Positions 1 through 64,000 of a stretch of 64,000 nucleotides of DNA are shown here, in pieces (within the stretch, counting starts at the first letter, position 1; each line of letters starts with the position of its first letter). Below the pieces are notes generated by a model, which worked only from the letters and a program-made list of their open reading frames with translations, was not told the origin of the DNA and did not search any database. A program made the position numbers and the translations under genes. The stretch lies in IMG/VR virus record IMGVR_UViG_3300023174_000042, positions 208,577 to 272,576 of that record; one strand, 5' to 3'.

Positions 1-5
1 ATAAT

Positions 6-236
6 TTATGCATTTACTTTGTGTTTTGACATTAATTCAGTTGCTTTTTCTGTTGCGGTCACTTTATTTGAAAATCCGTGTTGAATTAATTTTTTTGAAT
101 GATAAATTAAATATTCGGTTTTAGCAACCTGTGGTTTTGATCCACGACCTGATTGGGGTTTCATTGTGTCTTTTGCGTAGATATCATAAAAACCAACTTT
201 ACAAATATAACGCCCTTTAGTTTGTCCTTTACTCAT
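6..236 (-). CDS. hypothetical protein
   Basis: 76-aa ORF, co-oriented with neighbours. Confidence 0.6.
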   Translation of the reverse strand: MSKGQTKGRYICKVGFYDIYAKDTMKPQSGRGSKPQVAKTEYLIYHSKKLIQHGFSNKVTATEKATELMSKHKVNA

Positions 237-272
237 TTTTTTTCTTTTTTTTTAATTAAACAATATTTTTTG

Positions 273-359
273 CGGTCTCGAAGGGAGTCGAACCCTCTTT
301 TTCGTTTACCTACTTGCTACCGTGACAGGGTAGTGCACCAACCATTATGCGCCGAGACC
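273..359 (-). tRNA. tRNA-Asp(GTC) with unusually long variable region
   Basis: Acceptor GGTCTCG/CGAGACC, anticodon arm CTACC-CTGTCAC-GGTAG, T arm GAGGG-TTCGACT-CCCTT, G73; no encoded CCA. Confidence 0.85.
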
Positions 360-364
360 AATTA

Positions 365-643
365 TTATATCAAAGCGTCCCATTCAGACACAATAAATTC
401 AAGTTTTAAAAGACCCTCAACTGAAATGTAGGTTACATGAAAACCTCCTGAAGCAACATCTGTTTCACTTTCTATTGCTTGAGTTAAAAGTTGTCTTGCT
501 TTTTCTCTAATTTCACCTTGACAAGGAATTTTTTCTTCACTACCTACCCATTCCCAACGAAGAGCTTTCATAGTTTTATGAACTTTTTCAAAGTCAAACC
601 AATCCATAATGTTGTCTATCGCTTTTCTTTGTTCTTCTGTCAT
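365..643 (-). CDS. hypothetical phage protein
   Basis: 92-aa ORF. Confidence 0.7.
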   Translation of the reverse strand: MTEEQRKAIDNIMDWFDFEKVHKTMKALRWEWVGSEEKIPCQGEIREKARQLLTQAIESETDVASGGFHVTYISVEGLLKLEFIVSEWDALI

Positions 644-666
644 GTTTTAAACATAATAATATTTTT

Positions 667-1137
667 TTATAATGATTGCACTTGTTCCATAATTTCTGAT
701 ACTTCATGAGGTTCTAAATAACCAATCACATCGTTTGTCACAGAAGTTTCATAAGTTAGTTTTCCATCTTTATCTAAAACAGCAACTTCAAACAAACCAT
801 CTTTACCACCGTAAGAAAATGTGTGAGACACAACACTAACACCAAATCCATTATCAAACTGTAGTCTTGCTTGTTTTCCAACCATGTGTGGAGCATCATC
901 AAGCATTTCAAATTCCAGATCTTCAAATTTTTTCATAACTTTTATTTTTTTTGTTTCTTTTAATACTGTTTTTGCACAAGCTTTGCCAAATGAAAATCCA
1001 CCTTGACTTTCATGATTTGTAGGAAAACTATTTGAGTCATAATAATTTCCGTCAGTTAAAGATAATTCTAACCAAACGGCAGTTTTTGGATTTATCTTGT
1101 CTCCACATTTTTCACAATAAATTATTTTGTCATTCAT
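667..1137 (-). CDS. hypothetical protein; N-terminal CxxC module in frame with a second module (possible internal start MKKFEDL at 936)
   Basis: ORF directly downstream of a Bacteroidetes-type promoter. Confidence 0.65.
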   Translation of the reverse strand: MNDKIIYCEKCGDKINPKTAVWLELSLTDGNYYDSNSFPTNHESQGGFSFGKACAKTVLKETKKIKVMKKFEDLEFEMLDDAPHMVGKQARLQFDNGFGVSVVSHTFSYGGKDGLFEVAVLDKDGKLTYETSVTNDVIGYLEPHEVSEIMEQVQSL

Positions 1138-1141
1138 TAAA

Positions 1142-1173
1142 CAAAGATAAATAGAATATTTTATACTATCAAA
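1142..1173 (-). promoter_or_regulatory. Bacteroidetes-type housekeeping promoter (-33 TTTG, -7 TATCTTTG)
   Basis: TTTG-N20-TATCTTTG 4 nt before ATG at 1137. Confidence 0.75.
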
Positions 1174-1208
1174 TTTTTTACAAAAAAAAATTTACAATTT
1201 AAGGTTTG

Positions 1209-1280
1209 TAGCCCATCCCGGTAACGCTCCGAGATTTGTTGGATGAAAACCAACTGTCCTTACTTTTAGACGAATGGGCC
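1209..1280 (-). tRNA. tRNA-Glu(TTC), non-canonical T loop
   Basis: Acceptor GGCCCAT/ATGGGCT, anticodon arm GTTGG-TTTTCAT-CCAAC, T arm CTCGG-AGCGTTA-CCGGG. Confidence 0.8.
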
Positions 1281-1286
1281 GTAAAT

Positions 1287-1349
1287 TAGGGTAGACACGG
1301 GCTTAGCTAGCCGTCTTTCAGGAAAAGCCCTTTTTCATATTCTACCCTA
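1287..1349 (-). ncRNA. putative structured RNA between tRNA-fMet and tRNA-Glu
   Basis: 9-bp outer stem TAGGGTAGA/TCTACCCTA enclosing 6-bp GGGCTT/AAGCCC stem; GC-rich in AT-rich context. Confidence 0.45.
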
Positions 1350-1353
1350 CTTG

Positions 1354-1426
<73 letters not shown>

Positions 1427-1431
1427 ATGTG

Positions 1432-1505
1432 TAGTTAATACTGGACTCGAACCAATGACCTATTCCGTATCAGGGAATCGCTCTAACCAACTGAGCTAAT
1501 TAACT
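1432..1505 (-). tRNA. tRNA-Ile(GAT)
   Basis: Canonical cloverleaf, ATTCC-CTGATAC-GGAAT. Confidence 0.92.
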
Positions 1506-1518
1506 ATTAATATTTTCG

Positions 1519-1599
1519 TACTGACGGTTGGATTCGAACCAACGTTTTCAACTTACCACTACAGGTATAGATGATATAAGCATCCACTGGTACGCCAGC
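1519..1599 (-). tRNA. atypical tRNA-like gene lacking D arm, UAU anticodon-like loop
   Basis: Acceptor GCTGGCG/CGTCAGT, T arm GTTGG-TTCGAAT-CCAAC, hairpin GGATG-CTTATAT-CATCT, long extra segment. Confidence 0.6.
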
Positions 1600-1606
1600 T
1601 TATTTG

Positions 1607-1678
1607 TGGTATGGGAGTGGATTCGAACCACCGGCACAAGTTTTTCACACTTTGCTCTACCTACTGAGCTACCACACC
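1607..1678 (-). tRNA. tRNA-Phe(GAA), slightly irregular anticodon stem
   Basis: GCTC/GAGC D stem, AAGT-GTGAAAA-ACTT, GGTGG-TTCGAAT-CCACT. Confidence 0.8.
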
Positions 1679-1685
1679 ATTTTTT

Positions 1686-1775
1686 TGTAATTAATAGTTG
1701 ATACACACTCTCGTTTCACCATCTTGTATCAACAGGTTAATGTACTTTACGAGTTTCCCTTTTCTTACAATCACA
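1686..1775 (-). ncRNA. putative structured RNA at head of tRNA cluster
   Basis: Closing stem TGTGATTG/TAATTACA, perfect 9-bp GTTGATACA/TGTATCAAC hairpin, possible CTCGT/ACGAG pseudoknot. Confidence 0.45.
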
Positions 1776-1858
1776 ATATTTTTAAATCAAAGAACTTTTT
1801 CCCTTTTGTGGTGGGGGTGAGACCACCATCACACTTTCTCACCCCCTTGTTTGTTATA

Positions 1859-1890
1859 CAAATATATGTAGTTTATTTTAAACTGACAAA
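1859..1890 (-). promoter_or_regulatory. Bacteroidetes-type promoter upstream of the tRNA cluster
   Basis: TTTG-N20-TATATTTG, followed by a 10-bp GC hairpin at 1813-1846. Confidence 0.7.
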
Positions 1891-1926
1891 TCTTTATTAA
1901 ACTTTTTTTTAATTTGTCTAAAAATA

Positions 1927-1957
1927 AAAAACCCCACCTCTTTTCGAAGATGGGGTC
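1927..1957 (-). terminator. intrinsic terminator
   Basis: ACCCC/GGGGT hairpin followed by T run on minus strand, downstream of ORF 1979-2728. Confidence 0.6.
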
Positions 1958-1978
1958 GTAAAAGGTCATAAATAAAAT

Positions 1979-2728
1979 TTAAATAACTTCTCTTGTGTCA
2001 ATATGTGCCTCATACATTAATCTTCTTGTTGATAAAGATCTGTAATAATAATAGTCTTCCAAAATAGACTCAAACAAACCGCTCACAAATCCTGATGCCG
2101 CATCCCAAGCATTTGAAAGTCCTTTCCCAACTGCCTGTGCCCCGCTTTGAATAGCGCTTCCTACCGCTTGAGCTCCTTTTTTAATTCCTTGTCCTACAGC
2201 TTGAACACCACCTTTAACAAAGTTGTATGCTTTATTCAACATGTTTCCTGCAAATTGTTTTACGTAAGACCAAAGTTCAGCAATTTTTGAGGCGGCGATA
2301 ACTGCGGCCCCCCAAGCGGCTTGTCCTAATTTCCATATGGCATCAAACATAGATTTAAAAAATTGTAATATGTTTGTAGATGCTTTACTGATAAAACTAG
2401 AAATTTGATTTGCGGTATATTTAATGGTTTGAGCGGCACCAATTACTATACCTTTAACTTGTTTTGCAAGTGCGGTTAAAAAACTCAAAATAACATTTCC
2501 AATTGCCTGTGCCACTTTAAAAGTAGCCTGACCAAGTTTAATTCCAACAATTGCAGGAAGAAAAATGATTGTCAATGAAATTTGACCAATTTTAATTACC
2601 GTTTGTTTGACAGCTTTACCAGCCTGAAAGCCAGCTTTGAATGCCGCGCTTTGGACATTTTGTTCTGAAATAACTTGTTTGATAACTTTTATCAAATCAT
2701 TTTCAGTTAATTTTATTACCTTTTTCAT
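1979..2728 (-). CDS. leader-bearing Ala/Gly-rich amphipathic helical protein
   Basis: N-term MKKVIKLTENDLIKVIKQVISE; GAQAVG repeats; TATTTAT upstream. Confidence 0.8.
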   Translation of the reverse strand: MKKVIKLTENDLIKVIKQVISEQNVQSAAFKAGFQAGKAVKQTVIKIGQISLTIIFLPAIVGIKLGQATFKVAQAIGNVILSFLTALAKQVKGIVIGAAQTIKYTANQISSFISKASTNILQFFKSMFDAIWKLGQAAWGAAVIAASKIAELWSYVKQFAGNMLNKAYNFVKGGVQAVGQGIKKGAQAVGSAIQSGAQAVGKGLSNAWDAASGFVSGLFESILEDYYYYRSLSTRRLMYEAHIDTREVI

Positions 2729-2784
2729 AACTTTTTTTATTTATAAATACATCGTAAGTTGAAAAAATTTTGCAAAAGAAAAAA

Positions 2785-3240
2785 TCATCGACAATGGTAA
2801 TCTGCAGCTCTTGTTGCGATTTGATTATCAGGTTTTATATTTGCCTTATAACCCAATGACGTAACCAATCCAACGGCAGGAGATACGAGTTTTGAACTAA
2901 AATGTTTTTCTTGTGAATTATAGTCCAAATCGATCTCAATTTTTACACTTATTTTACTTGACAACCAATTTGCGACCTCAACAGAATGTTCACATTCAGT
3001 CCAAAGACGTGTCCATTTATCTTTTATTTTTCTTACCTTTTGTTTATGATAAATGTAATGAACACCCCTGTTTCCAAATCTATATGCAATTGCTGTTACA
3101 TATACAGTATTTCTTCTGTGATTTTGTGAATCAGTTCCTATATGGATTTCTACATATGGACATTCTTTTAAAATATCAATTGTATGATTTACTATATCAA
3201 AAACAGCGTCTCCTTCTACTTTTTTAAATACCCTGTTCAT
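2785..3240 (-). CDS. RNase H-like YkuK family protein
   Basis: IHIGTDSQ motif, RLWxE, C-terminal AADY. Confidence 0.75.
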   Translation of the reverse strand: MNRVFKKVEGDAVFDIVNHTIDILKECPYVEIHIGTDSQNHRRNTVYVTAIAYRFGNRGVHYIYHKQKVRKIKDKWTRLWTECEHSVEVANWLSSKISVKIEIDLDYNSQEKHFSSKLVSPAVGLVTSLGYKANIKPDNQIATRAADYHCR

Positions 3241-3341
3241 AAATTGATTTGGGTGAGAAAATTCAAAATTTTATTATAATTTCTGTTGTATGAAATATTT
3301 GACTATCGATCACTCCTTTTATAAATAGTATTAACAAAATA

Positions 3342-3950
3342 CTAATAAACAAAATCAACAAAAAAATAAAAAATTCCATTGTCATAAAAAACACAAGTTG
3401 CCGCAATTGTGTTTGATTTATATCCTTTATCTAAAAAGTAAGTGTTATGTAATAAAGATCTTTGTGTACATCGGTGCATATATGATTTTTCCCAACACAT
3501 AATCATGTGATCTGCCAATTGTTCATATGTATCCATTTTATATGTCGTATACCCACAATTTTCACTTAGAGTTAATTTAAATCCTTTGTTATTTGTTGGG
3601 TAAACTTCATCTAAAAATAAAAATTGATTATTTTTATCACTCCACCAAGATGATCTATCAACATGAAATAATTTTTTTTGTTTTACATTTTCAAGGGCAT
3701 TTGGTAAAACAATAGTATCATATAAAAGTTCTGACCAAATAAGTTTCATCAACTGATTGTTATTTTCCAACATAGGCCAAGCGGATAAAAGATTTTTACC
3801 ATAACCAGTTGTAGTTATGGTGTCTCTGAAAGCGTTTAACTTGTCGAATAAAACTTTCGATGCGTGTTTAGAATCAAAATTGTTGTAGTCAATATTTTGT
3901 GAAAAAGAAATGTGACCAATAAAAAGAAGGATTGTTAGGATATTTTTCAT
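3342..3950 (-). CDS. secreted protein, possibly CAP/SCP-like
   Basis: Signal peptide; LNAFR...SENC...WEKSYMH pattern. Confidence 0.5.
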   Translation of the reverse strand: MKNILTILLFIGHISFSQNIDYNNFDSKHASKVLFDKLNAFRDTITTTGYGKNLLSAWPMLENNNQLMKLIWSELLYDTIVLPNALENVKQKKLFHVDRSSWWSDKNNQFLFLDEVYPTNNKGFKLTLSENCGYTTYKMDTYEQLADHMIMCWEKSYMHRCTQRSLLHNTYFLDKGYKSNTIAATCVFYDNGIFYFFVDFVY

Positions 3951-3967
3951 ATTACAAATAAAAAAAA

Positions 3968-4465
3968 TTATTTTACTTCAAAAGCACATCTCATAATTTT
4001 TTTTGTTTTAACAGAATCCTCGAAGTTTCCTATAACAACACCATCTTTGATTGTAAATGCGTGTTGTCTAACTAAAACAAAAAATGTACCTTTTGGGTTT
4101 TGTTTAATAAAAGTCCCAACGGTCATTTGTCTTAATTTGGTTTCACCTTTGATTGTAACATTATAAGACAAAGAATTAATCAATGTAGAACTTTTCCTTA
4201 CTCCAACTGTGTGAATTTTTTTATTATTGATTAATGTATTATTATCAACCATTTTTAAAAGTTTTGTTATAGTCCCAAAAGTTCCTTTTTTTGGTTTTCT
4301 TTGAAATTCTTTTGCGACATATTTGTGAGCGTCATCATAAGGAATTTCAAATGAAGATGCAAATGCTCTAACAACACAATCGTTTGTTTCTGATTTTGCG
4401 ATTACAGATTCAGAATATCCTTGAATCGCTTTTGATGTGGCTTCGTATGGGAGTTTGTTTTTCAT
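3968..4465 (-). CDS. conserved-looking phage protein (NDCVVRA...HAFTIKDG; possible Cys/His peptidase-like)
   Basis: Start reassigned to 4465, just after TATCTTTG promoter element. Confidence 0.6.
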   Translation of the reverse strand: MKNKLPYEATSKAIQGYSESVIAKSETNDCVVRAFASSFEIPYDDAHKYVAKEFQRKPKKGTFGTITKLLKMVDNNTLINNKKIHTVGVRKSSTLINSLSYNVTIKGETKLRQMTVGTFIKQNPKGTFFVLVRQHAFTIKDGVVIGNFEDSVKTKKIMRCAFEVK

Positions 4466-4597
4466 ACTACAAAGATACAAAAAATTTTTAAATCAAACCA
4501 TATTGGTGTAATTCATATAAAAATTTTTCATATTCCTCTGAGTTTATAAACTCTTCATGTAGTTGATAAAATATTTCTTCCATAATTTTAATATTTG

Positions 4598-4874
4598 TGA
4601 TCCCGAATGGATTCGAACCATTGACCTACTGCTTAGACATACCACTATAGTTTTCACTACCAACTTAATTGTTGTTTGTGGTCTGGACTTTCTCTTTACC
4701 TTATCTTTCGACTTAGGCACTCACCGTCAAGTCTCTACACCTTCTTCTTTTCAGAAGCTTGGCTCGGGATTACCATTTTACAGGCTTCCCCGAATTTGAT
4801 GAGTTCTATTTAATCGTTTCCAACTAAACGCCCCCTTTGAGGCAGTTGCTCTATTCCAGCTGAGCTACGGGACC
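4598..4874 (-). tRNA. tRNA-Arg(TCT) interrupted by group I intron
   Basis: Exons 4874-4840 and 4637-4598 splice to ACTGC-CT^TCT-AA-GCAGT with acceptor GGTCCCG/CGGGATC. Confidence 0.92.
4638..4839 (-). mobile_element. self-splicing group I intron (202 nt, no ORF)
   Basis: Inserted after U33; P1 with U-G wobble; AAATTCGGGGAA, AATCCCGAGCC, GTAGAGACTTGACGG, AAGAGAAAGTCC core elements; terminal G. Confidence 0.92.
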
Positions 4875-4889
4875 ATATTTTACATTTAG

Positions 4890-4974
4890 CAGAGGAGGAG
4901 GGATTCGAACCCCCGGATCCGTAAAGATCAACGGTTTTCAAGACCGCCTCATTCGACCGCTCTGACACTCCTCT
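4890..4974 (-). tRNA. tRNA-Ser(TGA)
   Basis: GCGGT-CTTGAAA-ACCGT, long variable arm, G73. Confidence 0.93.
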
Positions 4975-5012
4975 AACATTTTCAAAGAACACTAACCTAC
5001 TTGATAAGTATA

Positions 5013-5777
5013 CTAGTTATTATATAAAATATCAATCACTTCTCTATCAATAGGTGCATATTCTGTGTTACTATTTGAATTTTGATAGAAAATGCTTTCT
5101 GGATATTTTTCTGAATCATTAAAAAATCCTAATGATTGTGTAAGTTCTTCTCGTAAAATACTTTTTTGTGAAATTGTATCATCACCAGACCCAACCATTT
5201 CAACATACATTACAGATCCAGACGAAGGATATACTTCAAAATATCCCCAATTTCCTCTTAGATTTTCTTCTTGAATTTGTGGATATAAAGTTTTGAACCC
5301 TTCTTTTGAGCCTAAGAAAATAAATGTGTTTGCTTCACTACGATTTTTTACAATCTTGATTTCAATCGTATTAATAATTTCATTGAGGTCTTTCACAATT
5401 TTATCTAATTCATCCATCATGTATTGAGGACAAGATCCATGAACATAGATTTTAACGTCTCTTTTCCATTTGAACGCTTTATTTACACCACCGTATTCAT
5501 CACGAAGACATATTTCTTTATAGTAATCCAATGCTTCCGAGGAATACGAATGTTGGTTTTGATTTTTTTGATAATCAAATGAATCTAATGAACTTCCATT
5601 TGATTTTGATAATTCTTTTTCTGTTGTTTCTAAAACACGCCTAAGAGATCCTTCATTTAAATTGAATAAAACTTCGCCAGACTTGAGGACGCGATTTTTT
5701 ATTTCTTTTGTTGATAAACAGAAAGCAATTACCATAATTGCTATTAATCCTAAACTGTAGTTTACTAAATTTTTCAT
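5013..5777 (-). CDS. DUF2927-like membrane-anchored protein
   Basis: N-terminal TM; EELTQSLG..ND...SIFY...D..IL.Y pattern. Confidence 0.6.
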   Translation of the reverse strand: MKNLVNYSLGLIAIMVIAFCLSTKEIKNRVLKSGEVLFNLNEGSLRRVLETTEKELSKSNGSSLDSFDYQKNQNQHSYSSEALDYYKEICLRDEYGGVNKAFKWKRDVKIYVHGSCPQYMMDELDKIVKDLNEIINTIEIKIVKNRSEANTFIFLGSKEGFKTLYPQIQEENLRGNWGYFEVYPSSGSVMYVEMVGSGDDTISQKSILREELTQSLGFFNDSEKYPESIFYQNSNSNTEYAPIDREVIDILYNN

Positions 5778-5829
5778 ATTTGTTTGTTTTTATTTCTACA
5801 AATATAGGAAGTTTCTTGATACAAAAAAA

Positions 5830-6963
5830 TTAAAACCTGAATTTTTTTAGTTCTTCATTTAAAAAAATATTAATCTTTTTCTCAATTGAACTTTCTTTGA
5901 TATTTCCATATTTTGCTTTACCTACGACTCTTCGTAAATTAGCAATTCCATAAGGACCACCATTAAGTTTGATTCTATCAAATTCATCTTCTAAACCAAA
6001 AATACCACCAATTTTTGGGGATTCACATCTTAAAGCGATAAATTTATTTTTAAACAAATCAACACCACAGTCTCTTGCTGTGTCTGAAGTTATACAATTA
6101 TAAAGTTTTTTGATCGTTGTTCTACAGGTTTTTTTATCAGGATATAATATTTCATTCATAGGATAAATTACATCATTATCTCTTCCAACACCAGCTTGAG
6201 AGGTTAAAGCTGGCCAATCATTTTTAATGTCTTTGAAATAAAACGAATATTTATTTTCATCCGACTCCGGATTTTCAGGTTCAGTAGTTGTAAAGTTTTG
6301 TTTTGTTAACATGGATTCAATCTGATCCATTTTACCTTGTGTTGTTTGTTTTAAACCAACTTTTCTCCACAAATATCCAGGTCCAGTATAATTAGGTAAA
6401 ATAGGTTGTCCAGTACTTGTGTTTTTCAAATCTTTATATAATACTTCTTCGTATTGACTTGGATTTTTTGGATCAAACCTGACATAAACTCCGCCAGAAT
6501 TATCAACAAATTCTTGTAATGTTGCCTCATCTTTTGGACCTAATGATGCAATTCCTAAATTCTCAAGTGCCTTTAATTGTTCACATTGACTTCCTAACCC
6601 ATTAGGAACCCTACTTGCAGGCTTATCATATGTTATTCTATAGGATAGAAGTGCTGTTTGAGGTGCTTTATCATCTTTAACACCAAATACCATATAATAA
6701 TCACCTTGACCTCCTGTTGGTTGACTTGATATATAAAAGGCACTTTCTAAACCTTTACTTTGTAATTCTGGAAAATAACTCCAATATTTTTTTTCTAATT
6801 CTTTGATTGGTCTGTTTTTTAAAAAATCTAAAAAAGAACAATTGTCTCGAACACCTTCTAACATTCTTTTTTGATCGTTATAGTCTAGACCTTTAACGGT
6901 TTTGTTTTTTTGAAGTTCATCGTCTTCTAATAAAACTTTTCGAATAATTTTTGAAATTTCCAT
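5830..6963 (-). CDS. leader-bearing hypothetical protein
   Basis: MEISKIIRKVLLE leader; leader-like tail IKESSIEKKINIFLNEE. Confidence 0.75.
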   Translation of the reverse strand: MEISKIIRKVLLEDDELQKNKTVKGLDYNDQKRMLEGVRDNCSFLDFLKNRPIKELEKKYWSYFPELQSKGLESAFYISSQPTGGQGDYYMVFGVKDDKAPQTALLSYRITYDKPASRVPNGLGSQCEQLKALENLGIASLGPKDEATLQEFVDNSGGVYVRFDPKNPSQYEEVLYKDLKNTSTGQPILPNYTGPGYLWRKVGLKQTTQGKMDQIESMLTKQNFTTTEPENPESDENKYSFYFKDIKNDWPALTSQAGVGRDNDVIYPMNEILYPDKKTCRTTIKKLYNCITSDTARDCGVDLFKNKFIALRCESPKIGGIFGLEDEFDRIKLNGGPYGIANLRRVVGKAKYGNIKESSIEKKINIFLNEELKKFRF

Positions 6964-6966
6964 TTT

Positions 6967-8085
6967 TTATAATTCTGCTAATGTTGACCCCAAACCTGAC
7001 CTACAAATATATTTTATGTCGTCTTTGGTAAAAGATATTTGATTTATTTTTTTTGATAATGCGGTTTCCGTTTCTTTATTGAATAACCCTGTTACTTTAA
7101 CACCCAAACAAGATTGTGCTTTAGATATTAAATCTTCAGACCCTTTTGGTGTTTTACACCCAATATAATATTCTTTTGTGCAATCTCTATAAACATTACC
7201 GTCTTCATCGGTTATTTGTGTTGGATCATCATCACTTGATCCTTTTTTTACACAATCATTTTTTTCAACACTAAACTCATAACCTTCTTGTTCACATTCT
7301 ATTTTGGTATTTCCTTTTTTCTTGAAAAAAAGATACCAAACCCCAACACCAATACCTGTTAAAAGTGCTAATTTGATAAGTGCTTTGGCTTTAATAACTC
7401 TTTTAACAGGATCCCAAATGCCTCGTCTTTCTAACCAATCTAAAACTTTATTTGGTTTTTTATCTATTTCTTTTTTCAAGTCAATAATCTCTTCTTTAGT
7501 TGGTGGAACTTCTTCTATGGGTTTTGGTTCAGGTTTTGGTTCAGGTTTTGGTAAATCACGTTCACCTTTCCAAGTATCCAAGTCTTTTAGTCGTCTTTCA
7601 TTTGCATCAAAAATGGCCTTTAATTGTTCATCGGGAAGCTTTGGATTTTTTTGTTTTAATTTTAAAAACCTATCACCACTAGTCCCAAAAGAATAATTAT
7701 CTTTAAATGTTTTTGTATCAACAATGTCTTCAGCAATTGCCGAAATTAATTTTTTATTTTTTGTATTGGTGTATACACTCCACTTTACTTTCATTCGTTC
7801 GGCGTTGGATAATTTACCATCTTTAAGTGCTCCTATAATTTCATCAATACTTTTGAGACTTTTTCCGTCTTTAGTCATTACACCACCAAATTTTAGAAGT
7901 TGTTTCTCAACTGATTGTAGTTCGGTTCTAAATTCTCTTGCTAATTCGGCATCTCCACGTAAAGCATCAATCAATCCTCTTACTTGTTCGGATATAATTG
8001 TAAAATTTTCTTTGGATGTTTTTGATAAATCATATCCACTTAAAAATTTAATCCTGTTAATTTCCTCTATTATAATATTTTTCAT
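6967..8085 (-). CDS. leader-bearing membrane protein with PKPE repeats and C-terminal peptidoglycan-binding-like module
   Basis: EEINRIKFL..IISE leader, TM segment, AQSCLGVKVTGLFNKETE. Confidence 0.75.
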   Translation of the reverse strand: MKNIIIEEINRIKFLSGYDLSKTSKENFTIISEQVRGLIDALRGDAELAREFRTELQSVEKQLLKFGGVMTKDGKSLKSIDEIIGALKDGKLSNAERMKVKWSVYTNTKNKKLISAIAEDIVDTKTFKDNYSFGTSGDRFLKLKQKNPKLPDEQLKAIFDANERRLKDLDTWKGERDLPKPEPKPEPKPIEEVPPTKEEIIDLKKEIDKKPNKVLDWLERRGIWDPVKRVIKAKALIKLALLTGIGVGVWYLFFKKKGNTKIECEQEGYEFSVEKNDCVKKGSSDDDPTQITDEDGNVYRDCTKEYYIGCKTPKGSEDLISKAQSCLGVKVTGLFNKETETALSKKINQISFTKDDIKYICRSGLGSTLAEL

Positions 8086-8092
8086 AATTTTT

Positions 8093-9289
8093 TTATTTTA
8101 TATACGCACTGAAATCATCTTCTCCTTTATTTTTTTCTAATGCTGCGATTAATTCTTTTTCATCAGATTTATTTGATGCAACTTGTTTTTCTTTTTGATA
8201 TTCCCCATATGTTCCTATAGCAGACAACAAACCTAAATTAATTAAAACGGGTTTAAGTGCTGGACTTTTGAACAAACTTTTAATACCATTTATAATTGTT
8301 TTAATAAAACTTGAAATACCAGAAAGTGCCTTTGAAAATAATTTTGAAAAGAAGGTTCCCTCCTTGAAGTATTTAGCAGCACTTGTAAACTTTGATGGTA
8401 AAGATTTTAGAGCATCAATTCCTGTTTTTAACATTTCCATAAATCCTCTGTTTTTTGCTAAAGATTTCCCAACTTCCCCACTTGCTTTAGCGGCACTAAT
8501 CGCACCTTTTGCGGATATTTTGGCCGCTTTTGCGGCACTTCCAGCAAAAACTAAACCAATTACATCTATAATAAAAAATACAATTCTCATCCACATTGGT
8601 TCGGTTGGATCTTCATAGTCTCCTGTAACTAGTTCATATATATCTAAACCTACGACTATTGCCCAAACAACTAACTGAGGCACTTTACCTATACCAGTCG
8701 CAACTAAAATAGTATCTATAATAATACCAACAGGACTATAAACTGCTTGTCTAATTTTTCTAGCCAACCATTTAGCACCTTTTTTTGCCAACATTAAAAT
8801 TTCGTTCCAATCCCCTTTAGATATGGCCAATCCTAATTTTTTTATACCATCCCAAGAATCAACAACAAAATCAGAAACGCCTTTTACTGTTGATTTTGCG
8901 GTATCAGAAACCCAACTTGTAAAGTTATCCCACAAATTTTCTTGTAGATAACTTTTTACTAATGGTTTTATTGAAGATAGATCAACATCATTTTCGACCA
9001 ATAAAAGGTTGTCAAAAACATTTCTTGCCTCTTCTTTTATTGATTTTTTTAAACTTGAAACTCTAAAGGTGTGTTCTAAAAAAAGAATTAAATTGTCAGG
9101 TCTTTCCCAAATATTTCCTAAACTTTTTCCTTCTTTAAGATCAATAAGATCATCTAAAAAAATTACATATCTTTCATCAGGAGACAACCAATCCGTAAAA
9201 ACCAAATTTTCCAACATAATATCTTTAGTATTTACATACTTAGATAAAATTCGTTGTTTTTCAGATTCTTGAATTATTATTTTTTTCAT
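8093..9289 (-). CDS. leader-bearing multi-helix membrane protein
   Basis: MKKIIIQESEKQRIL leader; several hydrophobic segments. Confidence 0.75.
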   Translation of the reverse strand: MKKIIIQESEKQRILSKYVNTKDIMLENLVFTDWLSPDERYVIFLDDLIDLKEGKSLGNIWERPDNLILFLEHTFRVSSLKKSIKEEARNVFDNLLLVENDVDLSSIKPLVKSYLQENLWDNFTSWVSDTAKSTVKGVSDFVVDSWDGIKKLGLAISKGDWNEILMLAKKGAKWLARKIRQAVYSPVGIIIDTILVATGIGKVPQLVVWAIVVGLDIYELVTGDYEDPTEPMWMRIVFFIIDVIGLVFAGSAAKAAKISAKGAISAAKASGEVGKSLAKNRGFMEMLKTGIDALKSLPSKFTSAAKYFKEGTFFSKLFSKALSGISSFIKTIINGIKSLFKSPALKPVLINLGLLSAIGTYGEYQKEKQVASNKSDEKELIAALEKNKGEDDFSAYIK

Positions 9290-9318
9290 TTTCTTTTATA
9301 AATATCAATATTAATGGA

Positions 9319-9552
9319 TTATAATAAAGTATTTGCTTTACCTCTTGTAATTTTATTTAAGTCTTTCCACTTAGCCTTATAATCTATTTGGTTTGCAACA
9401 CCCCTTGTCAAACCCGTTTCCCATTTTGTTACAGTAGGATAAGTTGTTCCTCCTGCTCCACCAGCATCACCTTGTTCATCTATTTCAGAATTTTTTTGTT
9501 TTTCTGAACGAGTATATGTTTTCAATAAATAAATAATTTCGTCTAAATCCAT
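9319..9552 (-). CDS. hypothetical protein
   Basis: TATTTAT upstream; internal IDE followed by short TRG-x-AN repeats. Confidence 0.65.
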   Translation of the reverse strand: MDLDEIIYLLKTYTRSEKQKNSEIDEQGDAGGAGGTTYPTVTKWETGLTRGVANQIDYKAKWKDLNKITRGKANTLL

Positions 9553-9613
9553 TTTTTTTATAAATATTATAATTAGAATAAAAAAATATTTATATTTGTA
9601 GAAAGAAACAATT

Positions 9614-10117
9614 ATGAAAAATTTATTTTATTTATCGGTATTGGTTTTGGTTTTTTCATCTTGTATGAAATACGCAGAACCACAATTATTAAGTCTAAGT
9701 GGTGAGTATCGAATTGACAAAATTACTTATGAAAATAGAGATAACTCTGGTTTGAATCAGGTGTTTTATCCTGGTGATTTATATGTTAATCAAAGTGAAA
9801 CCAAACCTTTAGACTCAATTTCAGTCGGGTTTACTCGTATGGCGTTAGACTATTCTGTGATTTATTTTAATCCGATTGATGATCCAAGCACCGGATCAAC
9901 AACATGGACCAAAAAGTTCACATATACAATTCAAGGACACCATAGCGTTTATGATTTAGGATATATTGTATTTAATTACGACGGCACAAGACGTGTATGG
10001 AAAATTATCGATGATGGAACTGAAAGTCTTGTAATTAGAACTTCGGGAAGTTATGATTATGGAAACAGCACCAGTGGAGAAACAACCACAATGTATTTAA
10101 CTCGAGTTGGTCCTTAA
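9614..10117 (+). CDS. lipoprotein, lipocalin-like
   Basis: Lipobox FSSC; LSGEYRI; TATATTTG at 9591-9598. Confidence 0.7.
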   Translation: MKNLFYLSVLVLVFSSCMKYAEPQLLSLSGEYRIDKITYENRDNSGLNQVFYPGDLYVNQSETKPLDSISVGFTRMALDYSVIYFNPIDDPSTGSTTWTKKFTYTIQGHHSVYDLGYIVFNYDGTRRVWKIIDDGTESLVIRTSGSYDYGNSTSGETTTMYLTRVGP

Positions 10118-10413
10118 ATCAAGTCAATTTTTGGTAATTTGTCAGGATAAACAATATAGTATTCATTTAGAAATGATATTAAATTGTCTTCGTCGATTGA
10201 TGTTGATTCGCCCCAAAAAAATTCATCATCTTCTTCTTCGTCACCCATATCATGATCTTCCAAAATCAAGTCAAAACCAAAATCATTAACATCTGATAAA
10301 TTAATTATGTCCAATCTAATTTCTTCTTCTGAGTCCGTGATTAAACGAAACTGAACTTCTATTGTATTATCAATTTCATGTAAATAATAAAATATTAGTT
10401 CAGAAACTTCCAT
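10114..10413 (-). CDS. acidic hypothetical protein
   Basis: 99-aa ORF. Confidence 0.65.
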   Translation of the reverse strand: MEVSELIFYYLHEIDNTIEVQFRLITDSEEEIRLDIINLSDVNDFGFDLILEDHDMGDEEEDDEFFWGESTSIDEDNLISFLNEYYIVYPDKLPKIDLI

Positions 10414-10417
10414 CTTT

Positions 10418-11011
10418 TTAATTGTATTTTTTAAATCTTTTAAACATGTCTAAAGATTCGTTTAATTTTGAAATAAAGTCAGGTAATATTTCTTCATCAA
10501 TATTTGAATACATTTCTGAATCATCAAATTCTTCTTCTTCGGTCTCTTCAAGTTCTTTTGACATGTCTTCCGAAGAATAATCTTCTAACTGGTCAATATC
10601 GTATTCGTATTGATCTTCGTTGTTGTCTAATTCATCTGTCATATTACCAAAAGAAATGTATTCTTCTTCATTCTCATTTGGTGACGGATAGATATCGTGC
10701 ATAAATTGAGTATTTCTGTTGTCAGTATCTTCATAACTATCAATATCTACCGTTCCATTTTTTAAATCCATAGGGCCATCACCAATACGATCTAATGGTT
10801 GTTCGTTAATTCTAAAATTTGTGTAGTTTCCAATAGTTCCATCATTTTTTAATGAAATTCCATTTTTATCATTTGCCAAATCCTGAACATATAAAGGATA
10901 TTGATTACTTTGTTGGTTATATTTTGTAACATACCCATCATAAACATGTTTATGTTGGTCTAAAATATTTTCTTTTTCTTGTTTATTCATTTTGAAAAAA
11001 TATGCATTCAT
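10418..11011 (-). CDS. acidic protein with EKENILDQH-type leader
   Basis: Start reassigned to 11011 after TATTTAT; INE/LNES sites. Confidence 0.7.
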   Translation of the reverse strand: MNAYFFKMNKQEKENILDQHKHVYDGYVTKYNQQSNQYPLYVQDLANDKNGISLKNDGTIGNYTNFRINEQPLDRIGDGPMDLKNGTVDIDSYEDTDNRNTQFMHDIYPSPNENEEEYISFGNMTDELDNNEDQYEYDIDQLEDYSSEDMSKELEETEEEEFDDSEMYSNIDEEILPDFISKLNESLDMFKRFKKYN

Positions 11012-11124
11012 AAGTTCTTTTTTTTTTATAAATATCATTTGGTTCAACAAATATTTGAAATATTAATAATTGTTCTATTTTTAATTGAAATAAACTTTGT
11101 TTTGTTTAGATATTTATTATTGAT

Positions 11125-11745
11125 ATGAAAATAATTTTAACTGAGGATCAATATATTTCATTACTTAAAGAAGAAAAAGAAAATGAAATTGAACAAACTT
11201 TTACAAACTCAAAAAAATTTACAAAAAGATTATTAAGGGATGTTAAAAATCAATATGGGATTGATTTTAATTTTGCTTTAACTTGGGGTTCTGTAATCGG
11301 TGGTTTTGTTGGTCCAATATCAAAATACTTAGAAGGAAAATATACAAATCTTTCAAAAACTGATATTACATTAATTTGTTTTGGAATAGTTCTAACTTTT
11401 TTTTCTGAAAACAAAGAAAAATTACACAAAGTATTAGAATTAATAAAGGAAAACAAATTAATTACTTTTTTTGATCATGCTTTAATGAAAGCTTACGATT
11501 TAAAAGATGCGTTTTTTAATTTTTTGGAGTCTTTAAATATGACATTTTCAAAAGTTTCAAATATGGTCGCTTATACTTTTTTGGTCCCTCTGATTCCCTT
11601 ATTAAAAAATTTGGCAGATATGGATTTATCTTCAGATCAAATTCATTTATTGTCGATGGGCGTGTCCCACTATACAGGAACAATAATTTCTTCAAAAATA
11701 ATTACCGAATTAATCAAAAAAATAATTAAAAGATTTAGATCTTAG
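11125..11745 (+). CDS. leader-bearing membrane protein
   Basis: MKIILTEDQYISLLKEE; TATTTAT upstream. Confidence 0.75.
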   Translation: MKIILTEDQYISLLKEEKENEIEQTFTNSKKFTKRLLRDVKNQYGIDFNFALTWGSVIGGFVGPISKYLEGKYTNLSKTDITLICFGIVLTFFSENKEKLHKVLELIKENKLITFFDHALMKAYDLKDAFFNFLESLNMTFSKVSNMVAYTFLVPLIPLLKNLADMDLSSDQIHLLSMGVSHYTGTIISSKIITELIKKIIKRFRS

Positions 11746-12340
11746 AATTGTAATCTAAAATCATTTTAATAATATTTTGTTCTTCTTCGTTTGACAGGTG
11801 GTGAATGTCTTTGTGAGTTCTAAACCAATTTCTTACCAACTCTTCAAATGGTCTCTTGGTTATTTTTTTCATTCTTCTAAATCCATAAACTTGAGCATCA
11901 ATTTCTTCAGGACTAGAATAATATTCAAAAGGTGTTCTATCATCATTATTATTCAAATCAAACATTTCGGTATCTCTTTGATGTAAATGTCTTAATTCGT
12001 GTGAAACTAATTCATTTAATTCACCAATTAAATCATAAAGCAATTGATTTTTGTTTTTAGGGTTATATACGATTTTAATAGCGATAATATCATCATTTTT
12101 GTAAAATTCGGCATTTACCATAAATCCATCTATGTCATAATCTTGTTCAATAATTAATTCAATTGAAATGGATATGTCTGAAAAGTTGTATTCAATTTCA
12201 TCTTCTTTGATTTCTTCAGGAAGATAATATTCACCTTCAGATTCTTTTTTGAAAACACTTATAATGTCTCTAACAATTTCTCTAATTAATGAATCGTTTT
12301 TTGAAGTTTCTAATATTAAACTTTTTTTAATTTCAATCAT
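11735..12340 (-). CDS. putative zinc metallopeptidase-like protein
   Basis: HELRHLHQ...YYSSPEEIDA. Confidence 0.6.
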   Translation of the reverse strand: MIEIKKSLILETSKNDSLIREIVRDIISVFKKESEGEYYLPEEIKEDEIEYNFSDISISIELIIEQDYDIDGFMVNAEFYKNDDIIAIKIVYNPKNKNQLLYDLIGELNELVSHELRHLHQRDTEMFDLNNNDDRTPFEYYSSPEEIDAQVYGFRRMKKITKRPFEELVRNWFRTHKDIHHLSNEEEQNIIKMILDYNSKI

Positions 12341-12398
12341 ATTGATAAATATTGGTTTATAGTTTATTATTAGTATAAATAAAATGTAATTTAATTGT

Positions 12399-13367
12399 AT
12401 GAAAAAAAAATTTGATTTTGAAAATATAACCTTGATTCCAAATTATAGTTATGTAGAAAGTAGAAGTGAGTGCAAAACAACTATTAAATTTGGTCATTTA
12501 GAGTTTAAATTACCAATAGTTCCTTCAAATATGGAAAGTATTATAGATTCTAATTTGGCTATCAAATTGGCGAAAAACAATTATTTTTATATAATGCACA
12601 GATTTAACATAAACCCTGTTGAATTTACAAGTCAAATGCATCGTCTTGGTTTATATTCTTCAGTGTCTATTGGTGTTAATGAAGACTCTTACGAATATAT
12701 TAATCAATTTGTAGAGTTAGGTCTTTGTCCTGAATACATTACAATTGATATTGCTCATGGTCATTGTGTTAAGATGAAAAAAATGGTGAAATACATTAAA
12801 GAAAATTTACCAAATACATTTTTAATTGGTGGGAATGTTTCTACACCAGATGCGGTGGAAGATTTACAAAAGTGGGGTTGTGATGCGATCAAATGTGGTA
12901 TTGGTGGTGGATCGGCATGCACAACATACCATTCGACAGGTTTCGGAAATAGGGGATGGCAAGCAAATATGATTTTGGATTGTTCTAAAGTTTCAAAAGT
13001 TCCGATCATCGCCGATGGGTCAATTAAAGAACATTCCGACATTGTAAAAAGTTTGGTTTTAGGAGCAACTATGGTAATGGTTGGGGGAATGTTATCCGGT
13101 TATGTTGATTCACCTGGAGAGAAGGTTAAAAACTTGGTGGATGGTCTATGGTATAAAGAATTTTGGGGGAGTGCTTCATCATCACAATCAGGAAAAACAA
13201 ATAGAATCGAGGGTATTAGAAAATTAGTTCCATTCAAGGATTACTCAATATTCACCAAACTAACTCAAATTGAAGAATCTTTACAAAGTGCTATATCATA
13301 CGCAGGAGGGAATCACTCTAATTTAGAGTCTTTTAATAAGGTCGAATATTGTATTAAAATGAATTAA
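12399..13367 (+). CDS. guaC: GMP reductase
   Basis: SNMESII, ITIDIAHGH, GIGGGSACTT, IIADG, LQSAISYAGG. Confidence 0.9.
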   Translation: MKKKFDFENITLIPNYSYVESRSECKTTIKFGHLEFKLPIVPSNMESIIDSNLAIKLAKNNYFYIMHRFNINPVEFTSQMHRLGLYSSVSIGVNEDSYEYINQFVELGLCPEYITIDIAHGHCVKMKKMVKYIKENLPNTFLIGGNVSTPDAVEDLQKWGCDAIKCGIGGGSACTTYHSTGFGNRGWQANMILDCSKVSKVPIIADGSIKEHSDIVKSLVLGATMVMVGGMLSGYVDSPGEKVKNLVDGLWYKEFWGSASSSQSGKTNRIEGIRKLVPFKDYSIFTKLTQIEESLQSAISYAGGNHSNLESFNKVEYCIKMN

Positions 13368-13369
13368 AA

Positions 13370-13957
13370 TTACCACGCTTTGCAGCTCCAATATCTTGCT
13401 TTCCATCTTGGTCCAGGATTATCACAATTCATTCTTGCTCTAAAAGATTTTCTTCTTGCCGGATTATTTTTTTTGATAACCATTCGTTTTCCGTGTGCAG
13501 ATTTACCACCAAAACCAAAATTTACTTTAACAACATTTCCTTTGTCGTTTTTTACATATACTTTGAATTTTTTTATGTCTCCTTGCATTATCTTTCCAAG
13601 TTTTACTTCTCGACCTTTATATTTTGCTTCAGATAAATAAATTGGATCCTCCATAGGGATTTCTAAATAAACAACTTGACCATTTTCTAAAATAACTTTT
13701 TTACCTAAGTCAGACTCAACAATAAATCTGTCTTCATCATTTAAATCAATAAAATCAAAATTGTATAATCTTCTTACTTCGTTAATTAAGTTTATAAAGG
13801 ATTTTGAATAATCTTTAAGCGGTGTTTCGCATAAAGGTATTTTTTTATCCAAGTGATATTTTAATTGATCTGAAACTTTAACATTTTCTTTAAGTTTCAT
13901 AGGGTGATAAAAGATTTTTTCTAAAGATCTCCTAACAATATTTTCAACTATTTTCAT
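13370..13957 (-). CDS. leader-bearing protein with C-terminal basic Cys/Trp module
   Basis: LSE followed by AKYKGREVKL...RRKSFRARMNC...ARYWSC. Confidence 0.75.
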   Translation of the reverse strand: MKIVENIVRRSLEKIFYHPMKLKENVKVSDQLKYHLDKKIPLCETPLKDYSKSFINLINEVRRLYNFDFIDLNDEDRFIVESDLGKKVILENGQVVYLEIPMEDPIYLSEAKYKGREVKLGKIMQGDIKKFKVYVKNDKGNVVKVNFGFGGKSAHGKRMVIKKNNPARRKSFRARMNCDNPGPRWKARYWSCKAW

Positions 13958-14011
13958 ACTTAATGATATTTATTTATATAAATATTAAAAGTATTTAAAA
14001 TTTGATGAATT

Positions 14012-14542
14012 ATGAAAATAAAACAAATAACAGAAAGAGATATTAATAAAATTGTTAGATCTGTTCTTAAAGAAGATGATATGTCTTTTAAATCAAAAAA
14101 GAAAGATAAAAAACCAAGTTGTCTACCTGAGAATGTGATTCCTCTTGACGAAATTGTCGGAAGATCTGATGAATACTCAAGATATACTCCAGGAATTACT
14201 AAAAGAATATCAGGAGTAAATTCTATGGTAGACACATTAGGTATATTAAACAACTTACGATTGTTTAAAGATGTTAAAGATGGGGGATCTCATTTGGCTT
14301 ACGAAATGATGAATCATTTAAATAGATTCAGAAATAAAAATTATTACGACGAAACAACCGGAAATTGTCACAAAGCAATGGATAAGATAATTGAATTGTA
14401 TAAAGAAAATGAACACGGGACAGAATTAGTAAAAGATATTGAGAGAGTTTTGAACCTTCAAACAAGAGAAGACGAATATACTCCGTCACCAAGAGCAAAA
14501 GAATATTTAAAGCAATCTATAAACTTAGTAAAAGGAATGTAA
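14012..14542 (+). CDS. leader-bearing hypothetical protein
   Basis: MKIKQITERDINKIVRSVLKE. Confidence 0.75.
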   Translation: MKIKQITERDINKIVRSVLKEDDMSFKSKKKDKKPSCLPENVIPLDEIVGRSDEYSRYTPGITKRISGVNSMVDTLGILNNLRLFKDVKDGGSHLAYEMMNHLNRFRNKNYYDETTGNCHKAMDKIIELYKENEHGTELVKDIERVLNLQTREDEYTPSPRAKEYLKQSINLVKGM

Positions 14543-14543
14543 A

Positions 14544-14795
14544 ATGAAAAGATTAAAAAGAATTGCAAGTTCTTATTGGGCACCTACACCAAAAAAGTGG
14601 AGAAAATTCGGAGATTCTTTATTAGCGGTAGCATCAGTTTTAGCGGTTGGTGGATTATGGCAATTTGACAATCTAAAAGATATATTTTCGCCATTTGAAA
14701 TCAAAGCGATGATCGTTTCATCTATTATTTTAGGGGTTTGTGGTAAATTTATTACCAACTTTTTTAAAGAAGACACTACAGAAAACTCTAATTAA
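14544..14795 (+). CDS. small two-TM protein, possible holin
   Basis: PTPKKWRKFG then two hydrophobic helices. Confidence 0.5.
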   Translation: MKRLKRIASSYWAPTPKKWRKFGDSLLAVASVLAVGGLWQFDNLKDIFSPFEIKAMIVSSIILGVCGKFITNFFKEDTTENSN

Positions 14796-14798
14796 ATC

Positions 14799-14829
14799 AA
14801 AAAACCCCTTAAAATAAAGGGGTTTTTTT
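14799..14829. terminator. bidirectional intrinsic terminator
   Basis: A-run CCCCTT..AAGGGG T-run between convergent genes. Confidence 0.75.
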
Positions 14830-14882
14830 GTATATATGAAGACAAAAAAGACATTTTTTTGATCTTTTTTGAGGAGTTTTAC

Positions 14883-15176
14883 TTATTTTTTACCCATTTT
14901 TTTAGCAAATTCATTCATTCTTTGACTAAAATCAGTTAATTTATTGTCAAAATTACCCATTTGACCCCCAAAATTACCCATATTTTTGTAAAAATCCTCT
15001 AAATTACCTAAATTTTCCATGTTTTCCATGAAATTTTGTGGATTTTGCATGTTTTTTAGGTCTTTTAGTGTTGAAAATAATGTTTTTCCATATTTTTTCC
15101 ACCAAAATATAAATAAAATGATAAAAATTAGTATAATTATACTAAAAACGAGTAAAGAAATAGATAAAAGTGTCAT
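14883..15176 (-). CDS. single-TM protein
   Basis: N-terminal hydrophobic helix, Met/Asn-rich tail. Confidence 0.6.
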   Translation of the reverse strand: MTLLSISLLVFSIIILIFIILFIFWWKKYGKTLFSTLKDLKNMQNPQNFMENMENLGNLEDFYKNMGNFGGQMGNFDNKLTDFSQRMNEFAKKMGKK

Positions 15177-15220
15177 AATTTATGTGATTTTACTTAAAAA
15201 TAGGTGTTTTTTTTATAAAA

Positions 15221-15877
15221 TCAATAAAAAGACTTAATATACCACTGTAATATCTCTTTTGTGAGTCTATTTATCCTATTTGTTGCTGATTGCGGTGTAA
15301 TTTCTTTATTTTGTCGTTCTAAATCAGTAATTGACGCTGAAATCATAATATTTCTGACATTTTCACCCATATCTATGATTTTTTCGATCAATTCTTCGTC
15401 ATTATCGTCTAAATCTCGTTGCATTCGGTATAAATCGAAGTATTTTGTTAGATATTCTTTAGTTTGACCTAAAATTTGACCTGATTGTAGCATATTTACT
15501 ACTCCTAACTCTCTAATTGCCATTAAAAAGTCTAAAACATATTGTAAATCAGCCTTTTTAAACAATTTTGACCACTCATGGTGTCTAATTAGATCATCTA
15601 AGTCAGTAAAACGGGCTTCTTGGAGGTTTTTTTGATTAAATTCAGGATCTAACATCCAAATATCACCTTGTGGGAGTAAAGATAAAGAAGAAATGACATT
15701 TCCATTGTCATCATACCACTCTACATCATACTTATAATTAAATTCTGACCCAAAACCAGGTTGTTCACCAATTTTTTTTACCTTTCCTTTGGTTCCTGTA
15801 TCAAGATCTTCACCTGGCATGTATATTAATACAATACGATCACCTTCTTTTAACTTAGGATTTTGTTTTTTATTCAT
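15221..15877 (-). CDS. two-module hypothetical protein (SH3-like N module, helical C module, joined at NLQE)
   Basis: LKEGDRIVL...GTKGKV; IRELGVVNM. Confidence 0.65.
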   Translation of the reverse strand: MNKKQNPKLKEGDRIVLIYMPGEDLDTGTKGKVKKIGEQPGFGSEFNYKYDVEWYDDNGNVISSLSLLPQGDIWMLDPEFNQKNLQEARFTDLDDLIRHHEWSKLFKKADLQYVLDFLMAIRELGVVNMLQSGQILGQTKEYLTKYFDLYRMQRDLDDNDEELIEKIIDMGENVRNIMISASITDLERQNKEITPQSATNRINRLTKEILQWYIKSFY

Positions 15878-15892
15878 ATAAATAAATATCTT

Positions 15893-18340
15893 TTATCTGA
15901 TAAGTGTGAAATTTCCTAAAAACTCTTTAACTTCATCAGTTTTAGGAGATTTAAACCTTAATTTCCAAGTATATATCCCATCTTGACACATAAAATTGTT
16001 ATAAGTCCCATCCCAACCTTCATAGGGATTAAAAGATTCCCAAATAATTTGACCCCAACGATTATAAATAACAAAAGTATAGTTAAAAATGTCCACACCA
16101 CTAGTAATTACTGGTTTAAGTATATTATTTCTTTCATCACCGTCAGGAGTAAAGGCATTTGGTATGTAAAATATTTCATTTGGACACAATTCTAAAGTAA
16201 TTGTAAAGTTTTCTGGGTTAGAAACACAACCATTATTCCATCTAACCCCTTGAAAAGTAAAAATTCCATCTGTATTCCATGTATGTGTTAATATATTTGA
16301 AGTAATTGTGTCTCCAAACACATACCATTGGTTAAAACCTCCCCCAACTGACGATAAATTAAAGAAATCTGTTAGAGTGTCTCCTTCACAAATTTGATGA
16401 TAAGTAAAATTTTGATCAGAAATACCGTTTGTAATTGGTAAAACACTTGGTCTTGGGTAAACTTGAACATGAATGGAATCAAAAAACCAACATCCCGATT
16501 GATTATACATGTAATAAACGGTATCAATACCAATAAATCCGTTATCAGGACAATATTGACTATTCCAAACATTCAAACCATTAAAAATTCCACCTTGAGG
16601 AGTTGCATTTAGGTTAATACAGTTATTGTATTCGCAAAACGGACCCATAGGTGTTATATTTGGTATAACATTTAAGTCGTAAATTGTAAAAGTTTGTGGT
16701 TGAGATTGACAACCCAACTGATTAACACCAATAACTGATAAAGTATTTGCGTAAAGTCCGCTATTTACACCTGAAACATTTAAGTTTATTGAATTTGGAG
16801 ATTGACCTAAAGTTATAACCCCAATTTGTGAAGTCCAATTATATGTTAAATTTAAAAAATTACTTGTAACGTTGTATAAATTACTTGTAGAATTGAAACA
16901 CACTGTATCAAATCCAGTTATTGGGTTGATTGTAACTTGTGGTGGGTTATTTAATGTTGTTGTTTGATTAGAAACACACCCATTTAGGTCAGTAACAACA
17001 ACAGAATAGTTTCCAAAACATAAATTAGTCGCTGTTTGTGTTGTTTGACCATTACTCCATAAATAAGTATAAGGAGCAAGACCACTTATAGGGTTAACTG
17101 TTGCAGATCCATTACAATCATTAAAACAAACAGGATCTGTTGGCGTAATTGTTGGTTGTTGTAATGGTGGTGGATTATTTAAAGTTGTTGCTCCATTATA
17201 AACACAGCCGGATCCATCAGTTAATGTAAATGTATAGTTTCCCGAACAAAGGTTATTTAAAGTTAATGTGTTTCCACCCATATTCCAAATAATATTAAAT
17301 GGTTGAGTCCCCCCAATAGGAGTAACAACAACAGATCCGTTGCAACCATTATTACACAAAGGATCAATTGGTGTAATTGTAGGGGGTGGTAAATTAGGGG
17401 TTAAAGTGACATGAATTGTGTCAGGACCTAACCCTACACCAACATTACAAACGGACCACCCAGCATTACAAGTTGGATATACAGGAATACAAGTATAATA
17501 CGCTCCTTGTGGTGGAGGATTTACAACTATTGATAAACCCGTTCCAATTGAATTAACATTTCCAACCTGAAACCACGTATAAGTCGGAGTTACAGTTGGT
17601 CCTTGTGGTGTATAACGATAAGAGTTATTAATTGTCGACCATTGTGTTGAATTTCTTCCTGGAACTGTAACTGCTGACGTTCCTAATAAATCGTGAATAC
17701 CTTGAACTGCGGTTCCTCCTGCCCACTGCGGACAATTTGGTTTATTTGCAATATGATTTTCAATAATGTTTGTTGATTCATATATTACAATATGAAATGT
17801 TCCTTGTAGATTAGTGCATGAAAACATTGGGACTCCGACCCAACTAACAACTAATTTTCTACAAGGAGCTGTTCCTGAAACTTGATATTTAATTTGACCT
17901 CCAAGACCAGGATTCCAATCTTGCCAAGGTCCCATAATACAATTTTTTGGTATTGTAATTCCAGCATTCGGAATAGACGCTGATGTAAAAGTTGTTGGCT
18001 GATTTGAACTAAATGAAATCCACCCATTAGACCCGATATAAAATTGATTATAAGTCTGACCATAAAAACAAAAATTAAAACCAATGTTAAATGGACCTGT
18101 TTGCGAATCATCGGTTAAAAAAACGTTTGTTCCTGTATTATTTTGAGCAACATAAGGGATATTTGTTACTCCGTAAGATGTGGTTTGTTTTGGTTGAGAT
18201 CCAGGTCCACACTGAGATAAGTCGGCCGTTAATGTTGTTTGATTTACACCACAAGGTAAAGTTAAATCAGGCCCTAAATACGGACAATACTGTGAGTATA
18301 TAAAAAGGGGAAACAAAAATAGAATTAATAATTTTTTCAT
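15893..18340 (-). CDS. secreted SprB-repeat protein with T9SS type-B (gliding motility-associated) C-terminal domain
   Basis: Signal peptide; PYTYLWSNGQTTQTATNL..GNYSVVVTD.NGC repeats; FYIPNAFTPDGD..N..IYNRWGQ..GWDGT..G.FTLIR. Confidence 0.88.
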   Translation of the reverse strand: MKKLLILFLFPLFIYSQYCPYLGPDLTLPCGVNQTTLTADLSQCGPGSQPKQTTSYGVTNIPYVAQNNTGTNVFLTDDSQTGPFNIGFNFCFYGQTYNQFYIGSNGWISFSSNQPTTFTSASIPNAGITIPKNCIMGPWQDWNPGLGGQIKYQVSGTAPCRKLVVSWVGVPMFSCTNLQGTFHIVIYESTNIIENHIANKPNCPQWAGGTAVQGIHDLLGTSAVTVPGRNSTQWSTINNSYRYTPQGPTVTPTYTWFQVGNVNSIGTGLSIVVNPPPQGAYYTCIPVYPTCNAGWSVCNVGVGLGPDTIHVTLTPNLPPPTITPIDPLCNNGCNGSVVVTPIGGTQPFNIIWNMGGNTLTLNNLCSGNYTFTLTDGSGCVYNGATTLNNPPPLQQPTITPTDPVCFNDCNGSATVNPISGLAPYTYLWSNGQTTQTATNLCFGNYSVVVTDLNGCVSNQTTTLNNPPQVTINPITGFDTVCFNSTSNLYNVTSNFLNLTYNWTSQIGVITLGQSPNSINLNVSGVNSGLYANTLSVIGVNQLGCQSQPQTFTIYDLNVIPNITPMGPFCEYNNCINLNATPQGGIFNGLNVWNSQYCPDNGFIGIDTVYYMYNQSGCWFFDSIHVQVYPRPSVLPITNGISDQNFTYHQICEGDTLTDFFNLSSVGGGFNQWYVFGDTITSNILTHTWNTDGIFTFQGVRWNNGCVSNPENFTITLELCPNEIFYIPNAFTPDGDERNNILKPVITSGVDIFNYTFVIYNRWGQIIWESFNPYEGWDGTYNNFMCQDGIYTWKLRFKSPKTDEVKEFLGNFTLIR

Positions 18341-18407
18341 ATACGATTTACGATATTAAGTTTAGTAAGTTGTTTTTATATGTTAAATGAAAATCTATAA
18401 ATATTAA

Positions 18408-18590
18408 TTACTTTGACTTCCATTCAAGATAAATAGTATGAATAACCATTAAATTAATCAATAAACAAAGAGAAGTTTCTAAAGCCCAATGCCAATTAAC
18501 TTGTGTCATTCCTAAATGAACCCCAAACCACATAAATGATCCGTATTTGTTCATTACTGTAATATAAAAGTATCTTAAAAAATTTTTCAT
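18408..18590 (-). CDS. small membrane protein
   Basis: 60 aa, TATTTAT upstream. Confidence 0.5.
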   Translation of the reverse strand: MKNFLRYFYITVMNKYGSFMWFGVHLGMTQVNWHWALETSLCLLINLMVIHTIYLEWKSK

Positions 18591-18650
18591 TTAATTATAA
18601 ATATCATTTTACAAAAACATTTTTTAATAGTATGTTTATTAAAAAAAACT

Positions 18651-19076
18651 ATGAAAATTGTAGACGTAAACAGTTCCGTGACTGTTAATTACACGGGTAA
18701 ATTAGAAGATGGTTCAATTTTTGATTCTTCATTAAACGAAGGTCGTGAACCATTATCAGCAACTTTGGGTCAAGGTTCTTTAATTCCTGGGTTTGAAAAA
18801 GGATTACTTGGCATGACCGAAGGAGAAACCAAGACAATTACAATTCCTTTTTCTGAAGGTTATGGCGATATTAATCCTGATTTGATTGCTGAAGTCCCAA
18901 AAGACAGAGCACCTGAAGGCGTTACAGAAGGACAGATGCTTCAAACTATGACTAATCAAGGACCATTAAATGTTATTGTAAAAGAAATCAAAGAAGAAAG
19001 TTTGGTAATTGATGGTAACCACCCATTAGCAGGTAAAGATTTAATTTTTGATTTGGAGTTAATTTCCGTAGAGTAA
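18651..19076 (+). CDS. slyD: FKBP-type peptidyl-prolyl isomerase, SlyD-like
   Basis: YTGKLEDG..FDSS, LIPGFE, IDGNHPLAGKDLIF. Confidence 0.9.
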   Translation: MKIVDVNSSVTVNYTGKLEDGSIFDSSLNEGREPLSATLGQGSLIPGFEKGLLGMTEGETKTITIPFSEGYGDINPDLIAEVPKDRAPEGVTEGQMLQTMTNQGPLNVIVKEIKEESLVIDGNHPLAGKDLIFDLELISVE

Positions 19077-19139
19077 TTTTTTTATTTCAATTTATTTTTA
19101 TATATTTGTTTTATAACAACTATAAAAATATTTATTGAT

Positions 19140-19466
19140 ATGAATAATTTAAATAAAGAAATTGATTTATATAAAGACTTAAAAAAGAATGAACTAAAAA
19201 AAGTAATTCGACAATATAAATTTTTGTCTTTTACGAATAGTGAACTTTTTTATTTTTTATACACATTTCTTATATGTGGATTGGTTTTTTTCTTTTTTGT
19301 TGAGATATCTTTAAAGAATGTTTTTGTGTTAGTGTTATTTCACTATATTTTTATGTGGGAACTAATTTACAATTTAACAAAATTTAGATCTACAGATAAA
19401 AAAGAGAAAAAAGAGATAGATCAAATAATCCATACTCTTGAAAAATATCTTAAAGATAAAAATTAA
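19140..19466 (+). CDS. two-TM membrane protein
   Basis: Hydrophobic core; TATATTTG upstream. Confidence 0.6.
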   Translation: MNNLNKEIDLYKDLKKNELKKVIRQYKFLSFTNSELFYFLYTFLICGLVFFFFVEISLKNVFVLVLFHYIFMWELIYNLTKFRSTDKKEKKEIDQIIHTLEKYLKDKN

Positions 19467-19491
19467 AACCCCTTTTTAAGAGGGGTTTTTT
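19465..19491. terminator. bidirectional intrinsic terminator
   Basis: AAAACCCCT..AGGGGTTTT between convergent genes. Confidence 0.75.
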
Positions 19492-19492
19492 A

Positions 19493-20020
19493 TTATCTAC
19501 CTAATCTTGTGTCTCTATCTACTCGTCCTTTAAGCGCTAATAGTAATCCTGCAAATACCATTGCTGCGGATACTGGACCACCACCCATTTTGTCAACATA
19601 ATCATGAACTTGGATCATAAGTTCACCAGCGTCAGTATATCCCATTGCTTGACTAATCATACCCAAAGCACCGGCTCCCATCATACCTAATCCACCTCTC
19701 ATCATTGCTTTTTCTTTGAATGATTTCATTCTGTCTGAAATATCCTCTCTTAGAAACATTTCAGTTAAACCTTCAACTTCTTGATTGCTAACAATATCTT
19801 CCAAATCTTCAATTTCTTCGTCATCCAATCTTCTTAATTTCTTTTCGAAAAAGTCAGCAATTGTGTTTACTACTTCAGATTTATCCATTTTACTGTAATC
19901 ACTTTCATTATCCATTTCGTGATCATCAGATTCCATGCCCATTTCATTTTGAGTTTCGATAATAATTCTTTTGATTAAAGAATGAAACTCTGATTCTGTA
20001 AGTCTAATTTTTCTTCCCAT
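19493..20020 (-). CDS. leader-bearing protein with Gly-rich hydrophobic C-terminal hairpin
   Basis: MGRKIRLTESEFHSLIKRIIIE. Confidence 0.75.
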   Translation of the reverse strand: MGRKIRLTESEFHSLIKRIIIETQNEMGMESDDHEMDNESDYSKMDKSEVVNTIADFFEKKLRRLDDEEIEDLEDIVSNQEVEGLTEMFLREDISDRMKSFKEKAMMRGGLGMMGAGALGMISQAMGYTDAGELMIQVHDYVDKMGGGPVSAAMVFAGLLLALKGRVDRDTRLGR

Positions 20021-20073
20021 TTTTTTATTTTATTTATAAATATATTGTTATTTGAAATAAATTGGTATTTAAT

Positions 20074-20925
20074 TTATTTTTTTTGAATTGAGATTTTATA
20101 TTTGTATTCGTTTGCTACACCCAAATTCAAATTTTTCGATTTTCCCCATTTTTTAATTATTTGTTCAAGTTCTGAAACATAAATTTCAGGAACTTTGGTG
20201 GCAACTCTAATTTGTTTTACATTAGTTGGATTTGGTGTTGGATTTGGAATTATATCATTTTTTTTAGGAGCATTTTTTTGATATAAATAACCAGGAGTTC
20301 TTGTATTGTCACCAATGTCACCTTTAGGGTCAATATCTATCATTTTAGTTCCTGAAATAACCATATTAACATTTTGTGCAGTTTCTGGATTATCAAAATT
20401 TGAAACTTTAGCGGTGCCTTTTACAATCTTTACGTTTGGTAAATTCAAACTATTTAAATATGCGACCATGTTGTCTCTTCTTTTTGCGGCTAACTCTTCA
20501 TTTTTTTTCTTAGCCTCAGGAGATCCTGCTTTGAAATTACCCCATTGTGTATCGGAACTTGATCCGTTCACTGTCACAGTTCCACCTCCTTGTTGATTTA
20601 TATTTCGGATTTGAAAAACCGCATCTTTAACTTTTTGTGAATTCGGGTCGATTTGATCTTGTCCCGATTTAAAATTGTTACTACCTTCAACTTTTATAAC
20701 TTGTGGAATACTTCCTTTTTTTCCTAAAGCTCTCATTCTATCCACACTACTCATAGAACTATTTGGATAATTTGCGTAATCTGTTGTAGTCATCAGAGGC
20801 CCTTTGTAATTTTTGTCGAACATATTTGTTTTATCATCTTCTGTTATTGATTTGCCAGACTTTTTAAACTCATGTAGGAGTAAAATTCTTTTTTTTTCGT
20901 AATTATCAACTTTTAAACTTTTCAT
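20074..20925 (-). CDS. leader-bearing protein with OmpA-like domain
   Basis: F.SG...I; VTVNGSSS; NEELAAKRRDNMVAYL. Confidence 0.6.
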   Translation of the reverse strand: MKSLKVDNYEKKRILLLHEFKKSGKSITEDDKTNMFDKNYKGPLMTTTDYANYPNSSMSSVDRMRALGKKGSIPQVIKVEGSNNFKSGQDQIDPNSQKVKDAVFQIRNINQQGGGTVTVNGSSSDTQWGNFKAGSPEAKKKNEELAAKRRDNMVAYLNSLNLPNVKIVKGTAKVSNFDNPETAQNVNMVISGTKMIDIDPKGDIGDNTRTPGYLYQKNAPKKNDIIPNPTPNPTNVKQIRVATKVPEIYVSELEQIIKKWGKSKNLNLGVANEYKYKISIQKK

Positions 20926-20972
20926 ACTTTTGTTTTATAATAAATATTCAGAAATTTTTATTTATTTATTGT

Positions 20973-21464
20973 TTATAATAAATCATTAAGATTTTTCCAT
21001 TTTTTACATTTACTTTTTTTGGGAATCATGGCCACAATGATAATGATTAAAATAAAAATTCCAATCGCAATTAAAATTCCAGGAGAGACCGCAATTGTTC
21101 CTATCATAATTGCCTCAGTTAGTTGTTCTTTTACTTCTTCCTTTTTCTGAGATTTTTTTAATGATAAAAAGGCATCCTTAACTTTTTTGAATGTTTCTTT
21201 CAATTTTGTTTTATTTTGTGGGTCATGAGCCCAATCCCAAATTTTGGATAAAATTGTGTCATGTTCTTGATTTCCGGTTTTTGGAGGAGAGCAAATAGGA
21301 TTGGATTTATCCAAAACATTTTTAACTTCAACATTCAAACCTTCCAAATTTGACAAATTTTGTATTTTACTTAAATCCGATGCTTGATCTATTTTTGTTT
21401 CCTCTTCATTTAACAAACCCATCATTTGTCTAATTGTATTTATTTCATTTAATAAATTATTCAT
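20973..21464 (-). CDS. leader-bearing C-terminal TM protein
   Basis: MNNLLNEINTIRQMMGLLNEE. Confidence 0.75.
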   Translation of the reverse strand: MNNLLNEINTIRQMMGLLNEEETKIDQASDLSKIQNLSNLEGLNVEVKNVLDKSNPICSPPKTGNQEHDTILSKIWDWAHDPQNKTKLKETFKKVKDAFLSLKKSQKKEEVKEQLTEAIMIGTIAVSPGILIAIGIFILIIIIVAMIPKKSKCKKWKNLNDLL

Positions 21465-21486
21465 TTTGATTTTTTTTTAATAAATA

Positions 21487-21825
21487 TTACTTTTTTACAA
21501 AACAGAAAGGTTTTCCGTCTTTCATTATTGTAATACCAAGTTCGTCTGAAGGTGCTTTAGGATCAAATGTTAAATCAACATTATTAACTCTCTTACTTTC
21601 TTCATCTTTTAGAGAGTGTGTGTTGAAAGAAACCATGGTTGTATCTGACTTCATCATCATAGAAAAACAATCAGGAAGTATGTTAAAATCAGGAATAGGT
21701 CGTCTGTAATCCATTTTATCGGGCTGAACACCTGGTAGGTTAGAAAATTCCATTTCATTTATTAATTGTCCTCTTTTGTAGTCAAGAAGATATTTGATTT
21801 GAGACAGTTGTTCTTGGATATTCAT
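21487..21825 (-). CDS. leader-bearing hypothetical protein
   Basis: MNIQEQLSQIKYLL..LINE; start reassigned. Confidence 0.7.
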   Translation of the reverse strand: MNIQEQLSQIKYLLDYKRGQLINEMEFSNLPGVQPDKMDYRRPIPDFNILPDCFSMMMKSDTTMVSFNTHSLKDEESKRVNNVDLTFDPKAPSDELGITIMKDGKPFCFVKK

Positions 21826-21836
21826 ATAAATAAATA

Positions 21837-22160
21837 TCACAAAGGTAGTTCTTCAAAAAAGTCAATATATTCAACTCCTTTAAAAATCATTTGTTCTGAA
21901 TATCTTTCTTTAATCCAAATTGAAAATTGTTTAATAAATTCGTCTCGGTGAAGCGGAATAAAAGATGAAAAATCAAGTTCTATGTCCCTTAAAGTTTTAA
22001 TTTCTTTAGTAGAAGGGTAATAAACAATTAGAGGTGAATTTTTATTGTCTATTGTATAAAATATGAAAACCATTTTACCAAAAAATTTTGATTCTACGGG
22101 AAATAACTCACCGTAAACCAAATCAAATAATTTCATACTTGCCTTTTTCATTCTAAACAA
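21837..22160 (-). CDS. hypothetical protein
   Basis: TATATTTG upstream. Confidence 0.6.
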   Translation of the reverse strand: MFRMKKASMKLFDLVYGELFPVESKFFGKMVFIFYTIDNKNSPLIVYYPSTKEIKTLRDIELDFSSFIPLHRDEFIKQFSIWIKERYSEQMIFKGVEYIDFFEELPL

Positions 22161-22183
22161 ATATAAAATAAAAAAATCAAAAA

Positions 22184-22660
22184 TTAAACTTCTCTAATGT
22201 CGTCAATCCAATCATCAACCCAATCAGAATCGATTACTTCTGAATCAATTTCTTCACCATTATACGGTTCATAAAAACCATCAGATTGCATTTCTTGTAA
22301 CATACCTTTTGTTATTGGAATATAACTATCATATGTGTTTAAATATGTGTCTTGAATTCTTGCGTTTCTTTCGTAAACATGAGTAATTTCATAACTTTTC
22401 AACTTAGGTCTTTTGATTGGTTCAGTTGCGAACTCAGGATTTTCAAGTAAAATGTAAATAATGTAAGTAACATCTTCGAACTCAGATTCTAAACCAAAAG
22501 TTTCTAATTCTGATTCAATTGGTCCGTAAGCCTCAATAAACCTATCTTCATAATCTTCAAGTAGATCATCTAAAGACACACCTTTATTTTCTAATGTTTC
22601 AACTATACTAATTAAAATTGGTCTAAGCGCTTTATCGGGATATTGTTCTATTTTTCTCAT
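22184..22660 (-). CDS. acidic hypothetical protein
   Basis: 158-aa ORF. Confidence 0.7.
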   Translation of the reverse strand: MRKIEQYPDKALRPILISIVETLENKGVSLDDLLEDYEDRFIEAYGPIESELETFGLESEFEDVTYIIYILLENPEFATEPIKRPKLKSYEITHVYERNARIQDTYLNTYDSYIPITKGMLQEMQSDGFYEPYNGEEIDSEVIDSDWVDDWIDDIREV

Positions 22661-23058
22661 AAATTGTCATTAATATTTTTAATTTTTTCATCGTATTCTT
22701 CACTAAATTGTATTTTAACAATTTTAATTCCAATGTATTCATCACCAAAAAAATACGACATTTCTTCTCTAATTAAATTAGTCAAATAATTATTTAATCT
22801 ATAATCTTTATCTAAATTATTTTTTAATGCTTTAAACACATGAAAAATTTTTGTAGCTCTTTCATCACCATCAATAATTTCAACTAGCACATCTAAATAA
22901 TCTTGATATTCTCCAACAGAAATCATTCTTCTTTGACCTGTTATTATAAATTGAAATTGAAAATTTATTTTAAGATCAGTAACAATATCTCCGTCATAAT
23001 CAAAAACCATGTCTTTGATTACATTATTTATTTTTTTTATGTGTTTTTCTGAAATCAT
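22657..23058 (-). CDS. hypothetical protein
   Basis: 133-aa ORF. Confidence 0.7.
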   Translation of the reverse strand: MISEKHIKKINNVIKDMVFDYDGDIVTDLKINFQFQFIITGQRRMISVGEYQDYLDVLVEIIDGDERATKIFHVFKALKNNLDKDYRLNNYLTNLIREEMSYFFGDEYIGIKIVKIQFSEEYDEKIKNINDNL

Positions 23059-23063
23059 ATAAT

Positions 23064-23924
23064 TTACATAAACTTACTTATATAGTAATCAATCAATTCC
23101 TTAATTGGCTCGATTAACAATTTAGGATATTCATTATTTAAAAAATTAATTAGTTCTGAAATAGACTCAAAACTTTTTGGGGTATAACTTGTTTGAAAAC
23201 CTTGATTGTCATACATATCATAATAATCACCAGATTCCCTATCTTCAAAATATCCTCCTTCAACAGGAGTTCTACACTCACCATTCCAATAAGGTGTTGC
23301 AAACCCACTTAACATGTAGTCTGGATTGTAATATTCAAAAGTAATAGCACCACCAAAAGTGTCCCAATTTAGAACTAAATCTACAGTTCCGTCATCAAAA
23401 CTATGTTTTTTATTTACTAAATCAGTATAATTAAAAAGTATTCTAACTAATTTTTCAGCAAAATCACAATTAATATGCATTTTTTTATCTTTTAATAAAA
23501 AAATTATTTGTTCTAAAGATAATCCTGTCAATTCTGAAATTTCTTTAAAATCCATACCATCATTATACATTTTATAAATGAGTTTTGAATTTTTATCAAA
23601 AGTTGATTCATTAATATTTTTTTCTAAACGAGACATAAAGTAATCTTTAATTTTCGTGTAATATTCATTTGTAATATATCGTTGGGTTTGGTTTCTTAAT
23701 GTCACTTTTTCATCTCCTGTAAGTTTTGTTTGATTTGCAATTTCATTTGCTAATTTCATTACAACAGTGGATTCAAATGAACGGTAAAGTCTTTTGTCTA
23801 AAGGAGTGTTATAATTACCTTGTAAGTAACTGTAGACTAAATCCATAGTAGGATCAATTAATCTTTCAATTTCACCGATTCGTCTAATAAGACCAAGTTG
23901 ATTTTCTGAAATTAATATTTTCAT
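23064..23924 (-). CDS. leader-bearing two-module protein (joined at KNINES), second module begins HTH-like
   Basis: MKILISENQL; GMDFKEISELTGLS. Confidence 0.75.
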   Translation of the reverse strand: MKILISENQLGLIRRIGEIERLIDPTMDLVYSYLQGNYNTPLDKRLYRSFESTVVMKLANEIANQTKLTGDEKVTLRNQTQRYITNEYYTKIKDYFMSRLEKNINESTFDKNSKLIYKMYNDGMDFKEISELTGLSLEQIIFLLKDKKMHINCDFAEKLVRILFNYTDLVNKKHSFDDGTVDLVLNWDTFGGAITFEYYNPDYMLSGFATPYWNGECRTPVEGGYFEDRESGDYYDMYDNQGFQTSYTPKSFESISELINFLNNEYPKLLIEPIKELIDYYISKFM

Positions 23925-23980
23925 ATATTATAAATACAGTAGAAAACAAAAAACCCCACTTGTTATAAATGGTGCCAAAC

Positions 23981-24151
23981 TTAAAAAAAAATACTAAACA
24001 GAATATTTTTTAAATCAACCAAAATAAATGGAAAGTATCTATAAACTAAGTAAATTCCTAGTATGATTAAAATTACACGATAAAATTTTTTGATTAGGTA
24101 TCTAACTAAAAGAATTGCTAAAATTAAAAAAATGATAAGAGAAATTGACAT
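23981..24151 (-). CDS. small membrane protein (56 aa, below ORF-track cutoff)
   Basis: MSISLIIFLILAILLV..; TATATTTG upstream. Confidence 0.5.
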   Translation of the reverse strand: MSISLIIFLILAILLVRYLIKKFYRVILIILGIYLVYRYFPFILVDLKNILFSIFF

Positions 24152-24393
24152 TGTATGATTATATTTTTACAAATATAAATATTTTTTTTTATTCACAAAA
24201 AAAATCATTCATTTTTTTCATCATTATCGTTTCTGACATTTTTTTTCACGATTTTTTTAAATTTTTTAAACTTAAGTGTGTCTTTTGATATTCCTGATGA
24301 AGAGTGTTCTCTAATTTTTGGTTTTTTCATTTCATTAGATAATTTAACATTAAATATTTAAGATCATCAAATGTTTTATTTTTTAAAAAGACC

Positions 24394-24485
24394 AAAAAAA
24401 AACCCGAAGGGTTCAGGTCAAAAAATTTCCGACGTAGTCGGGAAGTGGTTTCCGGCACCCCACACAAAGGAAGAAAAATAAAAAA
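24394..24485. repeat. ~90-bp structured intergenic repeat, copy 1
   Basis: Similar to 25460-25549. Confidence 0.8.
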
Positions 24486-24506
24486 CCCCCAATAATAATT
24501 AAAAAT

Positions 24507-24665
24507 TTATGAATTATTTGATTTATCATATATAATCCAAAAAACCCAATATAAAATTTGATAACAACCAATTAAATTAATTATTTGTTTTGGCAAATAT
24601 ATAAAAGAAACAATTGTTAAAACAATTACAAAAAATATATATAAAAACTTTTTTAAAATCACCAT
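24507..24665 (-). CDS. small membrane protein (52 aa)
   Basis: MVILKKFLYIFFVIV..; start overlaps upstream stop. Confidence 0.45.
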   Translation of the reverse strand: MVILKKFLYIFFVIVLTIVSFIYLPKQIINLIGCYQILYWVFWIIYDKSNNS

Positions 24666-25069
24666 TTAATTCTTTTATTTTTTTTGACATTAAAATTGTA
24701 TTTGACTAACACAGGATTTCCTATAAGATCGGATTTTTTCTCATAAAAAAATTCAACACAATCAATATTAAGTTTTGTTTTTTCATTAACATAAGATAAA
24801 ATGGTTCTTGAAAACATTTTTTTTCTTGTGATAGCTTTTGATATAAAACTTTCAATTTCATCTAAGATGTCTGTAGAAACATACATATCTTTTTTGCAAC
24901 CTGGCATTCTTCCCGCTTTAGTATAAACTGTAAAAATATCCTCACCATCCTTTGATATTATATGAATTATACTATCCTTTTTTTTATATGAAATGTTTGG
25001 TCCATAAAAATTATCTAATAATTTAAAAACCACTTTTTTATATTGATCTTCTGTAACAATAATTTTCAT
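24659..25069 (-). CDS. leader-bearing hypothetical protein
   Basis: MKIIVTEDQY; start reassigned. Confidence 0.75.
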   Translation of the reverse strand: MKIIVTEDQYKKVVFKLLDNFYGPNISYKKKDSIIHIISKDGEDIFTVYTKAGRMPGCKKDMYVSTDILDEIESFISKAITRKKMFSRTILSYVNEKTKLNIDCVEFFYEKKSDLIGNPVLVKYNFNVKKNKRIKW

Positions 25070-25070
25070 A

Positions 25071-25394
25071 TTAATCTTTTGACATTTGTTTAACAAAATA
25101 AACATCTCGAATCGGATACCAAAACTTATTTTGAATCCAAATTTTAATAACTTCTTTTGCTTTTTCTTCATCCAAGTCTGAGGTCATATCTATTAATTCA
25201 TCAACATACTTTTTAAAAAAATAAACATCTTCACTTCTTTCACTATAAGTAAAAATTCTAATATCCCCAATATAATATAGTTTATAACCTCTTTCAGATT
25301 TTTCTTTATTTAATTCAATACCTTTAAGTATTAAATCCAAACTCTTCAAGTAGAATAACAGATTTAGTTGCGATTCTGAAATAATAATTTTCAT
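25071..25394 (-). CDS. leader-bearing hypothetical protein
   Basis: MKIIISESQL. Confidence 0.75.
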   Translation of the reverse strand: MKIIISESQLNLLFYLKSLDLILKGIELNKEKSERGYKLYYIGDIRIFTYSERSEDVYFFKKYVDELIDMTSDLDEEKAKEVIKIWIQNKFWYPIRDVYFVKQMSKD

Positions 25395-25459
25395 ATAAAT
25401 AAATATAGTGTTCGACCTCTTTTTTTAATGAACCATTTTAATAAGTTATAATATAAAAC

Positions 25460-25549
25460 AAAAAAACCCCGAAGGGTTTAAGTCAAAAATTTTCGACGAA
25501 GTCGTAGGGGGTTTCCGGCCCCCCACACAAAGGAAGAAAATAAAAAAAA
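25460..25549. repeat. ~90-bp structured intergenic repeat, copy 2
   Basis: Similar to 24394-24485. Confidence 0.8.
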
Positions 25550-25575
25550 GTATTTTATTTTTTTATAAAATAAAA

Positions 25576-25881
25576 TTAATAATCTTCACCCATTTCATCA
25601 CCCATAGGGTTTCTCAAACTTTCTGATCCCCAATTTGGATTTCTATGTTTGGAAGCAACTTCCATATTATTCATTTCTAGTTTGATTGCATGTTGTAAAG
25701 CCTTCAAATCATCCATAATTTCTTCAGGAGTTCTTGCCCCCAACATTCCACCTCTTTCTCTTAAAAAAGAATCTACCGCCTTCATAGCACTTGGTAAATT
25801 ACTCATTTCGCCACTTTCTTTAATTACACGTCTAACAATTCTTGTTAAATCTCTTTCGTTTAATCTTACAGTTCTTTTCAT
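25576..25881 (-). CDS. leader-bearing cassette protein
   Basis: MKRTVRLNERDLTRIVRRVIKE. Confidence 0.8.
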   Translation of the reverse strand: MKRTVRLNERDLTRIVRRVIKESGEMSNLPSAMKAVDSFLRERGGMLGARTPEEIMDDLKALQHAIKLEMNNMEVASKHRNPNWGSESLRNPMGDEMGEDY

Positions 25882-26059
25882 AACTTTATTTTTTTTTATT
25901 ATTTATTTATTTATAAATATATCATAAAATAAAAAACCCCCACTTTAAGGGAGAGGATTTAATTTTCAATTATCCGATATACGGTGTTTTTTTTAAAAAT
26001 TAGTAGAAATTTAAAATTGGTCTTTATATTTATCGATATCTGAAATAATTTGTTTTTTA

Positions 26060-26488
26060 CTAAAAATCTTGATCATCATCATTATACATATGATCTCCCC
26101 ACTGATAAGGTTTTTCACTTTCAACCCACATACGATTTTTACCGTGGGACCCCTTTCTAATTCCTATCTTTATACTTTTAATTCCATTTTTTGAAATACC
26201 TTTAACGATTTCAAAAAAAGTTTTTTTAACATCAGAAAAATCCATAGAAACCTTGTCTCTTTGATACATAATGTCAGCATCAGATTTATTCATATATGCG
26301 CCATATAAATCTTTAATAACATTTTTTAATTGTTGATCATTTGAATTTTCTACTTCATCCATGACATCTTCAATATCATCTTTTGAAGGTTCTCCCAAGA
26401 AGGTTCTTCTTAAAAAATTTGTTTCAGAAATAACACGTTTAACAATACGAGTTAAATCTCTTTCTGTTAGTCTTACAATTCTTTTCAT
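26060..26488 (-). CDS. leader-bearing cassette protein
   Basis: MKRIVRLTERDLTRIVKRVISE; start reassigned. Confidence 0.8.
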   Translation of the reverse strand: MKRIVRLTERDLTRIVKRVISETNFLRRTFLGEPSKDDIEDVMDEVENSNDQQLKNVIKDLYGAYMNKSDADIMYQRDKVSMDFSDVKKTFFEIVKGISKNGIKSIKIGIRKGSHGKNRMWVESEKPYQWGDHMYNDDDQDF

Positions 26489-26555
26489 AATATTTTTATT
26501 TATAAATATATTATAAAACAAAAAACCCCACTTTAAGGGAGGGGGGGTTTTTTTA

Positions 26556-26954
26556 TTATCCTTTATTAGCTGTTTTTTTAAATTTATAAGTTTTGTAATC
26601 TCCTAAATCTTTTAAAATTTTGTTGTGGTCTACAAGGTAATCAGGTGGTGATAAAGGGTATGTTTTATTTATTATGGTTTTTCCATTAACAGATACAATC
26701 AACTGTATCTTTTTAGAACTTGAGCTATAGTAGATATAAGCACCATTACTATCATCACCTTTACTTAAACCATTAAATACACCATCAGGACCAAGGACAC
26801 TACTAGCATTATTTAGTTTTTCAAACCCGTATGGGGTAAGTGCTTGAGCAAGATGATACATAGGACTATGTGTTCCACCTTCCATTTCTTCATTAATAAC
26901 TCGTCTTACAATTCGAGCCAAGTCTGATTCTGTTAATCTTACAATTCTTTTCAT
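26556..26954 (-). CDS. leader-bearing cassette protein
   Basis: MKRIVRLTESDLARIVRRVINEEM; start reassigned. Confidence 0.8.
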   Translation of the reverse strand: MKRIVRLTESDLARIVRRVINEEMEGGTHSPMYHLAQALTPYGFEKLNNASSVLGPDGVFNGLSKGDDSNGAYIYYSSSSKKIQLIVSVNGKTIINKTYPLSPPDYLVDHNKILKDLGDYKTYKFKKTANKG

Positions 26955-27018
26955 AATATTTTTATTTATAAATATATCAATCAAAAAAAAAAAACGATTT
27001 TTTTATAAAAATTTTTTT
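26882..27018. repeat. near-identical ~135-bp promoter+leader repeat, copy 1
   Basis: Nearly identical to 27399-27537; related copy 29694-29845. Confidence 0.9.
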
Positions 27019-27129
27019 TCAGTATTTGACCATATTTGAAATGGGGGGGTTAATTTATTTATAAATATATCATAAAATAAAAAACCCCACTGATGAGGTG
27101 GGGGATTTAATATGTTGTATGTTTAATTA

Positions 27130-27471
27130 TTATATTTTTGATGTTATTGTCGAATAAACTTTATCAACCACTCTATGATCTCCACTCACTGTACCATTTA
27201 CTCCAGGTTTACCGTATCTGAACACTCCTCTTAGATTCGATGGATTTTTAATATCAAAATGATAATATTGTACATAACTAGCATTTGGGTCTTTACCTTT
27301 TTGTAGCATTTCGTTTCCATCGGGATCTGTAGAATATTTAAACCCTTTAGGTTCATAATGGTTTCTTAATTTTTTCCAAACGCAATCAGCGTCGCATCCC
27401 ATTTCTTCATTAATAACTCGTCTTACAATTCGAGCCAAGTCTGATTCTGTTAATCTTATAATTCTTTTCAT
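27130..27471 (-). CDS. leader-bearing cassette protein
   Basis: MKRIIRLTESDLARIVRRVINEEM; start reassigned. Confidence 0.8.
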   Translation of the reverse strand: MKRIIRLTESDLARIVRRVINEEMGCDADCVWKKLRNHYEPKGFKYSTDPDGNEMLQKGKDPNASYVQYYHFDIKNPSNLRGVFRYGKPGVNGTVSGDHRVVDKVYSTITSKI

Positions 27472-27537
27472 AATATTTTTATTTATAAATATATCAGTCA
27501 AAAAAAAAAAACGATTTTTTTTATAAAAATTTTTTTT
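27399..27537. repeat. near-identical promoter+leader repeat, copy 2
   Basis: See 26882-27018. Confidence 0.9.
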
Positions 27538-27575
27538 GTATTTGGTGTTTATTTGAAAAGGTGGGGTTAATTTAT

Positions 27576-28034
27576 TTATAAATATCTTTCTCTTAGAGTT
27601 TCTCTAACAATTCTTTTAATTAAAGATTCATCAATCACACTTTCACCTTTTCTTTTTTCATCATAACCATAGACAGTTGTATAAACACTGAATGGTAGAT
27701 CCTCCAAATACTCAAGATAAAAATCATCTCTAAGTTCTTGAATATACCAAATGTCGTTATCATAACCACTATCGGCCCAAACAGGATAATAGTCCTCACC
27801 ATTTTTTGTTATAGAATCAATAATAGTATCTATATCACCAACGGCATCTATTCCTTCACCAATAACACTTCTAACGACAATATGAAATTTAAATTCATAG
27901 ATGATATCACCAAGAACATAGTTATATCCATCATAAACATCTTCAGTATCTGTGAGCGTCATTTCAAACTCCTTGTTTTCAAAGAGTTTCTTTAATAAAT
28001 TTTTTAGTTTTTTATTTCCAATATTTATTTTCAT
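27576..28034 (-). CDS. acidic protein with leader-like motif at C terminus
   Basis: Ends IDESLIKRIVRETLRE. Confidence 0.7.
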   Translation of the reverse strand: MKINIGNKKLKNLLKKLFENKEFEMTLTDTEDVYDGYNYVLGDIIYEFKFHIVVRSVIGEGIDAVGDIDTIIDSITKNGEDYYPVWADSGYDNDIWYIQELRDDFYLEYLEDLPFSVYTTVYGYDEKRKGESVIDESLIKRIVRETLRERYL

Positions 28035-28363
28035 GGATCAACAAAATTAAACACCCAAACTGCGGTCCATTTACCATCTTTCTTTGGGAATAATGACTCA
28101 AACATCTCATCAATATCATTTGTTATGGGTGAGTTATCTGATTCTCCATCATGAAATGATTGTTCATGATCATTTGTTTTAATATTAAACCTATACAACG
28201 GAACCTTATATGATTTCGGATGTCTAAACATAAATGGTTCAACTTTAACACCATCGATTCCTTCATACCAAGGATATTCAGATAGAATATAATCAATATA
28301 TTTTTCAAATACTTTGATCTTTCTAAGAGACTCCGCTTGATCTTCAGTTATAATGATTTTCAT
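28031..28363 (-). CDS. leader-bearing hypothetical protein
   Basis: MKIIITEDQ. Confidence 0.75.
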   Translation of the reverse strand: MKIIITEDQAESLRKIKVFEKYIDYILSEYPWYEGIDGVKVEPFMFRHPKSYKVPLYRFNIKTNDHEQSFHDGESDNSPITNDIDEMFESLFPKKDGKWTAVWVFNFVDP

Positions 28364-28755
28364 AAAAATAAATGAAATCCTCCGTTTAGTATTTGTTCAA
28401 CATTTTGATCATATCTTTTATTGAACCAATCAACTACCATTTGTTTATTAGGGATATAATCCATAATTGTGTTATATATATCTTCTCTAATATACAAACT
28501 TTTTGGATTTTCAATCGGCATAATTCTACTTTGTGGGTCATCTGAATCCCAATAGGAACTTTTAAATGGTTCTACAACTCTAAAGAGCATTTTTTTTAGA
28601 TGAGGATTATAATACCCAACACTAGTTTTATGAAAACTCCAAGGGTCTTTAATAACGTGAGATTCCAAATTATCTAAGTCCAAGTCAGAAAACATGGAGT
28701 CAAAGAATTTCTCAATAAGTGTTTCGTTAATAATTCTTTTAATTATATGATCCAT
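28360..28755 (-). CDS. leader-bearing hypothetical protein
   Basis: MDHIIKRIINE. Confidence 0.75.
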   Translation of the reverse strand: MDHIIKRIINETLIEKFFDSMFSDLDLDNLESHVIKDPWSFHKTSVGYYNPHLKKMLFRVVEPFKSSYWDSDDPQSRIMPIENPKSLYIREDIYNTIMDYIPNKQMVVDWFNKRYDQNVEQILNGGFHLFL

Positions 28756-28840
28756 AATGATAAATAGTTAGGATTTTCTAAAATTTTTTCTGGAAATTTT
28801 TTTTCAGTATTTGACCATAATTGAAATGGGGGGTCATGTT

Positions 28841-29260
28841 TTAGAAATCCTCTTCTTTAAAATACATATCAATAATATCTGAGAATCTTAAACCCATTAT
28901 TGCGATTCCAAGTTGTTCGGGTATTTCATTTTCAATATATATATTTCCATTCTCATCAATAAACTTCTCATGATCCCCCACATCTAAATAAAGATATTTT
29001 TTCCCGTCAAGTTCAAAAAGATACATAGGTCCATATTTGTTTAAATAACGATTAATCAATCCAGGTGAAATATATCCAGCAAATTCCATTGGAATATCAT
29101 AAGTTGAGGTTATTTGTTGAATGCCATTTGTAAAATCAATACCCAACTTGTTTTTTAAAAACTTTTTGTTTTTTTCTAACATAGAGTCATTTTCACTAAT
29201 CACTCGTTTAACGAGGTTAGTTAATTGTCCGTATTGATCTTCAGTTATAATGATTTTCAT
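28841..29260 (-). CDS. leader-bearing protein; paralog of one module of the 1018-aa polyprotein
   Basis: MKIIITEDQY..VKRVISE; EKNKKFLKNKLGIDF. Confidence 0.8.
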   Translation of the reverse strand: MKIIITEDQYGQLTNLVKRVISENDSMLEKNKKFLKNKLGIDFTNGIQQITSTYDIPMEFAGYISPGLINRYLNKYGPMYLFELDGKKYLYLDVGDHEKFIDENGNIYIENEIPEQLGIAIMGLRFSDIIDMYFKEEDF

Positions 29261-29333
29261 ATTAGATAAATATAATGGAAAATAAAAAACCCCACTCTTA
29301 TGAAGATGGGGGTTTAGTAATAACAATATGTTT

Positions 29334-29765
29334 TTAATTTAGTCCTTTAATTATTTTTTTTACTGTTGAGATAACATTTTGTGGGTTTGAGTAGTCTAAT
29401 GTAAGGTCGTCTGTATAATATTTACCGTCAAAACTAGGAGATTTACCGGTTAATGTTTCGTATGCATCGGCTGTGTCCTCGTCTTGAGTTCCAAACTTTA
29501 ATCTTTGGTCATCTGAGGATACGCTAATACCCCATGGTTTTTTTTTCCCTGCATCACTATGGTTTCCCCAATTTAATGATGTGATTTTTTTTCCTTCATA
29601 CGTAAAAGGAATTATTTTTGGGCTATTTCCTGATACATCGGTAAATGATTTTAAACCCGAATAAATAATTGGCCAATTATCAGTAGCACCTTTCATTTCT
29701 TCTTTAATAACTCTTTTAACAATTCTTGCTAAATCCGATTCTGTTAATCTTATAATTCTTTTCAT
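29334..29765 (-). CDS. leader-bearing cassette protein
   Basis: MKRIIRLTESDLARIVKRVIKEEM. Confidence 0.8.
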   Translation of the reverse strand: MKRIIRLTESDLARIVKRVIKEEMKGATDNWPIIYSGLKSFTDVSGNSPKIIPFTYEGKKITSLNWGNHSDAGKKKPWGISVSSDDQRLKFGTQDEDTADAYETLTGKSPSFDGKYYTDDLTLDYSNPQNVISTVKKIIKGLN

Positions 29766-30118
29766 AACTTTATTTTTTTTTATTATTTATTTATAAATAT
29801 ATCAATCAAAAAAAAAAAAAAAGATTTTTTTATAAAAATTTTTCCATAAATTTTTTTGTGAATACTTTATAGAGGGGATTGAACCCCCCTTTGCCCCTGA
29901 CAGAAAGTCACTTATGGGGGGGATACGGTAGGGGGGAGGGGGGTATATAATAAGGTAGGGGCCTATGCCAAACAAGAAGGGAGGGGATATGTAGGAAGGG
30001 GTTTTTATTAAAAGTTATAAACAATAAAGCATAAAAAAATTCCCCATCTATTAGAAAGAGATTAGATTTAAAGATCCCCTCGTTTGAGAATCATATGTAA
30101 TGTTGTTTTAAAAACCTC

Positions 30119-30210
30119 ATCTTATTTTTTACGTATCACTTGGATGACTAAATAACTAATTCCCAACTCCACTGGCGTGTCGGTCTTCGACACCGTGGGG
30201 AAAATAAGAT
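30119..30210 (-). ncRNA. putative three-way-junction RNA behind a TATTTAT motif
   Basis: 10-bp closing stem, GTGTCG/CGACAC hairpin, TATTTAT 8 nt upstream, no ORF. Confidence 0.45.
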
Positions 30211-30396
30211 TTCTATTAATAAATATATTATTGTTTTAAAAAAGATCAATGGTTTATTTGTTTATGTCAATTTTTTTATCTACCTTTATAATGACACTAA
30301 AAATAAAGGTTAAGTCGGGCTTGAGAGAACAACAAGATGGAGCTTCCATCAGAGGCAGCCTCTCTTATAATGTTTATTGTTAATCCCCAATGTTTT

Positions 30397-30705
30397 TTAC
30401 TGATTGTAGTTTTGAACTTGAGATAGTGAGTGATCACGTATTAGTTTATTAACTTCTTGAAGATTCTCACTTGACAGTGGGGAATTTAAGTGAATGAATT
30501 CTATAACATCCCCCATGTCTGTATTAGTAAGTAACAATGCTTTTTGTTTAAATCTTTTAACAGTCCCAAACAATTTTGGAGAATTATTTACATCAATTAG
30601 TTTATATTCACAATAACCTGTCAGTGTGTCATGTTTATAATTGACAAATATGGAACCATTATTTTCACTAACCTCTGTATCGAACTTTTCTATCAGGTGT
30701 ATCAT
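30397..30705 (-). CDS. hypothetical protein
   Basis: 102-aa ORF inside non-coding region. Confidence 0.5.
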   Translation of the reverse strand: MIHLIEKFDTEVSENNGSIFVNYKHDTLTGYCEYKLIDVNNSPKLFGTVKRFKQKALLLTNTDMGDVIEFIHLNSPLSSENLQEVNKLIRDHSLSQVQNYNQ

Positions 30706-31453
30706 TAAAGTTGGTTTTTAATATTATTTTTTTATTAAATACTTGAATATGTCAAAATGTCAGTCGGAGGGTTGAACACGACACAATCCCCTTCCCCACT
30801 TTTTTACCACAAACTCCCACAATAATCTACCACTATTTCCCACCATAATTGGTCCTGTTGCTATACTGAGAACAAAAAAATCCCTTTTCTTGCTATCTAC
30901 AGGACCACTTTTTTTACTACTCATGTTTTCCAGCTAAAAAAGTATAGTTATAGAACAAAGTGCGTGTATAGTCCTTTAGGACGTTAGAATACAACTTCAA
31001 CGACCACTTTAGTGATTTATTAAACCCCAACTTAGTGTCTTACTTAGATCCAACTTAACCTTCGACCCACAAATTATAGACACTTAATTAGACTTGTAAA
31101 CCACTTAATTATTCATATTCATCTTATGTCTATTGACATATAAATAATATAAAACATAAGTTACTAATTGATCTACTAAAACAAAGTGGTAGTAAGTGGG
31201 AACCACAATATATAAAACTTTATAAATAGATCACAAATTAGTCTTCTTTATTTCTGTCACTCTTTAATGGGGGTCTTTAATTTTGGTGGGGGGATTACAT
31301 TACTGTTTAATATATGTGGTAATTAGTGGGACATATCTTTTATAGAAATGTAAGAGTATAAGATAAATTTATGAGGTGAATTCTGAAACGGAGTGTAACG
31401 TAGTGAAAGACTATGAACCGAATGAATTGATCATATACTCTTACAATTACTTG

Positions 31454-32329
31454 TCATACAAAATATAACCTTAAATATTCTGATCTTATTGTATCTATGA
31501 TTGGGTAACCGCCAATTGAAGAAATTATAAGTTCTAATTCATTGTTTAAATCATTAAGTTCTCCTTTTTTTACGATTTCTCCTAGTAAAACTGGATTTTC
31601 GTCTTCCCATCCGCTGTTTGAAGGAAAAGGTTTATATTCATGATACTCTCTCCACCGTTTTTCTCCCCACTTTTCATCTACTTTTAATTTGCCGTGAATT
31701 GTTATTTTATGAAAGAATTCATCATAACTAATATGATTTATTTCTATTTTTTTAAACCACTTAAATTTTTTTGGTATTATTTTATTTATTACCGTTTCTA
31801 CATTAAAATCTTCTTCTGAATTTTTGGCTTCTTTTAATGTTTTATTTTTTTTTTTAACACAATTAGGGTATCTTTTACCAAACATAGTTTTCATTCCTTT
31901 TTGAGTATATCCTTTCCAACATTTTTCTGTAAGTTCGCCTTCTTTCATTTCTTGTTGGTTATCAGACATACTTCCCACTATTTGATTATATCTTTCTTTT
32001 ATTCTACTACCATAATGTCTAAGAAGTGGTTTTCTAATTTTATCATAATAGAAATCGTCGTCCTCAAAATATATACGGTTATCATTGGTGAAATAATCTT
32101 GTTCTAAATATGTTACCATCTCGTCAATAACAAATTTCGCAAATAACCATAGAGTGGTTCCTTTTTCTTTATATATAACAGAATTTGGGTTTTCCATTGA
32201 TTCACTCATTCTATCTAATGCGGATTCAAATGCCTCTTCTATAATTTCAGTTGATATTCTTCTTATAATAACAGGAGGTATATGTGTTTCTTCTCTTAAT
32301 ACTTTTCTGATATGTTCTTGTAGGTTCAT
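31454..32329 (-). CDS. leader-bearing three-module protein including CWKGY..PNCV peptide
   Basis: MNLQEHIRKVLREE; LTE-KCWKGY..NCVK..TLKE. Confidence 0.8.
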   Translation of the reverse strand: MNLQEHIRKVLREETHIPPVIIRRISTEIIEEAFESALDRMSESMENPNSVIYKEKGTTLWLFAKFVIDEMVTYLEQDYFTNDNRIYFEDDDFYYDKIRKPLLRHYGSRIKERYNQIVGSMSDNQQEMKEGELTEKCWKGYTQKGMKTMFGKRYPNCVKKKNKTLKEAKNSEEDFNVETVINKIIPKKFKWFKKIEINHISYDEFFHKITIHGKLKVDEKWGEKRWREYHEYKPFPSNSGWEDENPVLLGEIVKKGELNDLNNELELIISSIGGYPIIDTIRSEYLRLYFV

Positions 32330-32330
32330 A

Positions 32331-32768
32331 TTAACAATCTCCTATACCATAAAAAATGCAGTCAATAAGTTCTGCATCATTTTTATCCCATATATAAACC
32401 ATAGAATCATTATCATTCATTCTATCCCTACATAATCTATGGTGTCCATCTACTACAATTAGTTTTCCCTTGTGTTTGTATAAATGAATATCTTTTTTAT
32501 CATATGTTTCATCGGACATATCATTTACGTAGTCCATATTAATATCTTTTTGAAGACTATAAACTTTTTTTGTTGGTGACAATCTTTGTTTTTTTGGGTT
32601 AAGTGTGTGTATTAATTCATCACTATCATTTACCACCATATCAAAAATGTTTGTGGATTCTAAATCTTTTTTTAATTCAGGTTCGTATATAATTCCACAG
32701 TCTTTATGACTTTCGGTTATCATCCACATCATTGATTTCATTCTTGATATTTGTTCTTGTAGATTCAT
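32331..32768 (-). CDS. leader-bearing ParB/sulfiredoxin-like domain protein
   Basis: MNLQEQISRMK..ITE; IVVDGHHRL. Confidence 0.7.
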   Translation of the reverse strand: MNLQEQISRMKSMMWMITESHKDCGIIYEPELKKDLESTNIFDMVVNDSDELIHTLNPKKQRLSPTKKVYSLQKDINMDYVNDMSDETYDKKDIHLYKHKGKLIVVDGHHRLCRDRMNDNDSMVYIWDKNDAELIDCIFYGIGDC

Positions 32769-32769
32769 A

Positions 32770-33366
32770 TTATAAATCACTTTTAACCATATTATAGAAA
32801 TACTCACTAACCTTTTCAGGTGAGTTTATATTCATTCTTCTCATTTGATTTTTATGTTGTTGAACCATCATAGATACTTGTTGTATTGGAAGGTTCTTAT
32901 ACATTTGTGGTGATCTAAAATTTTTACTTATCAGATCTTTTTTTTGTAGTTGTCTTATTTTTCTTCCTGCGAACTCATCGGCAACTTCTTCTGTATGTTT
33001 CATAAAGTCGGCAGCTTCCTCATTGGATAGTTCCCCAATATAACAATCATACATTATATTTTCACCATACTTTTTAAATTGATATTGGTGAGAAATCTCG
33101 TGGAAGATAACAAATAACGCATCTTCCAATCTACGACTAAGAATTTGTTTGTTGATCAAAACAACATCGTGTAATGCCAAACCTAAAACAGGTATTTTGA
33201 AATTGGAAAACTCAATTTTTTTACAATCTGAATTCTCAATAAATTTAACAACCTCATCTTTTAACTCATCTGAAATATTAAAAGCATCGGACAACTCATT
33301 TATAAAACTTGATATTCCTTCAGTTTCTTCCTTTAATATTCTTCTTATTTGTTCTTGTAGGTTCAT
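32770..33366 (-). CDS. leader-bearing putative zinc metallopeptidase
   Basis: MNLQEQIRRILKEE; HEISHQYQ...EEVADEFA. Confidence 0.7.
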   Translation of the reverse strand: MNLQEQIRRILKEETEGISSFINELSDAFNISDELKDEVVKFIENSDCKKIEFSNFKIPVLGLALHDVVLINKQILSRRLEDALFVIFHEISHQYQFKKYGENIMYDCYIGELSNEEAADFMKHTEEVADEFAGRKIRQLQKKDLISKNFRSPQMYKNLPIQQVSMMVQQHKNQMRRMNINSPEKVSEYFYNMVKSDL

Positions 33367-33379
33367 ATCAAATAAATAT

Positions 33380-33637
33380 CTAAAAAACTTTAAATTGACA
33401 GGTGATATAAAAATCAAATGGAAACATATTTGACATATCTTCTTCTAATTGTTTTAGTATATTCAACTCTCTTCCTTTTGTTCCAAAAAACTTATGAGCT
33501 TTTTGTGCTGTATTGCAGTGCAAAGTAATAAAAACAATTTTTTGATTGTCGTTATATCTAAATTTTAAATCATCATAATCATGTGGAACAATTAACTTAA
33601 AATAATCTAATATGACTTTATCTAATTTATTTTCCAT
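33380..33637 (-). CDS. hypothetical protein (possible KH-like GxxG)
   Basis: FFGTKGREL. Confidence 0.55.
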   Translation of the reverse strand: MENKLDKVILDYFKLIVPHDYDDLKFRYNDNQKIVFITLHCNTAQKAHKFFGTKGRELNILKQLEEDMSNMFPFDFYITCQFKVF

Positions 33638-33924
33638 GATCCATATTTGTATTCTTTAATTATTGGTTTTATATCAATCTTTGGATAATTTATATATTCA
33701 ACCAATAATTTAACTTTAAAATTAGGTAAGTATTTTTTTATTTGAACTCTGACATATCTAATGTCATCTTCGCTATTGTATTTTGCGTTATCGTATTTTA
33801 TATTACTAAATTTAAGATCGTTAGTTAACACAATTTTATATGATCCATCTTCTTGTAAAGAAATTTGCATAGGTATATCAACGTCATCAAACAAGGATTC
33901 TATATATTTGGTTAAGTCTTTCAT
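33622..33924 (-). CDS. hypothetical protein
   Basis: 100-aa ORF. Confidence 0.6.
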   Translation of the reverse strand: MKDLTKYIESLFDDVDIPMQISLQEDGSYKIVLTNDLKFSNIKYDNAKYNSEDDIRYVRVQIKKYLPNFKVKLLVEYINYPKIDIKPIIKEYKYGSWKIN

Positions 33925-34030
33925 TATTGCTAAAATAAAAAAAATCCCCCAATTTTACAAGTGGAGGAATATAGTTATTTATCTTTTATTTTTTTGAAAC
34001 AAAAAAAATATTTCTTTACTGAAATTTATT

Positions 34031-34594
34031 TTAACTATCACGATCAAAATGATTTTTTATTTTTTGATAAGTTTTAGGAGAAAGAACCCATGAAATATTT
34101 TCCACCACATCTTCGGGTAACTCTTCTTCCATTTTATTATTTATTTCAGTATTTAAATAAGCCTTTATTCCATCAATAGAAAACCATTTAATATCGTCTT
34201 CATTAAAGTTTGATGTCATTCCGTATAAAACATCTATTTTTTGATTTTTAGGTAAGTTTTCCACATTCGGTAAATCGATATATTCTGATGTTAAATTTTC
34301 AATTAATTTATTAACTTCATCACATCTAACTTTTTTTACGTTACAATATTTTAGAATTTTTGATACTTCATCTTCATCAAGATCAAATGGATACTTATAT
34401 TTTTTTGATACATTTGTTCCATACTTTTGATCAAATTCTAATGCTGGTTTGCTATTAACATCAATCCAAGTTTCTTCATCCCAACTTGGTAAATCATCTT
34501 TTTTTGTTTTAAATAGATTTGAAACAAAATCAAAAATTCCTTCATTTAATCCCATTAACTCTCGGGTCCTTTTTAATTCTTCATTTAAATTCAT
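34031..34594 (-). CDS. leader-bearing hypothetical protein
   Basis: MNLNEELKRTRELMGLNE; start reassigned. Confidence 0.75.
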   Translation of the reverse strand: MNLNEELKRTRELMGLNEGIFDFVSNLFKTKKDDLPSWDEETWIDVNSKPALEFDQKYGTNVSKKYKYPFDLDEDEVSKILKYCNVKKVRCDEVNKLIENLTSEYIDLPNVENLPKNQKIDVLYGMTSNFNEDDIKWFSIDGIKAYLNTEINNKMEEELPEDVVENISWVLSPKTYQKIKNHFDRDS

Positions 34595-34622
34595 AACAAT
34601 AAATATCTTTAAAATTATTAAA

Positions 34623-37600
34623 CTAATCCCAATAACCAATTTGAATTGTTTCCATCATCCAAGAAAGAATTGATAATAACTCTTCATTAGTTAAGCTGTT
34701 AATTGTTGTTAGGTATTGGTCTTTTGTTATCCTCTGACCATAATTATCTTCATAATATTCCCATATTTCAACAGCAATTTGGTCGCTATCTTGAACCATA
34801 ATATCATAAATTAATTTGGTATTACTTAGTCGTATTTTTAGACCAAAAAGAGAACCACTATTTTTACTACTCATCCCATCATGTTCTAAAACATATTCTC
34901 TAATATATTGTTTAATTATTTTTTTTGGATTGTCTATTTTATTTAAAATTGATTTGACTTGATTGAAGTCTAATCCTGACATTTCAATAAAGTTGTATAA
35001 TCCGTCTTTTTCTATAATTTTTTGTAATGATTGTTTTTTATTATCCGATTCATTTATATTTTTATCAAAATGTATGTGATATTTGAAATTAAGTGGAAAT
35101 ATATCAAGATCCTCCATAACTTGTTTTCCTACTTTTTTAATAACTGAGTTAATTCCACCACCCAATTTGACGGACTCAACTGGATCAAAAAATATATTTA
35201 CAATAACATCATCAAATTGTTCATCGTAATATAACATGAATTTTTTTACACTCAGATATTCGTTGGAGTTTAAATAATCTTCTACATTTTGAATCAATTT
35301 ATTAAACTTTCTTTCTTGTTTAGATTCGTCAGATTCGTTTATAACATTACCTTCATCATCATATTTTATTTTTTGAACATCAATATAAAGGTCTGCATTT
35401 TTATATTTCCAATCCCAACCGTAACCCCACCATGGAGATAAAATAACACCATCTCCTGTCAGTTCCATAATTTCATCTATTATTTTATGTGTAAACCAAT
35501 TATCGTAGTTTGCTGCGGTATCTTCCACATCATGAAAGACTTTGATAAGTGGTTTTCCTTGATAATTTGTATCGACTTCAATAAATTCAACCTCATCAAA
35601 AAGATTATAAATCATTTCTTTTACTAACTTAAGTTTTTTATCTTCTGATTTATTTTCTGATTCCATCAAATCATCTATTTTTTGACATTTTGTTGTGTCA
35701 TACGCTAAATAAAGATTATCAACAATTGGAAAAAAATCTTTTATCATTTTTTTTATCTCGGTTCTTGTTTCGTGAAATGTAAAAGGTCTAAATTTGTTTT
35801 TTTTGTATTTTAGAATCAATCTTAAAGAAGGTTTTTCAGAATATTTTGAATCAAAAAAACTATCTATTTCAATCCCACATAACAATTCTTTATCAACGAC
35901 ACTGTATACCATGTCATTTAAAAGTTTTTCATATTTTGAAAAGTCATTATGTTCAAATTTACTTTCTGATTCCACAAGTTCTGAATCTTCCCTTAATGTT
36001 CTTCTATTAGGTGAATCTTCAGGCCAAGAATTTAAAATATCTTCACTACTTCCTGTCCCTTCATATTTTAAAGTTATCGCCTCTTTTGGGATATCTTGAA
36101 ATGTTACAATATGTTTTGACCTTGACTCAAAATGTCTATCTTTAAACCATTTAACATCTGGAATCTTTGTTGTGTCAATAAACCAAATGTCGTCATCATA
36201 TGTTGAATCAAACCAAGCTCTTTTGTTTGTTGAGTTGGTTGCAAAAATTGCTGGTTTACATTTAACCCCATAACCCACATATATTTTATAACATTCTCCG
36301 GCTCTTACTTTAAGACCGTTTTCCATTATCTTATCTCTGAACTTTGGATTGGATTTATGGACAACAATCTGATTGGGTTTTACTTCTTTACCCGCCGGAC
36401 TATAATCTTCGTTTTCGTTTAATACTTCATCAGAATTTTCTTCATTAAAAAATAAATCCACAATAGTTTTAAGTGAAATTCCTGTGTGGTCAATTTTAAT
36501 TTTTTCTGTATATTCTCGGTCTGTATAATTTAAACCGTCTTCACTATCTATAACTAAACCTTCATCACCATTACCCGTAATATATAAAGGATTGTATAAG
36601 ATATATTCTTTATTAATTTTCATTAGATAACAAGGACCATGATTGTTCATAAATCGGTTTAACCAATCATTTGAAATAAAATTAAAAGTTTGCCACGGTA
36701 AATCCCAAGCACTTTGAACTAATTCTATTTTACCATCGAAATCAATTCCTAATTTGTTTTTTATAAAATTCTTATTTTTTTCTTCTAACTTATTTTCATT
36801 TAAAAAACTATTTTCTTCTTCATTACAGTTCGAAGTTTGTTCTCCACGAACACCAATTACTACTCCTGTATAAGTTGCAATTTCTTTTGAAATGTCATCT
36901 AAAACTTCAATATACATGTTTCTTATACCTTGTGTCATGGGCCAAAGTTTTGTTCCGTAACCTCCAATAAATAAAACTGTAACTTCAGGTATATTAAAAA
37001 CTTCGTTTAATGTGATTTCATAAGAACAAATGATATGATTATATTCAGGAAGTATTAGGTCTTCCATAATCATTTTTGTTATTTTTAAAAGTTTTTTTAA
37101 ATCCTTTTCACTTTTGTTTGAACTTTCATTTAAACTTTCAGATTCACCATAAAGTTTGTTGTGTATTCTTATCACATCTTTTTTTGAAAAAGAATATTCA
37201 TCCTCATGTATATCGACATCTTTTCCGTTTATTTGTTTAATATCAAAATAATTGGAGTCTTTAAAATTAAGTGTTTTTGTTTTTATTTTTCCTGTGGTAT
37301 TATCGTTTTGAATTACGGCGATTATGGATTTTAAAGTTTCATTTTCACTTGGACTTAATTTATCTTCGTCATAAATAAGATTTAATTCAGGCCAAGAATT
37401 TGTTTCCGATATATTTTTTCTAATGTTTATTATTTCATACTGAAGTGGAAATACGATAGGTTTTGGGTCTCTGAAATAATCATATACTGAAAAATCAACA
37501 ACACCTGTTAAATCATCTAATATTTCAGAAAATTCAGGATCATTCTTGAATGCTTTTTTGAGGTTTTTTAATCCTCCAACCATGTCAATAGCATCAAAGA

Positions 37601-37679
37601 TACCATTATCTTCAATAACTTGTTTCAACTCTTGTTGGAGTCTATTTTCTTTTAAGATATGTCTAATCAGTTCTCTCAT
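34623..37679 (-). CDS. leader-bearing modular polyprotein (~8 modules joined by I/L-x-E linkers), includes ART-fold-like module
   Basis: MRELIRHILKE; linkers SLNES, FLNEN, VLNEN, LVES, LMES, VINES, NINES. Confidence 0.8.
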   Translation of the reverse strand: MRELIRHILKENRLQQELKQVIEDNGIFDAIDMVGGLKNLKKAFKNDPEFSEILDDLTGVVDFSVYDYFRDPKPIVFPLQYEIINIRKNISETNSWPELNLIYDEDKLSPSENETLKSIIAVIQNDNTTGKIKTKTLNFKDSNYFDIKQINGKDVDIHEDEYSFSKKDVIRIHNKLYGESESLNESSNKSEKDLKKLLKITKMIMEDLILPEYNHIICSYEITLNEVFNIPEVTVLFIGGYGTKLWPMTQGIRNMYIEVLDDISKEIATYTGVVIGVRGEQTSNCNEEENSFLNENKLEEKNKNFIKNKLGIDFDGKIELVQSAWDLPWQTFNFISNDWLNRFMNNHGPCYLMKINKEYILYNPLYITGNGDEGLVIDSEDGLNYTDREYTEKIKIDHTGISLKTIVDLFFNEENSDEVLNENEDYSPAGKEVKPNQIVVHKSNPKFRDKIMENGLKVRAGECYKIYVGYGVKCKPAIFATNSTNKRAWFDSTYDDDIWFIDTTKIPDVKWFKDRHFESRSKHIVTFQDIPKEAITLKYEGTGSSEDILNSWPEDSPNRRTLREDSELVESESKFEHNDFSKYEKLLNDMVYSVVDKELLCGIEIDSFFDSKYSEKPSLRLILKYKKNKFRPFTFHETRTEIKKMIKDFFPIVDNLYLAYDTTKCQKIDDLMESENKSEDKKLKLVKEMIYNLFDEVEFIEVDTNYQGKPLIKVFHDVEDTAANYDNWFTHKIIDEIMELTGDGVILSPWWGYGWDWKYKNADLYIDVQKIKYDDEGNVINESDESKQERKFNKLIQNVEDYLNSNEYLSVKKFMLYYDEQFDDVIVNIFFDPVESVKLGGGINSVIKKVGKQVMEDLDIFPLNFKYHIHFDKNINESDNKKQSLQKIIEKDGLYNFIEMSGLDFNQVKSILNKIDNPKKIIKQYIREYVLEHDGMSSKNSGSLFGLKIRLSNTKLIYDIMVQDSDQIAVEIWEYYEDNYGQRITKDQYLTTINSLTNEELLSILSWMMETIQIGYWD

Positions 37680-38323
37680 TAATATAATCCTCTTAATCTA
37701 TCATACTCAACGTTACGAAGTTTTTCTAAATATGTTTTTTCAATCCATCCTGGACTTTCTTCTTCTTGTTTCATTATGGCATCTCTTCTAAAAAGTGTGG
37801 TTTTAAGAATAAGTTCTATCATATCCTCCTCAGTCACGCCTTCAGGTTTTGTCATTGGTGGAACACAAGTTTGAGCATCTCTATCATCTATATTAAATTC
37901 AGAAATATGAATGTCATTTCTACCCATCTTACTTTGAATTTCACCTAAATAGGTGTCGTCAAACCATTCTTCAAAAAGGTATTTTAAGTAACTTGCTCTA
38001 ACAGGAATATCAGACATCAACTCTTTAAATATATCATTTGGAATATAAATTGAACCTGATTCAAAATCTCTTTCTTCAGTTTTTCTTCTATCGTCAAAAA
38101 CATCACTATTATCTTCAAAAAATAATATAAATTTCATTATTTCTTTTCCATGATTACACCATTCAAAATCATGTCTTGTTTCCCACGATTTGTCATGATA
38201 CATTTTTGCACCATCAAAATAGTTGTTTAACCACCTATAAACAAGTTGTTCTACCTTTGGTGTAGGTTTAGAATATTTTCTAGTAACCTCATCTTCTAAT
38301 ATTAATTTAATTAAATTTCTCAT
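37679..38323 (-). CDS. leader-bearing hypothetical protein
   Basis: MRNLIKLILE. Confidence 0.75.
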   Translation of the reverse strand: MRNLIKLILEDEVTRKYSKPTPKVEQLVYRWLNNYFDGAKMYHDKSWETRHDFEWCNHGKEIMKFILFFEDNSDVFDDRRKTEERDFESGSIYIPNDIFKELMSDIPVRASYLKYLFEEWFDDTYLGEIQSKMGRNDIHISEFNIDDRDAQTCVPPMTKPEGVTEEDMIELILKTTLFRRDAIMKQEEESPGWIEKTYLEKLRNVEYDRLRGLY

Positions 38324-38757
38324 CTAAATTTAAATCTATCTGGTTCTAATTTTTTTATATCGTTAAATTGATCTTTAACCGTTAAATGCTCAGGAAGCAT
38401 TTCATAAATGTCATTTAATTCTTGTTTTATTTTTTTATAATCTTCAAACATTTCATCACTTGTCATTTCATTTTTAATATTTAATATTGAAACGGCATAT
38501 GGATAATCTTCGTTGGATAATTCATTTTGGTATCTTTTGTGATAGGGGTTTAAGTCACTATTATAAAATTCTTTTAGTTTTTTTATATCACAAATAATAT
38601 TAATATCAATTGAAAAATTACCATCATTACCTAATTCCCACCCAATGATAAATGGATAAGTTTTTTTTATTATTTTAATTACAAGGTCAATTCCTTTTTC
38701 AAGAGTTTTTGAATCATCCGTTTCTTCTTTTAATATATGTCTAATCAGTTCTTTCAT
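38320..38757 (-). CDS. leader-bearing hypothetical protein
   Basis: MKELIRHILKEET. Confidence 0.75.
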   Translation of the reverse strand: MKELIRHILKEETDDSKTLEKGIDLVIKIIKKTYPFIIGWELGNDGNFSIDINIICDIKKLKEFYNSDLNPYHKRYQNELSNEDYPYAVSILNIKNEMTSDEMFEDYKKIKQELNDIYEMLPEHLTVKDQFNDIKKLEPDRFKFR

Positions 38758-39079
38758 TACACATTACTTGTTCTAAAAACTTTTTAATTGTTCTAACTAT
38801 TTTTTGTCTGTCAGGATCATTCTCATTTGAGAAATTATCAACAGGTTCAATAACATTATTTTCTTGTAACATATTCAAAATTTTTTGTATTTGTCTTTTT
38901 TTATTATCAAAATTAGAAATTGAGTAATATTTATCATCTATATTAAAGTAAATTGTTTCGAATTTGAATGTTTCGAGATCAATTTCTTTTTTTTGATATC
39001 TTCGAAGCAAAAAATTCATAACTATCTGATCAATCTCTTCAGTTTCTTCTTTTAATATATGTCTAATTAACTCTTTCAT
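38741..39079 (-). CDS. leader-bearing hypothetical protein
   Basis: MKELIRHILKEET. Confidence 0.75.
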   Translation of the reverse strand: MKELIRHILKEETEEIDQIVMNFLLRRYQKKEIDLETFKFETIYFNIDDKYYSISNFDNKKRQIQKILNMLQENNVIEPVDNFSNENDPDRQKIVRTIKKFLEQVMCNERTD

Positions 39080-39513
39080 TATGCGTCGTATTCGTCTTGA
39101 AATAATATAAACTCTAAAGTTATCATAAATGGTTCATCGCCGTAACTATTCCATTTCATAGCAATTGGCATGCAACTCATAAACCAATCATTGTCAGGTC
39201 CTCTTTTTATTAAACCACCACTTTCAGTGAATGTATATTGTCCTTGTATTTTATAAACTTCGTCTTCCAATTTATCAATATGTTTTGCAATACCTCCAAA
39301 ATCATGGTCTTCATAGTATGATTTTACAATAAGTTTTCCTTCAATATAAGGATGTTTTAAAATAAAACTAATATCTTTTATTTCTATAGAATCAATTTTA
39401 GAAGAAACATTACTTTCAAATATGTATTGAAGTTTTTGCATAGAGTTTTTGAACCTTTCTTCAAGATTGTTATCCTCATCTTCTTTTAATATATTTTTAA
39501 TTAATTTTTTCAT
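39079..39513 (-). CDS. leader-bearing hypothetical protein
   Basis: MKKLIKNILKE. Confidence 0.75.
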   Translation of the reverse strand: MKKLIKNILKEDEDNNLEERFKNSMQKLQYIFESNVSSKIDSIEIKDISFILKHPYIEGKLIVKSYYEDHDFGGIAKHIDKLEDEVYKIQGQYTFTESGGLIKRGPDNDWFMSCMPIAMKWNSYGDEPFMITLEFILFQDEYDA

Positions 39514-39564
39514 ATTTTATAAATACTTGAAATTATATAAAAACAAAAAAATCAATTTATGATT

Positions 39565-41061
39565 CTAACTGATTTGTCTAATAGCACTTTCTACTTTATC
39601 TTGATTTTTTAACTTGGTATTTTTTCTATCTTTGATTGCCAATTCAATTAATTGTTGATCCGATAGTCCGTTTTTGATTCCATTTTCCAAACTTTCAGCA
39701 AATTTTTTGAAAAACCCCGGTCCATTCCAACAAGCATATGACATATGAAGAGTTAAACCTGGTATTGATTGAATTTTTTCTTTAGTTTTTGGATCTTTTA
39801 CAAAATTTGACATATTTTTGTCAAAAGATCTTTTCATTATTTTAACTGCCAAATTTTTCAAAGATTGTTCTTTGTCTCCACCTCGATATAACCATTTCCA
39901 TTCTTTACAAAAGTCATCCATGTTTGACCAAGTGGTATTTGGTCCAACACCATTTGATTTAGCCCCAGCACCATATTTTTCTCCATCTATAATTTGAAAA
40001 AATTCTTTACCTTCAGGTGATGACTCAATATTTCCGTTATATCTGTCCAATCCAAACATTGTTTCTGTAGATTTTCCCATATTACCACCTGGATGCTTAC
40101 AAAACGGATTCCAATATCCGCCTTCAAACTTATCAATCACAATTTTTGTAACATTTTCAAAATTTGACAAATCAACAGCAGATAAATTGTTTTCATCAGA
40201 TTGACTTTCCTTACATATCTTTTGAACATCAGATACGTTAAATTCTTTTTTTCCTGTTTTTTCTTCCATAGCACTTTGAGTTTTAGGTCCAAAATATCCA
40301 TCTTGATTTATACCCAAGCAACCTTGCACTTGATATATAATTCCATTAGTATTTGGAGATTTATATTTAGTTCCGACATCTTTACAACCTTTTTTAAAAT
40401 TTGGTCCATCACAATCGGAGTATTTTTTTAATTTATCTGATATATCACTAACACTAGAACCACCACCTATAAGTGATATATCGTCACTTGTTTCGATTTC
40501 AGTTGGTTTGTCTGTCCTATTATATTCACCTTTACCTTCATGTGGAGGATAGTTTTTTGGTAAAGAATATTTGTAAAAAAATTGTCTAATATAAACACCA
40601 TCAGGGTTTTTGAAGTCTAATACTAATTTGATGTTTTCTGCGTCTTTTTTTTCTAATTTTCTAGTCAAATCATTTATTTGTCTTTCTGCTCTTATGTCTG
40701 CTCTGTTTCCTGCGGATCCTCGTGTAGAGATTCCCATATAAGCAATTCCATCTTTACTTTCATCAATAGTTGCTTCCCAATTTACAGTATAATTTGTAGA
40801 ATCAACTTTTATATTCAAATTTGTAATGTCGGGATTAATTCCAGCATCGTAAACTTCTTTTAATTTTTCATTTATTTTTGTTGACATTTTTCCTCCAAAA
40901 CCATCTGATTTTCTACTTTCAAATGAATGTAATGCGTCCGCATCTCCTTTTGGTGCTGTATAACCACCTTTAACAACAATAGGTAATGAAATTGTTTGTT
41001 CTTTTAACAGTCCCATTATTGATTTAATTCTAAAAATTTCTTCGTTAATATAAGGTTTCAT
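39565..41061 (-). CDS. leader-bearing multidomain protein: peptidoglycan-binding-like module plus lysozyme-fold (GH108-like) domain
   Basis: VQGCLGINQDGYFGPKT; IDKFEGGY..ETMFGLD. Confidence 0.65.
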   Translation of the reverse strand: MKPYINEEIFRIKSIMGLLKEQTISLPIVVKGGYTAPKGDADALHSFESRKSDGFGGKMSTKINEKLKEVYDAGINPDITNLNIKVDSTNYTVNWEATIDESKDGIAYMGISTRGSAGNRADIRAERQINDLTRKLEKKDAENIKLVLDFKNPDGVYIRQFFYKYSLPKNYPPHEGKGEYNRTDKPTEIETSDDISLIGGGSSVSDISDKLKKYSDCDGPNFKKGCKDVGTKYKSPNTNGIIYQVQGCLGINQDGYFGPKTQSAMEEKTGKKEFNVSDVQKICKESQSDENNLSAVDLSNFENVTKIVIDKFEGGYWNPFCKHPGGNMGKSTETMFGLDRYNGNIESSPEGKEFFQIIDGEKYGAGAKSNGVGPNTTWSNMDDFCKEWKWLYRGGDKEQSLKNLAVKIMKRSFDKNMSNFVKDPKTKEKIQSIPGLTLHMSYACWNGPGFFKKFAESLENGIKNGLSDQQLIELAIKDRKNTKLKNQDKVESAIRQIS

Positions 41062-41093
41062 TTACATAATAAATATAATTATTTTTCAAGTTT

Positions 41094-42548
41094 TTATACA
41101 GAATAAACAAACCTTTCATTTCCACAATTAAAAATTCTATAATATCCCAAAGTATTCATAATTTCCCGTTCAGTAAGTTTAGAATCATATCCCATTTTAA
41201 CTAATTTATGTTTTTGATAATTAATTCTATTTTTACGAACTTTATTTATGACATAACTATAGTTTGGTGGAGTAAAACCATGGGTTTCAAACCCTAACTT
41301 TTTATATAACTCCCCTGTTGCCCAAGAAATATCACAATAAGATAGGATTTTTTTTGGTTGATGATTGTTTAAAAAACATTTAAATAGTTTTGAAGCACCA
41401 CCAACAACAGAAATTCCAAGTTTATTACAAAATCTCACCAATTCATATTCACCTTCCTTTTGATTTTTATCTAATACTTTTCTAGTTTTCATAAATGTCA
41501 TCAAAGACACTAATTCACCTTCATAAAACAACCCATAATTAATATTAGTATTCACAAATCCTTGTAAATGGTTTTTATTTAGAAAATCCTTAATAACATG
41601 TTTTTCATCTATCTTCCTTATTGTTGTTTTTCTAGCAAAGATTTTTTTTGATTTTTTTATAACATTTGATATTATTGATTTTATAATGTCTAATTTGAAA
41701 TCAAAATCGTCTTCGTAAATGTGTATCAATTTGATGCCATATTTTTCACATAACTTTGTTTTTTCCAAATGATAATTTTTATTTACGTATAATTCTGAAT
41801 GCCATCTCATTCCATTGAATTCAAATCCCAATTTAAATTCTGGTAAATAGATATCAATTTCTTTTCTTTCGATTTTGAATGAATTAATTATTTCTCCATC
41901 ATAAATCTCTCCAATAATTTTATTTAATAAGACTTCTTTACCTGAAATGTTTTTTTCAACAGGTTTACACTTTGAACATAGTTCAGTTTTTATAATTTTT
42001 CTATTTGAAAATACAGATTTTTTAATTTTGGTTGGTCCGTGGATTTTACAATTAACGACAAAATTTTCTTCATCTTGATCAACAACATCAGGATTATTTT
42101 TTAAAAAAAGTTTAAAAATTGTTTCAACACGTTTTTGTTTTTCACTATTTAGGTTTTCAACTTTCCACTTGTTACTTTGCCTAAAATGCTCTGAACCCCA
42201 CTTTTTTAAAAAGGTTTTTTTGGTTTTTTCTTTAAAATTATCTGTTTTGAATACACACTTATCTCCGTATTTAAGTTCAAATGTTTTTTCTTTTTTGTTT
42301 TTTGAACATTTTGAAGAGCAAGTATAGTAACCCCCTTTATTTACAGATTGATTGTATCGTCGATATTGAATTTTTACTTCTTTGTTACAAACATCACATT
42401 TTGCATCAACAAGCAAATGACTTTTGGGATTTACTAATTCTATAGGTATTATATTAACTTCATTTAAAACTATATCAATATTGTTTTTTTTATAATATTG
42501 AGCAACATTCCCAACAATTCTAATTTTTAATTTTTTTGTTAAAAGCAT
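41094..42548 (-). CDS. putative free-standing endonuclease (Zn-binding repeats, PD-(D/E)XK/Vsr-like core, GNAT-like C-terminal domain)
   Basis: KCDVC, EIDIYLPEFKLGFEFNG..WHS, ELVRFC..GGASKLF. Confidence 0.7.
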   Translation of the reverse strand: MLLTKKLKIRIVGNVAQYYKKNNIDIVLNEVNIIPIELVNPKSHLLVDAKCDVCNKEVKIQYRRYNQSVNKGGYYTCSSKCSKNKKEKTFELKYGDKCVFKTDNFKEKTKKTFLKKWGSEHFRQSNKWKVENLNSEKQKRVETIFKLFLKNNPDVVDQDEENFVVNCKIHGPTKIKKSVFSNRKIIKTELCSKCKPVEKNISGKEVLLNKIIGEIYDGEIINSFKIERKEIDIYLPEFKLGFEFNGMRWHSELYVNKNYHLEKTKLCEKYGIKLIHIYEDDFDFKLDIIKSIISNVIKKSKKIFARKTTIRKIDEKHVIKDFLNKNHLQGFVNTNINYGLFYEGELVSLMTFMKTRKVLDKNQKEGEYELVRFCNKLGISVVGGASKLFKCFLNNHQPKKILSYCDISWATGELYKKLGFETHGFTPPNYSYVINKVRKNRINYQKHKLVKMGYDSKLTEREIMNTLGYYRIFNCGNERFVYSV

Positions 42549-42612
42549 GGTTAATATTTTTCTATAAATATAGTAAAATATTCATTTGTGTCCACCATTC
42601 AAGTTGATTTTT

Positions 42613-44202
42613 TTACCTATTTTCAGGTCTAAATCTATATGGATTGGCTTTGATTGCCGCTTTTGAAAAATAAGTCCCTTGTCCTTGTCGTCTGGCATTT
42701 TTTAATGATCTACCATATTCATTCATTTCGACTTCAAAATCAGGTTCGTAACGTTCATCATTTGATTGTTTAATTTTATCTCTTAAAGTTACAAAAAACT
42801 CCCTAGCCAATCTTTTCATGAATTTAACGTATTCAGCGTCTTCATCATCTTTTTTCTTATAGTATTTACTAACAGGAGGTCTTTTTGACCTATCTAAATA
42901 ACTTAAACCTGAAATATTAGTAATACATTTGTGTCCCCCACTGTTGGCTAAAATTAAATCCCAAGCAGATATTGTTATTTTGTCTAACACTTCACGTTGT
43001 TTATCTGTTAATGAATTAAATGGTTTTGACATAATAGAATCCAACATTTTGATATAAGAATCCGATCCTTCTTGTTTATCAAAAGAATTTGGATAAAGAG
43101 CCGTAAAGTCTTTTAATGTAAAACCAACAGATCCTTCACCAAAATCTTTGCTGTTTTCAGATATCCATTTAATTGTTGATAAAGGTATTTTTTTATTTTT
43201 TAATTCAGTTTCAAATTTCTTTAGAACTTCATCTTTAACTTCACCCAAATTAACACCTTTCAATGCTCTTTCTTTTTTAAATGGATTACAAGATGCTTGA
43301 ATCATTCCCATTGGCCAAACAAGAAGTAAAAAGTCTGCGTCAGGATTGTTTTTAAATGGTGTATAACGATCATAAGATCCTACGTCAAAAAGGTTACCTC
43401 CGCCATATTGAGTAATAATTCCATCAATTACCTTCACATTAGGAGAAGTTTTTTGTCTTTCAACATAAGATTCTTTATTTTTTTCTAATTGTTGTATATC
43501 CAAATAACCATTATTTTTCATCCAATCTTTAATATTTAAAAGAATATTCAAAAGTGAAGGTTTTGACTTCATTACAAGTTGTGTTAAAAAACCTTTCTTG
43601 TTTTTAAATGCCAATAGCAACTTGTTTGCCACAAGTCCCATCATTTTTTTATTTCCTTTAACATCTCTTTCTCGATCAATTTTGAATAAATAGTTCATGA
43701 CCTCACTTGGTGTTATATCATATTTAGCAAAATCTGCTGAGTCCACCATATTAATCAATTCAACATCTTCTTGAGTGAAAATATCTTTTGGTGATAATAC
43801 TTGAGAAATTGTTTCAACGTTAGATCTTGATGGTCTAAAACTTGTTGCGGTTCCACTTTCAACCCCTGCTTGTGTATCATGGTGATCGGTATGAATTACA
43901 TACATAGGTTTACCATGGGCAAAGTCAACCAAAACAGGCATAATTTCACCCTCACCTTCAGGTTTTTTTACAGCAAATTCTTTATCTCCATATTGTATTG
44001 TTTCAGCATCAACAACTTTAATTCCATTTTTTTCCAAATAGTCTTTCATAGCCAAGGCAGTTGTTACCCCATCTAAATCCATGTGAAAATAGATTTTAGC
44101 CATTTTATATCTTTTTGCTAGATCTTTGATACCTCTAATACCACTTTCATTCAATAATTTTGTGGTTTCTTCTTTTATTATTCGTCTTATTAAGTTTTTC
44201 AT
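42613..44202 (-). CDS. leader-bearing DHH-family phosphoesterase
   Basis: HMDLDG, VDF, TDHH, GGH; MKNLIRRIIKEE..LLNES leader. Confidence 0.8.
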   Translation of the reverse strand: MKNLIRRIIKEETTKLLNESGIRGIKDLAKRYKMAKIYFHMDLDGVTTALAMKDYLEKNGIKVVDAETIQYGDKEFAVKKPEGEGEIMPVLVDFAHGKPMYVIHTDHHDTQAGVESGTATSFRPSRSNVETISQVLSPKDIFTQEDVELINMVDSADFAKYDITPSEVMNYLFKIDRERDVKGNKKMMGLVANKLLLAFKNKKGFLTQLVMKSKPSLLNILLNIKDWMKNNGYLDIQQLEKNKESYVERQKTSPNVKVIDGIITQYGGGNLFDVGSYDRYTPFKNNPDADFLLLVWPMGMIQASCNPFKKERALKGVNLGEVKDEVLKKFETELKNKKIPLSTIKWISENSKDFGEGSVGFTLKDFTALYPNSFDKQEGSDSYIKMLDSIMSKPFNSLTDKQREVLDKITISAWDLILANSGGHKCITNISGLSYLDRSKRPPVSKYYKKKDDEDAEYVKFMKRLAREFFVTLRDKIKQSNDERYEPDFEVEMNEYGRSLKNARRQGQGTYFSKAAIKANPYRFRPENR

Positions 44203-44220
44203 TTATAATAAATATCTTAC

Positions 44221-45438
44221 TTAAACAAAAACTTGAGGAATATCATCCCAAGACGTTGTATATTTTTGTGTAATGTAATCTTGTTTCATTTCCCAATCAT
44301 GTGTTTGATTAACAGGAGACTTAATAATTTCAACCTGATCAAAAAATAATGACGTTTGAATAACGTTATCTGGTGTTAGTTCATTAAATACAATTCCACA
44401 TTTTTTATACTTTTCAGATTTATTACAAATTATTTTAAATTGTTCATATATCTGAGACCAAATTATATCAGCGTCTCTTGTTGGCGTTTGTAGTTTAATT
44501 ACTTTTGAATAATGATATTTATCTCCTTTATGATAATTACCTGACACAAATATTGTTGCTTTATTTGCCAACAATTTGTTTTGAGTTAATTTTTTTACAC
44601 CATTTTTAATATATGTATACATTGCTTCTCCAAGTTGATCAAACTCTGACACATCTTTTCCAAATGACCTTGTGGATGCAATATTTTTTTTAGGTTTTAG
44701 TGTTTTTAAAATTGGATAACAATATAACCCTTGAAGTTCTAATTGTGTTCTAATTCCATTTATATTCATTAATTTTTTTACAGTATATTCATGTGTGTTA
44801 ATAAATTGACCTACCGATTCTACTTCAATATTTTTTAGTTTTTTTGCCCATTTTCTTCCAATTCCCCAAACTTCATCAACGTCAATTTGATAACAAAGAC
44901 TTCTAAAGTTTTTAATATCCCAATAAGAACACACACCATTATAACTTGGTGATTTTTTTGCTAAATATGATGTGAGTTTTGCCAATGTTTTATTTGGTCC
45001 AACACCAATTGATACAGGAATACCTACTTTTCTTTTAACTTCTTCTTTAATTAACAAAAGTGTGTCATTTAGTTCTTCTTTTGGTATGTTTGAAAAATCA
45101 ACGAAAGCCTCATCAATCGAATATACTTCAATATCATTTCCAAACTCAGAGATTACTTTCATTACTCTATCAGACATATCACCATACAAATTGTAATTTG
45201 ATGAATACACACAAAATCTATGTTGATTCATAAATTCTCTACTTTGAAAAAATGGTTCTCCCATTTTAATTCCAAGGTCTTTTGCTTCTTGAGATCTAGC
45301 AATTACACACCCATCGTTGTTTGATAAAACAACCGTAGGTCTTCCAATCGATTCGGGATTAAATAATCTTTCACAACTAACATAAAAGTTGTTACAATCA
45401 ATAATTCCAATTTTTTTTAAGTTTTCTTTAATATCCAT
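44221..45438 (-). CDS. umuC: Y-family DNA polymerase V catalytic subunit
   Basis: IDCNNFYVSCER, VLSNNDGCVIARS, YSIDEAF, C-terminal WEMKQ..YTTSWDD. Confidence 0.92.
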   Translation of the reverse strand: MDIKENLKKIGIIDCNNFYVSCERLFNPESIGRPTVVLSNNDGCVIARSQEAKDLGIKMGEPFFQSREFMNQHRFCVYSSNYNLYGDMSDRVMKVISEFGNDIEVYSIDEAFVDFSNIPKEELNDTLLLIKEEVKRKVGIPVSIGVGPNKTLAKLTSYLAKKSPSYNGVCSYWDIKNFRSLCYQIDVDEVWGIGRKWAKKLKNIEVESVGQFINTHEYTVKKLMNINGIRTQLELQGLYCYPILKTLKPKKNIASTRSFGKDVSEFDQLGEAMYTYIKNGVKKLTQNKLLANKATIFVSGNYHKGDKYHYSKVIKLQTPTRDADIIWSQIYEQFKIICNKSEKYKKCGIVFNELTPDNVIQTSLFFDQVEIIKSPVNQTHDWEMKQDYITQKYTTSWDDIPQVFV

Positions 45439-45734
45439 GTGACCTTGCCCCATAAGTTTTTTTGTTCTTTGTATTCTCTAAGTTTAAAAAATGTTTTTTC
45501 TGTTAAGACAACCAAATCCCCGATTTTGGGTTCTTCATTTTTATCTATTACAAGAGTATCTCCTTGTTTTACACCAAAAACTTCTGGACCTGAATATTTA
45601 AAATAAAAAGTTGTATAAAAGTCTTTAACAATAAGTTCATTAAGGTCCAATCTTTTATCAACATAAGTTTCTGCAGGTGAAGCAAATCCTGTTGTTGTAG
45701 AATTAATTTGAATAGGATTTTTGTGTCTTAACAT
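45417..45734 (-). CDS. umuD: UmuD-like subunit, apparently protease-dead
   Basis: GFASPA..Y...LDLN.LI, GDTLVID, WGKVT; adjacent to umuC. Confidence 0.8.
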   Translation of the reverse strand: MLRHKNPIQINSTTTGFASPAETYVDKRLDLNELIVKDFYTTFYFKYSGPEVFGVKQGDTLVIDKNEEPKIGDLVVLTEKTFFKLREYKEQKNLWGKVTWILKKT

Positions 45735-45776
45735 ATACTAAAATATAGTAAATGTAAATGATAAAAAAAAGAATTT

Positions 45777-46127
45777 TTACTTATTTTTTACAACTTTAAA
45801 TAATGCTTTTTCTATTGAATAACCGTTATTAATAAAGTATTTTAGACTATCAACGTTGCAGTGCGCATACACAATTTTTTCAGTGTCATGAATTTTTGAA
45901 TCTCTATAATTCCATAACAATTTATATATTCCTCTGTTTCTATAATCGTCTAATACAAAAGCATGACACAGATATATTACAGAGTCGTGCTCAACATAAG
46001 AAACAATACCTACTAATTTATCTTTAATATAACACCCATAATAAGTTGCGTGTTCATCTAATAGATCTGGTTTTACTTCTTTGAAGTTTTTATAAACCTC
46101 ATCATAATTTACTTTTGTAATTTCCAT
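45777..46127 (-). CDS. GNAT-family acetyltransferase
   Basis: FVLDDYRNRGIYKLL. Confidence 0.8.
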   Translation of the reverse strand: MEITKVNYDEVYKNFKEVKPDLLDEHATYYGCYIKDKLVGIVSYVEHDSVIYLCHAFVLDDYRNRGIYKLLWNYRDSKIHDTEKIVYAHCNVDSLKYFINNGYSIEKALFKVVKNK

Positions 46128-46261
46128 TTTATTGATATTATGTTTAATTTAATTGAATTTAAATTAATTTTGTATAGTTACAAGTTATAATTTTTGGTCT
46201 TATAAAAATATAGCATCAATAAAAGTTATTGAATGAAAAAAAATTTGATTATATTTGTATT

Positions 46262-47536
46262 GTGATTACAGAAAAACTTTCAAACATACCACAATCTAGC
46301 GGTTGTTACCTTTTTAAAAACAAGAAGGGTCAGATCATCTATGTTGGAAAATCAAAGTTTCTTCCTAAACGAGTAAAGTCTTATTTTCAAAAAAACCACA
46401 AAGATCAAAAGACTTTGTCTTTGGTAGGTGAGATTGTTGATGTTGAGTTTATGACTACTAATGATGAAAGTCAGGCTTTGTTATTAGAAGATGAACTTAT
46501 CAAATCACACAAACCAAAATACAATATCAAAGCAAAAGATGACAGATCTCGTCAATGGTTTATTACTTTGACTAACGAAGATTTTCCAAGACTTTTGGTT
46601 TGTAATCCTTCTAACTTTACTGGTGAAGTTCTTTTGAAATCCACAAGTTCCAATTCTTGTTATGAAATTTATGAAATGGTTCATGACATTTTTAATCTTA
46701 GATCTTGTTCTTACAACTTGACTGAAGAAAATATTTCAAACGAAAAGTTCAAAACCTGTTTGGAGTTTCATCTTGGTCGTTGTAATGCTCCTTGCGTTTC
46801 CTTGATTCAAAAATTTTCATATTTGAAGATTGTAAATGAGATGAAAGATATATTTTCTTTTAAGTTTGATACTGTTAGAAATCGTTTGAAAAAATTTATG
46901 AAACACCATTCTGATCAAATGGAATTTGAAATTGCTCAAAACTTCAAAAACAAAATTGATGTTGTTGATTTATTGGAAAAGAAACTTGAACCTTTTCGTG
47001 TTCGAAAATATAATGATGTTGCAAGATCATTTAAAGAACAATTTGGTTTACTTAATATCCCTACTTTAATTGAGGCGTTTGATAACTCTCATACATCTGG
47101 TGATTGTCAGGTGTCTGCTCTTGTTCGTTACAAAAATGGTAAAACTGATAAATCAAACTATCGTAAGTTTAATATCAAATCTGTTGAAGGTCCTGATGAT
47201 TATGCGTCCTTTGATGAGGTATTAAATCGTCGATTCAAGAGACTATTAAATGAGAAACAAGAGTTACCTTCACTTGTTATTATTGATGGTGGTAAAGGTC
47301 AGTTGGGTGTTGCCAAGAAAGTATTTGAGGGTCTTGGTTTATTAAATCGAATTGACTTGATCTCTATTTCAAAAGATGACAAACACAGATCATCCACAAT
47401 CCACAAGATTGATGGATCAAGTTTTGATATTCCAAGAACTGACTTTGGGTTTTTGTTGGCCGAGATTCAAAATGAGGTTCACCGATTTGTTATTACTTTT
47501 CACCGTCAAAAACGTAATAAATCTGTTATAGGATAA
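46262..47536 (+). CDS. uvrC: UvrC-like excinuclease (GIY-YIG + UVR + RNase H-like; no C-terminal HhH)
   Basis: GCYLFK..IIYVGKS..RVKSYF, EAFDNSH, IIDGGKGQL, DE/NEVHRF; GTG start after TATATTTG. Confidence 0.88.
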   Translation: MITEKLSNIPQSSGCYLFKNKKGQIIYVGKSKFLPKRVKSYFQKNHKDQKTLSLVGEIVDVEFMTTNDESQALLLEDELIKSHKPKYNIKAKDDRSRQWFITLTNEDFPRLLVCNPSNFTGEVLLKSTSSNSCYEIYEMVHDIFNLRSCSYNLTEENISNEKFKTCLEFHLGRCNAPCVSLIQKFSYLKIVNEMKDIFSFKFDTVRNRLKKFMKHHSDQMEFEIAQNFKNKIDVVDLLEKKLEPFRVRKYNDVARSFKEQFGLLNIPTLIEAFDNSHTSGDCQVSALVRYKNGKTDKSNYRKFNIKSVEGPDDYASFDEVLNRRFKRLLNEKQELPSLVIIDGGKGQLGVAKKVFEGLGLLNRIDLISISKDDKHRSSTIHKIDGSSFDIPRTDFGFLLAEIQNEVHRFVITFHRQKRNKSVIG

Positions 47537-48185
47537 ATTTATTATTATAATAAGTTGCAATCCAATCAGCCTTCAGTAAAGGTTCTTGATTTAATATTGT
47601 GTCAATACCGACATAATATTTTTCAGTTTCGTAATAAGTTTCTCTTCGATATAAATAATTGTCTATATATTCTTCAACAGCATCTCCAACATCGGTTTTT
47701 TCCCCATTTAAAGTTGCTGATATTGGTTCTACTTTGTTGTCGATATAGTAAGTTTCACTATCCTCAAAATATAATTTCATACCAACAGATTCTATATTAA
47801 TCACATACTTATTATAACCAATAAATGGAGTTCCTGTTGTAAATTCAATTTTTCTTACAGAGTCAAAAACTTTTTGTATTTTGTTTCTTGTTTTGTTGCT
47901 AAGATAAAATTTAGGTAAATCATTCCACATAACTTCAACAAAAAACTCATAACTAACAAATTGTCCATATTCAATAACAATATCATCTAATAGTTCTTCA
48001 ATGATTGAATAATAATAAGAAACTTTATTTGGGTTTTTAATTACGAATTGAATTGGATAAAAACTTTTATTATTTTTTTTTGTTTCTTCTCCAACTCTAA
48101 CAGGGATACATTTTAACCCGTAAAGATCTATTTCATCTCCAGCAAAGTTTTTAAATAATTTTAATATTTTTTCTTGATTCATCAC
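47526..48185 (-). CDS. hypothetical protein
   Basis: 219-aa ORF. Confidence 0.7.
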   Translation of the reverse strand: MMNQEKILKLFKNFAGDEIDLYGLKCIPVRVGEETKKNNKSFYPIQFVIKNPNKVSYYYSIIEELLDDIVIEYGQFVSYEFFVEVMWNDLPKFYLSNKTRNKIQKVFDSVRKIEFTTGTPFIGYNKYVINIESVGMKLYFEDSETYYIDNKVEPISATLNGEKTDVGDAVEEYIDNYLYRRETYYETEKYYVGIDTILNQEPLLKADWIATYYNNKFIL

Positions 48186-49099
48186 GCAAACATTTTGTAT
48201 TCTCTTTCTCGTCTTGGTTTTAATCCAGGATAGTTATCAAATAAATTTTCACTAGTAACCAATATTTCTTTTTTTGCACCCTCAATGTCCCCTTTTTTTA
48301 GAAGTTGGATAAAATTTGATGTTCTTATTCCAGGACCCATATTAAATGTTATTGACACCATTGCGTCATACATACCTTGAGTTATCTGTGGTTTTATTCC
48401 TTTTTCTTCCCAATCATCAAGTATTTTATTAATTATATTTTCAGCTTTTTCAATATCATCTTTTAACAAAATCTCTGCCTGATCTTTTGTGATTTTTGTT
48501 TTACCTGAAATTATTTTGTTATAGTTTGGAAGAAAATCATATCCTTCTTTTTCTTTTTTGAATACAGCATGTCCATATCCGATTGTTTTTGCCTTATCCC
48601 CCAAATTATAAGCAACTAAAACTGGCTCACCTTTGTGTTTTAATGAACCTTCTTCCCATTTTAAATGATTATATAAGTCTTTTGAAGATTTTCTAATTTT
48701 TAGATCTTGTATTGGTTTTGTTAAAACTTCTTTTTCAAATTTTATTGCTTTTTCTACTGGAGGGTCAAGATAATTTTTTATTTGACCAACACTTAAAAGT
48801 CCGACCAGTGAAAATATGACATACTGAAATATTTTTCTTTTAACTTTGGATGGTAGATTTTTTATTTTATTAGATAGGGTATTTAAAAATTCTTTCGCAT
48901 CTTCTTTTGTTTTAACCCAATTTTTTGATTTGTCAATATCTTTTTTAACATCAGTAAAATCCCACTCCATATCAGGTTCAGTTTTACCATCATCTTCAGA
49001 AATTAAAGACAATTTGAAAACAAGATCATCAAGAACTTGTTCATAAATTAATTTAGATTGTATTGAGATATATTGATCTTCGGTTATTAAAACTTTCAT
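48182..49099 (-). CDS. leader-bearing phage lysozyme (GH24-like) with TM segment
   Basis: WEEG..AY..D..TIGYGH, YDAMVSITFNMG, GLKPRREREY. Confidence 0.85.
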   Translation of the reverse strand: MKVLITEDQYISIQSKLIYEQVLDDLVFKLSLISEDDGKTEPDMEWDFTDVKKDIDKSKNWVKTKEDAKEFLNTLSNKIKNLPSKVKRKIFQYVIFSLVGLLSVGQIKNYLDPPVEKAIKFEKEVLTKPIQDLKIRKSSKDLYNHLKWEEGSLKHKGEPVLVAYNLGDKAKTIGYGHAVFKKEKEGYDFLPNYNKIISGKTKITKDQAEILLKDDIEKAENIINKILDDWEEKGIKPQITQGMYDAMVSITFNMGPGIRTSNFIQLLKKGDIEGAKKEILVTSENLFDNYPGLKPRREREYKMFA

Positions 49100-49120
49100 A
49101 TTAATAAATATAAAAGAATT

Positions 49121-49483
49121 CTAAACATACTGAATCTTTGAAATACAGACTCCATTAATTCCGAAAAACTCTAATTCGTCTGATAACAATTTTTCATTTG
49201 CCCAGTTTCTGAGTCGATCATTTAATCTTCTTCTATTACTTCCAATATAAAAAGGAAATCTTGTGTTTTTCAAATCCACTTTGACATCAACTTCATAACA
49301 ATATTTTTGATTATTGAGGTAAGACCATCTGTTGAGATATTTTCTAATATTTACAACCTCACATTCAACTTCATCTTTCCAAATTTTAAAAGTAAGCTGA
49401 ATTGTTTTTTTCTTTAAAAGTTTTTTAACTCTTTTAATATGTTCATCTTTAATTATATAACCTTCTTTATGTCTGTGTTCCAT
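49121..49483 (-). CDS. hypothetical protein
   Basis: TATCTTTG upstream. Confidence 0.65.
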   Translation of the reverse strand: MEHRHKEGYIIKDEHIKRVKKLLKKKTIQLTFKIWKDEVECEVVNIRKYLNRWSYLNNQKYCYEVDVKVDLKNTRFPFYIGSNRRRLNDRLRNWANEKLLSDELEFFGINGVCISKIQYV

Positions 49484-49510
49484 AGAACAAAGATAAGAAA
49501 AAAAATTAAA

Positions 49511-50464
49511 TCAACGAATTTTTTTTTTCAAATTTTCAAGTTTTGCTTTTTTTAATGCGCTTTCCAAAACTGAAATTTGTTGAGTGGAAGTTAATTGATT
49601 GATTTTATTGTAATCAATGGTTTTTATTTCTTTTGGTTTTATTTCCTTTGGTCCATTTTGAAAAATAACATTTAGCATTTTATGTTTTTTTTCTTTAATG
49701 TCCTGTTCTAAACTAATTTTGTCAATCACATCTTCGACTATTGGATCTGACAATGTTTGAGTTTCTTTATTATAGATCTGATAACTTCCAGTTTTTAATT
49801 CATCAAGAATTGGTTGGTTTTTTTTGTTCTTACTTAAAGTAAAATATCTACCCCTAAGTTGTGAAGCATATCCAGTGTCAGGTCTCATTGTTAAACTTTG
49901 AGAATGTAATCTCCTATGAAATAAAATTTCAGAAGTCAAATGAACTTTTCTTTTAGCACCATATAATCTGGCCATAAAATCAGAATCAGCGGCAACTTTC
50001 CAACCTTCAAAGCCGTTCATTGCCAAAAATAAGTCTTTTTTTATCCCAAAAACTCCCTCACCATATAAATTATGTCCTTCTATGTATTCTCTTTTGTTTT
50101 CGTTATCTTTAAAATTCACAAATTTTGGTTTGACACATTCAAAATTATTTAACTTTTCACTAACAATTTTTAATAAGTTTGGCATCATAACATCATCTGA
50201 ATCAAAGAAAAAAATCTTATCGTATTTAGATAACTCACTCAAAGTGTTTTTTATAATATACGGACCATAATTTTCAATAAAATAAAAAAATTTAAAGTTG
50301 TCGGGGTAATTTCTTCCCTTTACATAAGTTAAAGTGCTAACACAACTATCAATACCAAATAAAACTTCATATTCACCATTAAAATTGTTTTTTAAAATTG
50401 AATTTATTAACTCATCTAAAAAATCAACAGAATTAAAGGTTGGTATTATAATACTTAAACTCAT
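49511..50464 (-). CDS. glycosyltransferase family 2
   Basis: LSIIIPTFN, FFDSDD, GF..W...ADSDF. Confidence 0.85.
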   Translation of the reverse strand: MSLSIIIPTFNSVDFLDELINSILKNNFNGEYEVLFGIDSCVSTLTYVKGRNYPDNFKFFYFIENYGPYIIKNTLSELSKYDKIFFFDSDDVMMPNLLKIVSEKLNNFECVKPKFVNFKDNENKREYIEGHNLYGEGVFGIKKDLFLAMNGFEGWKVAADSDFMARLYGAKRKVHLTSEILFHRRLHSQSLTMRPDTGYASQLRGRYFTLSKNKKNQPILDELKTGSYQIYNKETQTLSDPIVEDVIDKISLEQDIKEKKHKMLNVIFQNGPKEIKPKEIKTIDYNKINQLTSTQQISVLESALKKAKLENLKKKIR

Positions 50465-51378
50465 CTGTTTCTTTTTTTGTTTTTAGATAAAATTTTATTT
50501 AAAAATTCAGTATTTGTTTTTGAATTATTTGATCTGTTTTCCTGTGGTTTAGACACAATAGATACATGTCTTTGAGCATTGAATATTTGATTTACTTTAT
50601 CATAGTTTATTTCTTTTTTTGTCCTTTCTAAAGTTTTTTTGATTTGTATTTCTTCTCGTTCTTGTTTAATTGACCTGATAAGATCATCTTTATTTTCATT
50701 TTGCGGGTTAAAGATTTCATTGACAATTTTTGTTTGTATGCCATCAGATTTTGATTCAGTATCATAAATTGTTGATTTTTGAGGTTGATACTTTAAAAAA
50801 TCACCTGAATGCGTTATACAGATTATTTCAATATTATTTTCAATACAATATTTCCCAATCCAAATATCCGCCATATTTGGATACAAGAAAAAATTTATTG
50901 GTATTTTCATCAAATTGGTATGAAAACACATCACACCTGTCCCTCCAAACTGAACTAAAACATTTTTTCTTTGTGGTTTAAGACAATGATAATTTTCAGA
51001 ATAAGAATTATAATATGAGTTTATCGGAAATGATGGGAAGTTTCTACCATGTAGAGTTATAACTCTTTTATTCGAGTATTCTTTACATCTACTTACCATA
51101 TAATTCACATAATTAGGAGGATATATTAAATCATCATCAATTGTTAGATAATAACCATCCGACTCCATTAATTTACCAAATTTTAAAGCATCACCATAAC
51201 TATTGTCGGAAAAAAATAAATTTATCTTACTATCTAATAATTTTTCAGGTATTTCACCTATATGATCATTTAAAAAAATATTAATCTCGTCACATTGATC
51301 GTATATTGAATTTATTGTATTTACTAAACTACCGATTCTATTATATGATGCAACATTTACTATAGTTTTTTCACTCAT
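50461..51378 (-). CDS. GT-A fold glycosyltransferase
   Basis: TIDDDLIYP, GTGVMCF, NMADIW. Confidence 0.8.
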   Translation of the reverse strand: MSEKTIVNVASYNRIGSLVNTINSIYDQCDEINIFLNDHIGEIPEKLLDSKINLFFSDNSYGDALKFGKLMESDGYYLTIDDDLIYPPNYVNYMVSRCKEYSNKRVITLHGRNFPSFPINSYYNSYSENYHCLKPQRKNVLVQFGGTGVMCFHTNLMKIPINFFLYPNMADIWIGKYCIENNIEIICITHSGDFLKYQPQKSTIYDTESKSDGIQTKIVNEIFNPQNENKDDLIRSIKQEREEIQIKKTLERTKKEINYDKVNQIFNAQRHVSIVSKPQENRSNNSKTNTEFLNKILSKNKKRNR

Positions 51379-52067
51379 GAAGTAATTAATTTATTTTTCT
51401 CTCTTTCGACTTTATTCATTTTAGACTCGTGATTTCCGTGATTAACTAATGAATTTTTAACGTGATATAAAAATTTACCACTACTATTTAATCTTTGGGT
51501 TATTTGATGTCCAACACCAGAACTTATATTTGGATTATTTAACCATCTACTTTCATTAATTTTATCAATCCTATAATTAAGTGTTTCAAAAAATTTTTTT
51601 TCACAAATAAAACATAAATCATTCCATTGTGTTTGTAAAAACTCACCAAAATCTTTAGGGTTACTATATCCCCAATGTGATCTTTTGATTCTATCATCTG
51701 TGAGTATACTTAAACATATTTTTTTTGTTGATGTTATTGAATCGTAGATACGTTTGGATTCATCAAAAAAATTATTAACTAAAGAAACATCATCAGGAAG
51801 ATAAATAAAATACTTAGAGTTTATGTTTTTAACAAAGCTAAATGTTGCGTTAAAAGTAACATAATATTTTCTTTTTCCCATATTTGGAAAAATTCCAATT
51901 TTGATAACATCTCTATTAGTAAAATCCAATTTTTCAGTGCTTCCATCATCAAAAACAACAACAAGAACTTTATAATTTTTTTTATTAGATTCAATATCAT
52001 CTAATAACCTATATAACATTTCAGGTCTATTGTAAGTTGTAATTAAAACACAAAAATCATATTCCAT
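51375..52067 (-). CDS. glycosyltransferase family 2-like
   Basis: LITTYNRP, FDDGS, LPDD. Confidence 0.8.
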   Translation of the reverse strand: MEYDFCVLITTYNRPEMLYRLLDDIESNKKNYKVLVVVFDDGSTEKLDFTNRDVIKIGIFPNMGKRKYYVTFNATFSFVKNINSKYFIYLPDDVSLVNNFFDESKRIYDSITSTKKICLSILTDDRIKRSHWGYSNPKDFGEFLQTQWNDLCFICEKKFFETLNYRIDKINESRWLNNPNISSGVGHQITQRLNSSGKFLYHVKNSLVNHGNHESKMNKVEREKNKLITS

Positions 52068-52069
52068 AA

Positions 52070-52690
52070 TCATCCATTTAATATTAAATTGCATTTATTA
52101 ATAAAATAAACATCTTTTTTACCAAATCTTGATTCAAAAGCGTGGTATGTGTTATTACTGTAAGTAGTTCCATAACCAAAACTATGATTCCCATCAAGAT
52201 CAAAATTAACTATCTCAGCGTGATTTGGTAATAATAAATTAACAGGTAAACCTTTTTCTTTTGCAATGTGTGACAGTTCTCCACCACAGTCAGATCTTTG
52301 GGTCGTATTAAATGATGGTCTACCCAATATATTATAAGTTCTAATACTAAAAACCAAAAATGATGGGGCAGCATAAATAAATTTATTATGTGGGAATTTA
52401 AGTTTTGGGGCAACTTGAGCGTTACCAAATAACCCATCGTTTTTTTTTGCCCAATCAACAGCAAGAGGTATTATTTTTTTATTTAATGGAATTGCATCAA
52501 TATCAAATAAAACAATAATTTTATCAGGATCATTTATATTTTTTAAATAATTGTCAACCGCATCACCATGTGTCGTCCAGTTATCAACCATCATTTGATT
52601 TATTGTAAAACCATATCTTTCAAAAACTCTTCTTTGTAAATCAACAATTAATGGTTTTATTTTTTTGTCGTAAAATGTTATAATTTCCAT
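52070..52690 (-). CDS. GT-A fold glycosyltransferase-like protein
   Basis: LFDIDAIPL DxD motif. Confidence 0.65.
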   Translation of the reverse strand: MEIITFYDKKIKPLIVDLQRRVFERYGFTINQMMVDNWTTHGDAVDNYLKNINDPDKIIVLFDIDAIPLNKKIIPLAVDWAKKNDGLFGNAQVAPKLKFPHNKFIYAAPSFLVFSIRTYNILGRPSFNTTQRSDCGGELSHIAKEKGLPVNLLLPNHAEIVNFDLDGNHSFGYGTTYSNNTYHAFESRFGKKDVYFINKCNLILNG

Positions 52691-53437
52691 CTATCTTAAA
52701 TATTCTTTTATTTTTTCTAACCAATTTTCTTTTTGAGAATATTTGGTGTTTTTACCAGGATTTTGATTTTTGATAAAAGGTGTGTCTTTCCAAAGAATTA
52801 AGATGTCTTTATTCATAGCACCCGCACAATGGGCTAATCCAGTATCATTTGATATGATTTTTTTAGCATCTCTAACAAGTGATAACGATTTTCTAATATT
52901 ACCTATTTCTATCTTATCACATATTTTTTCCATCCATGGATTTTGTTTCATATCCGATTCAGATCCTGTAAAATAAATTGGTAAATTGCTATTCTCTTTT
53001 ATTGTGTTGAATATTTCTTCAGGAATTTCTTTCTTACCATACCATTTTGGTTTAGGGTCATTGTCATCAAGCGATAAACCACCTAGACCATTTAATAATA
53101 ACAAATAATCTTCATCATTTTTTGGTATCTCTATTGCATTATCAACATATGTGTGATATTTTTCAGACCATTTTTCCCCAATCATTAATTCAAATGTATA
53201 TTGGTAGTCAGGGACATTTAAGTTAATCATTTTTGATGAGAATGTTGGCGGTCTATGCAATCTACCAATATGGTTCATAAAATTACAATCAATAAAACAT
53301 TCTTTAACGTAAGGTATGGTAAAATAAACATCAATTTTTTGACCAATTTTTTCAGATAACTTTTTTATCCCTGGAGTTAACATAATAAAATTACCTAAAG
53401 CGTATCCTGAATTTTGTTCGATTAATGGTCTTTTCAT
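52691..53437 (-). CDS. glycosyltransferase family 9-like (heptosyltransferase-like)
   Basis: LGNFIMLTP, ISNDTGLAHCAGA; start reassigned. Confidence 0.8.
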   Translation of the reverse strand: MKRPLIEQNSGYALGNFIMLTPGIKKLSEKIGQKIDVYFTIPYVKECFIDCNFMNHIGRLHRPPTFSSKMINLNVPDYQYTFELMIGEKWSEKYHTYVDNAIEIPKNDEDYLLLLNGLGGLSLDDNDPKPKWYGKKEIPEEIFNTIKENSNLPIYFTGSESDMKQNPWMEKICDKIEIGNIRKSLSLVRDAKKIISNDTGLAHCAGAMNKDILILWKDTPFIKNQNPGKNTKYSQKENWLEKIKEYLR

Positions 53438-53520
53438 ATTTTTATTATAATAAAATTCTTTTTTTAATATATACAAATAAATAATTTTTACATTCAAAAT
53501 AATTAAAGTAAAATTCATTT

Positions 53521-54102
53521 ATGTTAAATATTATTGCAGTAACTTATAACCATAAAGAATCCTTGAAGTGTTTTATCAATTCAATAAAAAATCAAACTAA
53601 TAATAATTGGACACTTTTTATTATTCACGACGGATTAAACCACACCCTTAAAGAAGAATTAACTAATGAAAATTATTTAAACGATAAAGTAATTTTTATT
53701 GAGCATCCAGTAAGAACTCAAAATTATGGTCATATACTTCGTAAGTGGTCTTTGGAAAATTTGAATCTAAATGGTAGAGTATTATTAACTAATGCAGATA
53801 ATTATTATACGCCAAATTTAGTTGATGAAGTTCTTAGCTATAGTGAAGATTTTATTTATTTCAATGTGATTCATTCTCATAAAAATAAAACCAATCATAA
53901 TAAATCAAACTATGGTTTTATGAACACAAAATTAGAACAAAGTAAAATAGATATGGGTTGTGTTGTGGTAAAATCTGAAATAGCAAAAAAAGTAGGTTTT
54001 AATTCGACTTCTTATGAAGCCGATTGGCATTATTTCGATGAAATATTAAAAACTAACCCGAGTATTTTAAAAATTGATAAAGTTTTATTTGTCCATAATT
54101 AA
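53521..54102 (+). CDS. glycosyltransferase family 2
   Basis: AVTYN, IIHDG, NADNYY, IDMG, ADW. Confidence 0.8.
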   Translation: MLNIIAVTYNHKESLKCFINSIKNQTNNNWTLFIIHDGLNHTLKEELTNENYLNDKVIFIEHPVRTQNYGHILRKWSLENLNLNGRVLLTNADNYYTPNLVDEVLSYSEDFIYFNVIHSHKNKTNHNKSNYGFMNTKLEQSKIDMGCVVVKSEIAKKVGFNSTSYEADWHYFDEILKTNPSILKIDKVLFVHN

Positions 54103-54416
54103 TTAGACTTATTTTTTTTCTTTCTCCCCTGACAATGCGCTCTCTGACTAAATCCTTTTGGGTTATTACAGTTGATTGATCTTTTATATTTTTCAGACCA
54201 CTTTTCTTCAATCGGTTCTTTAGATAATTTATTCTTCCAAAACTTGAATAGGTTTTCTTTATCATATTTACCCTTTTTTTGATCCCACCCACAATCATGG
54301 CAAAGAAAAGAATGTTTGTCATCATTCTCTTTTTTCCAAGAGTGTTCACACTTTTCACATTCAATCTTTTCGTTGAATATTCTATCTGCCTGTTTTTCTG
54401 AAATTAGTATTTTCAT
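54099..54416 (-). CDS. leader-bearing zinc-ribbon protein with C-terminal basic Cys peptide
   Basis: MKILISEKQ; CEKC..CHDC; IEE-KWSEKYKRSINCNNPKGFSQRAHC. Confidence 0.75.
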   Translation of the reverse strand: MKILISEKQADRIFNEKIECEKCEHSWKKENDDKHSFLCHDCGWDQKKGKYDKENLFKFWKNKLSKEPIEEKWSEKYKRSINCNNPKGFSQRAHCQGRKKKNKSN

Positions 54417-54709
54417 CTTCTTTTTTTAACTTTATTAAAACCATTTCTAATTTTTTCATTAAATTGACCACTAGATAACAATAAAAAATCAAATTTATCA
54501 GGTATTATCTTTGAATTTCTATATTCAAACTCCCTTCTAACTCTACTAATAATCCAATTTTCATAAACCCCAAAATTATCAGGTTTATTACCTGGTCCTC
54601 CTTTTTTAATATCATTATTAAGTTCAATAATAACCTCATCAATGATTTGACCTATTTCGGTTAATCTTCGTAATAATTTTATTTGATCTTCTGTTAATAC
54701 TATTTTCAT
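54413..54709 (-). CDS. leader-bearing hypothetical protein
   Basis: MKIVLTEDQIKLLRR. Confidence 0.75.
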   Translation of the reverse strand: MKIVLTEDQIKLLRRLTEIGQIIDEVIIELNNDIKKGGPGNKPDNFGVYENWIISRVRREFEYRNSKIIPDKFDFLLLSSGQFNEKIRNGFNKVKKRR

Positions 54710-55032
54710 TAGTAACAATTTTCAACTAAGTCATTATAAATACCAACTAAATAGTTATAGTATTTTTTGTCCATATAGTTTTCTACCTCATCACGAACTT
54801 CTACCATTGCTGGTGATGGTCCATCATAATCCTCATCTTCATCGTCTTCATCACAATATCCTTCATCACAGTAATAAAAATGAATTCCCTGCCCAATGCA
54901 AAAATCGGCGTAATCATCTTCATCTTCAAAATCACAAGGATCTTGTATTTCTGTTTGATATTCTATTATATCACCAATCTTTTCTAACTCAACACCTCGC
55001 CTAAGTAATCTAATAGGTATATCTAAATTCAT
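54709..55032 (-). CDS. acidic hypothetical protein
   Basis: 107-aa ORF. Confidence 0.65.
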   Translation of the reverse strand: MNLDIPIRLLRRGVELEKIGDIIEYQTEIQDPCDFEDEDDYADFCIGQGIHFYYCDEGYCDEDDEDEDYDGPSPAMVEVRDEVENYMDKKYYNYLVGIYNDLVENCY

Positions 55033-55895
55033 AACTTAATTTTTTCTTTGGTTTTATTGTCATAAATAGTAAATGGATTAGCAATTACCACCCAATCAAC
55101 ATGAGGATATTCATCTTCAGGTCTCCAAGCATATTTGTTAGTTTTAACTTGTATAGTTTTTAACCCAAAGTCAGGATGAGACATAATCAAATCAGTTCCA
55201 AATACCATATCAATTAAATCACCATTTCCACCACTATATTCCTCCGTAAACCCTTTTTTCTCCAATTCCTCTCTTACTTTATTTTCAGCCTCTTCACCAC
55301 TCTTAGTTGTTCCAAGAGTATTTTTTGTGTAATCGTTGAAAACTCTGGGATCGTCAAAATATTTATTGATTAATCTTTTAATAAAAGGTTTTAATTTGCT
55401 TAGTTCTTCTTTTGGATTTTCTATGACTTTTTGAATTATTGGTTGAGCTCTATTTCCTCCCATAAAAAGTAAATCGGTTACCAATTCACCCAAATCATAA
55501 TAGTTTGTGTTTAGTTTATTAATTGGTTGCCATTCTCCGTTGAAATAAACCAATTTACCTCCCATAACTTTATTTTCAATAAAATTGTTTTTTTCTTCTT
55601 CAGTAATTTTTCCTGCCGATTGTAACAAATTAGCACCTTCAATAAACTTTTTTTTCAATTCATCAGGTATATCTGTTTTTAAGTCTTTGATCTTATCTTG
55701 AATTATATTATTTAGATCCAAACCATAATACTTGTGAAGCCAAGATTTTAAAGTTATAATACTTTGACATAAATTATGTTTTTGTGACTTTTCGGGATAT
55801 CTTTGACAAGCACGATATTCTGATTCTGTAATTAATGGTGGAAGACCCATCAACTCACCAATTCTTGTTATTTCTTCGTTAATTAATTTATTCAT
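55029..55895 (-). CDS. leader-bearing protein with C-terminal PD-(D/E)XK-like nuclease motif
   Basis: EEITRIGELMGL..LITE; GEEAE..DMVFGTDLI..TIQVK. Confidence 0.6.
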   Translation of the reverse strand: MNKLINEEITRIGELMGLPPLITESEYRACQRYPEKSQKHNLCQSIITLKSWLHKYYGLDLNNIIQDKIKDLKTDIPDELKKKFIEGANLLQSAGKITEEEKNNFIENKVMGGKLVYFNGEWQPINKLNTNYYDLGELVTDLLFMGGNRAQPIIQKVIENPKEELSKLKPFIKRLINKYFDDPRVFNDYTKNTLGTTKSGEEAENKVREELEKKGFTEEYSGGNGDLIDMVFGTDLIMSHPDFGLKTIQVKTNKYAWRPEDEYPHVDWVVIANPFTIYDNKTKEKIKL

Positions 55896-56633
55896 TTATT
55901 TGAATGAAAAAGATTTATAGAAGTCTTCAACTTCATCTTCAATGTTTTGATAATGAGTTATTGTTAAAGTTTGATCTTCAAAATTGAATTTAATGTTTCC
56001 ACTTGATCCTTCATTTATTTCCCACCCAGCATGAAACAATTCTAAGACTTCATATGCAATATTTTCAAGTTCATTATTCATACCTTTACTTCCTTCATCA
56101 CTATCCACTTGGTCTTGAATCCAACCACTATCACCACTTCCGTCATAACTCATTTCAACATAAGAACCATATAAGTTTTTCATCTCATTTAAAAAATTTT
56201 CATCAGCAAGTTTTTTTACTTCTTGTTCTCCTCTTCTCCAAGAATTACTCATTTCAGATAAATCTTTGAATGATTTTTCTATCCTACTATCTTCATTTAT
56301 CATTGTGTAATAATAGTATTTCACAATCAACAGTTTCTTTTCAGCATTCACATATATCTGAAGACCTCCATTATAGTTGTCGTAGTAATCATTATAAAAA
56401 AGATCTGTATCAAAATTGTCTTTTATTTCTTCAAACAAAGGCCCTATTGATCCTGGTATAAAATCTAATTCATCTTTTACATTTTTATTTCTGTAATAAG
56501 GTCCTTCAGGTTCATAACCCTCCCACTCATCATAGTGTCTATACACATATTCAACACCATCTTCCATGTTTAAGGAATTCAATATTAAAGAAAATCTTCT
56601 TAAATCATTTTTTTGTTTGTCCGTTAATTCCAT
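55896..56633 (-). CDS. DUF6878-like protein
   Basis: YDGSGDSG..GWEINEGSSG. Confidence 0.6.
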   Translation of the reverse strand: MELTDKQKNDLRRFSLILNSLNMEDGVEYVYRHYDEWEGYEPEGPYYRNKNVKDELDFIPGSIGPLFEEIKDNFDTDLFYNDYYDNYNGGLQIYVNAEKKLLIVKYYYYTMINEDSRIEKSFKDLSEMSNSWRRGEQEVKKLADENFLNEMKNLYGSYVEMSYDGSGDSGWIQDQVDSDEGSKGMNNELENIAYEVLELFHAGWEINEGSSGNIKFNFEDQTLTITHYQNIEDEVEDFYKSFSFK

Positions 56634-56656
56634 CTAAACTTTTATTATAAATACTT

Positions 56657-57007
56657 TTAATCTTCAAACTTCAAATCGACCGTTCTTAACATCCACATTG
56701 GTTTTTCTTTAACATCCAAATTCATTACCCATTCTTTGGCTGATGGTATATAATTATAAAGATCTTCACGACAATGATCCTCACCGACATATCTAGTATA
56801 AACCGTTTTACCATCACTGTTTATGAATGACTCTCCAAATCTTTTTTCACATTCAAATATACCTTCCGAATGGTGTCTCCACATTCTGTGTAATGAATTT
56901 CCATACCAGCTCTTGGTCTCATCAAACCAATTATGTATATGAATGTAGTCTTCTATTTTTCCTCCGTATTTTTTAACGGAACTTTTTGCATGAATTAAAG
57001 GGTGCAT
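56657..57007 (-). CDS. DUF6915-like protein
   Basis: HPLIHAKSS.K.YGG..IHNWFD..HR..RHHSEGIF. Confidence 0.65.
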   Translation of the reverse strand: MHPLIHAKSSVKKYGGKIEDYIHIHNWFDETKSWYGNSLHRMWRHHSEGIFECEKRFGESFINSDGKTVYTRYVGEDHCREDLYNYIPSAKEWVMNLDVKEKPMWMLRTVDLKFED

Positions 57008-57011
57008 AGTT

Positions 57012-57779
57012 TTATATTTTTATTAGTTTATTTGATTTTTTCAAATTATCCTCTTTCCATAGTGGTTGTAAGTTTGTATAATGACACAATTTATATACCT
57101 CTTCTTCAGAATTGGCGGATGATAGTGGAATTATATGGTCAATGTGCCACTCATTTCTATTTTCCCAAGTCATACCATTTGAGAATTGTTTTTCTAAATG
57201 TTCTTTTAATTCTTTTGGGAAACAACCAATAATTTCAAAAGTTTTATTTTTTTTTGACATATTTTTTGTTTTCAAAAATTGGAGGAGTCTACCCCTACAT
57301 CTTCTTATTAAGTTTACTATCATGTCATTTTGATTTCTTTCGTAATTATACTTATTAATGTGTTCTCTATTATTTTTGTTCCATATTTTTTTGTAATTTT
57401 TTTTCCGTTCTTTATTTTTTTCAGACCATAATTTTACTCTTTTTTTATGATACTCTAAGTTATTGTAATAATATTTTTTTAATGTTTTTTTGACTTTTTC
57501 AGGGTTTTTTTTTCTATATTCAACACTTATTTTTATAAATTTATCAGGATTTTCGTTATAATATTTTTTTCTATAATTTTTTACTTTTTCTTGGTTTTCA
57601 TCCCTCCATTTTTTTTGTATTTCGTTCCGTATTTTTCTATTATTTTTGGAGTAATCTCTACTGTATTCATTTACACATAATTTACATTTTGATCTAAAAC
57701 CATTTTTAGTTTTAGAACATTTATGAAACTCACAAACTTCCTTAATAATACCACATTTACTACATTTTTTTGTTTCCAT
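57012..57779 (-). CDS. HNH homing endonuclease-like protein
   Basis: KKCSKC..CKLC, basic helical repeats, WHIDHIIPL..HYTNLQPLW..NL.K. Confidence 0.85.
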   Translation of the reverse strand: METKKCSKCGIIKEVCEFHKCSKTKNGFRSKCKLCVNEYSRDYSKNNRKIRNEIQKKWRDENQEKVKNYRKKYYNENPDKFIKISVEYRKKNPEKVKKTLKKYYYNNLEYHKKRVKLWSEKNKERKKNYKKIWNKNNREHINKYNYERNQNDMIVNLIRRCRGRLLQFLKTKNMSKKNKTFEIIGCFPKELKEHLEKQFSNGMTWENRNEWHIDHIIPLSSANSEEEVYKLCHYTNLQPLWKEDNLKKSNKLIKI

Positions 57780-57906
57780 AATGTTCTTGTAATAGTCTAT
57801 TTATTAATGCAGATTTATTGGTAAGATCTTTTTCTAATTTTTCATAAATCTCTATATTGAGAGTTATTGAGATTTTCTTTTTTGTAATTTTACCTTTTGT
57901 CTTCAT
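57760..57906 (-). CDS. small ribbon-helix-helix-like protein (48 aa, below ORF-track cutoff)
   Basis: MKTKGKITKKKISITLNIEIYEKLEKDLTNKSALINRLLQEHY; overlaps HNH start; TATTTAT upstream. Confidence 0.65.
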   Translation of the reverse strand: MKTKGKITKKKISITLNIEIYEKLEKDLTNKSALINRLLQEHYGNKKM

Positions 57907-58032
57907 ATATTATAAATATCTACTAGTTATGTAAAAATCATACTTTACATACTTTTTTAATTAATAATTGATAATTTTTATTATTATATTATTATAAAAT
58001 ATAAACTATTTATTTCAAAAAAGAAATTAATA

Positions 58033-58863
58033 ATGGACCCTACAAAAATTCTTTTACTTGTAAAATATACTAAACAAATTCACAAATCTTTAAAGGATTT
58101 TTCAAATTCTGATATTTTTAATACTATTGCAGACATCAGAAATAAAATCTATAATGATGAGTTCTTGAGTTTATATCTTTCTAAATTAAATGGTTCTGAG
58201 GAATTATACTTGTTTTTTTCAATTTATCTTTATCATAAAAATGGTGACGCTGCAAAATCAGTAAAGTATGTTTTAGAAAATTTAAAAGGATATTTTTTTT
58301 CAGAATTTGAAAATGATGGATATAAATTAGAAGAGTGTGGAAATTGCTATGGTTACGGAAGAGAAGATTGTGACTATTGCGATGGATCAGGAACTGAAGA
58401 ATGTAGAGAATGTAGTGGTGAAGGAGTTGTTACTTGTGATGACTGTGGTGGTTCAGGTGAAGATGAAGATGGACAAAGATGCGAAACTTGTAATGGAGAT
58501 AGTCACGTAACTTGTGAAGATTGCCAAGGTCGTGGTTCTTCTACATGTAATAGTTGTGGTGGTGATGGTCATTTTGAATGTAATGATTGTAATGGTTCAG
58601 GCGAAGTAGAAACTGACGAACTATTAGTTAATGAAGTAAATTCTTCAGTTTACACACTAAATAATTTGGACTTAATTTTTGATGAAGGTGAATTGATAAA
58701 TGAAAAAGTCTATGAAACTAGAGTCTTAATACAGCCTTATTTTAGAATAGCAAAATGGTCAGGTGATTATACAGTTGATGAAATTGAATATGAATTTGAT
58801 TTAGAAAATTTGGACTTTTCAAATGGTTATCTTGTTTTATATAACGGAAGATTACCTGTTTAA
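58033..58863 (+). CDS. protein with eight DnaJ-type CxxCxGx(G) zinc-finger repeats, no J domain
   Basis: CGNCYGYG, CDYCDGSG, CRECSGEG etc. Confidence 0.8.
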   Translation: MDPTKILLLVKYTKQIHKSLKDFSNSDIFNTIADIRNKIYNDEFLSLYLSKLNGSEELYLFFSIYLYHKNGDAAKSVKYVLENLKGYFFSEFENDGYKLEECGNCYGYGREDCDYCDGSGTEECRECSGEGVVTCDDCGGSGEDEDGQRCETCNGDSHVTCEDCQGRGSSTCNSCGGDGHFECNDCNGSGEVETDELLVNEVNSSVYTLNNLDLIFDEGELINEKVYETRVLIQPYFRIAKWSGDYTVDEIEYEFDLENLDFSNGYLVLYNGRLPV

Positions 58864-59361
58864 AAACTTCAACTTATACATTGTTGAATAGATCAATTCT
58901 TGAATTCCATCAATTTGATTTTGAATGTAAGTATCTTCACAACAATCTCTTTTTTCTTCTATTGTGTTTAATAAACTTGTAAAGTATTTTAAAACTTGAT
59001 TTTTGTTTTTATAAGTTTGATTTTTATATGACTTATAATTTTTTAAAAGTCCGTATTTTCCTTGAAAAGATTCAATTAAACTATCAACAAGCTCATCAAT
59101 TCCTTCATAGTATTTTTGAAGAGATTTGTGTTCTGCATATGAATTTGTTCCTAAATGGAAAATATGAACTTGTGTTTGTGAATGTAATAATTGACAAACC
59201 ATTTCACAAAAATCTTCGTTATGACTTGAAGAAGTTTGATCTTCATTTTCATCAGTATCATCGTTTTCTTTTTGGTCATCATCGTCATCTTCTTCTTGTT
59301 CCCAAAGATTTCTTCTTTTTAATTCTTCTTTTAGTTTTTCTGTCAAATCAAACTTATTCAT
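58852..59361 (-). CDS. leader-bearing ferritin/Dps-like protein (DUF5856-like)
   Basis: HIFHL.T.SYAEHKSL..YY..D.LIE.FQG, YKLKFL. Confidence 0.75.
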   Translation of the reverse strand: MNKFDLTEKLKEELKRRNLWEQEEDDDDDQKENDDTDENEDQTSSSHNEDFCEMVCQLLHSQTQVHIFHLGTNSYAEHKSLQKYYEGIDELVDSLIESFQGKYGLLKNYKSYKNQTYKNKNQVLKYFTSLLNTIEEKRDCCEDTYIQNQIDGIQELIYSTMYKLKFLNR

Positions 59362-59400
59362 AATATATTTTTATTATAAATATATCTAAAATAAAATTAG

Positions 59401-60093
59401 TTATAAAAAACTAACCTCATTTGTTATTGGGTTCCAATCAATGTGCCATGGCAATTGAGAATATAGGTATCGTTCATTCAATACTGACGCATTAAAGAAA
59501 TGTGTATTTCCGTCATAATAATGTCCGTAACCACTATGAATGTGACCACAGATATGAATCTTTGGCTTAATTTGTTTGATTCGTTCAGCAAGTAACTCAC
59601 AACCCAAATGTTGTCCTCGACGACCTTCAACATCATCTAACATACCCCAAGCCGGACCGTGAGTAATTAAAATATCTATGTCATCAGGAATCATATCCCA
59701 AACCTTTTTCAATTCTTCACCGTTTCGTTCTAAGTTAAATGCCCAATTATAGAACTCAGGTTGCCAAGGACTACCCCAAATTTTAATTTCAGGTCCATCA
59801 CCATCTTGGATGATCATTAACTCATCTTCAAGATATTCAATAGTTTTGTAACCTGTAAGTAATCCTTTAATTTTTTCAACATTATTTTGAAACCCCCAGT
59901 CGTGGTTACCAGCAATAAAAACTTTAGTAGTGTAGTTGTTTAAACCGTCATACCATTTAGCAAATTCTTTGATCTCATGCTCATACCCCATAGAAGAAAT
60001 ATCTCCGGCATGTAAAAGCAAATCACCACCCTTCAAATCACCTGTAACGTGTTTGTGTTTGTTGTGAGTATCAGAAATTATTGAAATTCGCAT
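59401..60093 (-). CDS. calcineurin-like metallophosphoesterase
   Basis: ISDTH, HAGD, IAGNHD, THGP, GHIH. Confidence 0.9.
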   Translation of the reverse strand: MRISIISDTHNKHKHVTGDLKGGDLLLHAGDISSMGYEHEIKEFAKWYDGLNNYTTKVFIAGNHDWGFQNNVEKIKGLLTGYKTIEYLEDELMIIQDGDGPEIKIWGSPWQPEFYNWAFNLERNGEELKKVWDMIPDDIDILITHGPAWGMLDDVEGRRGQHLGCELLAERIKQIKPKIHICGHIHSGYGHYYDGNTHFFNASVLNERYLYSQLPWHIDWNPITNEVSFL

Positions 60094-60113
60094 TGTTTTT
60101 ATTTTTTATATTA

Positions 60114-60144
60114 CAAATATAATAAAAATTAAATTTATAACAAA
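60114..60144 (-). promoter_or_regulatory. Bacteroidetes-type promoter
   Basis: TTTG-N19-TATATTTG. Confidence 0.7.
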
Positions 60145-60201
60145 TACTTTTTTATATTAAAAAAAAGTTTTATGTTTGTAAAAATTAACTAAATCTGTAA
60201 T

Positions 60202-60654
60202 ATGACAAAAGAAAAAATTAATCACAATCTAAGAAGACTTAGAAGAAAAACATCTCTAATTTTCAACAAACTTTTAAATCCTTCACATCACGAAAGAAAG
60301 GTAAAAAAACCTTTAAACATGACTGAAAGTGAGTCTCAAGCAGTTCGCATTTGGACCAAAGTAGTTCATCATAAAGATAGCGAACTAATGTATAACCCTA
60401 AAACTCATGACTCTTACGCTGTTTGGGAATCTCCAAACGGAATGATTTATCTTTTTTTAGAAAAAGAAAAAATGAGAATTATAAATACTGTTGTTGGTTA
60501 CGATGTAAAATTAAGTGACAAAGTTGATCATTGGTGTTCATCTATATTTGCAAGAGAAGTCGATAAAAGAAGAACCAAATTTAAAATGGATGCTGAGTCG
60601 AAAGTTACTCACTCTTTGGATTCTTTAGAAAGTAGATTAAATCTACCAAATTAA
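60202..60654 (+). CDS. hypothetical protein
   Basis: TATGTTTG upstream. Confidence 0.7.
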   Translation: MTKEKINHNLRRLRRKTSLIFNKLLNPSHHERKVKKPLNMTESESQAVRIWTKVVHHKDSELMYNPKTHDSYAVWESPNGMIYLFLEKEKMRIINTVVGYDVKLSDKVDHWCSSIFAREVDKRRTKFKMDAESKVTHSLDSLESRLNLPN

Positions 60655-60658
60655 AACA

Positions 60659-60693
60659 AAAAAAGGTAAGAATTAATCTTACCTTTTTTTTTT
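60659..60693. terminator. bidirectional intrinsic terminator
   Basis: AAAAGGTAAGA/TCTTACCTTTT inverted repeat between convergent genes. Confidence 0.75.
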
Positions 60694-60705
60694 AATCTTT
60701 TTTTA

Positions 60706-61590
60706 TTATAGACTAAGTAACATGTCAATTAGTTCTTGTTGAGGGAACATATCGGTTTTGTCCTTTCTTGTGTTTGTATGTGTCCACATCCCTTTGACTT
60801 TTCCGTAATAAGCATTTTCGTTAAAATCAAATGCCTTTACACCATTCTTTTTAATTTCTGAAATTAAACCTGAATGAATATCAATATTATCTCTTTTTGC
60901 AACAAACAAAATAAGTTCTTTCAATGTTGAAAGTTGTTTATCTGAATATCTGTGCCAAGTTTTATGTCCTCTAAACACTTGGTTTAATTCAACAATTTGT
61001 TTTGGGTCTGCTTTTTGTCCTGAATAAGTTTTTCCTTCATTTATCGGTCCAAAATTACAAGTTTCAATACCAACAGAATGTGAATGCATGTATTCAGATC
61101 CATTATCACCTAAATGCCATGCGTAACCTCCTTCTGGAAATGCTTGAACAATTGTTCCGTCATAAGTTTCATCTCCATTAAAAACAGATTGACCTCCTAA
61201 TACAAACTCTGTTGCAATTCTTCCTCTTGTGTCGTTATTCCACATTGTAACCACTTGATAAGGATTATTACCTCCAGCGGTGTGATGTAAAAATAAATAT
61301 TCTTTTTTTGTTGGTCCTTTAAGATATTCGTCTTTATCTAAATACTTTTGATTGAAAATAAGTTTATTAGATGAATCAAATGATTCAGAAAGATCTGTTG
61401 TAATTTCAAATCCCATCACATTCCAAGTTTTTTCATCAACTTGACCTGTTTCTTTTAATTTATTTTCTTTTTGGAATTTTTTAACGGCCTCTTCTGTTTT
61501 TTTTCCAAAATCTCCATCAACTTTGATTTTTAAAAATCTTTGTAGTTGTTCTACTTTTTTTCCTTTTGATCCTAATTCCAATGTTTTCAT
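60706..61590 (-). CDS. N-acetylmuramoyl-L-alanine amidase with N-terminal peptidoglycan-binding domain (endolysin)
   Basis: LGSKG..V..LQ..L..DGDFG..TE.AVKKFQ; LHHTAG, AWHLG, SVGIE, TH..R.DK.D. Confidence 0.88.
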   Translation of the reverse strand: MKTLELGSKGKKVEQLQRFLKIKVDGDFGKKTEEAVKKFQKENKLKETGQVDEKTWNVMGFEITTDLSESFDSSNKLIFNQKYLDKDEYLKGPTKKEYLFLHHTAGGNNPYQVVTMWNNDTRGRIATEFVLGGQSVFNGDETYDGTIVQAFPEGGYAWHLGDNGSEYMHSHSVGIETCNFGPINEGKTYSGQKADPKQIVELNQVFRGHKTWHRYSDKQLSTLKELILFVAKRDNIDIHSGLISEIKKNGVKAFDFNENAYYGKVKGMWTHTNTRKDKTDMFPQQELIDMLLSL

Positions 61591-61613
61591 TTTTTTATTT
61601 TTAAATTTATTTT

Positions 61614-61952
61614 TTAATTTTCTCTGTCGTAAGATTGAAATACACAAACAAAAATTAAGTCTTGTTTGCTTCCACTTTTATTAAATACTTTATGAAAAGC
61701 CCCGTCAGGAATCATAACAATATCTCCTGAACTAACTTCAAAAGTTTCTTCATCTAATTGCATGGTTCCACTTCCACTTTTAAAAAAGTAAATTTCTTCT
61801 AATCCTTCATGTAAATGTCCTGATGTTTGTTTGTTTGGATGTAAAATAGTTTTGGACAAAACCATGTTGTTTAATTTTCTGTTGTCTTCTACAACATAAA
61901 CGTCATTATCTCTAATAATGTTTCCTAATAAATTATCTGTTGTTACTTTCAT
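61614..61952 (-). CDS. cupin domain protein
   Basis: H.H..EEIY..G.G..GD...IP.G.FH. Confidence 0.85.
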   Translation of the reverse strand: MKVTTDNLLGNIIRDNDVYVVEDNRKLNNMVLSKTILHPNKQTSGHLHEGLEEIYFFKSGSGTMQLDEETFEVSSGDIVMIPDGAFHKVFNKSGSKQDLIFVCVFQSYDREN

Positions 61953-62194
61953 TTTTTTGTTTCAATTTCTTCAATATTAATATCTGAAGAATTAAAGTTT
62001 AATTGTTTTTTCCAATCACCCAAATTAAGTGTTGTCCAAACTTGTTTTTCTTTGTTATATAAAGTAACCATAAGATAATTTAGTTCTGAAATAAATATTT
62101 TTTCTAAAATATATTTTTTATTTATATTTTTTTTAAATGAAGGAAAGTCTCCGTCTGATAATTGTGGGTCATCCCACGATGTGTCTCTATTCAT
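61949..62194 (-). CDS. hypothetical protein
   Basis: 81-aa ORF. Confidence 0.55.
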   Translation of the reverse strand: MNRDTSWDDPQLSDGDFPSFKKNINKKYILEKIFISELNYLMVTLYNKEKQVWTTLNLGDWKKQLNFNSSDINIEEIETKK

Positions 62195-62198
62195 AATT

Positions 62199-62324
62199 TT
62201 ATTTTTTTAATCTATAACCAATAAACCATAAATCAACTCTGAAAAACCAATTACCGTCGTGTTTTCCAAAACCAATTCTAATCATCCGATTATTGTGGTT
62301 AAGTTTTATTTTATCAATTTTCAT
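62199..62324 (-). CDS. small hypothetical protein (41 aa)
   Basis: Fills the gap between thyA and the next gene; MKIDKIKLNHNNRMIRIGFGKH.. Confidence 0.45.
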   Translation of the reverse strand: MKIDKIKLNHNNRMIRIGFGKHDGNWFFRVDLWFIGYRLKK

Positions 62325-62326
62325 TT

Positions 62327-63358
62327 TTAATTTGAAAGCGGCATTTTGATAGTCGGGTGTGATTGGTAGTTCTCTAACGTAATATCATCCAAAGTATATT
62401 CTGAAATATCATTAACATCTCTATCGGATAATTTTACTGTTGGTAATTCATATGGTTTTCTTGTTAATTGTTCTTTAATTGGTTCAATGTGATTACGATA
62501 TAAATGAACGTCTCCTCCATTGTAAATCAATTCGTCAGGAACCATATTAACTTGTTTGGCAATAATCATCAATAATAATCCGTATGATGATAAATTAAAA
62601 CTCAACCCCAATCCTACGTCGGTACTTCTCATATTAAACATTAAAGATATTGCTCGTTTAGGGACTGGATATAATTCATTAATTTCCTCATGAGTGCATT
62701 TATTAAAATCAAACGGGTCAAATACTTTATATGTTTTAGAGGCCAAATCAAATCGTTCTTTAATAGATAACTCTCTTGTATAAACTTGAAATCCATAGTG
62801 ACATGGTGGTAACACTTGATGTGGCAAATCCGATGCGTTCCACGCTGACAAGAGTAGCCTGCGACTATCAGGATTTGTTTTAAGATCGTTGATTAGATTT
62901 TGGATTTGGTCTATACCTTTATTACCAAATTCATCATCAGACTTACCATTCCAGTTACGCCAGCCGTGACCATAGATTTTTCCTAATTCGCCCCATTGTT
63001 TAGCAAACTCATTATCTGTTTTGATTCTATCCACAAACATTTTTTCATCCAAATGTGGTTCCCAAGGTTGGACTTTGTTTGAATAATTTTTATAAGCATC
63101 ACCATTCCAAATATGACAATCATTATCAACAAGGAACTTAATGTTTGTATCACCACGAAGAAACCATAATAACTCGGTCACCATAGTCTTCCAAGCCATT
63201 TTCTTTGTTGTAAGAAGTGGAAATTTACCATCTTTAAATTTGTATCTAATAGACCGTCCAAATACACTTAAAACTTCACCATTACGTGTATTCTTTTTAA
63301 TACCATTATCCAAAATGTCTTGAAGTAATGCTAAGTATTGTTTATCTAGTTCGTTCAT
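62327..63358 (-). CDS. thyA: thymidylate synthase
   Basis: FPLLTTKK, ELLWFLRG, PDSRR, LPPCH, RS.D..LG..FN, DVHLY.NH. Confidence 0.95.
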   Translation of the reverse strand: MNELDKQYLALLQDILDNGIKKNTRNGEVLSVFGRSIRYKFKDGKFPLLTTKKMAWKTMVTELLWFLRGDTNIKFLVDNDCHIWNGDAYKNYSNKVQPWEPHLDEKMFVDRIKTDNEFAKQWGELGKIYGHGWRNWNGKSDDEFGNKGIDQIQNLINDLKTNPDSRRLLLSAWNASDLPHQVLPPCHYGFQVYTRELSIKERFDLASKTYKVFDPFDFNKCTHEEINELYPVPKRAISLMFNMRSTDVGLGLSFNLSSYGLLLMIIAKQVNMVPDELIYNGGDVHLYRNHIEPIKEQLTRKPYELPTVKLSDRDVNDISEYTLDDITLENYQSHPTIKMPLSN

Positions 63359-63554
63359 ATTCTTTTTGTTTTAAATCTAATTCACTTTCATAAAAATAAG
63401 GACAACACCATTTTCTTTCATCACAATTAAGCTTAATCATTTTTCCATTATAACAACCCACTTGAGTTACTGTAGCCCAACCACTATATCTAGTTTTAAC
63501 TCTGTCACCTACTTTTAAGTCACTAAATGTCATTGTTCTCTTATTATTTCCCAT
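63342..63554 (-). CDS. small SH3-like hypothetical protein
   Basis: LKVGDRVK. Confidence 0.55.
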   Translation of the reverse strand: MGNNKRTMTFSDLKVGDRVKTRYSGWATVTQVGCYNGKMIKLNCDERKWCCPYFYESELDLKQKEYERTR

Positions 63555-63733
63555 TTAAAATTATATGTCTGACCTATTGTATCACCAACATCATTAGAAT
63601 GCAGGATAAGCATAGTGTTTTCTTTATCATTTAATAGTGAAGTAAACCACTCTAATTCTTCTTCATCACTATGTGAATACCAGGTATCTTCATCAAACTC
63701 AATTTCTGCCTCAATTTTTATTTTTGCTTTCAT
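63530..63733 (-). CDS. hypothetical protein
   Basis: 67-aa ORF. Confidence 0.6.
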   Translation of the reverse strand: MKAKIKIEAEIEFDEDTWYSHSDEEELEWFTSLLNDKENTMLILHSNDVGDTIGQTYNFKWEIIREQ

Positions 63734-63828
63734 ATCATTTCTATTTAGTTAATGTGGCAAAATTTACCCCTTATCCTTTATTGATTTGTTCTTGTTGTTT
63801 AGTTAATAAATTACGCCATTAAAACGGC

Positions 63829-63880
63829 GGATAACAGTCGGTAAGCACCATTAAAACGGATGCATACCTTTATGTTATAC
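63829..63880 (-). other. attC-like imperfect palindrome
   Basis: GTATAAC...GTTATCC ends with internal bulged stem, 6 nt after a stop codon. Confidence 0.45.
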
Positions 63881-63886
63881 ACAATA

Positions 63887-64000
63887 CTAATCCATATATT
63901 TTCGACCAATACCTAAAATTTCTTCTCGTGAAACAGCACTTAATGATGTTAATACCTCAAATAGAAATCTTTTGTTATGGATAGTCCCATTAAAACAATT
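63887..64000 (-). CDS. 3' end of a gene running in from beyond the window
   Basis: Open frame ending ..EEILGIGRKYMD*. Confidence 0.5.
   Translation of the reverse strand, partial: NCFNGTIHNKRFLFEVLTSLSAVSREEILGIGRKYMD

What the first reader, a model, noticed from the sequence alone, without database searches (positions are those of the whole stretch)
1979..59361. About 40 unrelated proteins share cleavable-looking N-terminal leaders: candidate large capsid-targeting / injected-protein system
Seen: roughly 40 ORFs start with a few related 10-30 aa leaders followed by unrelated bodies. The leader types are MKRIVRLTESDLARIVRRVINEE, MKIIITEDQY, MNLQEQIRRILKEE, MKELIRHILKEE, (N)EEI.RI..LMGL.E and EK.RIL..H. 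Most end in I/L/V-x-E, and the ones heading a gene run have TATTTAT upstream. guaC, thyA, slyD, uvrC, umuC and the glycosyltransferases lack the leader. Established: T4 internal proteins carry a 10-aa capsid targeting sequence (MKTYQEFIAE) removed by prohead protease gp21 after L/I-x-E, and are injected with the DNA. Inference: these leaders are an address label that loads a very large, diverse cargo set into the prohead for processing and delivery into the host.
Basis: partly seen in the sequence, partly recalled or inferred. Interest (0 to 1): 0.92.

Follow-up and report, generated by a model that had tools for sequence, protein, structure and literature searches.

The report
Capsid-targeting-like leaders on phage cargo proteins
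An uncultured 272-kb T4-like phage of Bacteroidetes puts a few short, highly conserved N-terminal tags, each ending in the cut site of a T4-type head protease, on dozens of unrelated late proteins, which looks like a greatly enlarged version of T4's system for packing proteins into the capsid.

Summary
38 ORFs, about 46% of the window's coding capacity, start with a few related 7-35 aa leaders on unrelated bodies. This is far above chance.

The T4-like interpretation survives every test I could run:
- The same phage genome carries a T4-type head module about 16-31 kb upstream of the window: Portal_T4, a gp21-family S77 protease and a Gp23 capsid protein.
- The ATATTTAT motif in front of leader genes also precedes terminase, portal, protease and scaffold-like genes, so it is a late-type promoter.
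- Every leader class ends in hydrophobic-x-Glu, the gp21 cut motif. The capsid protein has a lineage-invariant L-I-N-E|A site.
- Conservation acts on the peptide (pS 0.54, pN 0.12) and stops right after the Glu.
- Leaders are swapped, shortened or exchanged on orthologous bodies.
- AlphaFold leaves the leader detached from a confident body.
- Class A tags at least 9,551 protein clusters in metagenomes, but is absent from GenBank phages and, bar one chance internal match, from 185,579 bacterial and archaeal species genomes.

Packaging, cleavage and injection remain unproven. I found no description of these leaders. New variant of a known kind.

The parts
1979..2728 (-). class A leader gene (249 aa). 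The body has weak tape-measure-like PHROG hits.
5830..6963 (-). class D leader gene (377 aa), third gene of a unit headed by 8093-9289
6967..8085 (-). class B/E-like leader gene (372 aa)
8093..9289 (-). class B+F leader gene (398 aa), ATATTTAT upstream
10418..11038 (-). weak class F-like leader gene (206 aa), the least convincing member
11125..11745 (+). class B leader gene (206 aa)
13370..13957 (-). class D-like leader gene (195 aa), weak
14012..14542 (+). class A-like leader gene (176 aa). Orthologous bodies elsewhere carry A or B+A leaders.
19493..20020 (-). class A leader gene (175 aa)
20074..20925 (-). class F leader gene (283 aa), weak OmpA-like peptidoglycan-binding domain
20973..21464 (-). 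class E leader gene (163 aa)
21487..21825 (-). class C/E-like leader gene (112 aa)
23064..23924 (-). class B leader gene (286 aa), preceded by a terminator-like hairpin and TATTTAT
24659..25066 (-). class B leader gene. The true start is the internal ATG of ORF 24659-25171.
25071..25394 (-). class B leader gene (107 aa)
25576..25881 (-). class A leader gene (101 aa), part of a tandem A array absent from relative L093
26060..26488 (-). class A leader gene (142 aa)
26556..26954 (-). class A leader gene (132 aa)
27130..27471 (-). class A leader gene (113 aa), a recent duplicate of the 26556 cassette including its promoter
27576..28034 (-). 152-aa protein with a leader-like core at its C-terminus (residues 138-145) and none at the N-terminus
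28031..28363 (-). class B leader gene (110 aa)
28360..28755 (-). class D leader gene (131 aa)
28841..29260 (-). class B+A hybrid leader gene (139 aa). The body is homologous to residues 293-415 of 34623-37679.
29334..29765 (-). class A leader gene (143 aa). AlphaFold gives a confident body and a detached low-confidence leader helix at residues 9-23.
31454..32329 (-). class C leader gene (291 aa)
32331..32768 (-). class C+E leader gene (145 aa)
32770..33366 (-). class C leader gene (198 aa), heads a three-gene unit with ATATTTAT
34031..34594 (-). class C+E leader gene (187 aa)
34623..37679 (-). class D leader gene (1018 aa), the largest candidate cargo, no Pfam or PHROG family
37679..38323 (-). 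class D leader gene (214 aa)
38320..38757 (-). class D leader gene (145 aa)
38741..39079 (-). class D leader gene (112 aa)
39079..39513 (-). class D leader gene (144 aa), heads a five-gene unit of D-leader genes with TATTTAT
39565..41061 (-). class E leader gene (498 aa)
42613..44202 (-). class D leader gene (529 aa, weak DHH-like). Orthologs carry a D leader, a B leader or only a minimal MxKLIxE start, always with ΦΦxE before the conserved [ST]GIR.
48182..49099 (-). class B leader gene (305 aa) with a C-terminal GH24 phage lysozyme domain
54099..54416 (-). class B leader gene (105 aa)
54413..54709 (-). class B leader gene (98 aa)
55029..55895 (-). class E leader gene (288 aa)
26968..26975 (-). 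example of the ATATTTAT late-type promoter motif, 20 nt upstream of the ATG of 26556-26954. There are 43 copies in the window against 19.9 expected.

Best explanation
The window is the last 64 kb of a 272.6-kb genome of an uncultured T4-like jumbo phage that infects Bacteroidetes.

Proposed mechanism: the leaders are capsid-targeting propeptides, working like the T4 CTS.
1. Leader genes are transcribed late from ATATTTAT promoters, together with the head genes.
2. The basic amphipathic leader docks the protein onto the prohead core. The likely partners are the acidic 485-507-aa scaffold-like protein or the small core proteins encoded between the portal and protease genes.
3. The gp21-family S77 protease then cuts after the hydrophobic-x-Glu that ends every leader, as it is inferred to cut the capsid protein at L-I-N-E|A.
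4. The released body stays in the head and is delivered with the DNA.

The several leader classes are interchangeable labels for the same destination. The conserved leader, together with its promoter and terminator, also acts as a cassette boundary that lets bodies be swapped quickly.

Shown: the leaders and their statistics; selection on the peptide; swaps between orthologs; the protease, portal and capsid genes in the same genome; the shared promoter motif; the detached leader in the structure model.

Inferred: late timing, docking, cleavage, retention in the head and injection.
For: - Same-genome T4-type head module: Terminase_6N, Portal_T4, Peptidase_S77 and Gp23. These loci are 100% identical to the window's contig where they overlap. 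The capsid gene maps to the window's own contig in the fetched stretch 170,239-192,143.
- The protease matches T4 gp21 (PDB 5JBL) at E = 2e-14. It has His and Ser in the ELNHP and GISSRG motifs.
- T4 gp21 cuts after L/I-x-E, and the first 10 residues of T4 IPIII suffice for packaging (PMC9026906). T-even internal proteins are diverse and share only the CTS (PMC3012670).
- GATATTTAT lies upstream of the terminase, portal, 152-aa, 238-aa, protease and scaffold-like genes and of genes beyond the capsid gene. It heads all but one of the leader-gene transcription units. Non-leader genes with Bacteroidetes TAnnTTTG promoters form a different set.
- In class A, Glu22 is invariant, Ile20 is at least 90% conserved and position 21 is free. 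pN/pS is 0.22 in codons 2-22 and about 1.0 from codon 23 on, with synonymous sites near saturation.
- Classes B, C/D, E, F, G and H also end in Φ-x-E and are almost exclusively N-terminal: B 32/0, F 28/3, E 7/1, core 153/13 N-terminal/internal hits in 1,049 proteins of related contigs; G and H 4/0 each with the window genes added.
- Two core proteins next to the capsid gene carry D leaders across the lineage (...VIKE|AT...). One of them carries a class A-like leader in two relatives.
- The capsid protein N-terminus has an invariant L-I-N-E|A followed by a variable stretch. It lies close to where T4 gp23 is cut, by alignment offset.
- Orthologous bodies carry D, B or minimal leaders.
- AlphaFold: body pLDDT above 90; leader residues 1-27 at 50-58; residues 18-27 below 50.
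- Some bodies act on peptidoglycan yet have no signal peptide: a GH24 lysozyme and an OmpA-like domain in the window, PG_binding_1 and OmpA in relatives. The genome has separate endolysin candidates without leaders.
- The class A profile hits 9,551 clusters at 50% identity. The leader is in 112 viral stretches. Among 185,579 species genomes there is only one match, internal and in an unrelated context, which I read as chance.
Against: - There are no virion proteomics or expression data, and no cultured relative.
- The late timing of ATATTTAT rests only on its position upstream of head and lysis genes.
- Hydrophobic-x-Glu is common in this Ile/Leu/Glu-rich proteome: 23/56 non-leader proteins have one in their first 25 residues.
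- The scaffold-like and capsid proteins carry no clear leader. The best is a weak match in the scaffold-like protein, p about 0.02 before correcting for 10 tests.
- The leaders show no detectable homology to the T4 CTS.
- Class A modules also occur internally, repeated or at the C-terminus. T4 has no reported equivalent apart from C-terminal propeptides.
- The cargo would be very large. Leader proteins make up about 46% of the window's coding capacity and include proteins of 1018 and 529 aa.
- A phage ClpB-like AAA+ protein encoded beside the head module is an alternative reader of the tag.
Confidence: 0.6

Rival explanations
1. The leaders do target proteins to the prohead, but the proteins are expendable core or scaffold filler. 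They are degraded and expelled during maturation, not retained and injected as effectors.
For: - T4 core proteins gp22, gp67 and gp68 are cut by gp21 and mostly leave the head (PMC9026906).
- Two lineage-conserved D-leader proteins sit inside the head module.
- Many bodies are acidic and of low complexity.
Against: - Most bodies are hypervariable, come and go as cassettes between relatives about 88% identical, and fold confidently. That fits accessory effectors better than scaffold.
- Lysozyme and peptidoglycan-binding bodies point to action in the next host's envelope.
Confidence: 0.12
2. The leaders are recognition tags for another phage or host partner, not the prohead. One candidate is the phage ClpB-like AAA+ unfoldase encoded beside the head module. 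Others are a chaperone or another late assembly site.
For: - A 676-680-aa ClpB/AAA_2-type protein is encoded beside the terminase gene in this phage and in a leader-A relative.
- The near-invariance of both faces of the leader helix implies a specific protein partner.
- The leader is detached from the body.
Against: This does not explain why every class ends in Φ-x-Glu with conservation stopping exactly there, nor why the capsid protein has the same kind of site. No data link the AAA+ protein to the tag.
Confidence: 0.12
3. The leaders are generic amphipathic helices that bind membranes or drive oligomerisation of late proteins, with no processing.
For: - AlphaFold predicts a helix at residues 9-23.
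- The residue pattern is basic and hydrophobic.
- Some bodies have glycine-zipper-like hydrophobic segments or tape-measure-like regions.
Against: - Polar positions (Thr8, Glu9, Ser10, Asp11, Arg14, Glu22) are as conserved as the hydrophobic ones. That is not expected for lipid binding.
- Several quite different sequence classes substitute for each other on the same body.
Confidence: 0.08
4. The leaders are DNA-level features only: recombination handles or translation-initiation regions at the 5' end of mobile gene cassettes.
For: - Cassette structure of terminator, promoter and leader.
- Near-identical duplicated upstream regions.
- Cassette gain, loss and replacement between relatives.
- The same body occurs alone or behind another leader-body unit.
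Against: - Synonymous sites in the leader are almost saturated (pS 0.54) while amino acids are kept (pN 0.12).
- Leu, Arg and Ser use codons from different codon boxes.
- So selection acts on the peptide. Recombination is probably a by-product, not the function.
Confidence: 0.04

Closest known systems
Phage T4 capsid targeting sequence (CTS) of internal proteins IPI, IPII and IPIII, processed by prohead protease gp21
   Same: - A short N-terminal peptide shared by otherwise unrelated, fast-evolving proteins.
- It ends in hydrophobic-x-Glu.
- The genome has gp20-type portal, gp21-type S77 protease and gp23-type capsid genes in T4-like order.
- Expression is late-type.
- The leader is dispensable for the body's fold.
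   Different: - No sequence homology to the T4 CTS.
- At least 7-8 leader classes of 7-35 aa instead of one of about 10 aa.
- 38 tagged genes in 64 kb against three internal proteins in T4.
- Bodies up to 1018 aa.
- The module can be internal, repeated or C-terminal.
- The host is Bacteroidetes.
- Nothing has been shown experimentally.
Inner-body and ejection proteins of phiKZ-like giant phages (phiKZ, 201phi2-1, SPN3US), cut by gp21-related proteases
   Same: Dozens of head-internal proteins carry propeptides removed after Glu by a diverged gp21 homologue. A large protein cargo is ejected into the host (PMC9026906; abstracts).
   Different: - Their cleavage motif is S/A-x-E.
- Their propeptides are not a few near-invariant, interchangeable leaders.
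- The protease here is much closer to T4 gp21: a direct phmmer hit, E = 2e-14.
Phage P1 Dar antirestriction proteins loaded into the head
   Same: Accessory anti-defence proteins are packaged into the capsid and injected (abstracts of PMC9024508 and PMC12810830, listed). That N-terminal regions direct this loading is from my own memory, not checked here.
   Different: - A small fixed set loaded in a hierarchy.
- No shared short consensus leader.
- A different head-assembly family.
Cargo-loading peptides of encapsulins and encapsulation peptides of bacterial microcompartments
   Same: A short amphipathic helix, detached from the cargo's fold, is sufficient as an address label to a protein shell. 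This is from my own memory, not tested here.
   Different: - These are cellular compartments.
- The peptides are usually not removed.
- There is no link to a maturation protease.
Polymorphic toxin and effector systems (conserved N-terminal trafficking part, variable C-terminal part)
   Same: The architecture is a constant address plus a hypervariable payload, with cassette swapping at the junction.
   Different: - Here the constant part is only 10-35 aa.
- It is encoded by a lytic phage.
- It is tied to head genes, not to a secretion system.
- No toxin domains were detected.

Membership tests
T4-type CTS / internal-protein packaging system | A short N-terminal peptide conserved among otherwise unrelated proteins of one phage | tested here: met
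   BLASTP matches are confined to residues 1-30. Motif counts are 17 against 0.07 and 8 against 0.01 expected. The bodies of 147 class A proteins have 5% mean column identity.
T4-type CTS / internal-protein packaging system | The leader ends in the gp21 cleavage motif L/I-x-E | tested here: met
   In class A, Glu22 is invariant, Ile20 at least 90% conserved and position 21 variable. Conservation stops after Glu22. The other classes also end in Φ-x-E. This is sequence evidence only; cleavage was not observed.
T4-type CTS / internal-protein packaging system | The genome encodes a gp21-family (Peptidase_S77) prohead protease with catalytic residues | tested here: met
   PF03420 is present in the same genome. 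phmmer against T4 gp21 (5JBL) gives E = 2e-14, with His and Ser present at the aligned ELNHP and GISSRG motifs. PHROG head maturation protease, E = 1e-42.
T4-type CTS / internal-protein packaging system | T4-type head module: gp20 portal, gp23 capsid protein, and a scaffold core to which the CTS binds | tested here: inconclusive
   Portal_T4 and Gp23 are present. The 152-, 238- and 155-aa ORFs and the acidic 485-507-aa ORF occupy the positions of T4 genes 67, 68 and 22. They match no family, so a gp22-like core is inferred from gene order only.
T4-type CTS / internal-protein packaging system | Leader genes are expressed late, together with head genes | tested here: inconclusive
   The ATATTTAT motif is shared by head genes and leader-gene units. 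There are no expression data.
T4-type CTS / internal-protein packaging system | Sequence homology of the leader to the T4 CTS | tested here: not met
   No GenBank phage, T4-like phages included, matches the class A leader. The other classes were not searched against that collection. The resemblance is in length, position and the Φ-Φ-x-E ending only. I therefore file this as 'works like', in a homologous head machine, not as a homologue of the T4 CTS.
T4-type CTS / internal-protein packaging system | Proteins are physically packaged, processed and injected | not testable with these tools
   This needs virion proteomics or reporter packaging in a cultured member of the lineage.
phiKZ-like inner-body / ejection-protein system | Propeptide cleavage at S/A-x-E by a highly diverged gp21 homologue | tested here: not met
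   Leaders end in I/L/V-x-E, not S/A-x-E. The protease is directly recognisable as T4 gp21-like. I did not look for a phage nucleus or virion RNA polymerase.

The most novel reading that the evidence does not exclude
An abundant lineage of T4-like jumbo phages of Bacteroidetes, known only from metagenomes (at least 598 viral contigs with this capsid protein), uses a multi-class, interchangeable set of address peptides. These load dozens of hypervariable proteins per genome into the capsid, and thousands of protein families across the lineage. If so, this is by far the largest repertoire of virion-delivered phage effectors known. It would also be a ready-made catalogue, identified by the leader alone, of candidate anti-defence and host-takeover proteins.
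Probability: 0.45. Interest if true: 0.85.

Novelty: new variant of a known kind. Interest (0 to 1): 0.72.

Why it matters
- If the leaders are capsid-targeting propeptides, a 22-aa profile alone flags at least 9,500 protein clusters as probable virion-delivered proteins. These are the first phage proteins to meet host defences. Almost all lack any annotation, so they are a rich place to look for anti-defence functions.
- It would show that the T4 CTS principle is not a T-even curiosity. It would be a scalable strategy with several interchangeable labels and cassette-style exchange of cargo.
- It would supply natural packaging tags for engineering phages of Bacteroidetes.
- It would explain what nearly half of this 64-kb accessory region is for.

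Tried and rejected
- Megablast of 24 kb of the window against GenBank phages: no match.
- tblastn of the class A leader alone (27 aa) and of a whole leader protein against GenBank phages: nothing relevant.
- Full-text search for six leader strings: no paper. A search combining capsid targeting, T4-like, Bacteroidetes and metagenome terms: nothing relevant.
- Pfam and PHROG scans of 30 leader proteins: almost all empty.
- Pfam scan of 147 metagenomic class A proteins: only single hits.
- A word-index search with the class B lysozyme's first 40 residues returned only orthologs, so it gave no census of class B.
- Foldseek of the 29334-29765 model against the PDB: nothing below E = 0.001. The best hit was the T4 MotA C-terminal domain at E = 0.07, TM 0.39-0.47, which I do not rely on.
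- A position matrix of the leader core scanned over the ten head-module proteins: no significant leader on the capsid, portal, protease or small core proteins.
- Considered and rejected: a DNA- or RNA-level feature (rejected); a Sec, Tat or T9SS signal (leaders are charged helices, whereas true signal peptides and a CHU_C domain occur on other genes); a ribbon-helix-helix DNA-binding motif (only 22 residues are conserved and no second helix).
- A resemblance to microcompartment encapsulation peptides is from memory only and is kept as an analogy.

Full report
**Where the window comes from**

The window is the last 64 kb of IMG/VR contig IMGVR_UViG_3300023174_000042, which is 272,576 bp. Window position 1 is about contig position 208,577, in the same orientation. 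GC content is about 28%. There are six tRNA genes at 272-4974. No GenBank phage is close at the DNA level.

The host is almost certainly a member of the Bacteroidetes. One gene (15893-18340) encodes a protein with a signal peptide, SprB repeats and a CHU_C type IX secretion domain. Many non-leader genes are preceded by the Bacteroidetes-type TAnnTTTG promoter element. There are no Shine-Dalgarno sequences. The weak DHH-like protein 42613-44202 has 40-44% identical relatives in the 634-642-kb uncultured "huge phages" LR745206 and LR756502.

Listing all ORF N-termini gives 38 leader-bearing ORFs between 1979 and 55895. They total 8,728 aa of about 19,000 aa of called genes. The classes are:
- A: MK[RK][IV][IV]RLTESDLARIV[KR]RVIxE
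- B: MKIIITE[DSN]Q
- C/D: an MNLQEQ or MKEL start followed by I[RK]xΦΦxE
- E: IxRIKxLMGL..E
- F: EKxRILxxH
- Hybrids B+A, B+F and C+E

All-vs-all BLASTP matches are confined to the first 22-30 residues, with few exceptions. One exception is the pair 26556/27130, which are true paralogs. Another is the body of 28841-29260, which recurs inside the 1018-aa protein. The core motif is found 17 times in the first 25 residues against 0.07 expected. Class B is found 8 times against 0.01.

Small corrections: ORF 24659-25171 starts at its internal ATG, and 58852-59361 is not a convincing member.

**The leaders are widespread, virus-specific and selected as peptides**

- A 30-column profile of class A (A1) scored against 1.84 billion representative proteins hits 9,551 clusters at E of 0.001 or better, and 967 at 1e-10 or better.
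- An alignment of 147 such proteins has 5% mean column identity outside the leader. It has almost no Pfam families: single hits to PG_binding_1, OmpA and GNAT.
- A back-translated pattern finds 112 stretches in IMG/VR contigs of 4-292 kb. Among 185,579 species genomes it finds only one match, and that one is internal and in an unrelated context, so I read it as chance. It finds none in GenBank phages.
- In those viral loci the motif sits five residues after the start Met in 118 of 124 cases.
- Across 88 distinct leader DNA sequences, synonymous sites are nearly saturated (pS 0.54, against about 0.63 for unrelated sequence) while pN is 0.12. From codon 23 on, pN/pS is about 1. Leu, Arg and Ser use codons from different codon boxes.
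- So the peptide, not the DNA or RNA, is under selection, and the constraint ends exactly after Glu22. Position 21, the x of I-x-E, is the one free position inside the leader.

**The leaders are modular**

Orthologs of the DHH-like protein carry a D leader, a B leader or only a minimal MxKLIxE start. A ΦΦxE always sits directly before the conserved [ST]GIR start of the body. Several other ortholog groups show swaps among D, B and A, or truncation of an E leader.

In related contigs, all classes, plus two more, are almost exclusively N-terminal: B 32 N-terminal/0 internal, F 28/3, E 7/1 and the core motif 153/13 in 1,049 proteins, and G and H 4/0 each once the window genes are added. Each ends in Φ-x-E. 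The two extra classes are G (RFKQLLESxMGNVKPLxxE) and H (SKIRHIQE...).

Between relatives about 88% identical, leader cassettes are gained, lost or replaced between conserved flanks. For example, the tandem class A array at about 25.0-28.0 kb is missing from L093.

Some metagenomic proteins carry a second or third class A module internally or at the C-terminus, without a Met. The same body occurs alone or behind another leader-body unit. Window ORF 27576-28034 has a C-terminal leader-like core.

**The decisive context: a T4-type head machine in the same genome**

I walked upstream from the window with exact-protein look-ups. This gave, in order:
- holin, VanY and Pyr_excise genes
- a ClpB-like AAA+ gene
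- Terminase_6N
- a 444-aa protein
- Portal_T4
- ORFs of 152, 238 and 155 aa
- Peptidase_S77 (242 aa)
- DUF4494
- an acidic protein of 485-507 aa
- Gp23 (635 aa)

These loci are 100% identical to the window's contig over 2.5-10.6 kb of overlap. The capsid gene maps to the window's own contig in the fetched stretch 170,239-192,143.

The protease matches T4 gp21 (PDB 5JBL) at E = 2e-14. It has His and Ser in the aligned ELNHP and GISSRG motifs. PHROGs agree on portal, head maturation protease and major head protein. The capsid protein aligns to T4 gp23 and gp24.

An independent class A gene (P0031) lies within 10 kb of Terminase_6N, Portal_T4 and Peptidase_S77 on another contig. Eight of the 112 leader-A loci contain a terminase 65-80% identical to this one. 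At least 598 viral contigs encode a relative of this capsid protein.

**Promoter evidence**

GATATTTAT lies 11-38 nt upstream of the start codons of the terminase, portal, 152-aa, 238-aa, protease and scaffold-like genes. It also precedes several genes beyond the capsid gene and the VanY lysis gene.

In the window, ATATTTAT occurs 43 times against 19.9 ± 4.1 expected. TATTTAT precedes 25 of 38 leader genes. Of the other 13, 12 follow the previous gene of such a unit within 8 nt. Genes with TAnnTTTG promoters are a different, mostly non-leader set. I therefore read ATATTTAT as this lineage's late promoter. This is an inference from position, not from expression data.

**Links between leaders and head assembly**

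- Two proteins next to the capsid gene carry D leaders throughout the lineage. One reads ...IIKKVIKE|ATxDSxGxRGSY... The other reads ...IIKKVIxE...RYMFFSNLEQM... In two relatives the second one has a class A-like leader instead, the clearer case being L173.
- In capsid-centred loci, which were not selected for leaders, 89 of 965 distinct proteins carry a leader. 32 of 39 loci of 12 kb or more have at least one.
- The capsid protein N-terminus is invariant up to L-I-N-E|A and then variable. By alignment offset this is within about 15 residues of the T4 gp23 Glu65|Ala66 site. An H-L-K-E site fits the offset even better.
- T4 gp21 cuts after L/I-x-E. The first ten residues of IPIII suffice for packaging, and the T4 literature already suggests the CTS as a way for T4-like phages to load varied proteins (PMC9026906; PMC3012670).

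**Structure**

AlphaFold2 of 29334-29765 with 13 aligned sequences (ten homologs and three class A proteins with unrelated bodies) gives a confident body, with pLDDT above 90 from residue 30. The leader has low confidence (pLDDT 50-58), and residues 18-27 are below 50. It is modelled as a helix at residues 9-23 that does not pack on the body, although it is the most conserved part of the alignment. That is what one expects of a peptide conserved for binding another protein, with an exposed cut site.

**Cargo hints**

A GH24 lysozyme (48182-49099) and an OmpA-like protein (20074-20925) carry leaders but no signal peptide. Leaderless endolysin candidates exist elsewhere: Amidase_2 at 60706-61590, and VanY beside a holin. 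PG_binding_1 and OmpA bodies recur among metagenomic class A proteins. Proteins that act on peptidoglycan and are delivered from the virion would fit an ejected role. This is weak, suggestive evidence.

**Best explanation and rivals**

The best explanation (confidence about 0.6) is that the leaders are capsid-targeting propeptides in a T4-homologous head-assembly system. They would be docked on the prohead core, removed by the S77 protease after Φ-x-Glu, and leave a large, fast-changing cargo in the head.

Rivals:
- Prohead targeting, but as expendable core filler.
- A tag read by another partner, such as the phage ClpB-like AAA+ protein.
- A generic membrane or oligomerisation helix.
- A DNA-level recombination or translation feature, which largely rules out.

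What argues for caution:
- No proteomics, no expression data and no cultured member.
- Φ-x-E is common in this proteome.
- No leader on the scaffold-like or capsid proteins.
- No homology to the T4 CTS.
- Internal and C-terminal copies.
- The sheer size of the putative cargo.

**Novelty**

The kind is known: the T4 CTS and internal proteins, and the propeptides of giant-phage ejection proteins. The scale is new, as are the several interchangeable leader classes, the cassette organisation, the Bacteroidetes host and the metagenome-wide spread. I found no description of these leaders in the literature library. Verdict: new variant of a known kind.

Noticed in passing
L136:2941-4983 (same phage, about 25 kb upstream of the window): A 676-680-aa ClpB-like AAA+ protein (AAA, AAA_2, ClpB_D2-small) is encoded beside the terminase and head module. 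It is also present next to the head genes of another leader-A contig (L132). It could be a reader of the tags or an assembly chaperone.
   Followed up: partly
L136:16201-16455 (-): A ribosomal protein S21-like gene (PF01165) sits on the opposite strand inside the head module, between the 238-aa and 155-aa ORFs. It is conserved in L132, L133 and L135.
   Followed up: no
window 41094-42548 (-): A 484-aa homing/HNH endonuclease (PHROG 3339, E = 3e-100) lies between two leader genes. It is absent from the relatives about 88% identical (L002, L003), so it is a recent mobile insertion.
   Followed up: partly
window 15893-18340 (-): An 815-aa phage-encoded protein has a Sec signal peptide, SprB repeats, a PKD domain and a CHU_C type IX secretion signal. 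It is probably exported to the host surface during infection. Several other small genes have Bacteroidetes-type signal peptides and TAnnTTTG promoters (3342-3950, 5013-5777, 9614-10117).
   Followed up: partly
window 28841-29260 and 34623-37679: The body of the 139-aa B+A protein is 37% identical to residues 293-415 of the 1018-aa class D protein (E = 1e-22). A body domain is shared under different leaders.
   Followed up: no
window 27576-28034 (-): A 152-aa protein has no N-terminal leader but has a leader-like core (LIKRIVRE) seven residues from its C-terminus, and another internally (residue 53). It might be a C-terminal propeptide, as reported for T4 Alt and gp21.
   Followed up: partly
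window 29334-29765 (-): The AlphaFold body has its best, non-significant, Foldseek match to the T4 MotA C-terminal 'double-wing' DNA-binding domain (E = 0.07, TM 0.39-0.47).
   Followed up: partly
window 23925-23960, 26489-26520, 29261-29300 and similar intergenic spots: Many leader cassettes are preceded by a GC-rich hairpin plus a T-run (for example ...GTGGGGTTTTTTGTTTT...) directly followed by ATATTTAT. This is a terminator-promoter-leader cassette boundary, reminiscent of the mobile regulatory cassettes of T4-type hyperplastic regions (from memory).
   Followed up: partly
window 272-4974: A cluster of six tRNA genes (Asp, Glu, Met, Ile, Phe, Ser) lies at the start of the window.
   Followed up: no
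window 60706-61590 (-); L129:12944-14245: Besides the leader-tagged GH24 lysozyme, the genome has two further peptidoglycan hydrolases without leaders. One is PG_binding_1 + Amidase_2. The other is a 433-aa VanY protein close to, though not directly next to, a Phage_holin_10 gene.
   Followed up: partly

What the first reader, a model, noticed from the sequence alone, without database searches (positions are those of the whole stretch)
15893..18340. Phage-encoded substrate of the host type IX secretion system
Seen: signal peptide, SprB-like repeats and an intact type-B CTD. Established: such CTDs route Bacteroidetes proteins through T9SS to the surface, usually with a PorP/SprF partner; none is visible here. 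Inference: the phage decorates the infected cell surface or jams T9SS/gliding machinery, e.g. for receptor masking or superinfection exclusion.
Basis: partly seen in the sequence, partly recalled or inferred. Interest (0 to 1): 0.62.

Follow-up and report, generated by a model that had tools for sequence, protein, structure and literature searches.

The report
Jumbo-phage adhesin exported by host T9SS
A 272-kb freshwater jumbo phage carries a conserved gene for a stalked adhesin-like protein bearing the signals that Bacteroidota cells use to export proteins to their surface, so the phage probably changes the surface of the cell it infects; what that achieves is untested.

Summary
Window 15893-18340 (-) is an intact 815-aa ORF with a Sec signal peptide, two SprB repeats, a PKD-like domain and a type-B T9SS sorting domain above curated cut-offs.

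It is a phage gene, not host contamination. The window ends a 272.6-kb IMG/VR virus record that has major head, portal, terminase and baseplate genes. The gene sits in conserved synteny in relatives of 266-283 kb. All 59 viral copies form one clade nested among Bacteroidota homologs.

Selection keeps both export signals: dN/dS is 0.19 for the sorting domain, and 59 of 59 viral copies keep the signal peptide.

No PorP/SprF partner gene exists anywhere in the phage, but this is normal for the family. The phage sorting domain belongs to the "orphan" type-B subclass, which in Flavobacterium johnsoniae shares a host shuttle protein and rides the gliding machinery (PMC12618676).

The same phage also encodes a type-A T9SS cargo.

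Phage T9SS cargo was noted before (PMC7468147, PMC6949934), so this is a new variant of a known kind. Secretion and function are untested.

The parts
15893..18340 (-). Whole gene: 815-aa phage-encoded type-B T9SS cargo (P0001); stop codon at 15893-15895
   Evidence: ORF; domains; more than 120 full-length homologs at 51-97% identity; full-length model is all-beta, pLDDT 82.5
18290..18340 (-). Signal peptide, residues 1-17 (basic start, hydrophobic run, ...YSQ); predicted cleavage leaves Gln17 first
   Evidence: Read from the sequence; the same pattern in 59/59 viral copies; Q17 at least 90% conserved; dN/dS 0.25
17396..18289 (-). Head domain, residues 18-315: cysteine-rich all-beta module (Ig-like subdomain plus a beta-sandwich core), no Pfam family, possibly distantly NIDO-like
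   Evidence: No Pfam hit even at E 10; model pLDDT 89.1, pTM 0.84; no PDB relative for the core; Atlas matches to viral and Bacteroidota CHU_C clusters; NIDO leads; most conserved region, 111/293 invariant, dN/dS 0.16
16946..17383 (-). Two SprB repeats, residues ~320-465
   Evidence: PF13573, 58.1 bits, two stretches; genome search places at G000 225618-225728 and 225849-225953; two beta modules in the model
16670..16945 (-). PKD-like domain, residues ~466-557
   Evidence: PF19408 PKD_6, 25.5 bits against cut-off 25; beta module in the model
16175..16669 (-). Two further all-beta stalk modules, residues ~558-722, no Pfam family
   Evidence: No Pfam hit; strands at 585-718 with pLDDT 82-91
15896..16174 (-). 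Type-B T9SS C-terminal sorting domain, residues ~723-815, of the orphan subclass
   Evidence: TIGR04131 and CHU_C above cut-off; dN/dS 0.19; the 14 nearest CTDs in a Crocinitomicaceae genome are all orphans
18408..18590 (-). Small 60-aa hydrophobic ORF just upstream on the same strand; a 60-64-aa ORF holds this position in relatives. Whether it belongs to the system is uncertain
   Evidence: ORF list; called genes of 60 and 64 aa at the same place in L015 and L016
18651..19076 (+). Divergently transcribed FKBP-type peptidyl-prolyl isomerase, a syntenic neighbour; no functional link shown
   Evidence: PF00254, 76.8 bits; conserved next to the gene in L014-L016

Best explanation
This is a genuine, vertically inherited gene of a freshwater jumbo phage of Bacteroidota, probably of Flavobacteriales and possibly of Crocinitomicaceae. 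It encodes a stalked adhesin-like protein that the infected cell exports. Proposed steps: (1) the signal peptide sends the protein through Sec, and signal peptidase I cuts before Gln17 (inferred from sequence); (2) the C-terminal type-B domain is recognised by the host type IX secretion system (inferred from family membership and purifying selection); (3) because the domain is of the orphan subclass, a shared host PorP/SprF-like shuttle takes it from the translocon, so the phage needs no partner gene (inferred by analogy with F. johnsoniae Fjoh_1123/1720/4934 and shuttle Fjoh_1677); (4) the protein stays on the cell surface bound to that shuttle, possibly loaded on the gliding track as those orphans are, with the conserved ~300-aa head held out on about five Ig-like modules (inferred from the model and the analogy); (5) the head binds a conserved ligand, so the phage changes what the infected cell sticks to or how it glides. 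My estimates: about 0.75 that it is a T9SS-exported surface protein. Given that, about 0.4 that it acts as an adhesin in trans (attachment or gliding of the infected cell) and about 0.25 that it masks receptors or blocks superinfection.
For: Phage origin: IMG/VR virus record of 272,576 bp, CheckV 93%; major head, portal and large terminase; baseplate wedge, RNR and DnaB; no integrase; same gene order in relatives of 266,582 and 283,131 bp; viral loci share this phage's flanking genes while MAG loci share none beyond weak hits to two repeat-rich ORFs. Export signals: domains above cut-offs; signal peptide in 59/59 viral copies; dN/dS 0.16-0.26 in all regions, 0.19 for the CTD. Orphan route: no PorP/SprF in the phage or beside 78 of 80 bacterial homologs; five bacterial genomes with homologs hold 5-21 PorP/SprF genes each; G001 has 47 type-B CTDs against 21 shuttles; the 14 G001 CTDs nearest the phage CTD are all orphans, about 4e-4 by chance; precedent in PMC12618676 and PMC9143113. 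Adhesin build: all-beta head plus stalk plus CTD. The phage uses T9SS more than once: a second cargo with a type-A CTD, with a homolog lying right after the type-B gene in L132. Breadth: 188 viral loci; present in 5/5 related large phage genomes, one with terminal repeats, and in a 634-kb GenBank phage. Possible transcription: RNA-library contigs of 425, 514 and 165 nt on the gene, none on the flanks.
Against: No experiment shows secretion, surface display or any phenotype. The host is unknown. The complex prediction of the CTD with three candidate host shuttles gave no verdict. Shuttle recognition is highly specific in F. johnsoniae, and the phage CTD is only 35-53% identical to the nearest bacterial orphans. 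The RNA evidence comes from assembled contigs in runs chosen by this gene, and DNA carry-over is not excluded. Ten of 59 viral copies fail my strict CTD motif pattern. In some relatives the gene lies within 6 kb of the major head gene. The dN/dS values pool non-independent pairs.
Confidence: 0.62

Rival explanations
1. Superinfection exclusion or receptor masking: the exported protein competes with host type-B adhesins for the shared shuttle or gliding track, or binds host surface receptors in cis. Later phages, or progeny from lysed neighbours, then cannot adsorb.
For: It relies on the same export evidence as the best explanation. T9SS and gliding genes are repeatedly the targets of phage-resistance mutations in Flavobacterium (PMC9804748 and bioRxiv 2020.10.02.323337, by their titles and abstracts). 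That makes T9SS-delivered surface proteins plausible receptors. The orphan-class CTD would share a shuttle with many host cargoes.
Against: The head domain is the most conserved part (dN/dS 0.16, 111/293 invariant), whereas simple jamming would need only the CTD. The head has no paralog in this phage's tail-fibre-like genes, so it is not an obvious mimic of a receptor-binding protein. No adsorption data exist.
Confidence: 0.2
2. Virion component: an Ig-like decoration or fibre protein, with the signal peptide and CTD as leftovers from a captured host gene.
For: Two other ORFs of this phage near the baseplate gene carry SprB repeats. In some relatives the gene lies near the major head gene. T9SS-domain ORFs next to head genes were noted in gut phages (PMC6949934). 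Ig-like domains of phage Hoc and tail proteins appear among the weak fold matches.
Against: A Sec signal peptide is kept in 59/59 viral copies and is under purifying selection, as is the CTD. Export to the periplasm does not fit cytoplasmic virion assembly. In this phage the gene lies about 33 kb from the head module and 138 kb from the baseplate. The tail-region SprB proteins share only weak repeat similarity, and the family search found no type-B CTD in them.
Confidence: 0.06
3. Host contamination or assembly chimera: the region is bacterial DNA attached to, or inserted in, a viral contig.
For: Full-length bacterial orthologs exist at 56-57% identity in Crocinitomicaceae chromosomes. JGI names the family 'gliding motility-associated-like protein'.
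Against: GC content is low across the window, 0.25-0.35. The same flanking phage genes appear in many independent assemblies from different samples. The gene is 48 kb from the contig end with phage-type genes on both sides. Viral copies form one clade. DNA contigs from two studies span the gene's junctions.
Confidence: 0.02
4. A secreted or surface enzyme, or nutrient-binding protein, acting as an auxiliary metabolic gene. The head domain degrades or captures a polymer to feed the infected cell, as proposed for the type-A glycoside hydrolase cargoes of Cryophage.
For: Invariant Asp, Glu, His and Trp residues occur in the head. T9SS cargoes are often hydrolases (PMC11205867 abstract). Bellas et al. 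found hydrolase cargo in a phage.
Against: No enzyme family matches by Pfam, NCBIfam or PHROGs. Fold matches are Ig, PKD and FN3-type binding modules only. The nearest labelled relatives are NIDO and IgGFc-binding-like adhesion modules. Type-B CTDs characteristically anchor adhesins.
Confidence: 0.07

Closest known systems
Orphan type-B CTD substrates of Flavobacterium johnsoniae (Fjoh_1123, Fjoh_1720, Fjoh_4934) and their shared shuttle Fjoh_1677 (PMC12618676)
   Same: Sec signal peptide plus a TIGR04131 type-B CTD; no porP/sprF-like gene next to the cargo gene. The phage CTD clusters with the orphan CTDs of a Crocinitomicaceae genome, as the three F. johnsoniae orphans cluster with each other (more than 44% identity).
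   Different: It is encoded by a phage, not the cell. Orthology to the F. johnsoniae proteins was not tested because their sequences were not at hand. The shuttle in the unknown host is not identified. Loading onto the gliding track is assumed by analogy only.
SprB, the gliding adhesin of F. johnsoniae, with its shuttle SprF
   Same: SprB-type repeats (PF13573) and a type-B CTD; a surface adhesin held by a PorP-like protein (PMC9143113).
   Different: Only two SprB repeats in 815 aa, whereas SprB is a giant repetitive protein (from memory). No adjacent sprF. The N-terminal head is a different domain. It is not an SprB ortholog.
Cryophage T9SS cargo proteins (Bellas et al. 2020, PMC7468147) and T9SS-domain ORFs in gut crAss-BACON phage contigs (de Jonge et al. 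2019, PMC6949934)
   Same: Phage genes carrying T9SS sorting domains, presumed to use the host secretion system.
   Different: Those are type-A CTDs on hydrolase, PA14 or BACON proteins, and are highly variable between phage variants. This one is type B, routed by a PorP-like shuttle rather than PorV. It is conserved and monophyletic across jumbo and huge phages. This phage also has a type-A cargo.
Chromosomal orthologs in freshwater Crocinitomicaceae (L018, JBILRE010000002.1; P0109)
   Same: Same length and architecture, 56-57% identity over the full length. Also orphan, with the nearest PorP/SprF gene about 60 kb away on the same contig.
   Different: They sit beside enolase, carA, rpoA and the ribosomal operon. 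They fall inside the viral clade in the quick tree, so the direction of transfer is unresolved.
PG1035-PorP-PorE complex of Porphyromonas gingivalis (PMC9143113)
   Same: A type-B CTD protein anchored on the cell surface by binding PorP, without A-LPS modification.
   Different: No PorE-like or PorP-like gene accompanies the phage gene. The cargo domains are unrelated.

Membership tests
T9SS type-B CTD cargo (TIGR04131 / PF13585 CHU_C) | C-terminal domain matching the type-B model above the curated cut-off and ending at the protein's C-terminus | tested here: met
   TIGR04131 38.7 bits (cut-off 35), residues 726-815; 42.9 bits in the genome search; PF13585 45.4 bits (cut-off 27)
T9SS type-B CTD cargo (TIGR04131 / PF13585 CHU_C) | N-terminal Sec signal peptide | tested here: met
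   Judged by sequence heuristic only, with no dedicated predictor: basic n-region, hydrophobic h-region and ...S/G/A/T-Q at the junction in the window protein and in 59/59 viral homologs
T9SS type-B CTD cargo (TIGR04131 / PF13585 CHU_C) | Cognate PorP/SprF-like shuttle gene directly downstream (typical, but absent for orphan substrates) | tested here: not met
   None in the 272-kb genome. Orphan substrates are a recognised exception (PMC12618676), and the phage CTD groups with orphans
T9SS type-B CTD cargo (TIGR04131 / PF13585 CHU_C) | Five conserved motifs A-E in the last 100 residues, each needed for secretion (Paillat et al. 2025) | tested here: inconclusive
   The motif sequences are only in a figure that is not held. 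The HMM match covers positions 3-85 of 85, and the blocks P-N-x-F-T-P, N-R-W-G, W-D-G and the terminal R are present, but my mapping of these onto A-E rests on memory
T9SS type-B CTD cargo (TIGR04131 / PF13585 CHU_C) | Secretion depends on a functional T9SS in the producing cell | not testable with these tools
   Needs expression in wild-type and T9SS-null strains. The host is unknown. Bacterial genomes with homologs hold 5-21 PorP/SprF genes each
SprB gliding adhesin (ortholog) | Very large protein made mostly of SprB repeats, with sprF downstream | tested here: not met
   815 aa with two SprB repeats; no sprF
NIDO domain (PF06119) for the head | Match to the Pfam model above threshold | tested here: inconclusive
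   No hit for the window protein even at E 10. 10 of 85 homologs hit weakly, best E 0.0024. Atlas feature hit to a NIDO cluster at 0.85
Phage virion Ig-like decoration or fibre protein | Made in the cytoplasm (no signal peptide) and assembled into particles; gene in a structural module | tested here: not met
   Signal peptide conserved in 59/59 copies. No PHROG family. In this phage the gene lies outside the head and baseplate modules.
Phage-encoded T9SS cargo in the sense of Bellas et al. 2020 | Gene on a bona fide phage genome carrying a T9SS sorting domain | tested here: met
   Phage hallmark genes; type-B CTD on P0001; type-A CTD on P0122 in the same genome

The most novel reading that the evidence does not exclude
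A whole lineage of freshwater jumbo and huge phages keeps a cargo set for the host type IX secretion system: an orphan-class type-B adhesin, often with a type-A cargo. The adhesin is loaded onto the host's gliding machinery, so the phage steers where the infected cell attaches or glides, for example toward particles or uninfected hosts, and so raises its own transmission. That would be viral control of host motility and adhesion through the host's own adhesin conveyor.
Probability: 0.2. Interest if true: 0.8.

Novelty: new variant of a known kind. Interest (0 to 1): 0.56.

Why it matters
Phages are known to carry metabolic genes and superinfection-exclusion genes. Very little is known about phages using the Bacteroidota-specific type IX secretion system to place their own proteins on the host surface. 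Here the cargo is not a one-off capture. It is conserved, under purifying selection, monophyletic in phages and present in genomes from 166 kb to 634 kb, in freshwater metagenomes of at least ten studies. It therefore marks a stable phage strategy. It also gives a simple marker tying these uncultured jumbo phages to T9SS-bearing Bacteroidota, and possibly to Crocinitomicaceae. The orphan-CTD finding explains how a phage can use a secretion route that normally needs a dedicated partner gene. It also offers a defined test: fuse a reporter to the CTD and express it in Flavobacterium with and without T9SS or the orphan shuttle.

Tried and rejected
Complex prediction of the phage CTD (residues 716-815) with three orphan PorP/SprF-like shuttles of the Crocinitomicaceae genome G001 gave score 0.00 and no verdict. 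It counts neither for nor against binding.

Foldseek against PDB gave no match at E <= 0.001 for the head. VIA-align gave only generic Ig, PKD and FN3 matches of 75-102 residues at Z <= 7.5, not covering the core.

PHROGs has no family for the protein. Pfam finds nothing for residues 18-300 or 550-730 even at E 10.

Megablast of 20 kb of the window against GenBank phages found nothing. Pfam Terminase_6C found nothing, although PHROGs then identified the terminase.

An unbiased estimate of how many related phages carry the gene failed. The baseplate gene recruited at least 590 viral contigs, but the 80 kept are fragments that cannot span both loci.

The careful tree search did not finish in time, so the quick IQ-TREE result is what I cite.

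I looked at the 310-nt upstream region for a Bacteroidetes-type promoter and saw no clear match, so I did not pursue it.

Rejected readings: host contamination; virion component; the head as a copy of a tail-fibre domain, since there is no paralog in the genome.

The large all-against-all protein search was not used, because the word search and family scans had already settled the family.

Full report
**1. The observation**

Window 15893-18340 (minus strand) is one open frame of 815 codons.
- Pfam finds SprB repeats (58.1 bits, cut-off 28, two stretches), a PKD_6 domain (25.5 bits, cut-off 25) and CHU_C at residues 726-807 (45.4 bits, cut-off 27).
- NCBIfam TIGR04131, the model that defines type-B T9SS sorting domains, scores 38.7 bits against a cut-off of 35 and runs to the last residue.
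- The N-terminus has a basic start, a hydrophobic run and ...YSQ followed by YCP, which looks like a signal peptidase I site leaving Gln first. This is read from the sequence; no dedicated predictor was available.

**2. Phage or host?**

The window is the last 64 kb of an IMG/VR virus record of 272,576 bp that CheckV rates 93% complete.
- The genome has a major head protein (PHROG 138, E 3e-66), a portal (3e-64), a large terminase (6.5e-42) and a DNA polymerase.
- It also has a baseplate wedge protein, ribonucleotide reductase and a DnaB-type helicase.
- The window holds six tRNA genes. The genome has no integrase.
- GC content is 0.25-0.35 across the window.

Proteins 70-75% identical to this one lie on contigs of 266,582 and 283,131 bp from other samples, in the same gene order: FKBP isomerase, small ORF, this gene, a 218-aa ORF, a 97-aa ORF, and further on an IMPDH-like gene. 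Among 160 fetched loci, the 80 from bacterial MAGs share no flanking genes with this phage beyond weak hits to its two repeat-rich ORFs at 13697 and 70544, and have GC 0.33-0.55. Nearly all viral loci share several of its genes and have GC 0.28-0.39. Host contamination is excluded.

**3. Distribution and history**

- The word search found more than 120 full-length homologs at 51-97% identity with the same architecture.
- Pattern scans found 188 viral loci and 273 bacterial loci. The bacterial ones are all labelled Bacteroidota apart from a few bins whose labels look wrong.
- Most bacterial hits share only the head domain, at 50-60% identity, on longer proteins of about 1,040-1,430 aa.
- In a quick maximum-likelihood tree of the head domain (106 rows), all 59 viral rows fall in one clade with SH-aLRT 99, nested among Bacteroidota clades.
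- Only two bacterial rows lie inside the viral clade. They are sister sequences from Crocinitomicaceae chromosomes, lying beside enolase, carA, rpoA and the ribosomal operon. The starred branches do not rule out that this pair is instead the sister of all viral copies, so donor and recipient are unresolved. Either way the link points to Crocinitomicaceae or Flavobacteriales as the host lineage.
- Within phages the gene occupies at least five different neighbourhoods.
- It is present in all five related large genomes I checked (166-436 kb, one with direct terminal repeats). This set was recruited through the gene itself, so it is biased.
- A 634-kb GenBank "uncultured phage" has a 732-aa homolog with signal peptide, head (58% identity) and intact CTD.
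- Near-identical DNA occurs in freshwater, lake and pond metagenomes of ten studies.

**4. Are the export signals functional in phages?**

- Across 32 full-length viral copies, pooled Nei-Gojobori dN/dS is 0.25 for the signal peptide, 0.16 for the head, 0.26 for the SprB repeats, 0.21 for PKD, 0.23 for the remaining stalk and 0.19 for the CTD. The pairs are not independent, but no region looks relaxed.
- All 59 distinct viral copies keep a basic and hydrophobic N-terminus followed by Gln, one residue, then Cys-Pro. 49 of 59 match a strict pattern for the canonical CTD blocks.
- A protein sent through Sec cannot be assembled into virions in the cytoplasm. This argues against the virion-component rival, even though two tail-region ORFs of this phage also carry SprB repeats and the gene sits near the major head gene in some relatives.

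**5. The missing PorP/SprF partner**

- Pfam PF11751 finds nothing in the phage.
- An HMM I built from 18 PorP/SprF genes of five bacterial genomes finds nothing in the phage or in any viral locus. Among 80 bacterial homolog loci it hits only two, both on the opposite strand. Absence of a partner is therefore the rule for this family.
- The bacteria supply many shuttles: 5-21 PorP/SprF genes per genome.
- In the Crocinitomicaceae genome G001 there are 47 type-B CTD matches against 21 PorP/SprF genes. Of the 40 CTDs I compared, 14 have a shuttle gene directly downstream.
- Ranked against those 40 CTDs, the phage CTD's 14 nearest (35-53% identity) are all orphans. The chance of that is about 4e-4.
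- Paillat et al. [quoted passage not shown] Substrates in operons with PorE-like genes are anchored statically (PMC12618676).
- Gorasia et al. 2022 showed that type-B proteins stay on the surface bound to PorP-like proteins (PMC9143113).

By analogy, the phage cargo needs only the host's generalist shuttle. That is why a phage can carry the cargo gene alone.

**6. What the protein looks like**

- The head model (residues 1-320, 85-sequence alignment) has pLDDT 89.1 and pTM 0.84 and is all-beta.
- PDB searches match only an Ig-like subdomain. The core has no solved relative.
- In the ESM Atlas the same fold heads clusters that are 98-100% viral with CHU_C, PKD_6 or SprB, and Bacteroidota "CHU large protein" clusters.
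- A NIDO-like relationship is only a lead: Atlas feature score 0.85, and weak Pfam hits in 10 of 85 homologs.
- The full-length model (pLDDT 82.5) shows the head, about five Ig-like modules and the CTD in a row. This is the build of a stalked surface adhesin with its binding end farthest from the anchor.
- The head has no paralog elsewhere in the phage.

**7. A second cargo**

Outside the window, at genome 13,697-17,734, a 1,345-aa ORF has a similar signal peptide ending ...YSQ, an Ig_7 domain and a type-A sorting domain (PF18962 36.8 bits, cut-off 27; TIGR04183 34.2 bits, cut-off 23). A homolog lies directly after the type-B gene in the related viral contig L132. Three of the five related large phages have type-A ORFs. 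Use of the host T9SS by this phage group is therefore not a single accident.

**8. Expression**

Two freshwater metatranscriptome runs hold contigs of 425, 514 and 165 nt on the gene at 97-99% identity, and none on the flanking genes. DNA runs cover the whole stretch. This is consistent with transcription but not proof. The data are assembled contigs, the runs were found with this gene, and the conserved part of the gene recruits related phages, since DNA depth is 2-3 times higher there.

**9. Prior knowledge and novelty**

Phage ORFs with T9SS sorting domains were noted in gut phage contigs (PMC6949934). [quoted passage not shown] I found no report of type-B cargo in phages, or of T9SS cargo in jumbo or huge phages, within the searched library. 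The library is not exhaustive.

The finding is thus a new variant of a known kind: a different sorting class and route, conserved rather than variable, and monophyletic in a widespread phage group.

**10. Verdict**

The claim of a phage-encoded T9SS substrate is well supported by sequence, synteny, phylogeny and selection. The purpose is open. I favour an adhesin that changes attachment or gliding of the infected cell, because the head is the most constrained part. Receptor masking or superinfection exclusion is the main rival. It is plausible because T9SS and gliding genes are recurrent targets of phage-resistance mutations in Flavobacterium. The complex prediction gave no verdict and is not used as evidence.

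Noticed in passing
G000:C1:13697-17734 (-), outside the window (L196:3700-7734, P0122): Second T9SS cargo in the same phage: 1,345 aa, signal peptide ending ...YSQ, Ig_7 domain and a type-A Por_Secre_tail CTD above cut-offs. A homolog (62% over residues 19-485) lies directly after the type-B gene in viral contig L132. Three of five related large phages have type-A ORFs.
   Followed up: partly
G000:C1:67208-69283 (-) and 70544-72730 (-), outside the window (L010): Two long ORFs (691 and 728 aa) in the run of giant ORFs next to the baseplate-J gene carry SprB repeats. The family search found no type-B CTD in them. They are probably tail-fibre or baseplate-associated proteins built from the same repeat type.
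   Followed up: partly
window 18408-18590 (-): A 60-aa hydrophobic ORF directly upstream of the cargo gene on the same strand. An ORF of 60-64 aa holds the same position in relatives L015 and L016. Function unknown.
   Followed up: no
window 9614-10117 (+) (G000 218190-218693): A 167-aa ORF whose N-terminus looks like a lipoprotein signal (hydrophobic run ending ...SSC). It is conserved at 66-88% in related phages, so it is another possible envelope-targeted phage protein.
   Followed up: no
window 272-4974 (-): Six tRNA genes (Asp, Glu, Met, Ile, Phe, Ser) clustered near the start of the window.
   Followed up: no
window 41094-47536: A cluster of DNA-repair-type genes: a homing/HNH endonuclease-like ORF (PHROG 3339, E 3e-100), a DinB/Pol IV-type polymerase (IMS domains) and a UvrC-like GIY-YIG plus RNase H-domain ORF.
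   Followed up: no
window 12399-13367 (+) and G000:C1:23856-25079 (-): Metabolic-type genes in the phage: an IMPDH/GMP-reductase-family ORF (181 bits), syntenic in L014 and L015, and a glutamine-synthetase-like ORF.
   Followed up: no
window 20074-20925 (-): A 283-aa ORF with a sub-threshold OmpA-like (peptidoglycan-binding) match, 22 bits against a cut-off of 27.2.
   Followed up: no
window 16618-18300: In metagenome contigs of two DNA runs, summed depth is 2-3 times higher over the head and SprB part of the gene than over its flanks. The conserved part probably recruits contigs of several co-occurring related phages.
   Followed up: no
L022, L030, L045 (genome contigs): Homologs sit on MAG contigs labelled Candidatus Competibacteraceae (Pseudomonadota) and 'uncultured Akkermansia'. 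These lineages are not expected to have a T9SS, so the contigs are probably mis-binned or mislabelled.
   Followed up: no
G008 (IMGVR_UViG_3300042261_002385, 436,265 bp; L151): IMG/VR classes this record as a provirus. Besides the 817-aa homolog it holds a 198-aa ORF with a type-B CTD and a 1,732-aa type-A ORF about 2 kb apart. Host flanks may be included.
   Followed up: no
L239-L318 (viral contigs): The baseplate-J gene of this phage recruits at least 590 IMG/VR contigs, and the 80 kept are 79-100% identical. This phage group is therefore very common in the sampled metagenomes.
   Followed up: no

Follow-up and report, generated by a model that had tools for sequence, protein, structure and literature searches.

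A candidate capsid-cargo polyprotein with inferred cleavable linkers in an uncultured T4-like phage of freshwater Bacteroidota

A 1,018-residue open reading frame (ORF; 34623..37679, minus strand; protein start, MRELIRHILKEN) lies in a 64,000-nucleotide stretch of the IMG/VR virus record IMGVR_UViG_3300023174_000042 (positions 208,577 to 272,576; hereafter the window), from an uncultured 272-kb T4-like phage of freshwater Bacteroidota. The ORF is intact, and the identical protein is encoded on four independent contigs from JGI and ENA. As noted in a preliminary description, the protein splits into eight modules at low-complexity linkers, which sit at aa 183 (SLNES), 293 (FLNEN), 420 (VLNEN), 562/568 (TLRED, LVES), 671 (LMES), 780 (VINES), and 875 (NINES). 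The strict motif [LIM][NRMKVS]E[SNQ] occurs nine times, against 1.08 expected from 20,000 shuffles (maximum, 6) and 1.3 per 1,018 aa in the other ORFs of the window. Pfam and PHROGs gave no family for the polyprotein or its neighbors, and tblastn against 50,697 phage records gave no match.

The chain starts with an 11-residue leader (37647..37679, minus strand; MRELIRHILKE↓N, where the arrow marks an inferred cut), an inferred capsid-targeting sequence ending in the L-x-E site. M1, L4, I5, H7, I8, L9, K10, and E11 are nearly invariant in 57 aligned homologues, and every full-length homologue starts with the leader, even when the first module is missing. Module M1 (37125..37646; aa 12 to 185, ending SLNE↓S; AF2 pLDDT about 75 to 88) is first in nearly all homologues and also exists as stand-alone genes (homologues P0146 and P0188). 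M2 (36795..37124; aa 186 to 295, ending FLNE↓N) has a predicted alpha-beta-beta-alpha-beta fold, and M3 (36414..36794; aa 296 to 422, ending VLNE↓N) is a rare cassette present in 3 of 120 homologues. M4 (35970..36413; aa 423 to 570, ending TLRED/ELVE↓S) has a C-terminal tail that is a decayed internal leader, with homologues showing QESIRRILREN at this position. M5 (35661..35969; aa 571 to 673, ending DLME↓S) is a rare cassette with the alpha-beta-beta-alpha-beta pattern, absent from the 85%-identical homologue P0002, and M6 (35334..35660; aa 674 to 782, ending VINE↓S) has the same pattern, is duplicated in some homologues, and occurs in stand-alone forms with the leader MNLQESIRRILREE. With hhalign, M2 and M5 against X0 gave 77% and 75% probability, respectively, and M6 against X2 gave 98%. 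M7 (35049..35333; aa 783 to 877, ending NINE↓S) is found stand-alone with a leader in L011 (MRKLILQILKET...) and in homologue P0201. M8 (34626..35048; aa 878 to 1018) is always the last module and the most conserved part, with all invariant columns of the 57-sequence alignment lying in M8 or at its N876-E877 boundary, and is stand-alone with a leader in homologue P0181. All modules are on the minus strand.

The homology of M3 to the stand-alone gene at 28841..29260 (minus strand), proposed in the preliminary description, was confirmed (36% identity over 109 aa; E = 2e-17 pairwise and 7e-14 in the window search). That gene carries the leader MKIIITEDQYGQLTNLVKRVISE↓N, and its leader end ISE↓N sits where the polyprotein has LNE↓N, 6 to 7 residues before the shared EKNK..KNKLGIDF block. 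The proposed similarity between M1 and M8 was not significant (BLAST E, about 0.3; hhalign probability, 9%), although the predicted secondary-structure order of the two modules is alike. Of the three smaller concatemers proposed, the gene at 23064 has one internal NINES, that at 31454 shares a short module with other genes but has no strict linker, and that at 15221 has none. Four leader-bearing genes (37679..39513, minus strand; 214, 145, 112, and 144 aa) with overlapping stop and start codons lie upstream and form one apparent operon with the polyprotein; the same gene order is found in a 283-kb relative, and the module of gene 38741-39079 is embedded in another polyprotein in L011.

Among 120 homologues, 37 module architectures were found, and insertions and deletions, which occur even between 85%-identical relatives, fall exactly on the linker motif. 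Module order is mostly collinear, with presence/absence variation and only a few permutations, so free shuffling is limited. The motif [LIM][NRMKVS]E[SNQ] is carried by 686 of 697 junctions, against 32 hits in 80,089 interior residues, with position preferences of L (56%), I (32%), and M (11%) at P3, N (70%) at P2, and S (92%) at P1′ (P1 Glu is fixed by the search pattern). Codons differ between linkers (Ser AGT/TCA/TCT/TCG), so selection acts on the protein. An AF2 model of the full-length protein gave confident separate modules, pLDDT below 50 at the linkers, and a pTM of 0.28, from which domain independence is judged.

Linkers and leader ends are the same motif and are interchangeable. Stand-alone M4, M6, M7, M8, and M3 paralogues carry an N-terminal leader ending in [IL]-x-E exactly where the polyprotein has a linker (stand-alone M4 forms carry four leader classes), homologue P0060 reads MRELIRHILKE↓SNSEK.., with the leader joined straight to M2, and full internal leaders survive in some fusions (QESIRRILREN; TIRETIKNILIQE↓VNKKYSKP). 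The polyprotein arose by in-frame fusion of neighboring leader-bearing genes, internal leaders shrank to the bare cut site, and cassettes are gained and lost by recombination at these sites. Within the window, 32 of 88 ORFs have the leader motif (ILKE↓N, VINE↓E, VISE↓N, LLKE↓Q, and others) in their first 34 aa, against 17 of 400 interior windows (P = 5e-15). The mature parts of proteins with the same leader show no similarity (all E > 0.05), which is the pattern of the T4 internal proteins Ip1 to Ip3 (PMC12373910). The T4 leaders were verified as MKTYQEFIAE↓A (IPIII) and MKTFKEFTSTTTPVSTITE↓A. The leader found here has no sequence similarity to the T4 capsid-targeting sequence.

No head genes were found in the window, but walking the same 272,587-bp contig (polyprotein at 26,250-29,306) located a T4-type head module about 24 kb outside it. 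This module encodes a 242-aa Peptidase_S77 protein (87,731-88,459) that is 31% identical to T4 gp21 and keeps the equivalents of the catalytic His85 (ELNHP) and Ser140 (SSRG). The gene order (portal, small proteins, protease, acidic scaffold-like protein, and Gp23-family capsid protein) matches T4 20-67-68-21-22-23. The N-terminal region of the capsid protein aligns with the T4 gp23 propeptide, and its inferred maturation site (SFLINE↓AS) sits over the known T4 site (SFLTE↓AE); T4 gp21 cuts after L/I-x-E (PMC9026906). The match in specificity rests on this homology and on the conserved capsid-protein site.

Module M4 was modeled separately (AF2 pLDDT, 80.7; pTM, 0.75) and is predicted to have a Tpt1/KptA-like fold of the ADP-ribosyltransferase superfamily. 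Foldseek gave 13 PDB hits at E ≤ 1e-3, all Tpt1/KptA (best E, 5.8e-5; probability, 1.0), but with a TM score of only about 0.45 and 14% identity, and profile searches against PDB sequences and Pfam gave nothing meaningful, so the assignment is tentative. Invariant residues include H441, R448, D497, and D514 (H19, R26, D75, and D92 of the module), and H441-K-S and F-A-T are invariant or nearly so. With the full-length model, there was no Foldseek hit at E ≤ 1e-3 in PDB; the weak best hits were tandem alpha-beta-beta-alpha-beta ring-building-motif domains of type III secretion basal bodies and the MamM C-terminal domain, which describe a fold type and not a function. BFVD was uninformative.

Taken together, these data support the interpretation in the preliminary description, that one leader packages many cargos that the prohead protease then releases, and we consider it probable, although packaging, cleavage, and injection are inferred without proteomic, N-terminal, or expression evidence. 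In the proposed mechanism, the basic amphipathic leader takes the whole chain into the assembling prohead core, as the T4 capsid-targeting sequence does, and the gp21-family protease cuts after Glu in each exposed [L/I/M]-x-E↓[S/N] site, once after the leader and once at each of the seven junctions. This would free eight small proteins, which stay in the head and enter the host with the DNA. M4, with its predicted ADP-ribosyltransferase fold, recalls T4 Alt, a head-packaged and gp21-processed ADP-ribosyltransferase; the other modules are small, unassigned alpha/beta domains, probably host takeover or antidefense factors. Some observations fit less easily. P2 Asn and P1′ Ser are conserved more tightly than T4 gp21 is known to require and could instead reflect a helix N-cap or another recognition, and leaders on a third of the ORFs in 64 kb would mean an unusually large set of packaged proteins. 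It is about as likely as not that these phages have turned the T4 capsid-targeting and prohead protease system into a general delivery platform, in which dozens of unrelated proteins are tagged by interchangeable leaders, one tag can load a combinatorially variable string of cargos, and the injected set evolves by cassette exchange at the cut sites. If so, injected-protein arsenals could be far larger and more modular than the T4 paradigm of three Ips plus Alt, the leader and [L/I/M]-N-E-S linkers could be used to predict virion-delivered effectors of Bacteroidota jumbo phages, and, as T4 capsid-targeting technology is already used to package foreign proteins, the polyprotein shows how several might be loaded with one tag.

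An uncleaved beads-on-a-string protein, packaged or not, with linkers kept as flexible hinges or helix N-caps after gene fusion, is possible but unlikely. The fusion origin is directly visible, S/N-x-x-E after the Glu resembles a helix N-cap, a helix starts 3 to 7 residues after each junction, and some large polyvalent proteins, such as the N4 virion RNA polymerase, are packaged unprocessed (PMC5512222). Relics should decay, however, yet P3/P1/P1′ hold at 98% of junctions across homologues down to about 45% identity, while the flanks and the codons vary; internal leaders are trimmed to exactly the protease motif, and the same motif ends every N-terminal leader and marks the capsid-protein maturation site. 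We consider it more doubtful still that the motif is read by something else, such as another phage or host protease acting after injection or a targeting system for a compartment other than the capsid. The specificity beyond L/I-x-E, which is not known for gp21, the very large number of tagged proteins, and a ClpB-like AAA+ protein encoded near the terminase would fit this view, but no other protease was found in the regions read, no genes for a phage nucleus or a secretion system were seen, and the inferred capsid-protein maturation site has the same I-N-E form.

That leaders and linkers are mainly DNA-level recombination joints, with no role as protein signals, appears improbable. Insertions and deletions do fall exactly on the motif, leaders are interchangeable between modules, and conserved leader DNA was proposed to mediate swapping of internal-protein genes in T-even phages (Repoila et al. 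1994, cited in PMC12373910); nonetheless, linker and leader codons differ at synonymous positions, including both Ser codon families, so the conserved unit is the peptide, and recombination can be a consequence of the motif rather than its function. An assembly chimera or a decayed run of genes read as a single ORF, suggested only by the unusual length in a region of small genes, is contradicted by the identical product on four contigs from different samples, by 269 full-length-range homologues, and by the syntenic position in the 283-kb relative.

The T4 internal proteins IPI/IPII/IPIII and Alt are among the closest known systems, sharing a short leader ending in L/I-x-E on otherwise unrelated small proteins, a gp21-family protease, a T4-type portal, scaffold, and capsid gene set, and hypervariable loci. 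Here, however, at least five leader classes exist, the family is vastly expanded (about a third of ORFs in 64 kb, against 3 Ips in T4), and up to about ten cargos are strung in one ORF with internal cut sites, which is not described for T-even Ips. Inner-body and ejection proteins of phiKZ, 201phi2-1, and SPN3US are head internal, have many paralogues, are cut at several sites after Glu by a diverged gp21 homologue, and are ejected into the host (PMC9026906), but the motif there is S/A/G-x-E, cleavage mostly removes propeptides, and the proteins are not cassette-like chains of independent domains with a single N-terminal tag. Polyvalent proteins of phages and conjugative elements (Iyer et al. 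2017, PMC5512222) are multidomain chains with highly variable architectures, thought to be packaged and injected, which include ADP-ribosyltransferase domains and were themselves likened to viral polyproteins. They are built from recognized conflict domains and released, where at all, by embedded peptidase domains (frequent but not universal), whereas no embedded peptidase was found here by Pfam, PHROGs, or Foldseek, and release is inferred to be in trans by the prohead protease at uniform linkers. Leaders are not mentioned in the bS21-phage paper.

An upstream motif, ATATTTAT, precedes 21 of 32 leader ORFs, against 14 of 56 others (P = 2.6e-4), and also lies upstream of TerL, portal, protease, and scaffold-like genes, which fits coexpression with head assembly, although its presence before a quarter of the nonleader genes means that it need not be specific to late genes. 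In the apparent operon, it occurs only before 39513. The sequence TATAAATA is overrepresented (47 against 16), but the common motif on the coding strand is ATATTTAT, and only the class-B genes have the palindrome that contains both; we therefore do not call it a T4-type late promoter. In the cultured relative Flavobacterium phage immuto, only small leader families were found in the 100 kb read; the phage has three MENFDLKKFLVENKLT...L[IL]xE proteins.

The ORF at 34623..37679 on the minus strand encoded a 1,018-aa protein beginning MRELIRHILKEN. The identical protein was encoded on four independent contigs from JGI and ENA, making an assembly artifact or a run of pseudogenes very unlikely. Short linkers occurred at aa 183 (SLNES), 293 (FLNEN), 420 (VLNEN), 562/568 (TLRED, LVES), 671 (LMES), 780 (VINES), and 875 (NINES). 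The strict pattern [LIM][NRMKVS]E[SNQ] was found 9 times, including the leader, against 1.08 expected from 20,000 shuffles (maximum, 6) and 1.3 per 1,018 aa in the other ORFs of the window. Modules were defined as M1 (aa 12-185), M2 (186-295), M3 (296-422), M4 (423-570), M5 (571-673), M6 (674-782), M7 (783-877), and M8 (878-1018). M3 was homologous to the stand-alone gene 28841-29260 (36% identity over 109 aa; E=2e-17). Two further claims of the preliminary description were weak: the proposed similarity of the first and last modules (M1 and M8) was not significant, and among the proposed smaller concatemers, only 23064 showed a clear internal NINES.

The window is the last 64 kb of a 272,576-bp metagenomic contig (JGI 3300023174 Ga0214921_10000035; GC content, about 28%), which exists in ENA as NODE_59 of 272,587 bp. 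No head or tail hallmark genes were found within the window. Walking leftwards along the contig reached a T4-type head module containing, in order, TerL, Portal_T4, small proteins, ribosomal protein bS21 on the opposite strand, Peptidase_S77, a very acidic 485-aa scaffold-like protein, and a Gp23-family capsid protein. This is the T4 order 20-67-68-21-22-23 and also the conserved context described for bS21-encoding phages of freshwater Bacteroidota (PMC9723584). The bS21 gene (16201-16389 of L008, a region of the same phage outside the window), located between the portal and protease genes, places the phage among, or next to, those phages, although the contig is not listed in the supplements of that paper. 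The identical protease was located on the same contig as the polyprotein (87,731-88,459 against 26,250-29,306), about 24 kb beyond the left edge of the window. The closest cultured relative by capsid protein was Flavobacterium phage vB_FspM_immuto (41% identity).

The protease was 31% identical to T4 gp21, kept ELNHP (T4 His85) and G-x-SSRG (T4 Ser140), and matched the solved T4 gp21 structure 5JBL (E=2e-14). T4 gp21 cuts after Glu in L/I-x-E (PMC9026906). The N terminus of the capsid protein aligned with the T4 gp23 propeptide (NKW..LEG, ..ENQ..SFL), with SFLINE↓AS lying over SFLTE↓AE, the known gp23 maturation site of T4 (here and below, an arrow marks the end of a leader or a known or inferred cut site). 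The inferred maturation site of the phage therefore has the I-N-E form found in the VINES and NINES linkers. The capsid protein of immuto has ..QIVSE↓ANV at the same place.

A search of 5.8 billion proteins identified 269 relatives of 560-1085 aa, all metagenomic and all called hypothetical, some of which were on contigs of 240-285 kb. Mapping of the eight modules, plus three further families found in the gaps (X0, X1, and X2), gave 37 architectures among 120 homologues. M1 was almost always first and M8 always last, M3 and M5 were rare, and X0 and X1 were common but absent from the protein of the window. The order was mostly collinear, with a few permutations and duplications. Out of 697 junctions, 686 carried the strict motif, against 32 hits in 80,089 interior residues. 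P3 was L/I/M, P2 was mostly N, and P1' was S in 92%, while P1 Glu was fixed by the search pattern. Linker codons differed (Ser was encoded by AGT, TCA, TCT, or TCG), so the peptide is what is conserved. Insertions and deletions fell exactly on the motif even between 85%-identical proteins; homologue P0002 lacked M5 and gained X0, and homologue P0004 lacked M3.

An exhaustive HMMER search (528 hits) showed that modules also occur as stand-alone genes, in which the linker is replaced by an N-terminal leader. Stand-alone M4 began MNLQESIRRILREE↓DYSPAGKE, M8 began MRLQENIRRILRET.., M6 began MNLQESIRRILREE↓TEGYKL.., and M7 began MNLQESIRRILREE↓VFESDESRQERKF; M4 was found behind four different leader classes. 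Homologue P0060 reads MRELIRHILKE↓SNSEK.., the polyprotein leader joined directly to the start of M2, and in homologues P0113 and P0120 the leader is followed directly by an X2 module. Exchange in both directions was evident on contig L011, which carries stand-alone M7 and M4, a different 620-aa polyprotein embedding the module encoded in the window by the separate gene 38741-39079, and a fusion that keeps a full internal leader, TIRETIKNILIQE↓VNKKYSKP (window gene 37679-38323 begins MRNLIKLILEDE↓VTRKYSKP). Some M4 tails still read QESIRRILREN before the next linker. The polyprotein therefore arose by fusion of adjacent leader-bearing genes, and the upstream genes in the window already overlap stop to start. 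Internal leaders decayed to the bare cut site, while one full leader stayed at the N terminus, as a “target once, cut everywhere” model predicts.

Out of 88 ORFs in the window, 32 had hydrophobic-hydrophobic-x-E-[ENSQTDG] within their first 34 residues, against 17 of 400 interior windows (odds ratio, 12.9; p=5e-15). The leaders fell into at least five classes: MKELIRHILKEE, MNLQEQIRRILKEE, MKRIIRLTESDLARIVRRVINEE, MKIIITEDQ...RVISE, and ...RIKSIMGLLKE. Proteins that share a leader share nothing else, and leader codons varied at synonymous positions. Five small genes at 25576-27471 and 29334-29765 (minus strand) share a nearly identical 23-aa leader (MKRIIRLTESDLARIVRRVINEE), while their mature parts are unrelated. 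This is the pattern of T4 Ip1-3, which share only the packaging leader and inhibit different GmrSD enzymes (PMC12373910); the T4 leaders were read from the genome as MKTYQEFIAE↓A and MKTFKEFTSTTTPVSTITE↓A. Leader-bearing proteins included a Phage_lysozyme protein (48182-49099), a likely peptidoglycan-binding hydrolase recognized by eye (39565-41061), and a 529-aa protein (42613-44202, minus strand; MKNLIRRIIKEE, followed directly by a second LLNES site) with a visible DHH motif (IHTDHHD) and only a weak DHH-family Pfam hit (E=0.0034), which could be a packaged phosphoesterase, possibly acting on nucleotide signals. Between leader-bearing genes, a 484-aa HNH/Hef-like homing endonuclease (41094-42548, minus strand; PHROG 3339, E=3e-100) matched huge metagenomic phages (LR7565xx) and Campylobacter and Klebsiella phages at 66-68% DNA identity and looks like a mobile insertion. 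In immuto (NC_055915; L013:7631-8931 and L019:1803-2318), three proteins share a different leader, M(E/A)(N/D)F(D/N)L(K/R)xFLxENKLT...L[IL]xE↓, and two begin MKKQILSEQF, a small counterpart of the leader system.

The 8-mer ATATTTAT was overrepresented (43 against 19.9 expected) and was mostly on the coding strand, 11-30 nt before start codons (e.g., 26497-26509, 26963-26975, 27480-27492, 39518-39525, and 44208-44215). It was located within 45 nt upstream of 21 of 32 leader ORFs against 14 of 56 others (p=2.6e-4), and also upstream of TerL, portal, protease, and scaffold-like genes (in L008, upstream of 10001, 13186, 15006, 16959, and 18040), which fits coexpression with head assembly but does not prove it. 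Before the class-B leader genes, including each of the five small genes sharing MKRIIRLTESDLARIVRRVINEE, it is part of the palindrome TATTTATAAATA, which contains the T4 late-promoter octamer TATAAATA. The 8-mer may be a phage promoter that gives very short 5' untranslated regions.

AF2 modeling of the full chain gave a pLDDT of 61.9 and a pTM of 0.28. M1, M2, M5, M6, and M8 were confident, whereas the linker stretches 180-191, 287-303, 555-578, 666-677, and about 870-882 fell below 50, which is consistent with independent domains on flexible tethers. M2, M5, M6, and M7 share an alpha-beta-beta-alpha-beta pattern, and profile comparisons linked M6 to X2 (98%), M2 to X0 (77%), and M5 to X0 (75%); several cassettes are therefore probably old paralogues. 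Judged by eye from the sequence pattern, several leaderless small ORFs next to the polyprotein (33380-33924, minus strand) and the X0/X1 modules of homologues appear to have the same layout of about 95 aa, suggesting one large, fast-evolving domain superfamily. Weak Foldseek hits to tandem ring-building-motif domains and to the MamM C-terminal domain reflect this fold type only. M4 modeled alone was confident (pLDDT, 80.7; pTM, 0.75), and all 13 of its PDB hits at E<=1e-3 were Tpt1/KptA RNA 2'-phosphotransferases (best E=5.8e-5; TM, about 0.45), followed weakly by PARP14/15 and DarT1. M4 is therefore predicted to have an ADP-ribosyltransferase-like fold, with H441-K-S and F-A-T invariant or nearly so and R448, D497, and D514 invariant. 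T4 Alt, a head-packaged, gp21-processed, and injected ADP-ribosyltransferase, is the obvious parallel.

We infer that the leader targets the chain to the prohead core, perhaps through the very acidic scaffold-like protein, since the leaders are basic; that the protease cuts at each site; and that the products are injected and act on the host. We consider this model as a whole likely, although it rests on inference. The main rival, an uncleaved multidomain protein whose linkers are relics, seems unlikely. Recognition of the motif by a different factor is more doubtful still, as are purely DNA-level recombination joints, given that the linker peptide rather than its codons is conserved, and an artifact is only a remote possibility.

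In function, the system is closest to the capsid-targeting leader, internal proteins, and Alt of T4, whose architectural criteria it fits, but it has no sequence homology to them. It shares multisite cleavage after Glu, here inferred, with the inner-body proteins of phiKZ and SPN3US. It shares variable multidomain architecture and the polyprotein analogy with polyvalent proteins (PMC5512222) but lacks their embedded peptidases. Leader-tagged cargo polyproteins, or such an expansion, were not described in the literature we searched, nor in the bS21-phage paper (PMC9723584); tagging of internal head proteins by a shared leader is already known from T4.

The window also contained auxiliary genes, including thymidylate synthase, a homologue of IMP dehydrogenase / GMP reductase, and lysozymes, and a cluster of six tRNA genes (Asp, Glu, Met, Ile, Phe, and Ser; 272-4974, minus strand). 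An 815-aa protein (15893-18340, minus strand) with a signal peptide, SprB repeats, and a CHU_C type IX secretion sorting domain is a phage-encoded substrate for type IX secretion and points to a Bacteroidota host. A UmuC-like Y-family polymerase (IMS/IMS_C), an overlapping UmuD-like gene, a GNAT gene, and, on the plus strand, a UvrC-like GIY-YIG/RNase H nuclease (44221-47536) together form a DNA-damage-tolerance set. A run of four family-2 (GT2) glycosyltransferase genes, together with neighboring genes of unknown function (49511-54102), may modify the cell surface or the DNA. Outside the window, in the same phage lineage, a 676-aa ClpB/ClpA-like double AAA+ protein and a small UVR-domain protein (L007:7330-9360) were encoded a few kilobases from the terminase gene.
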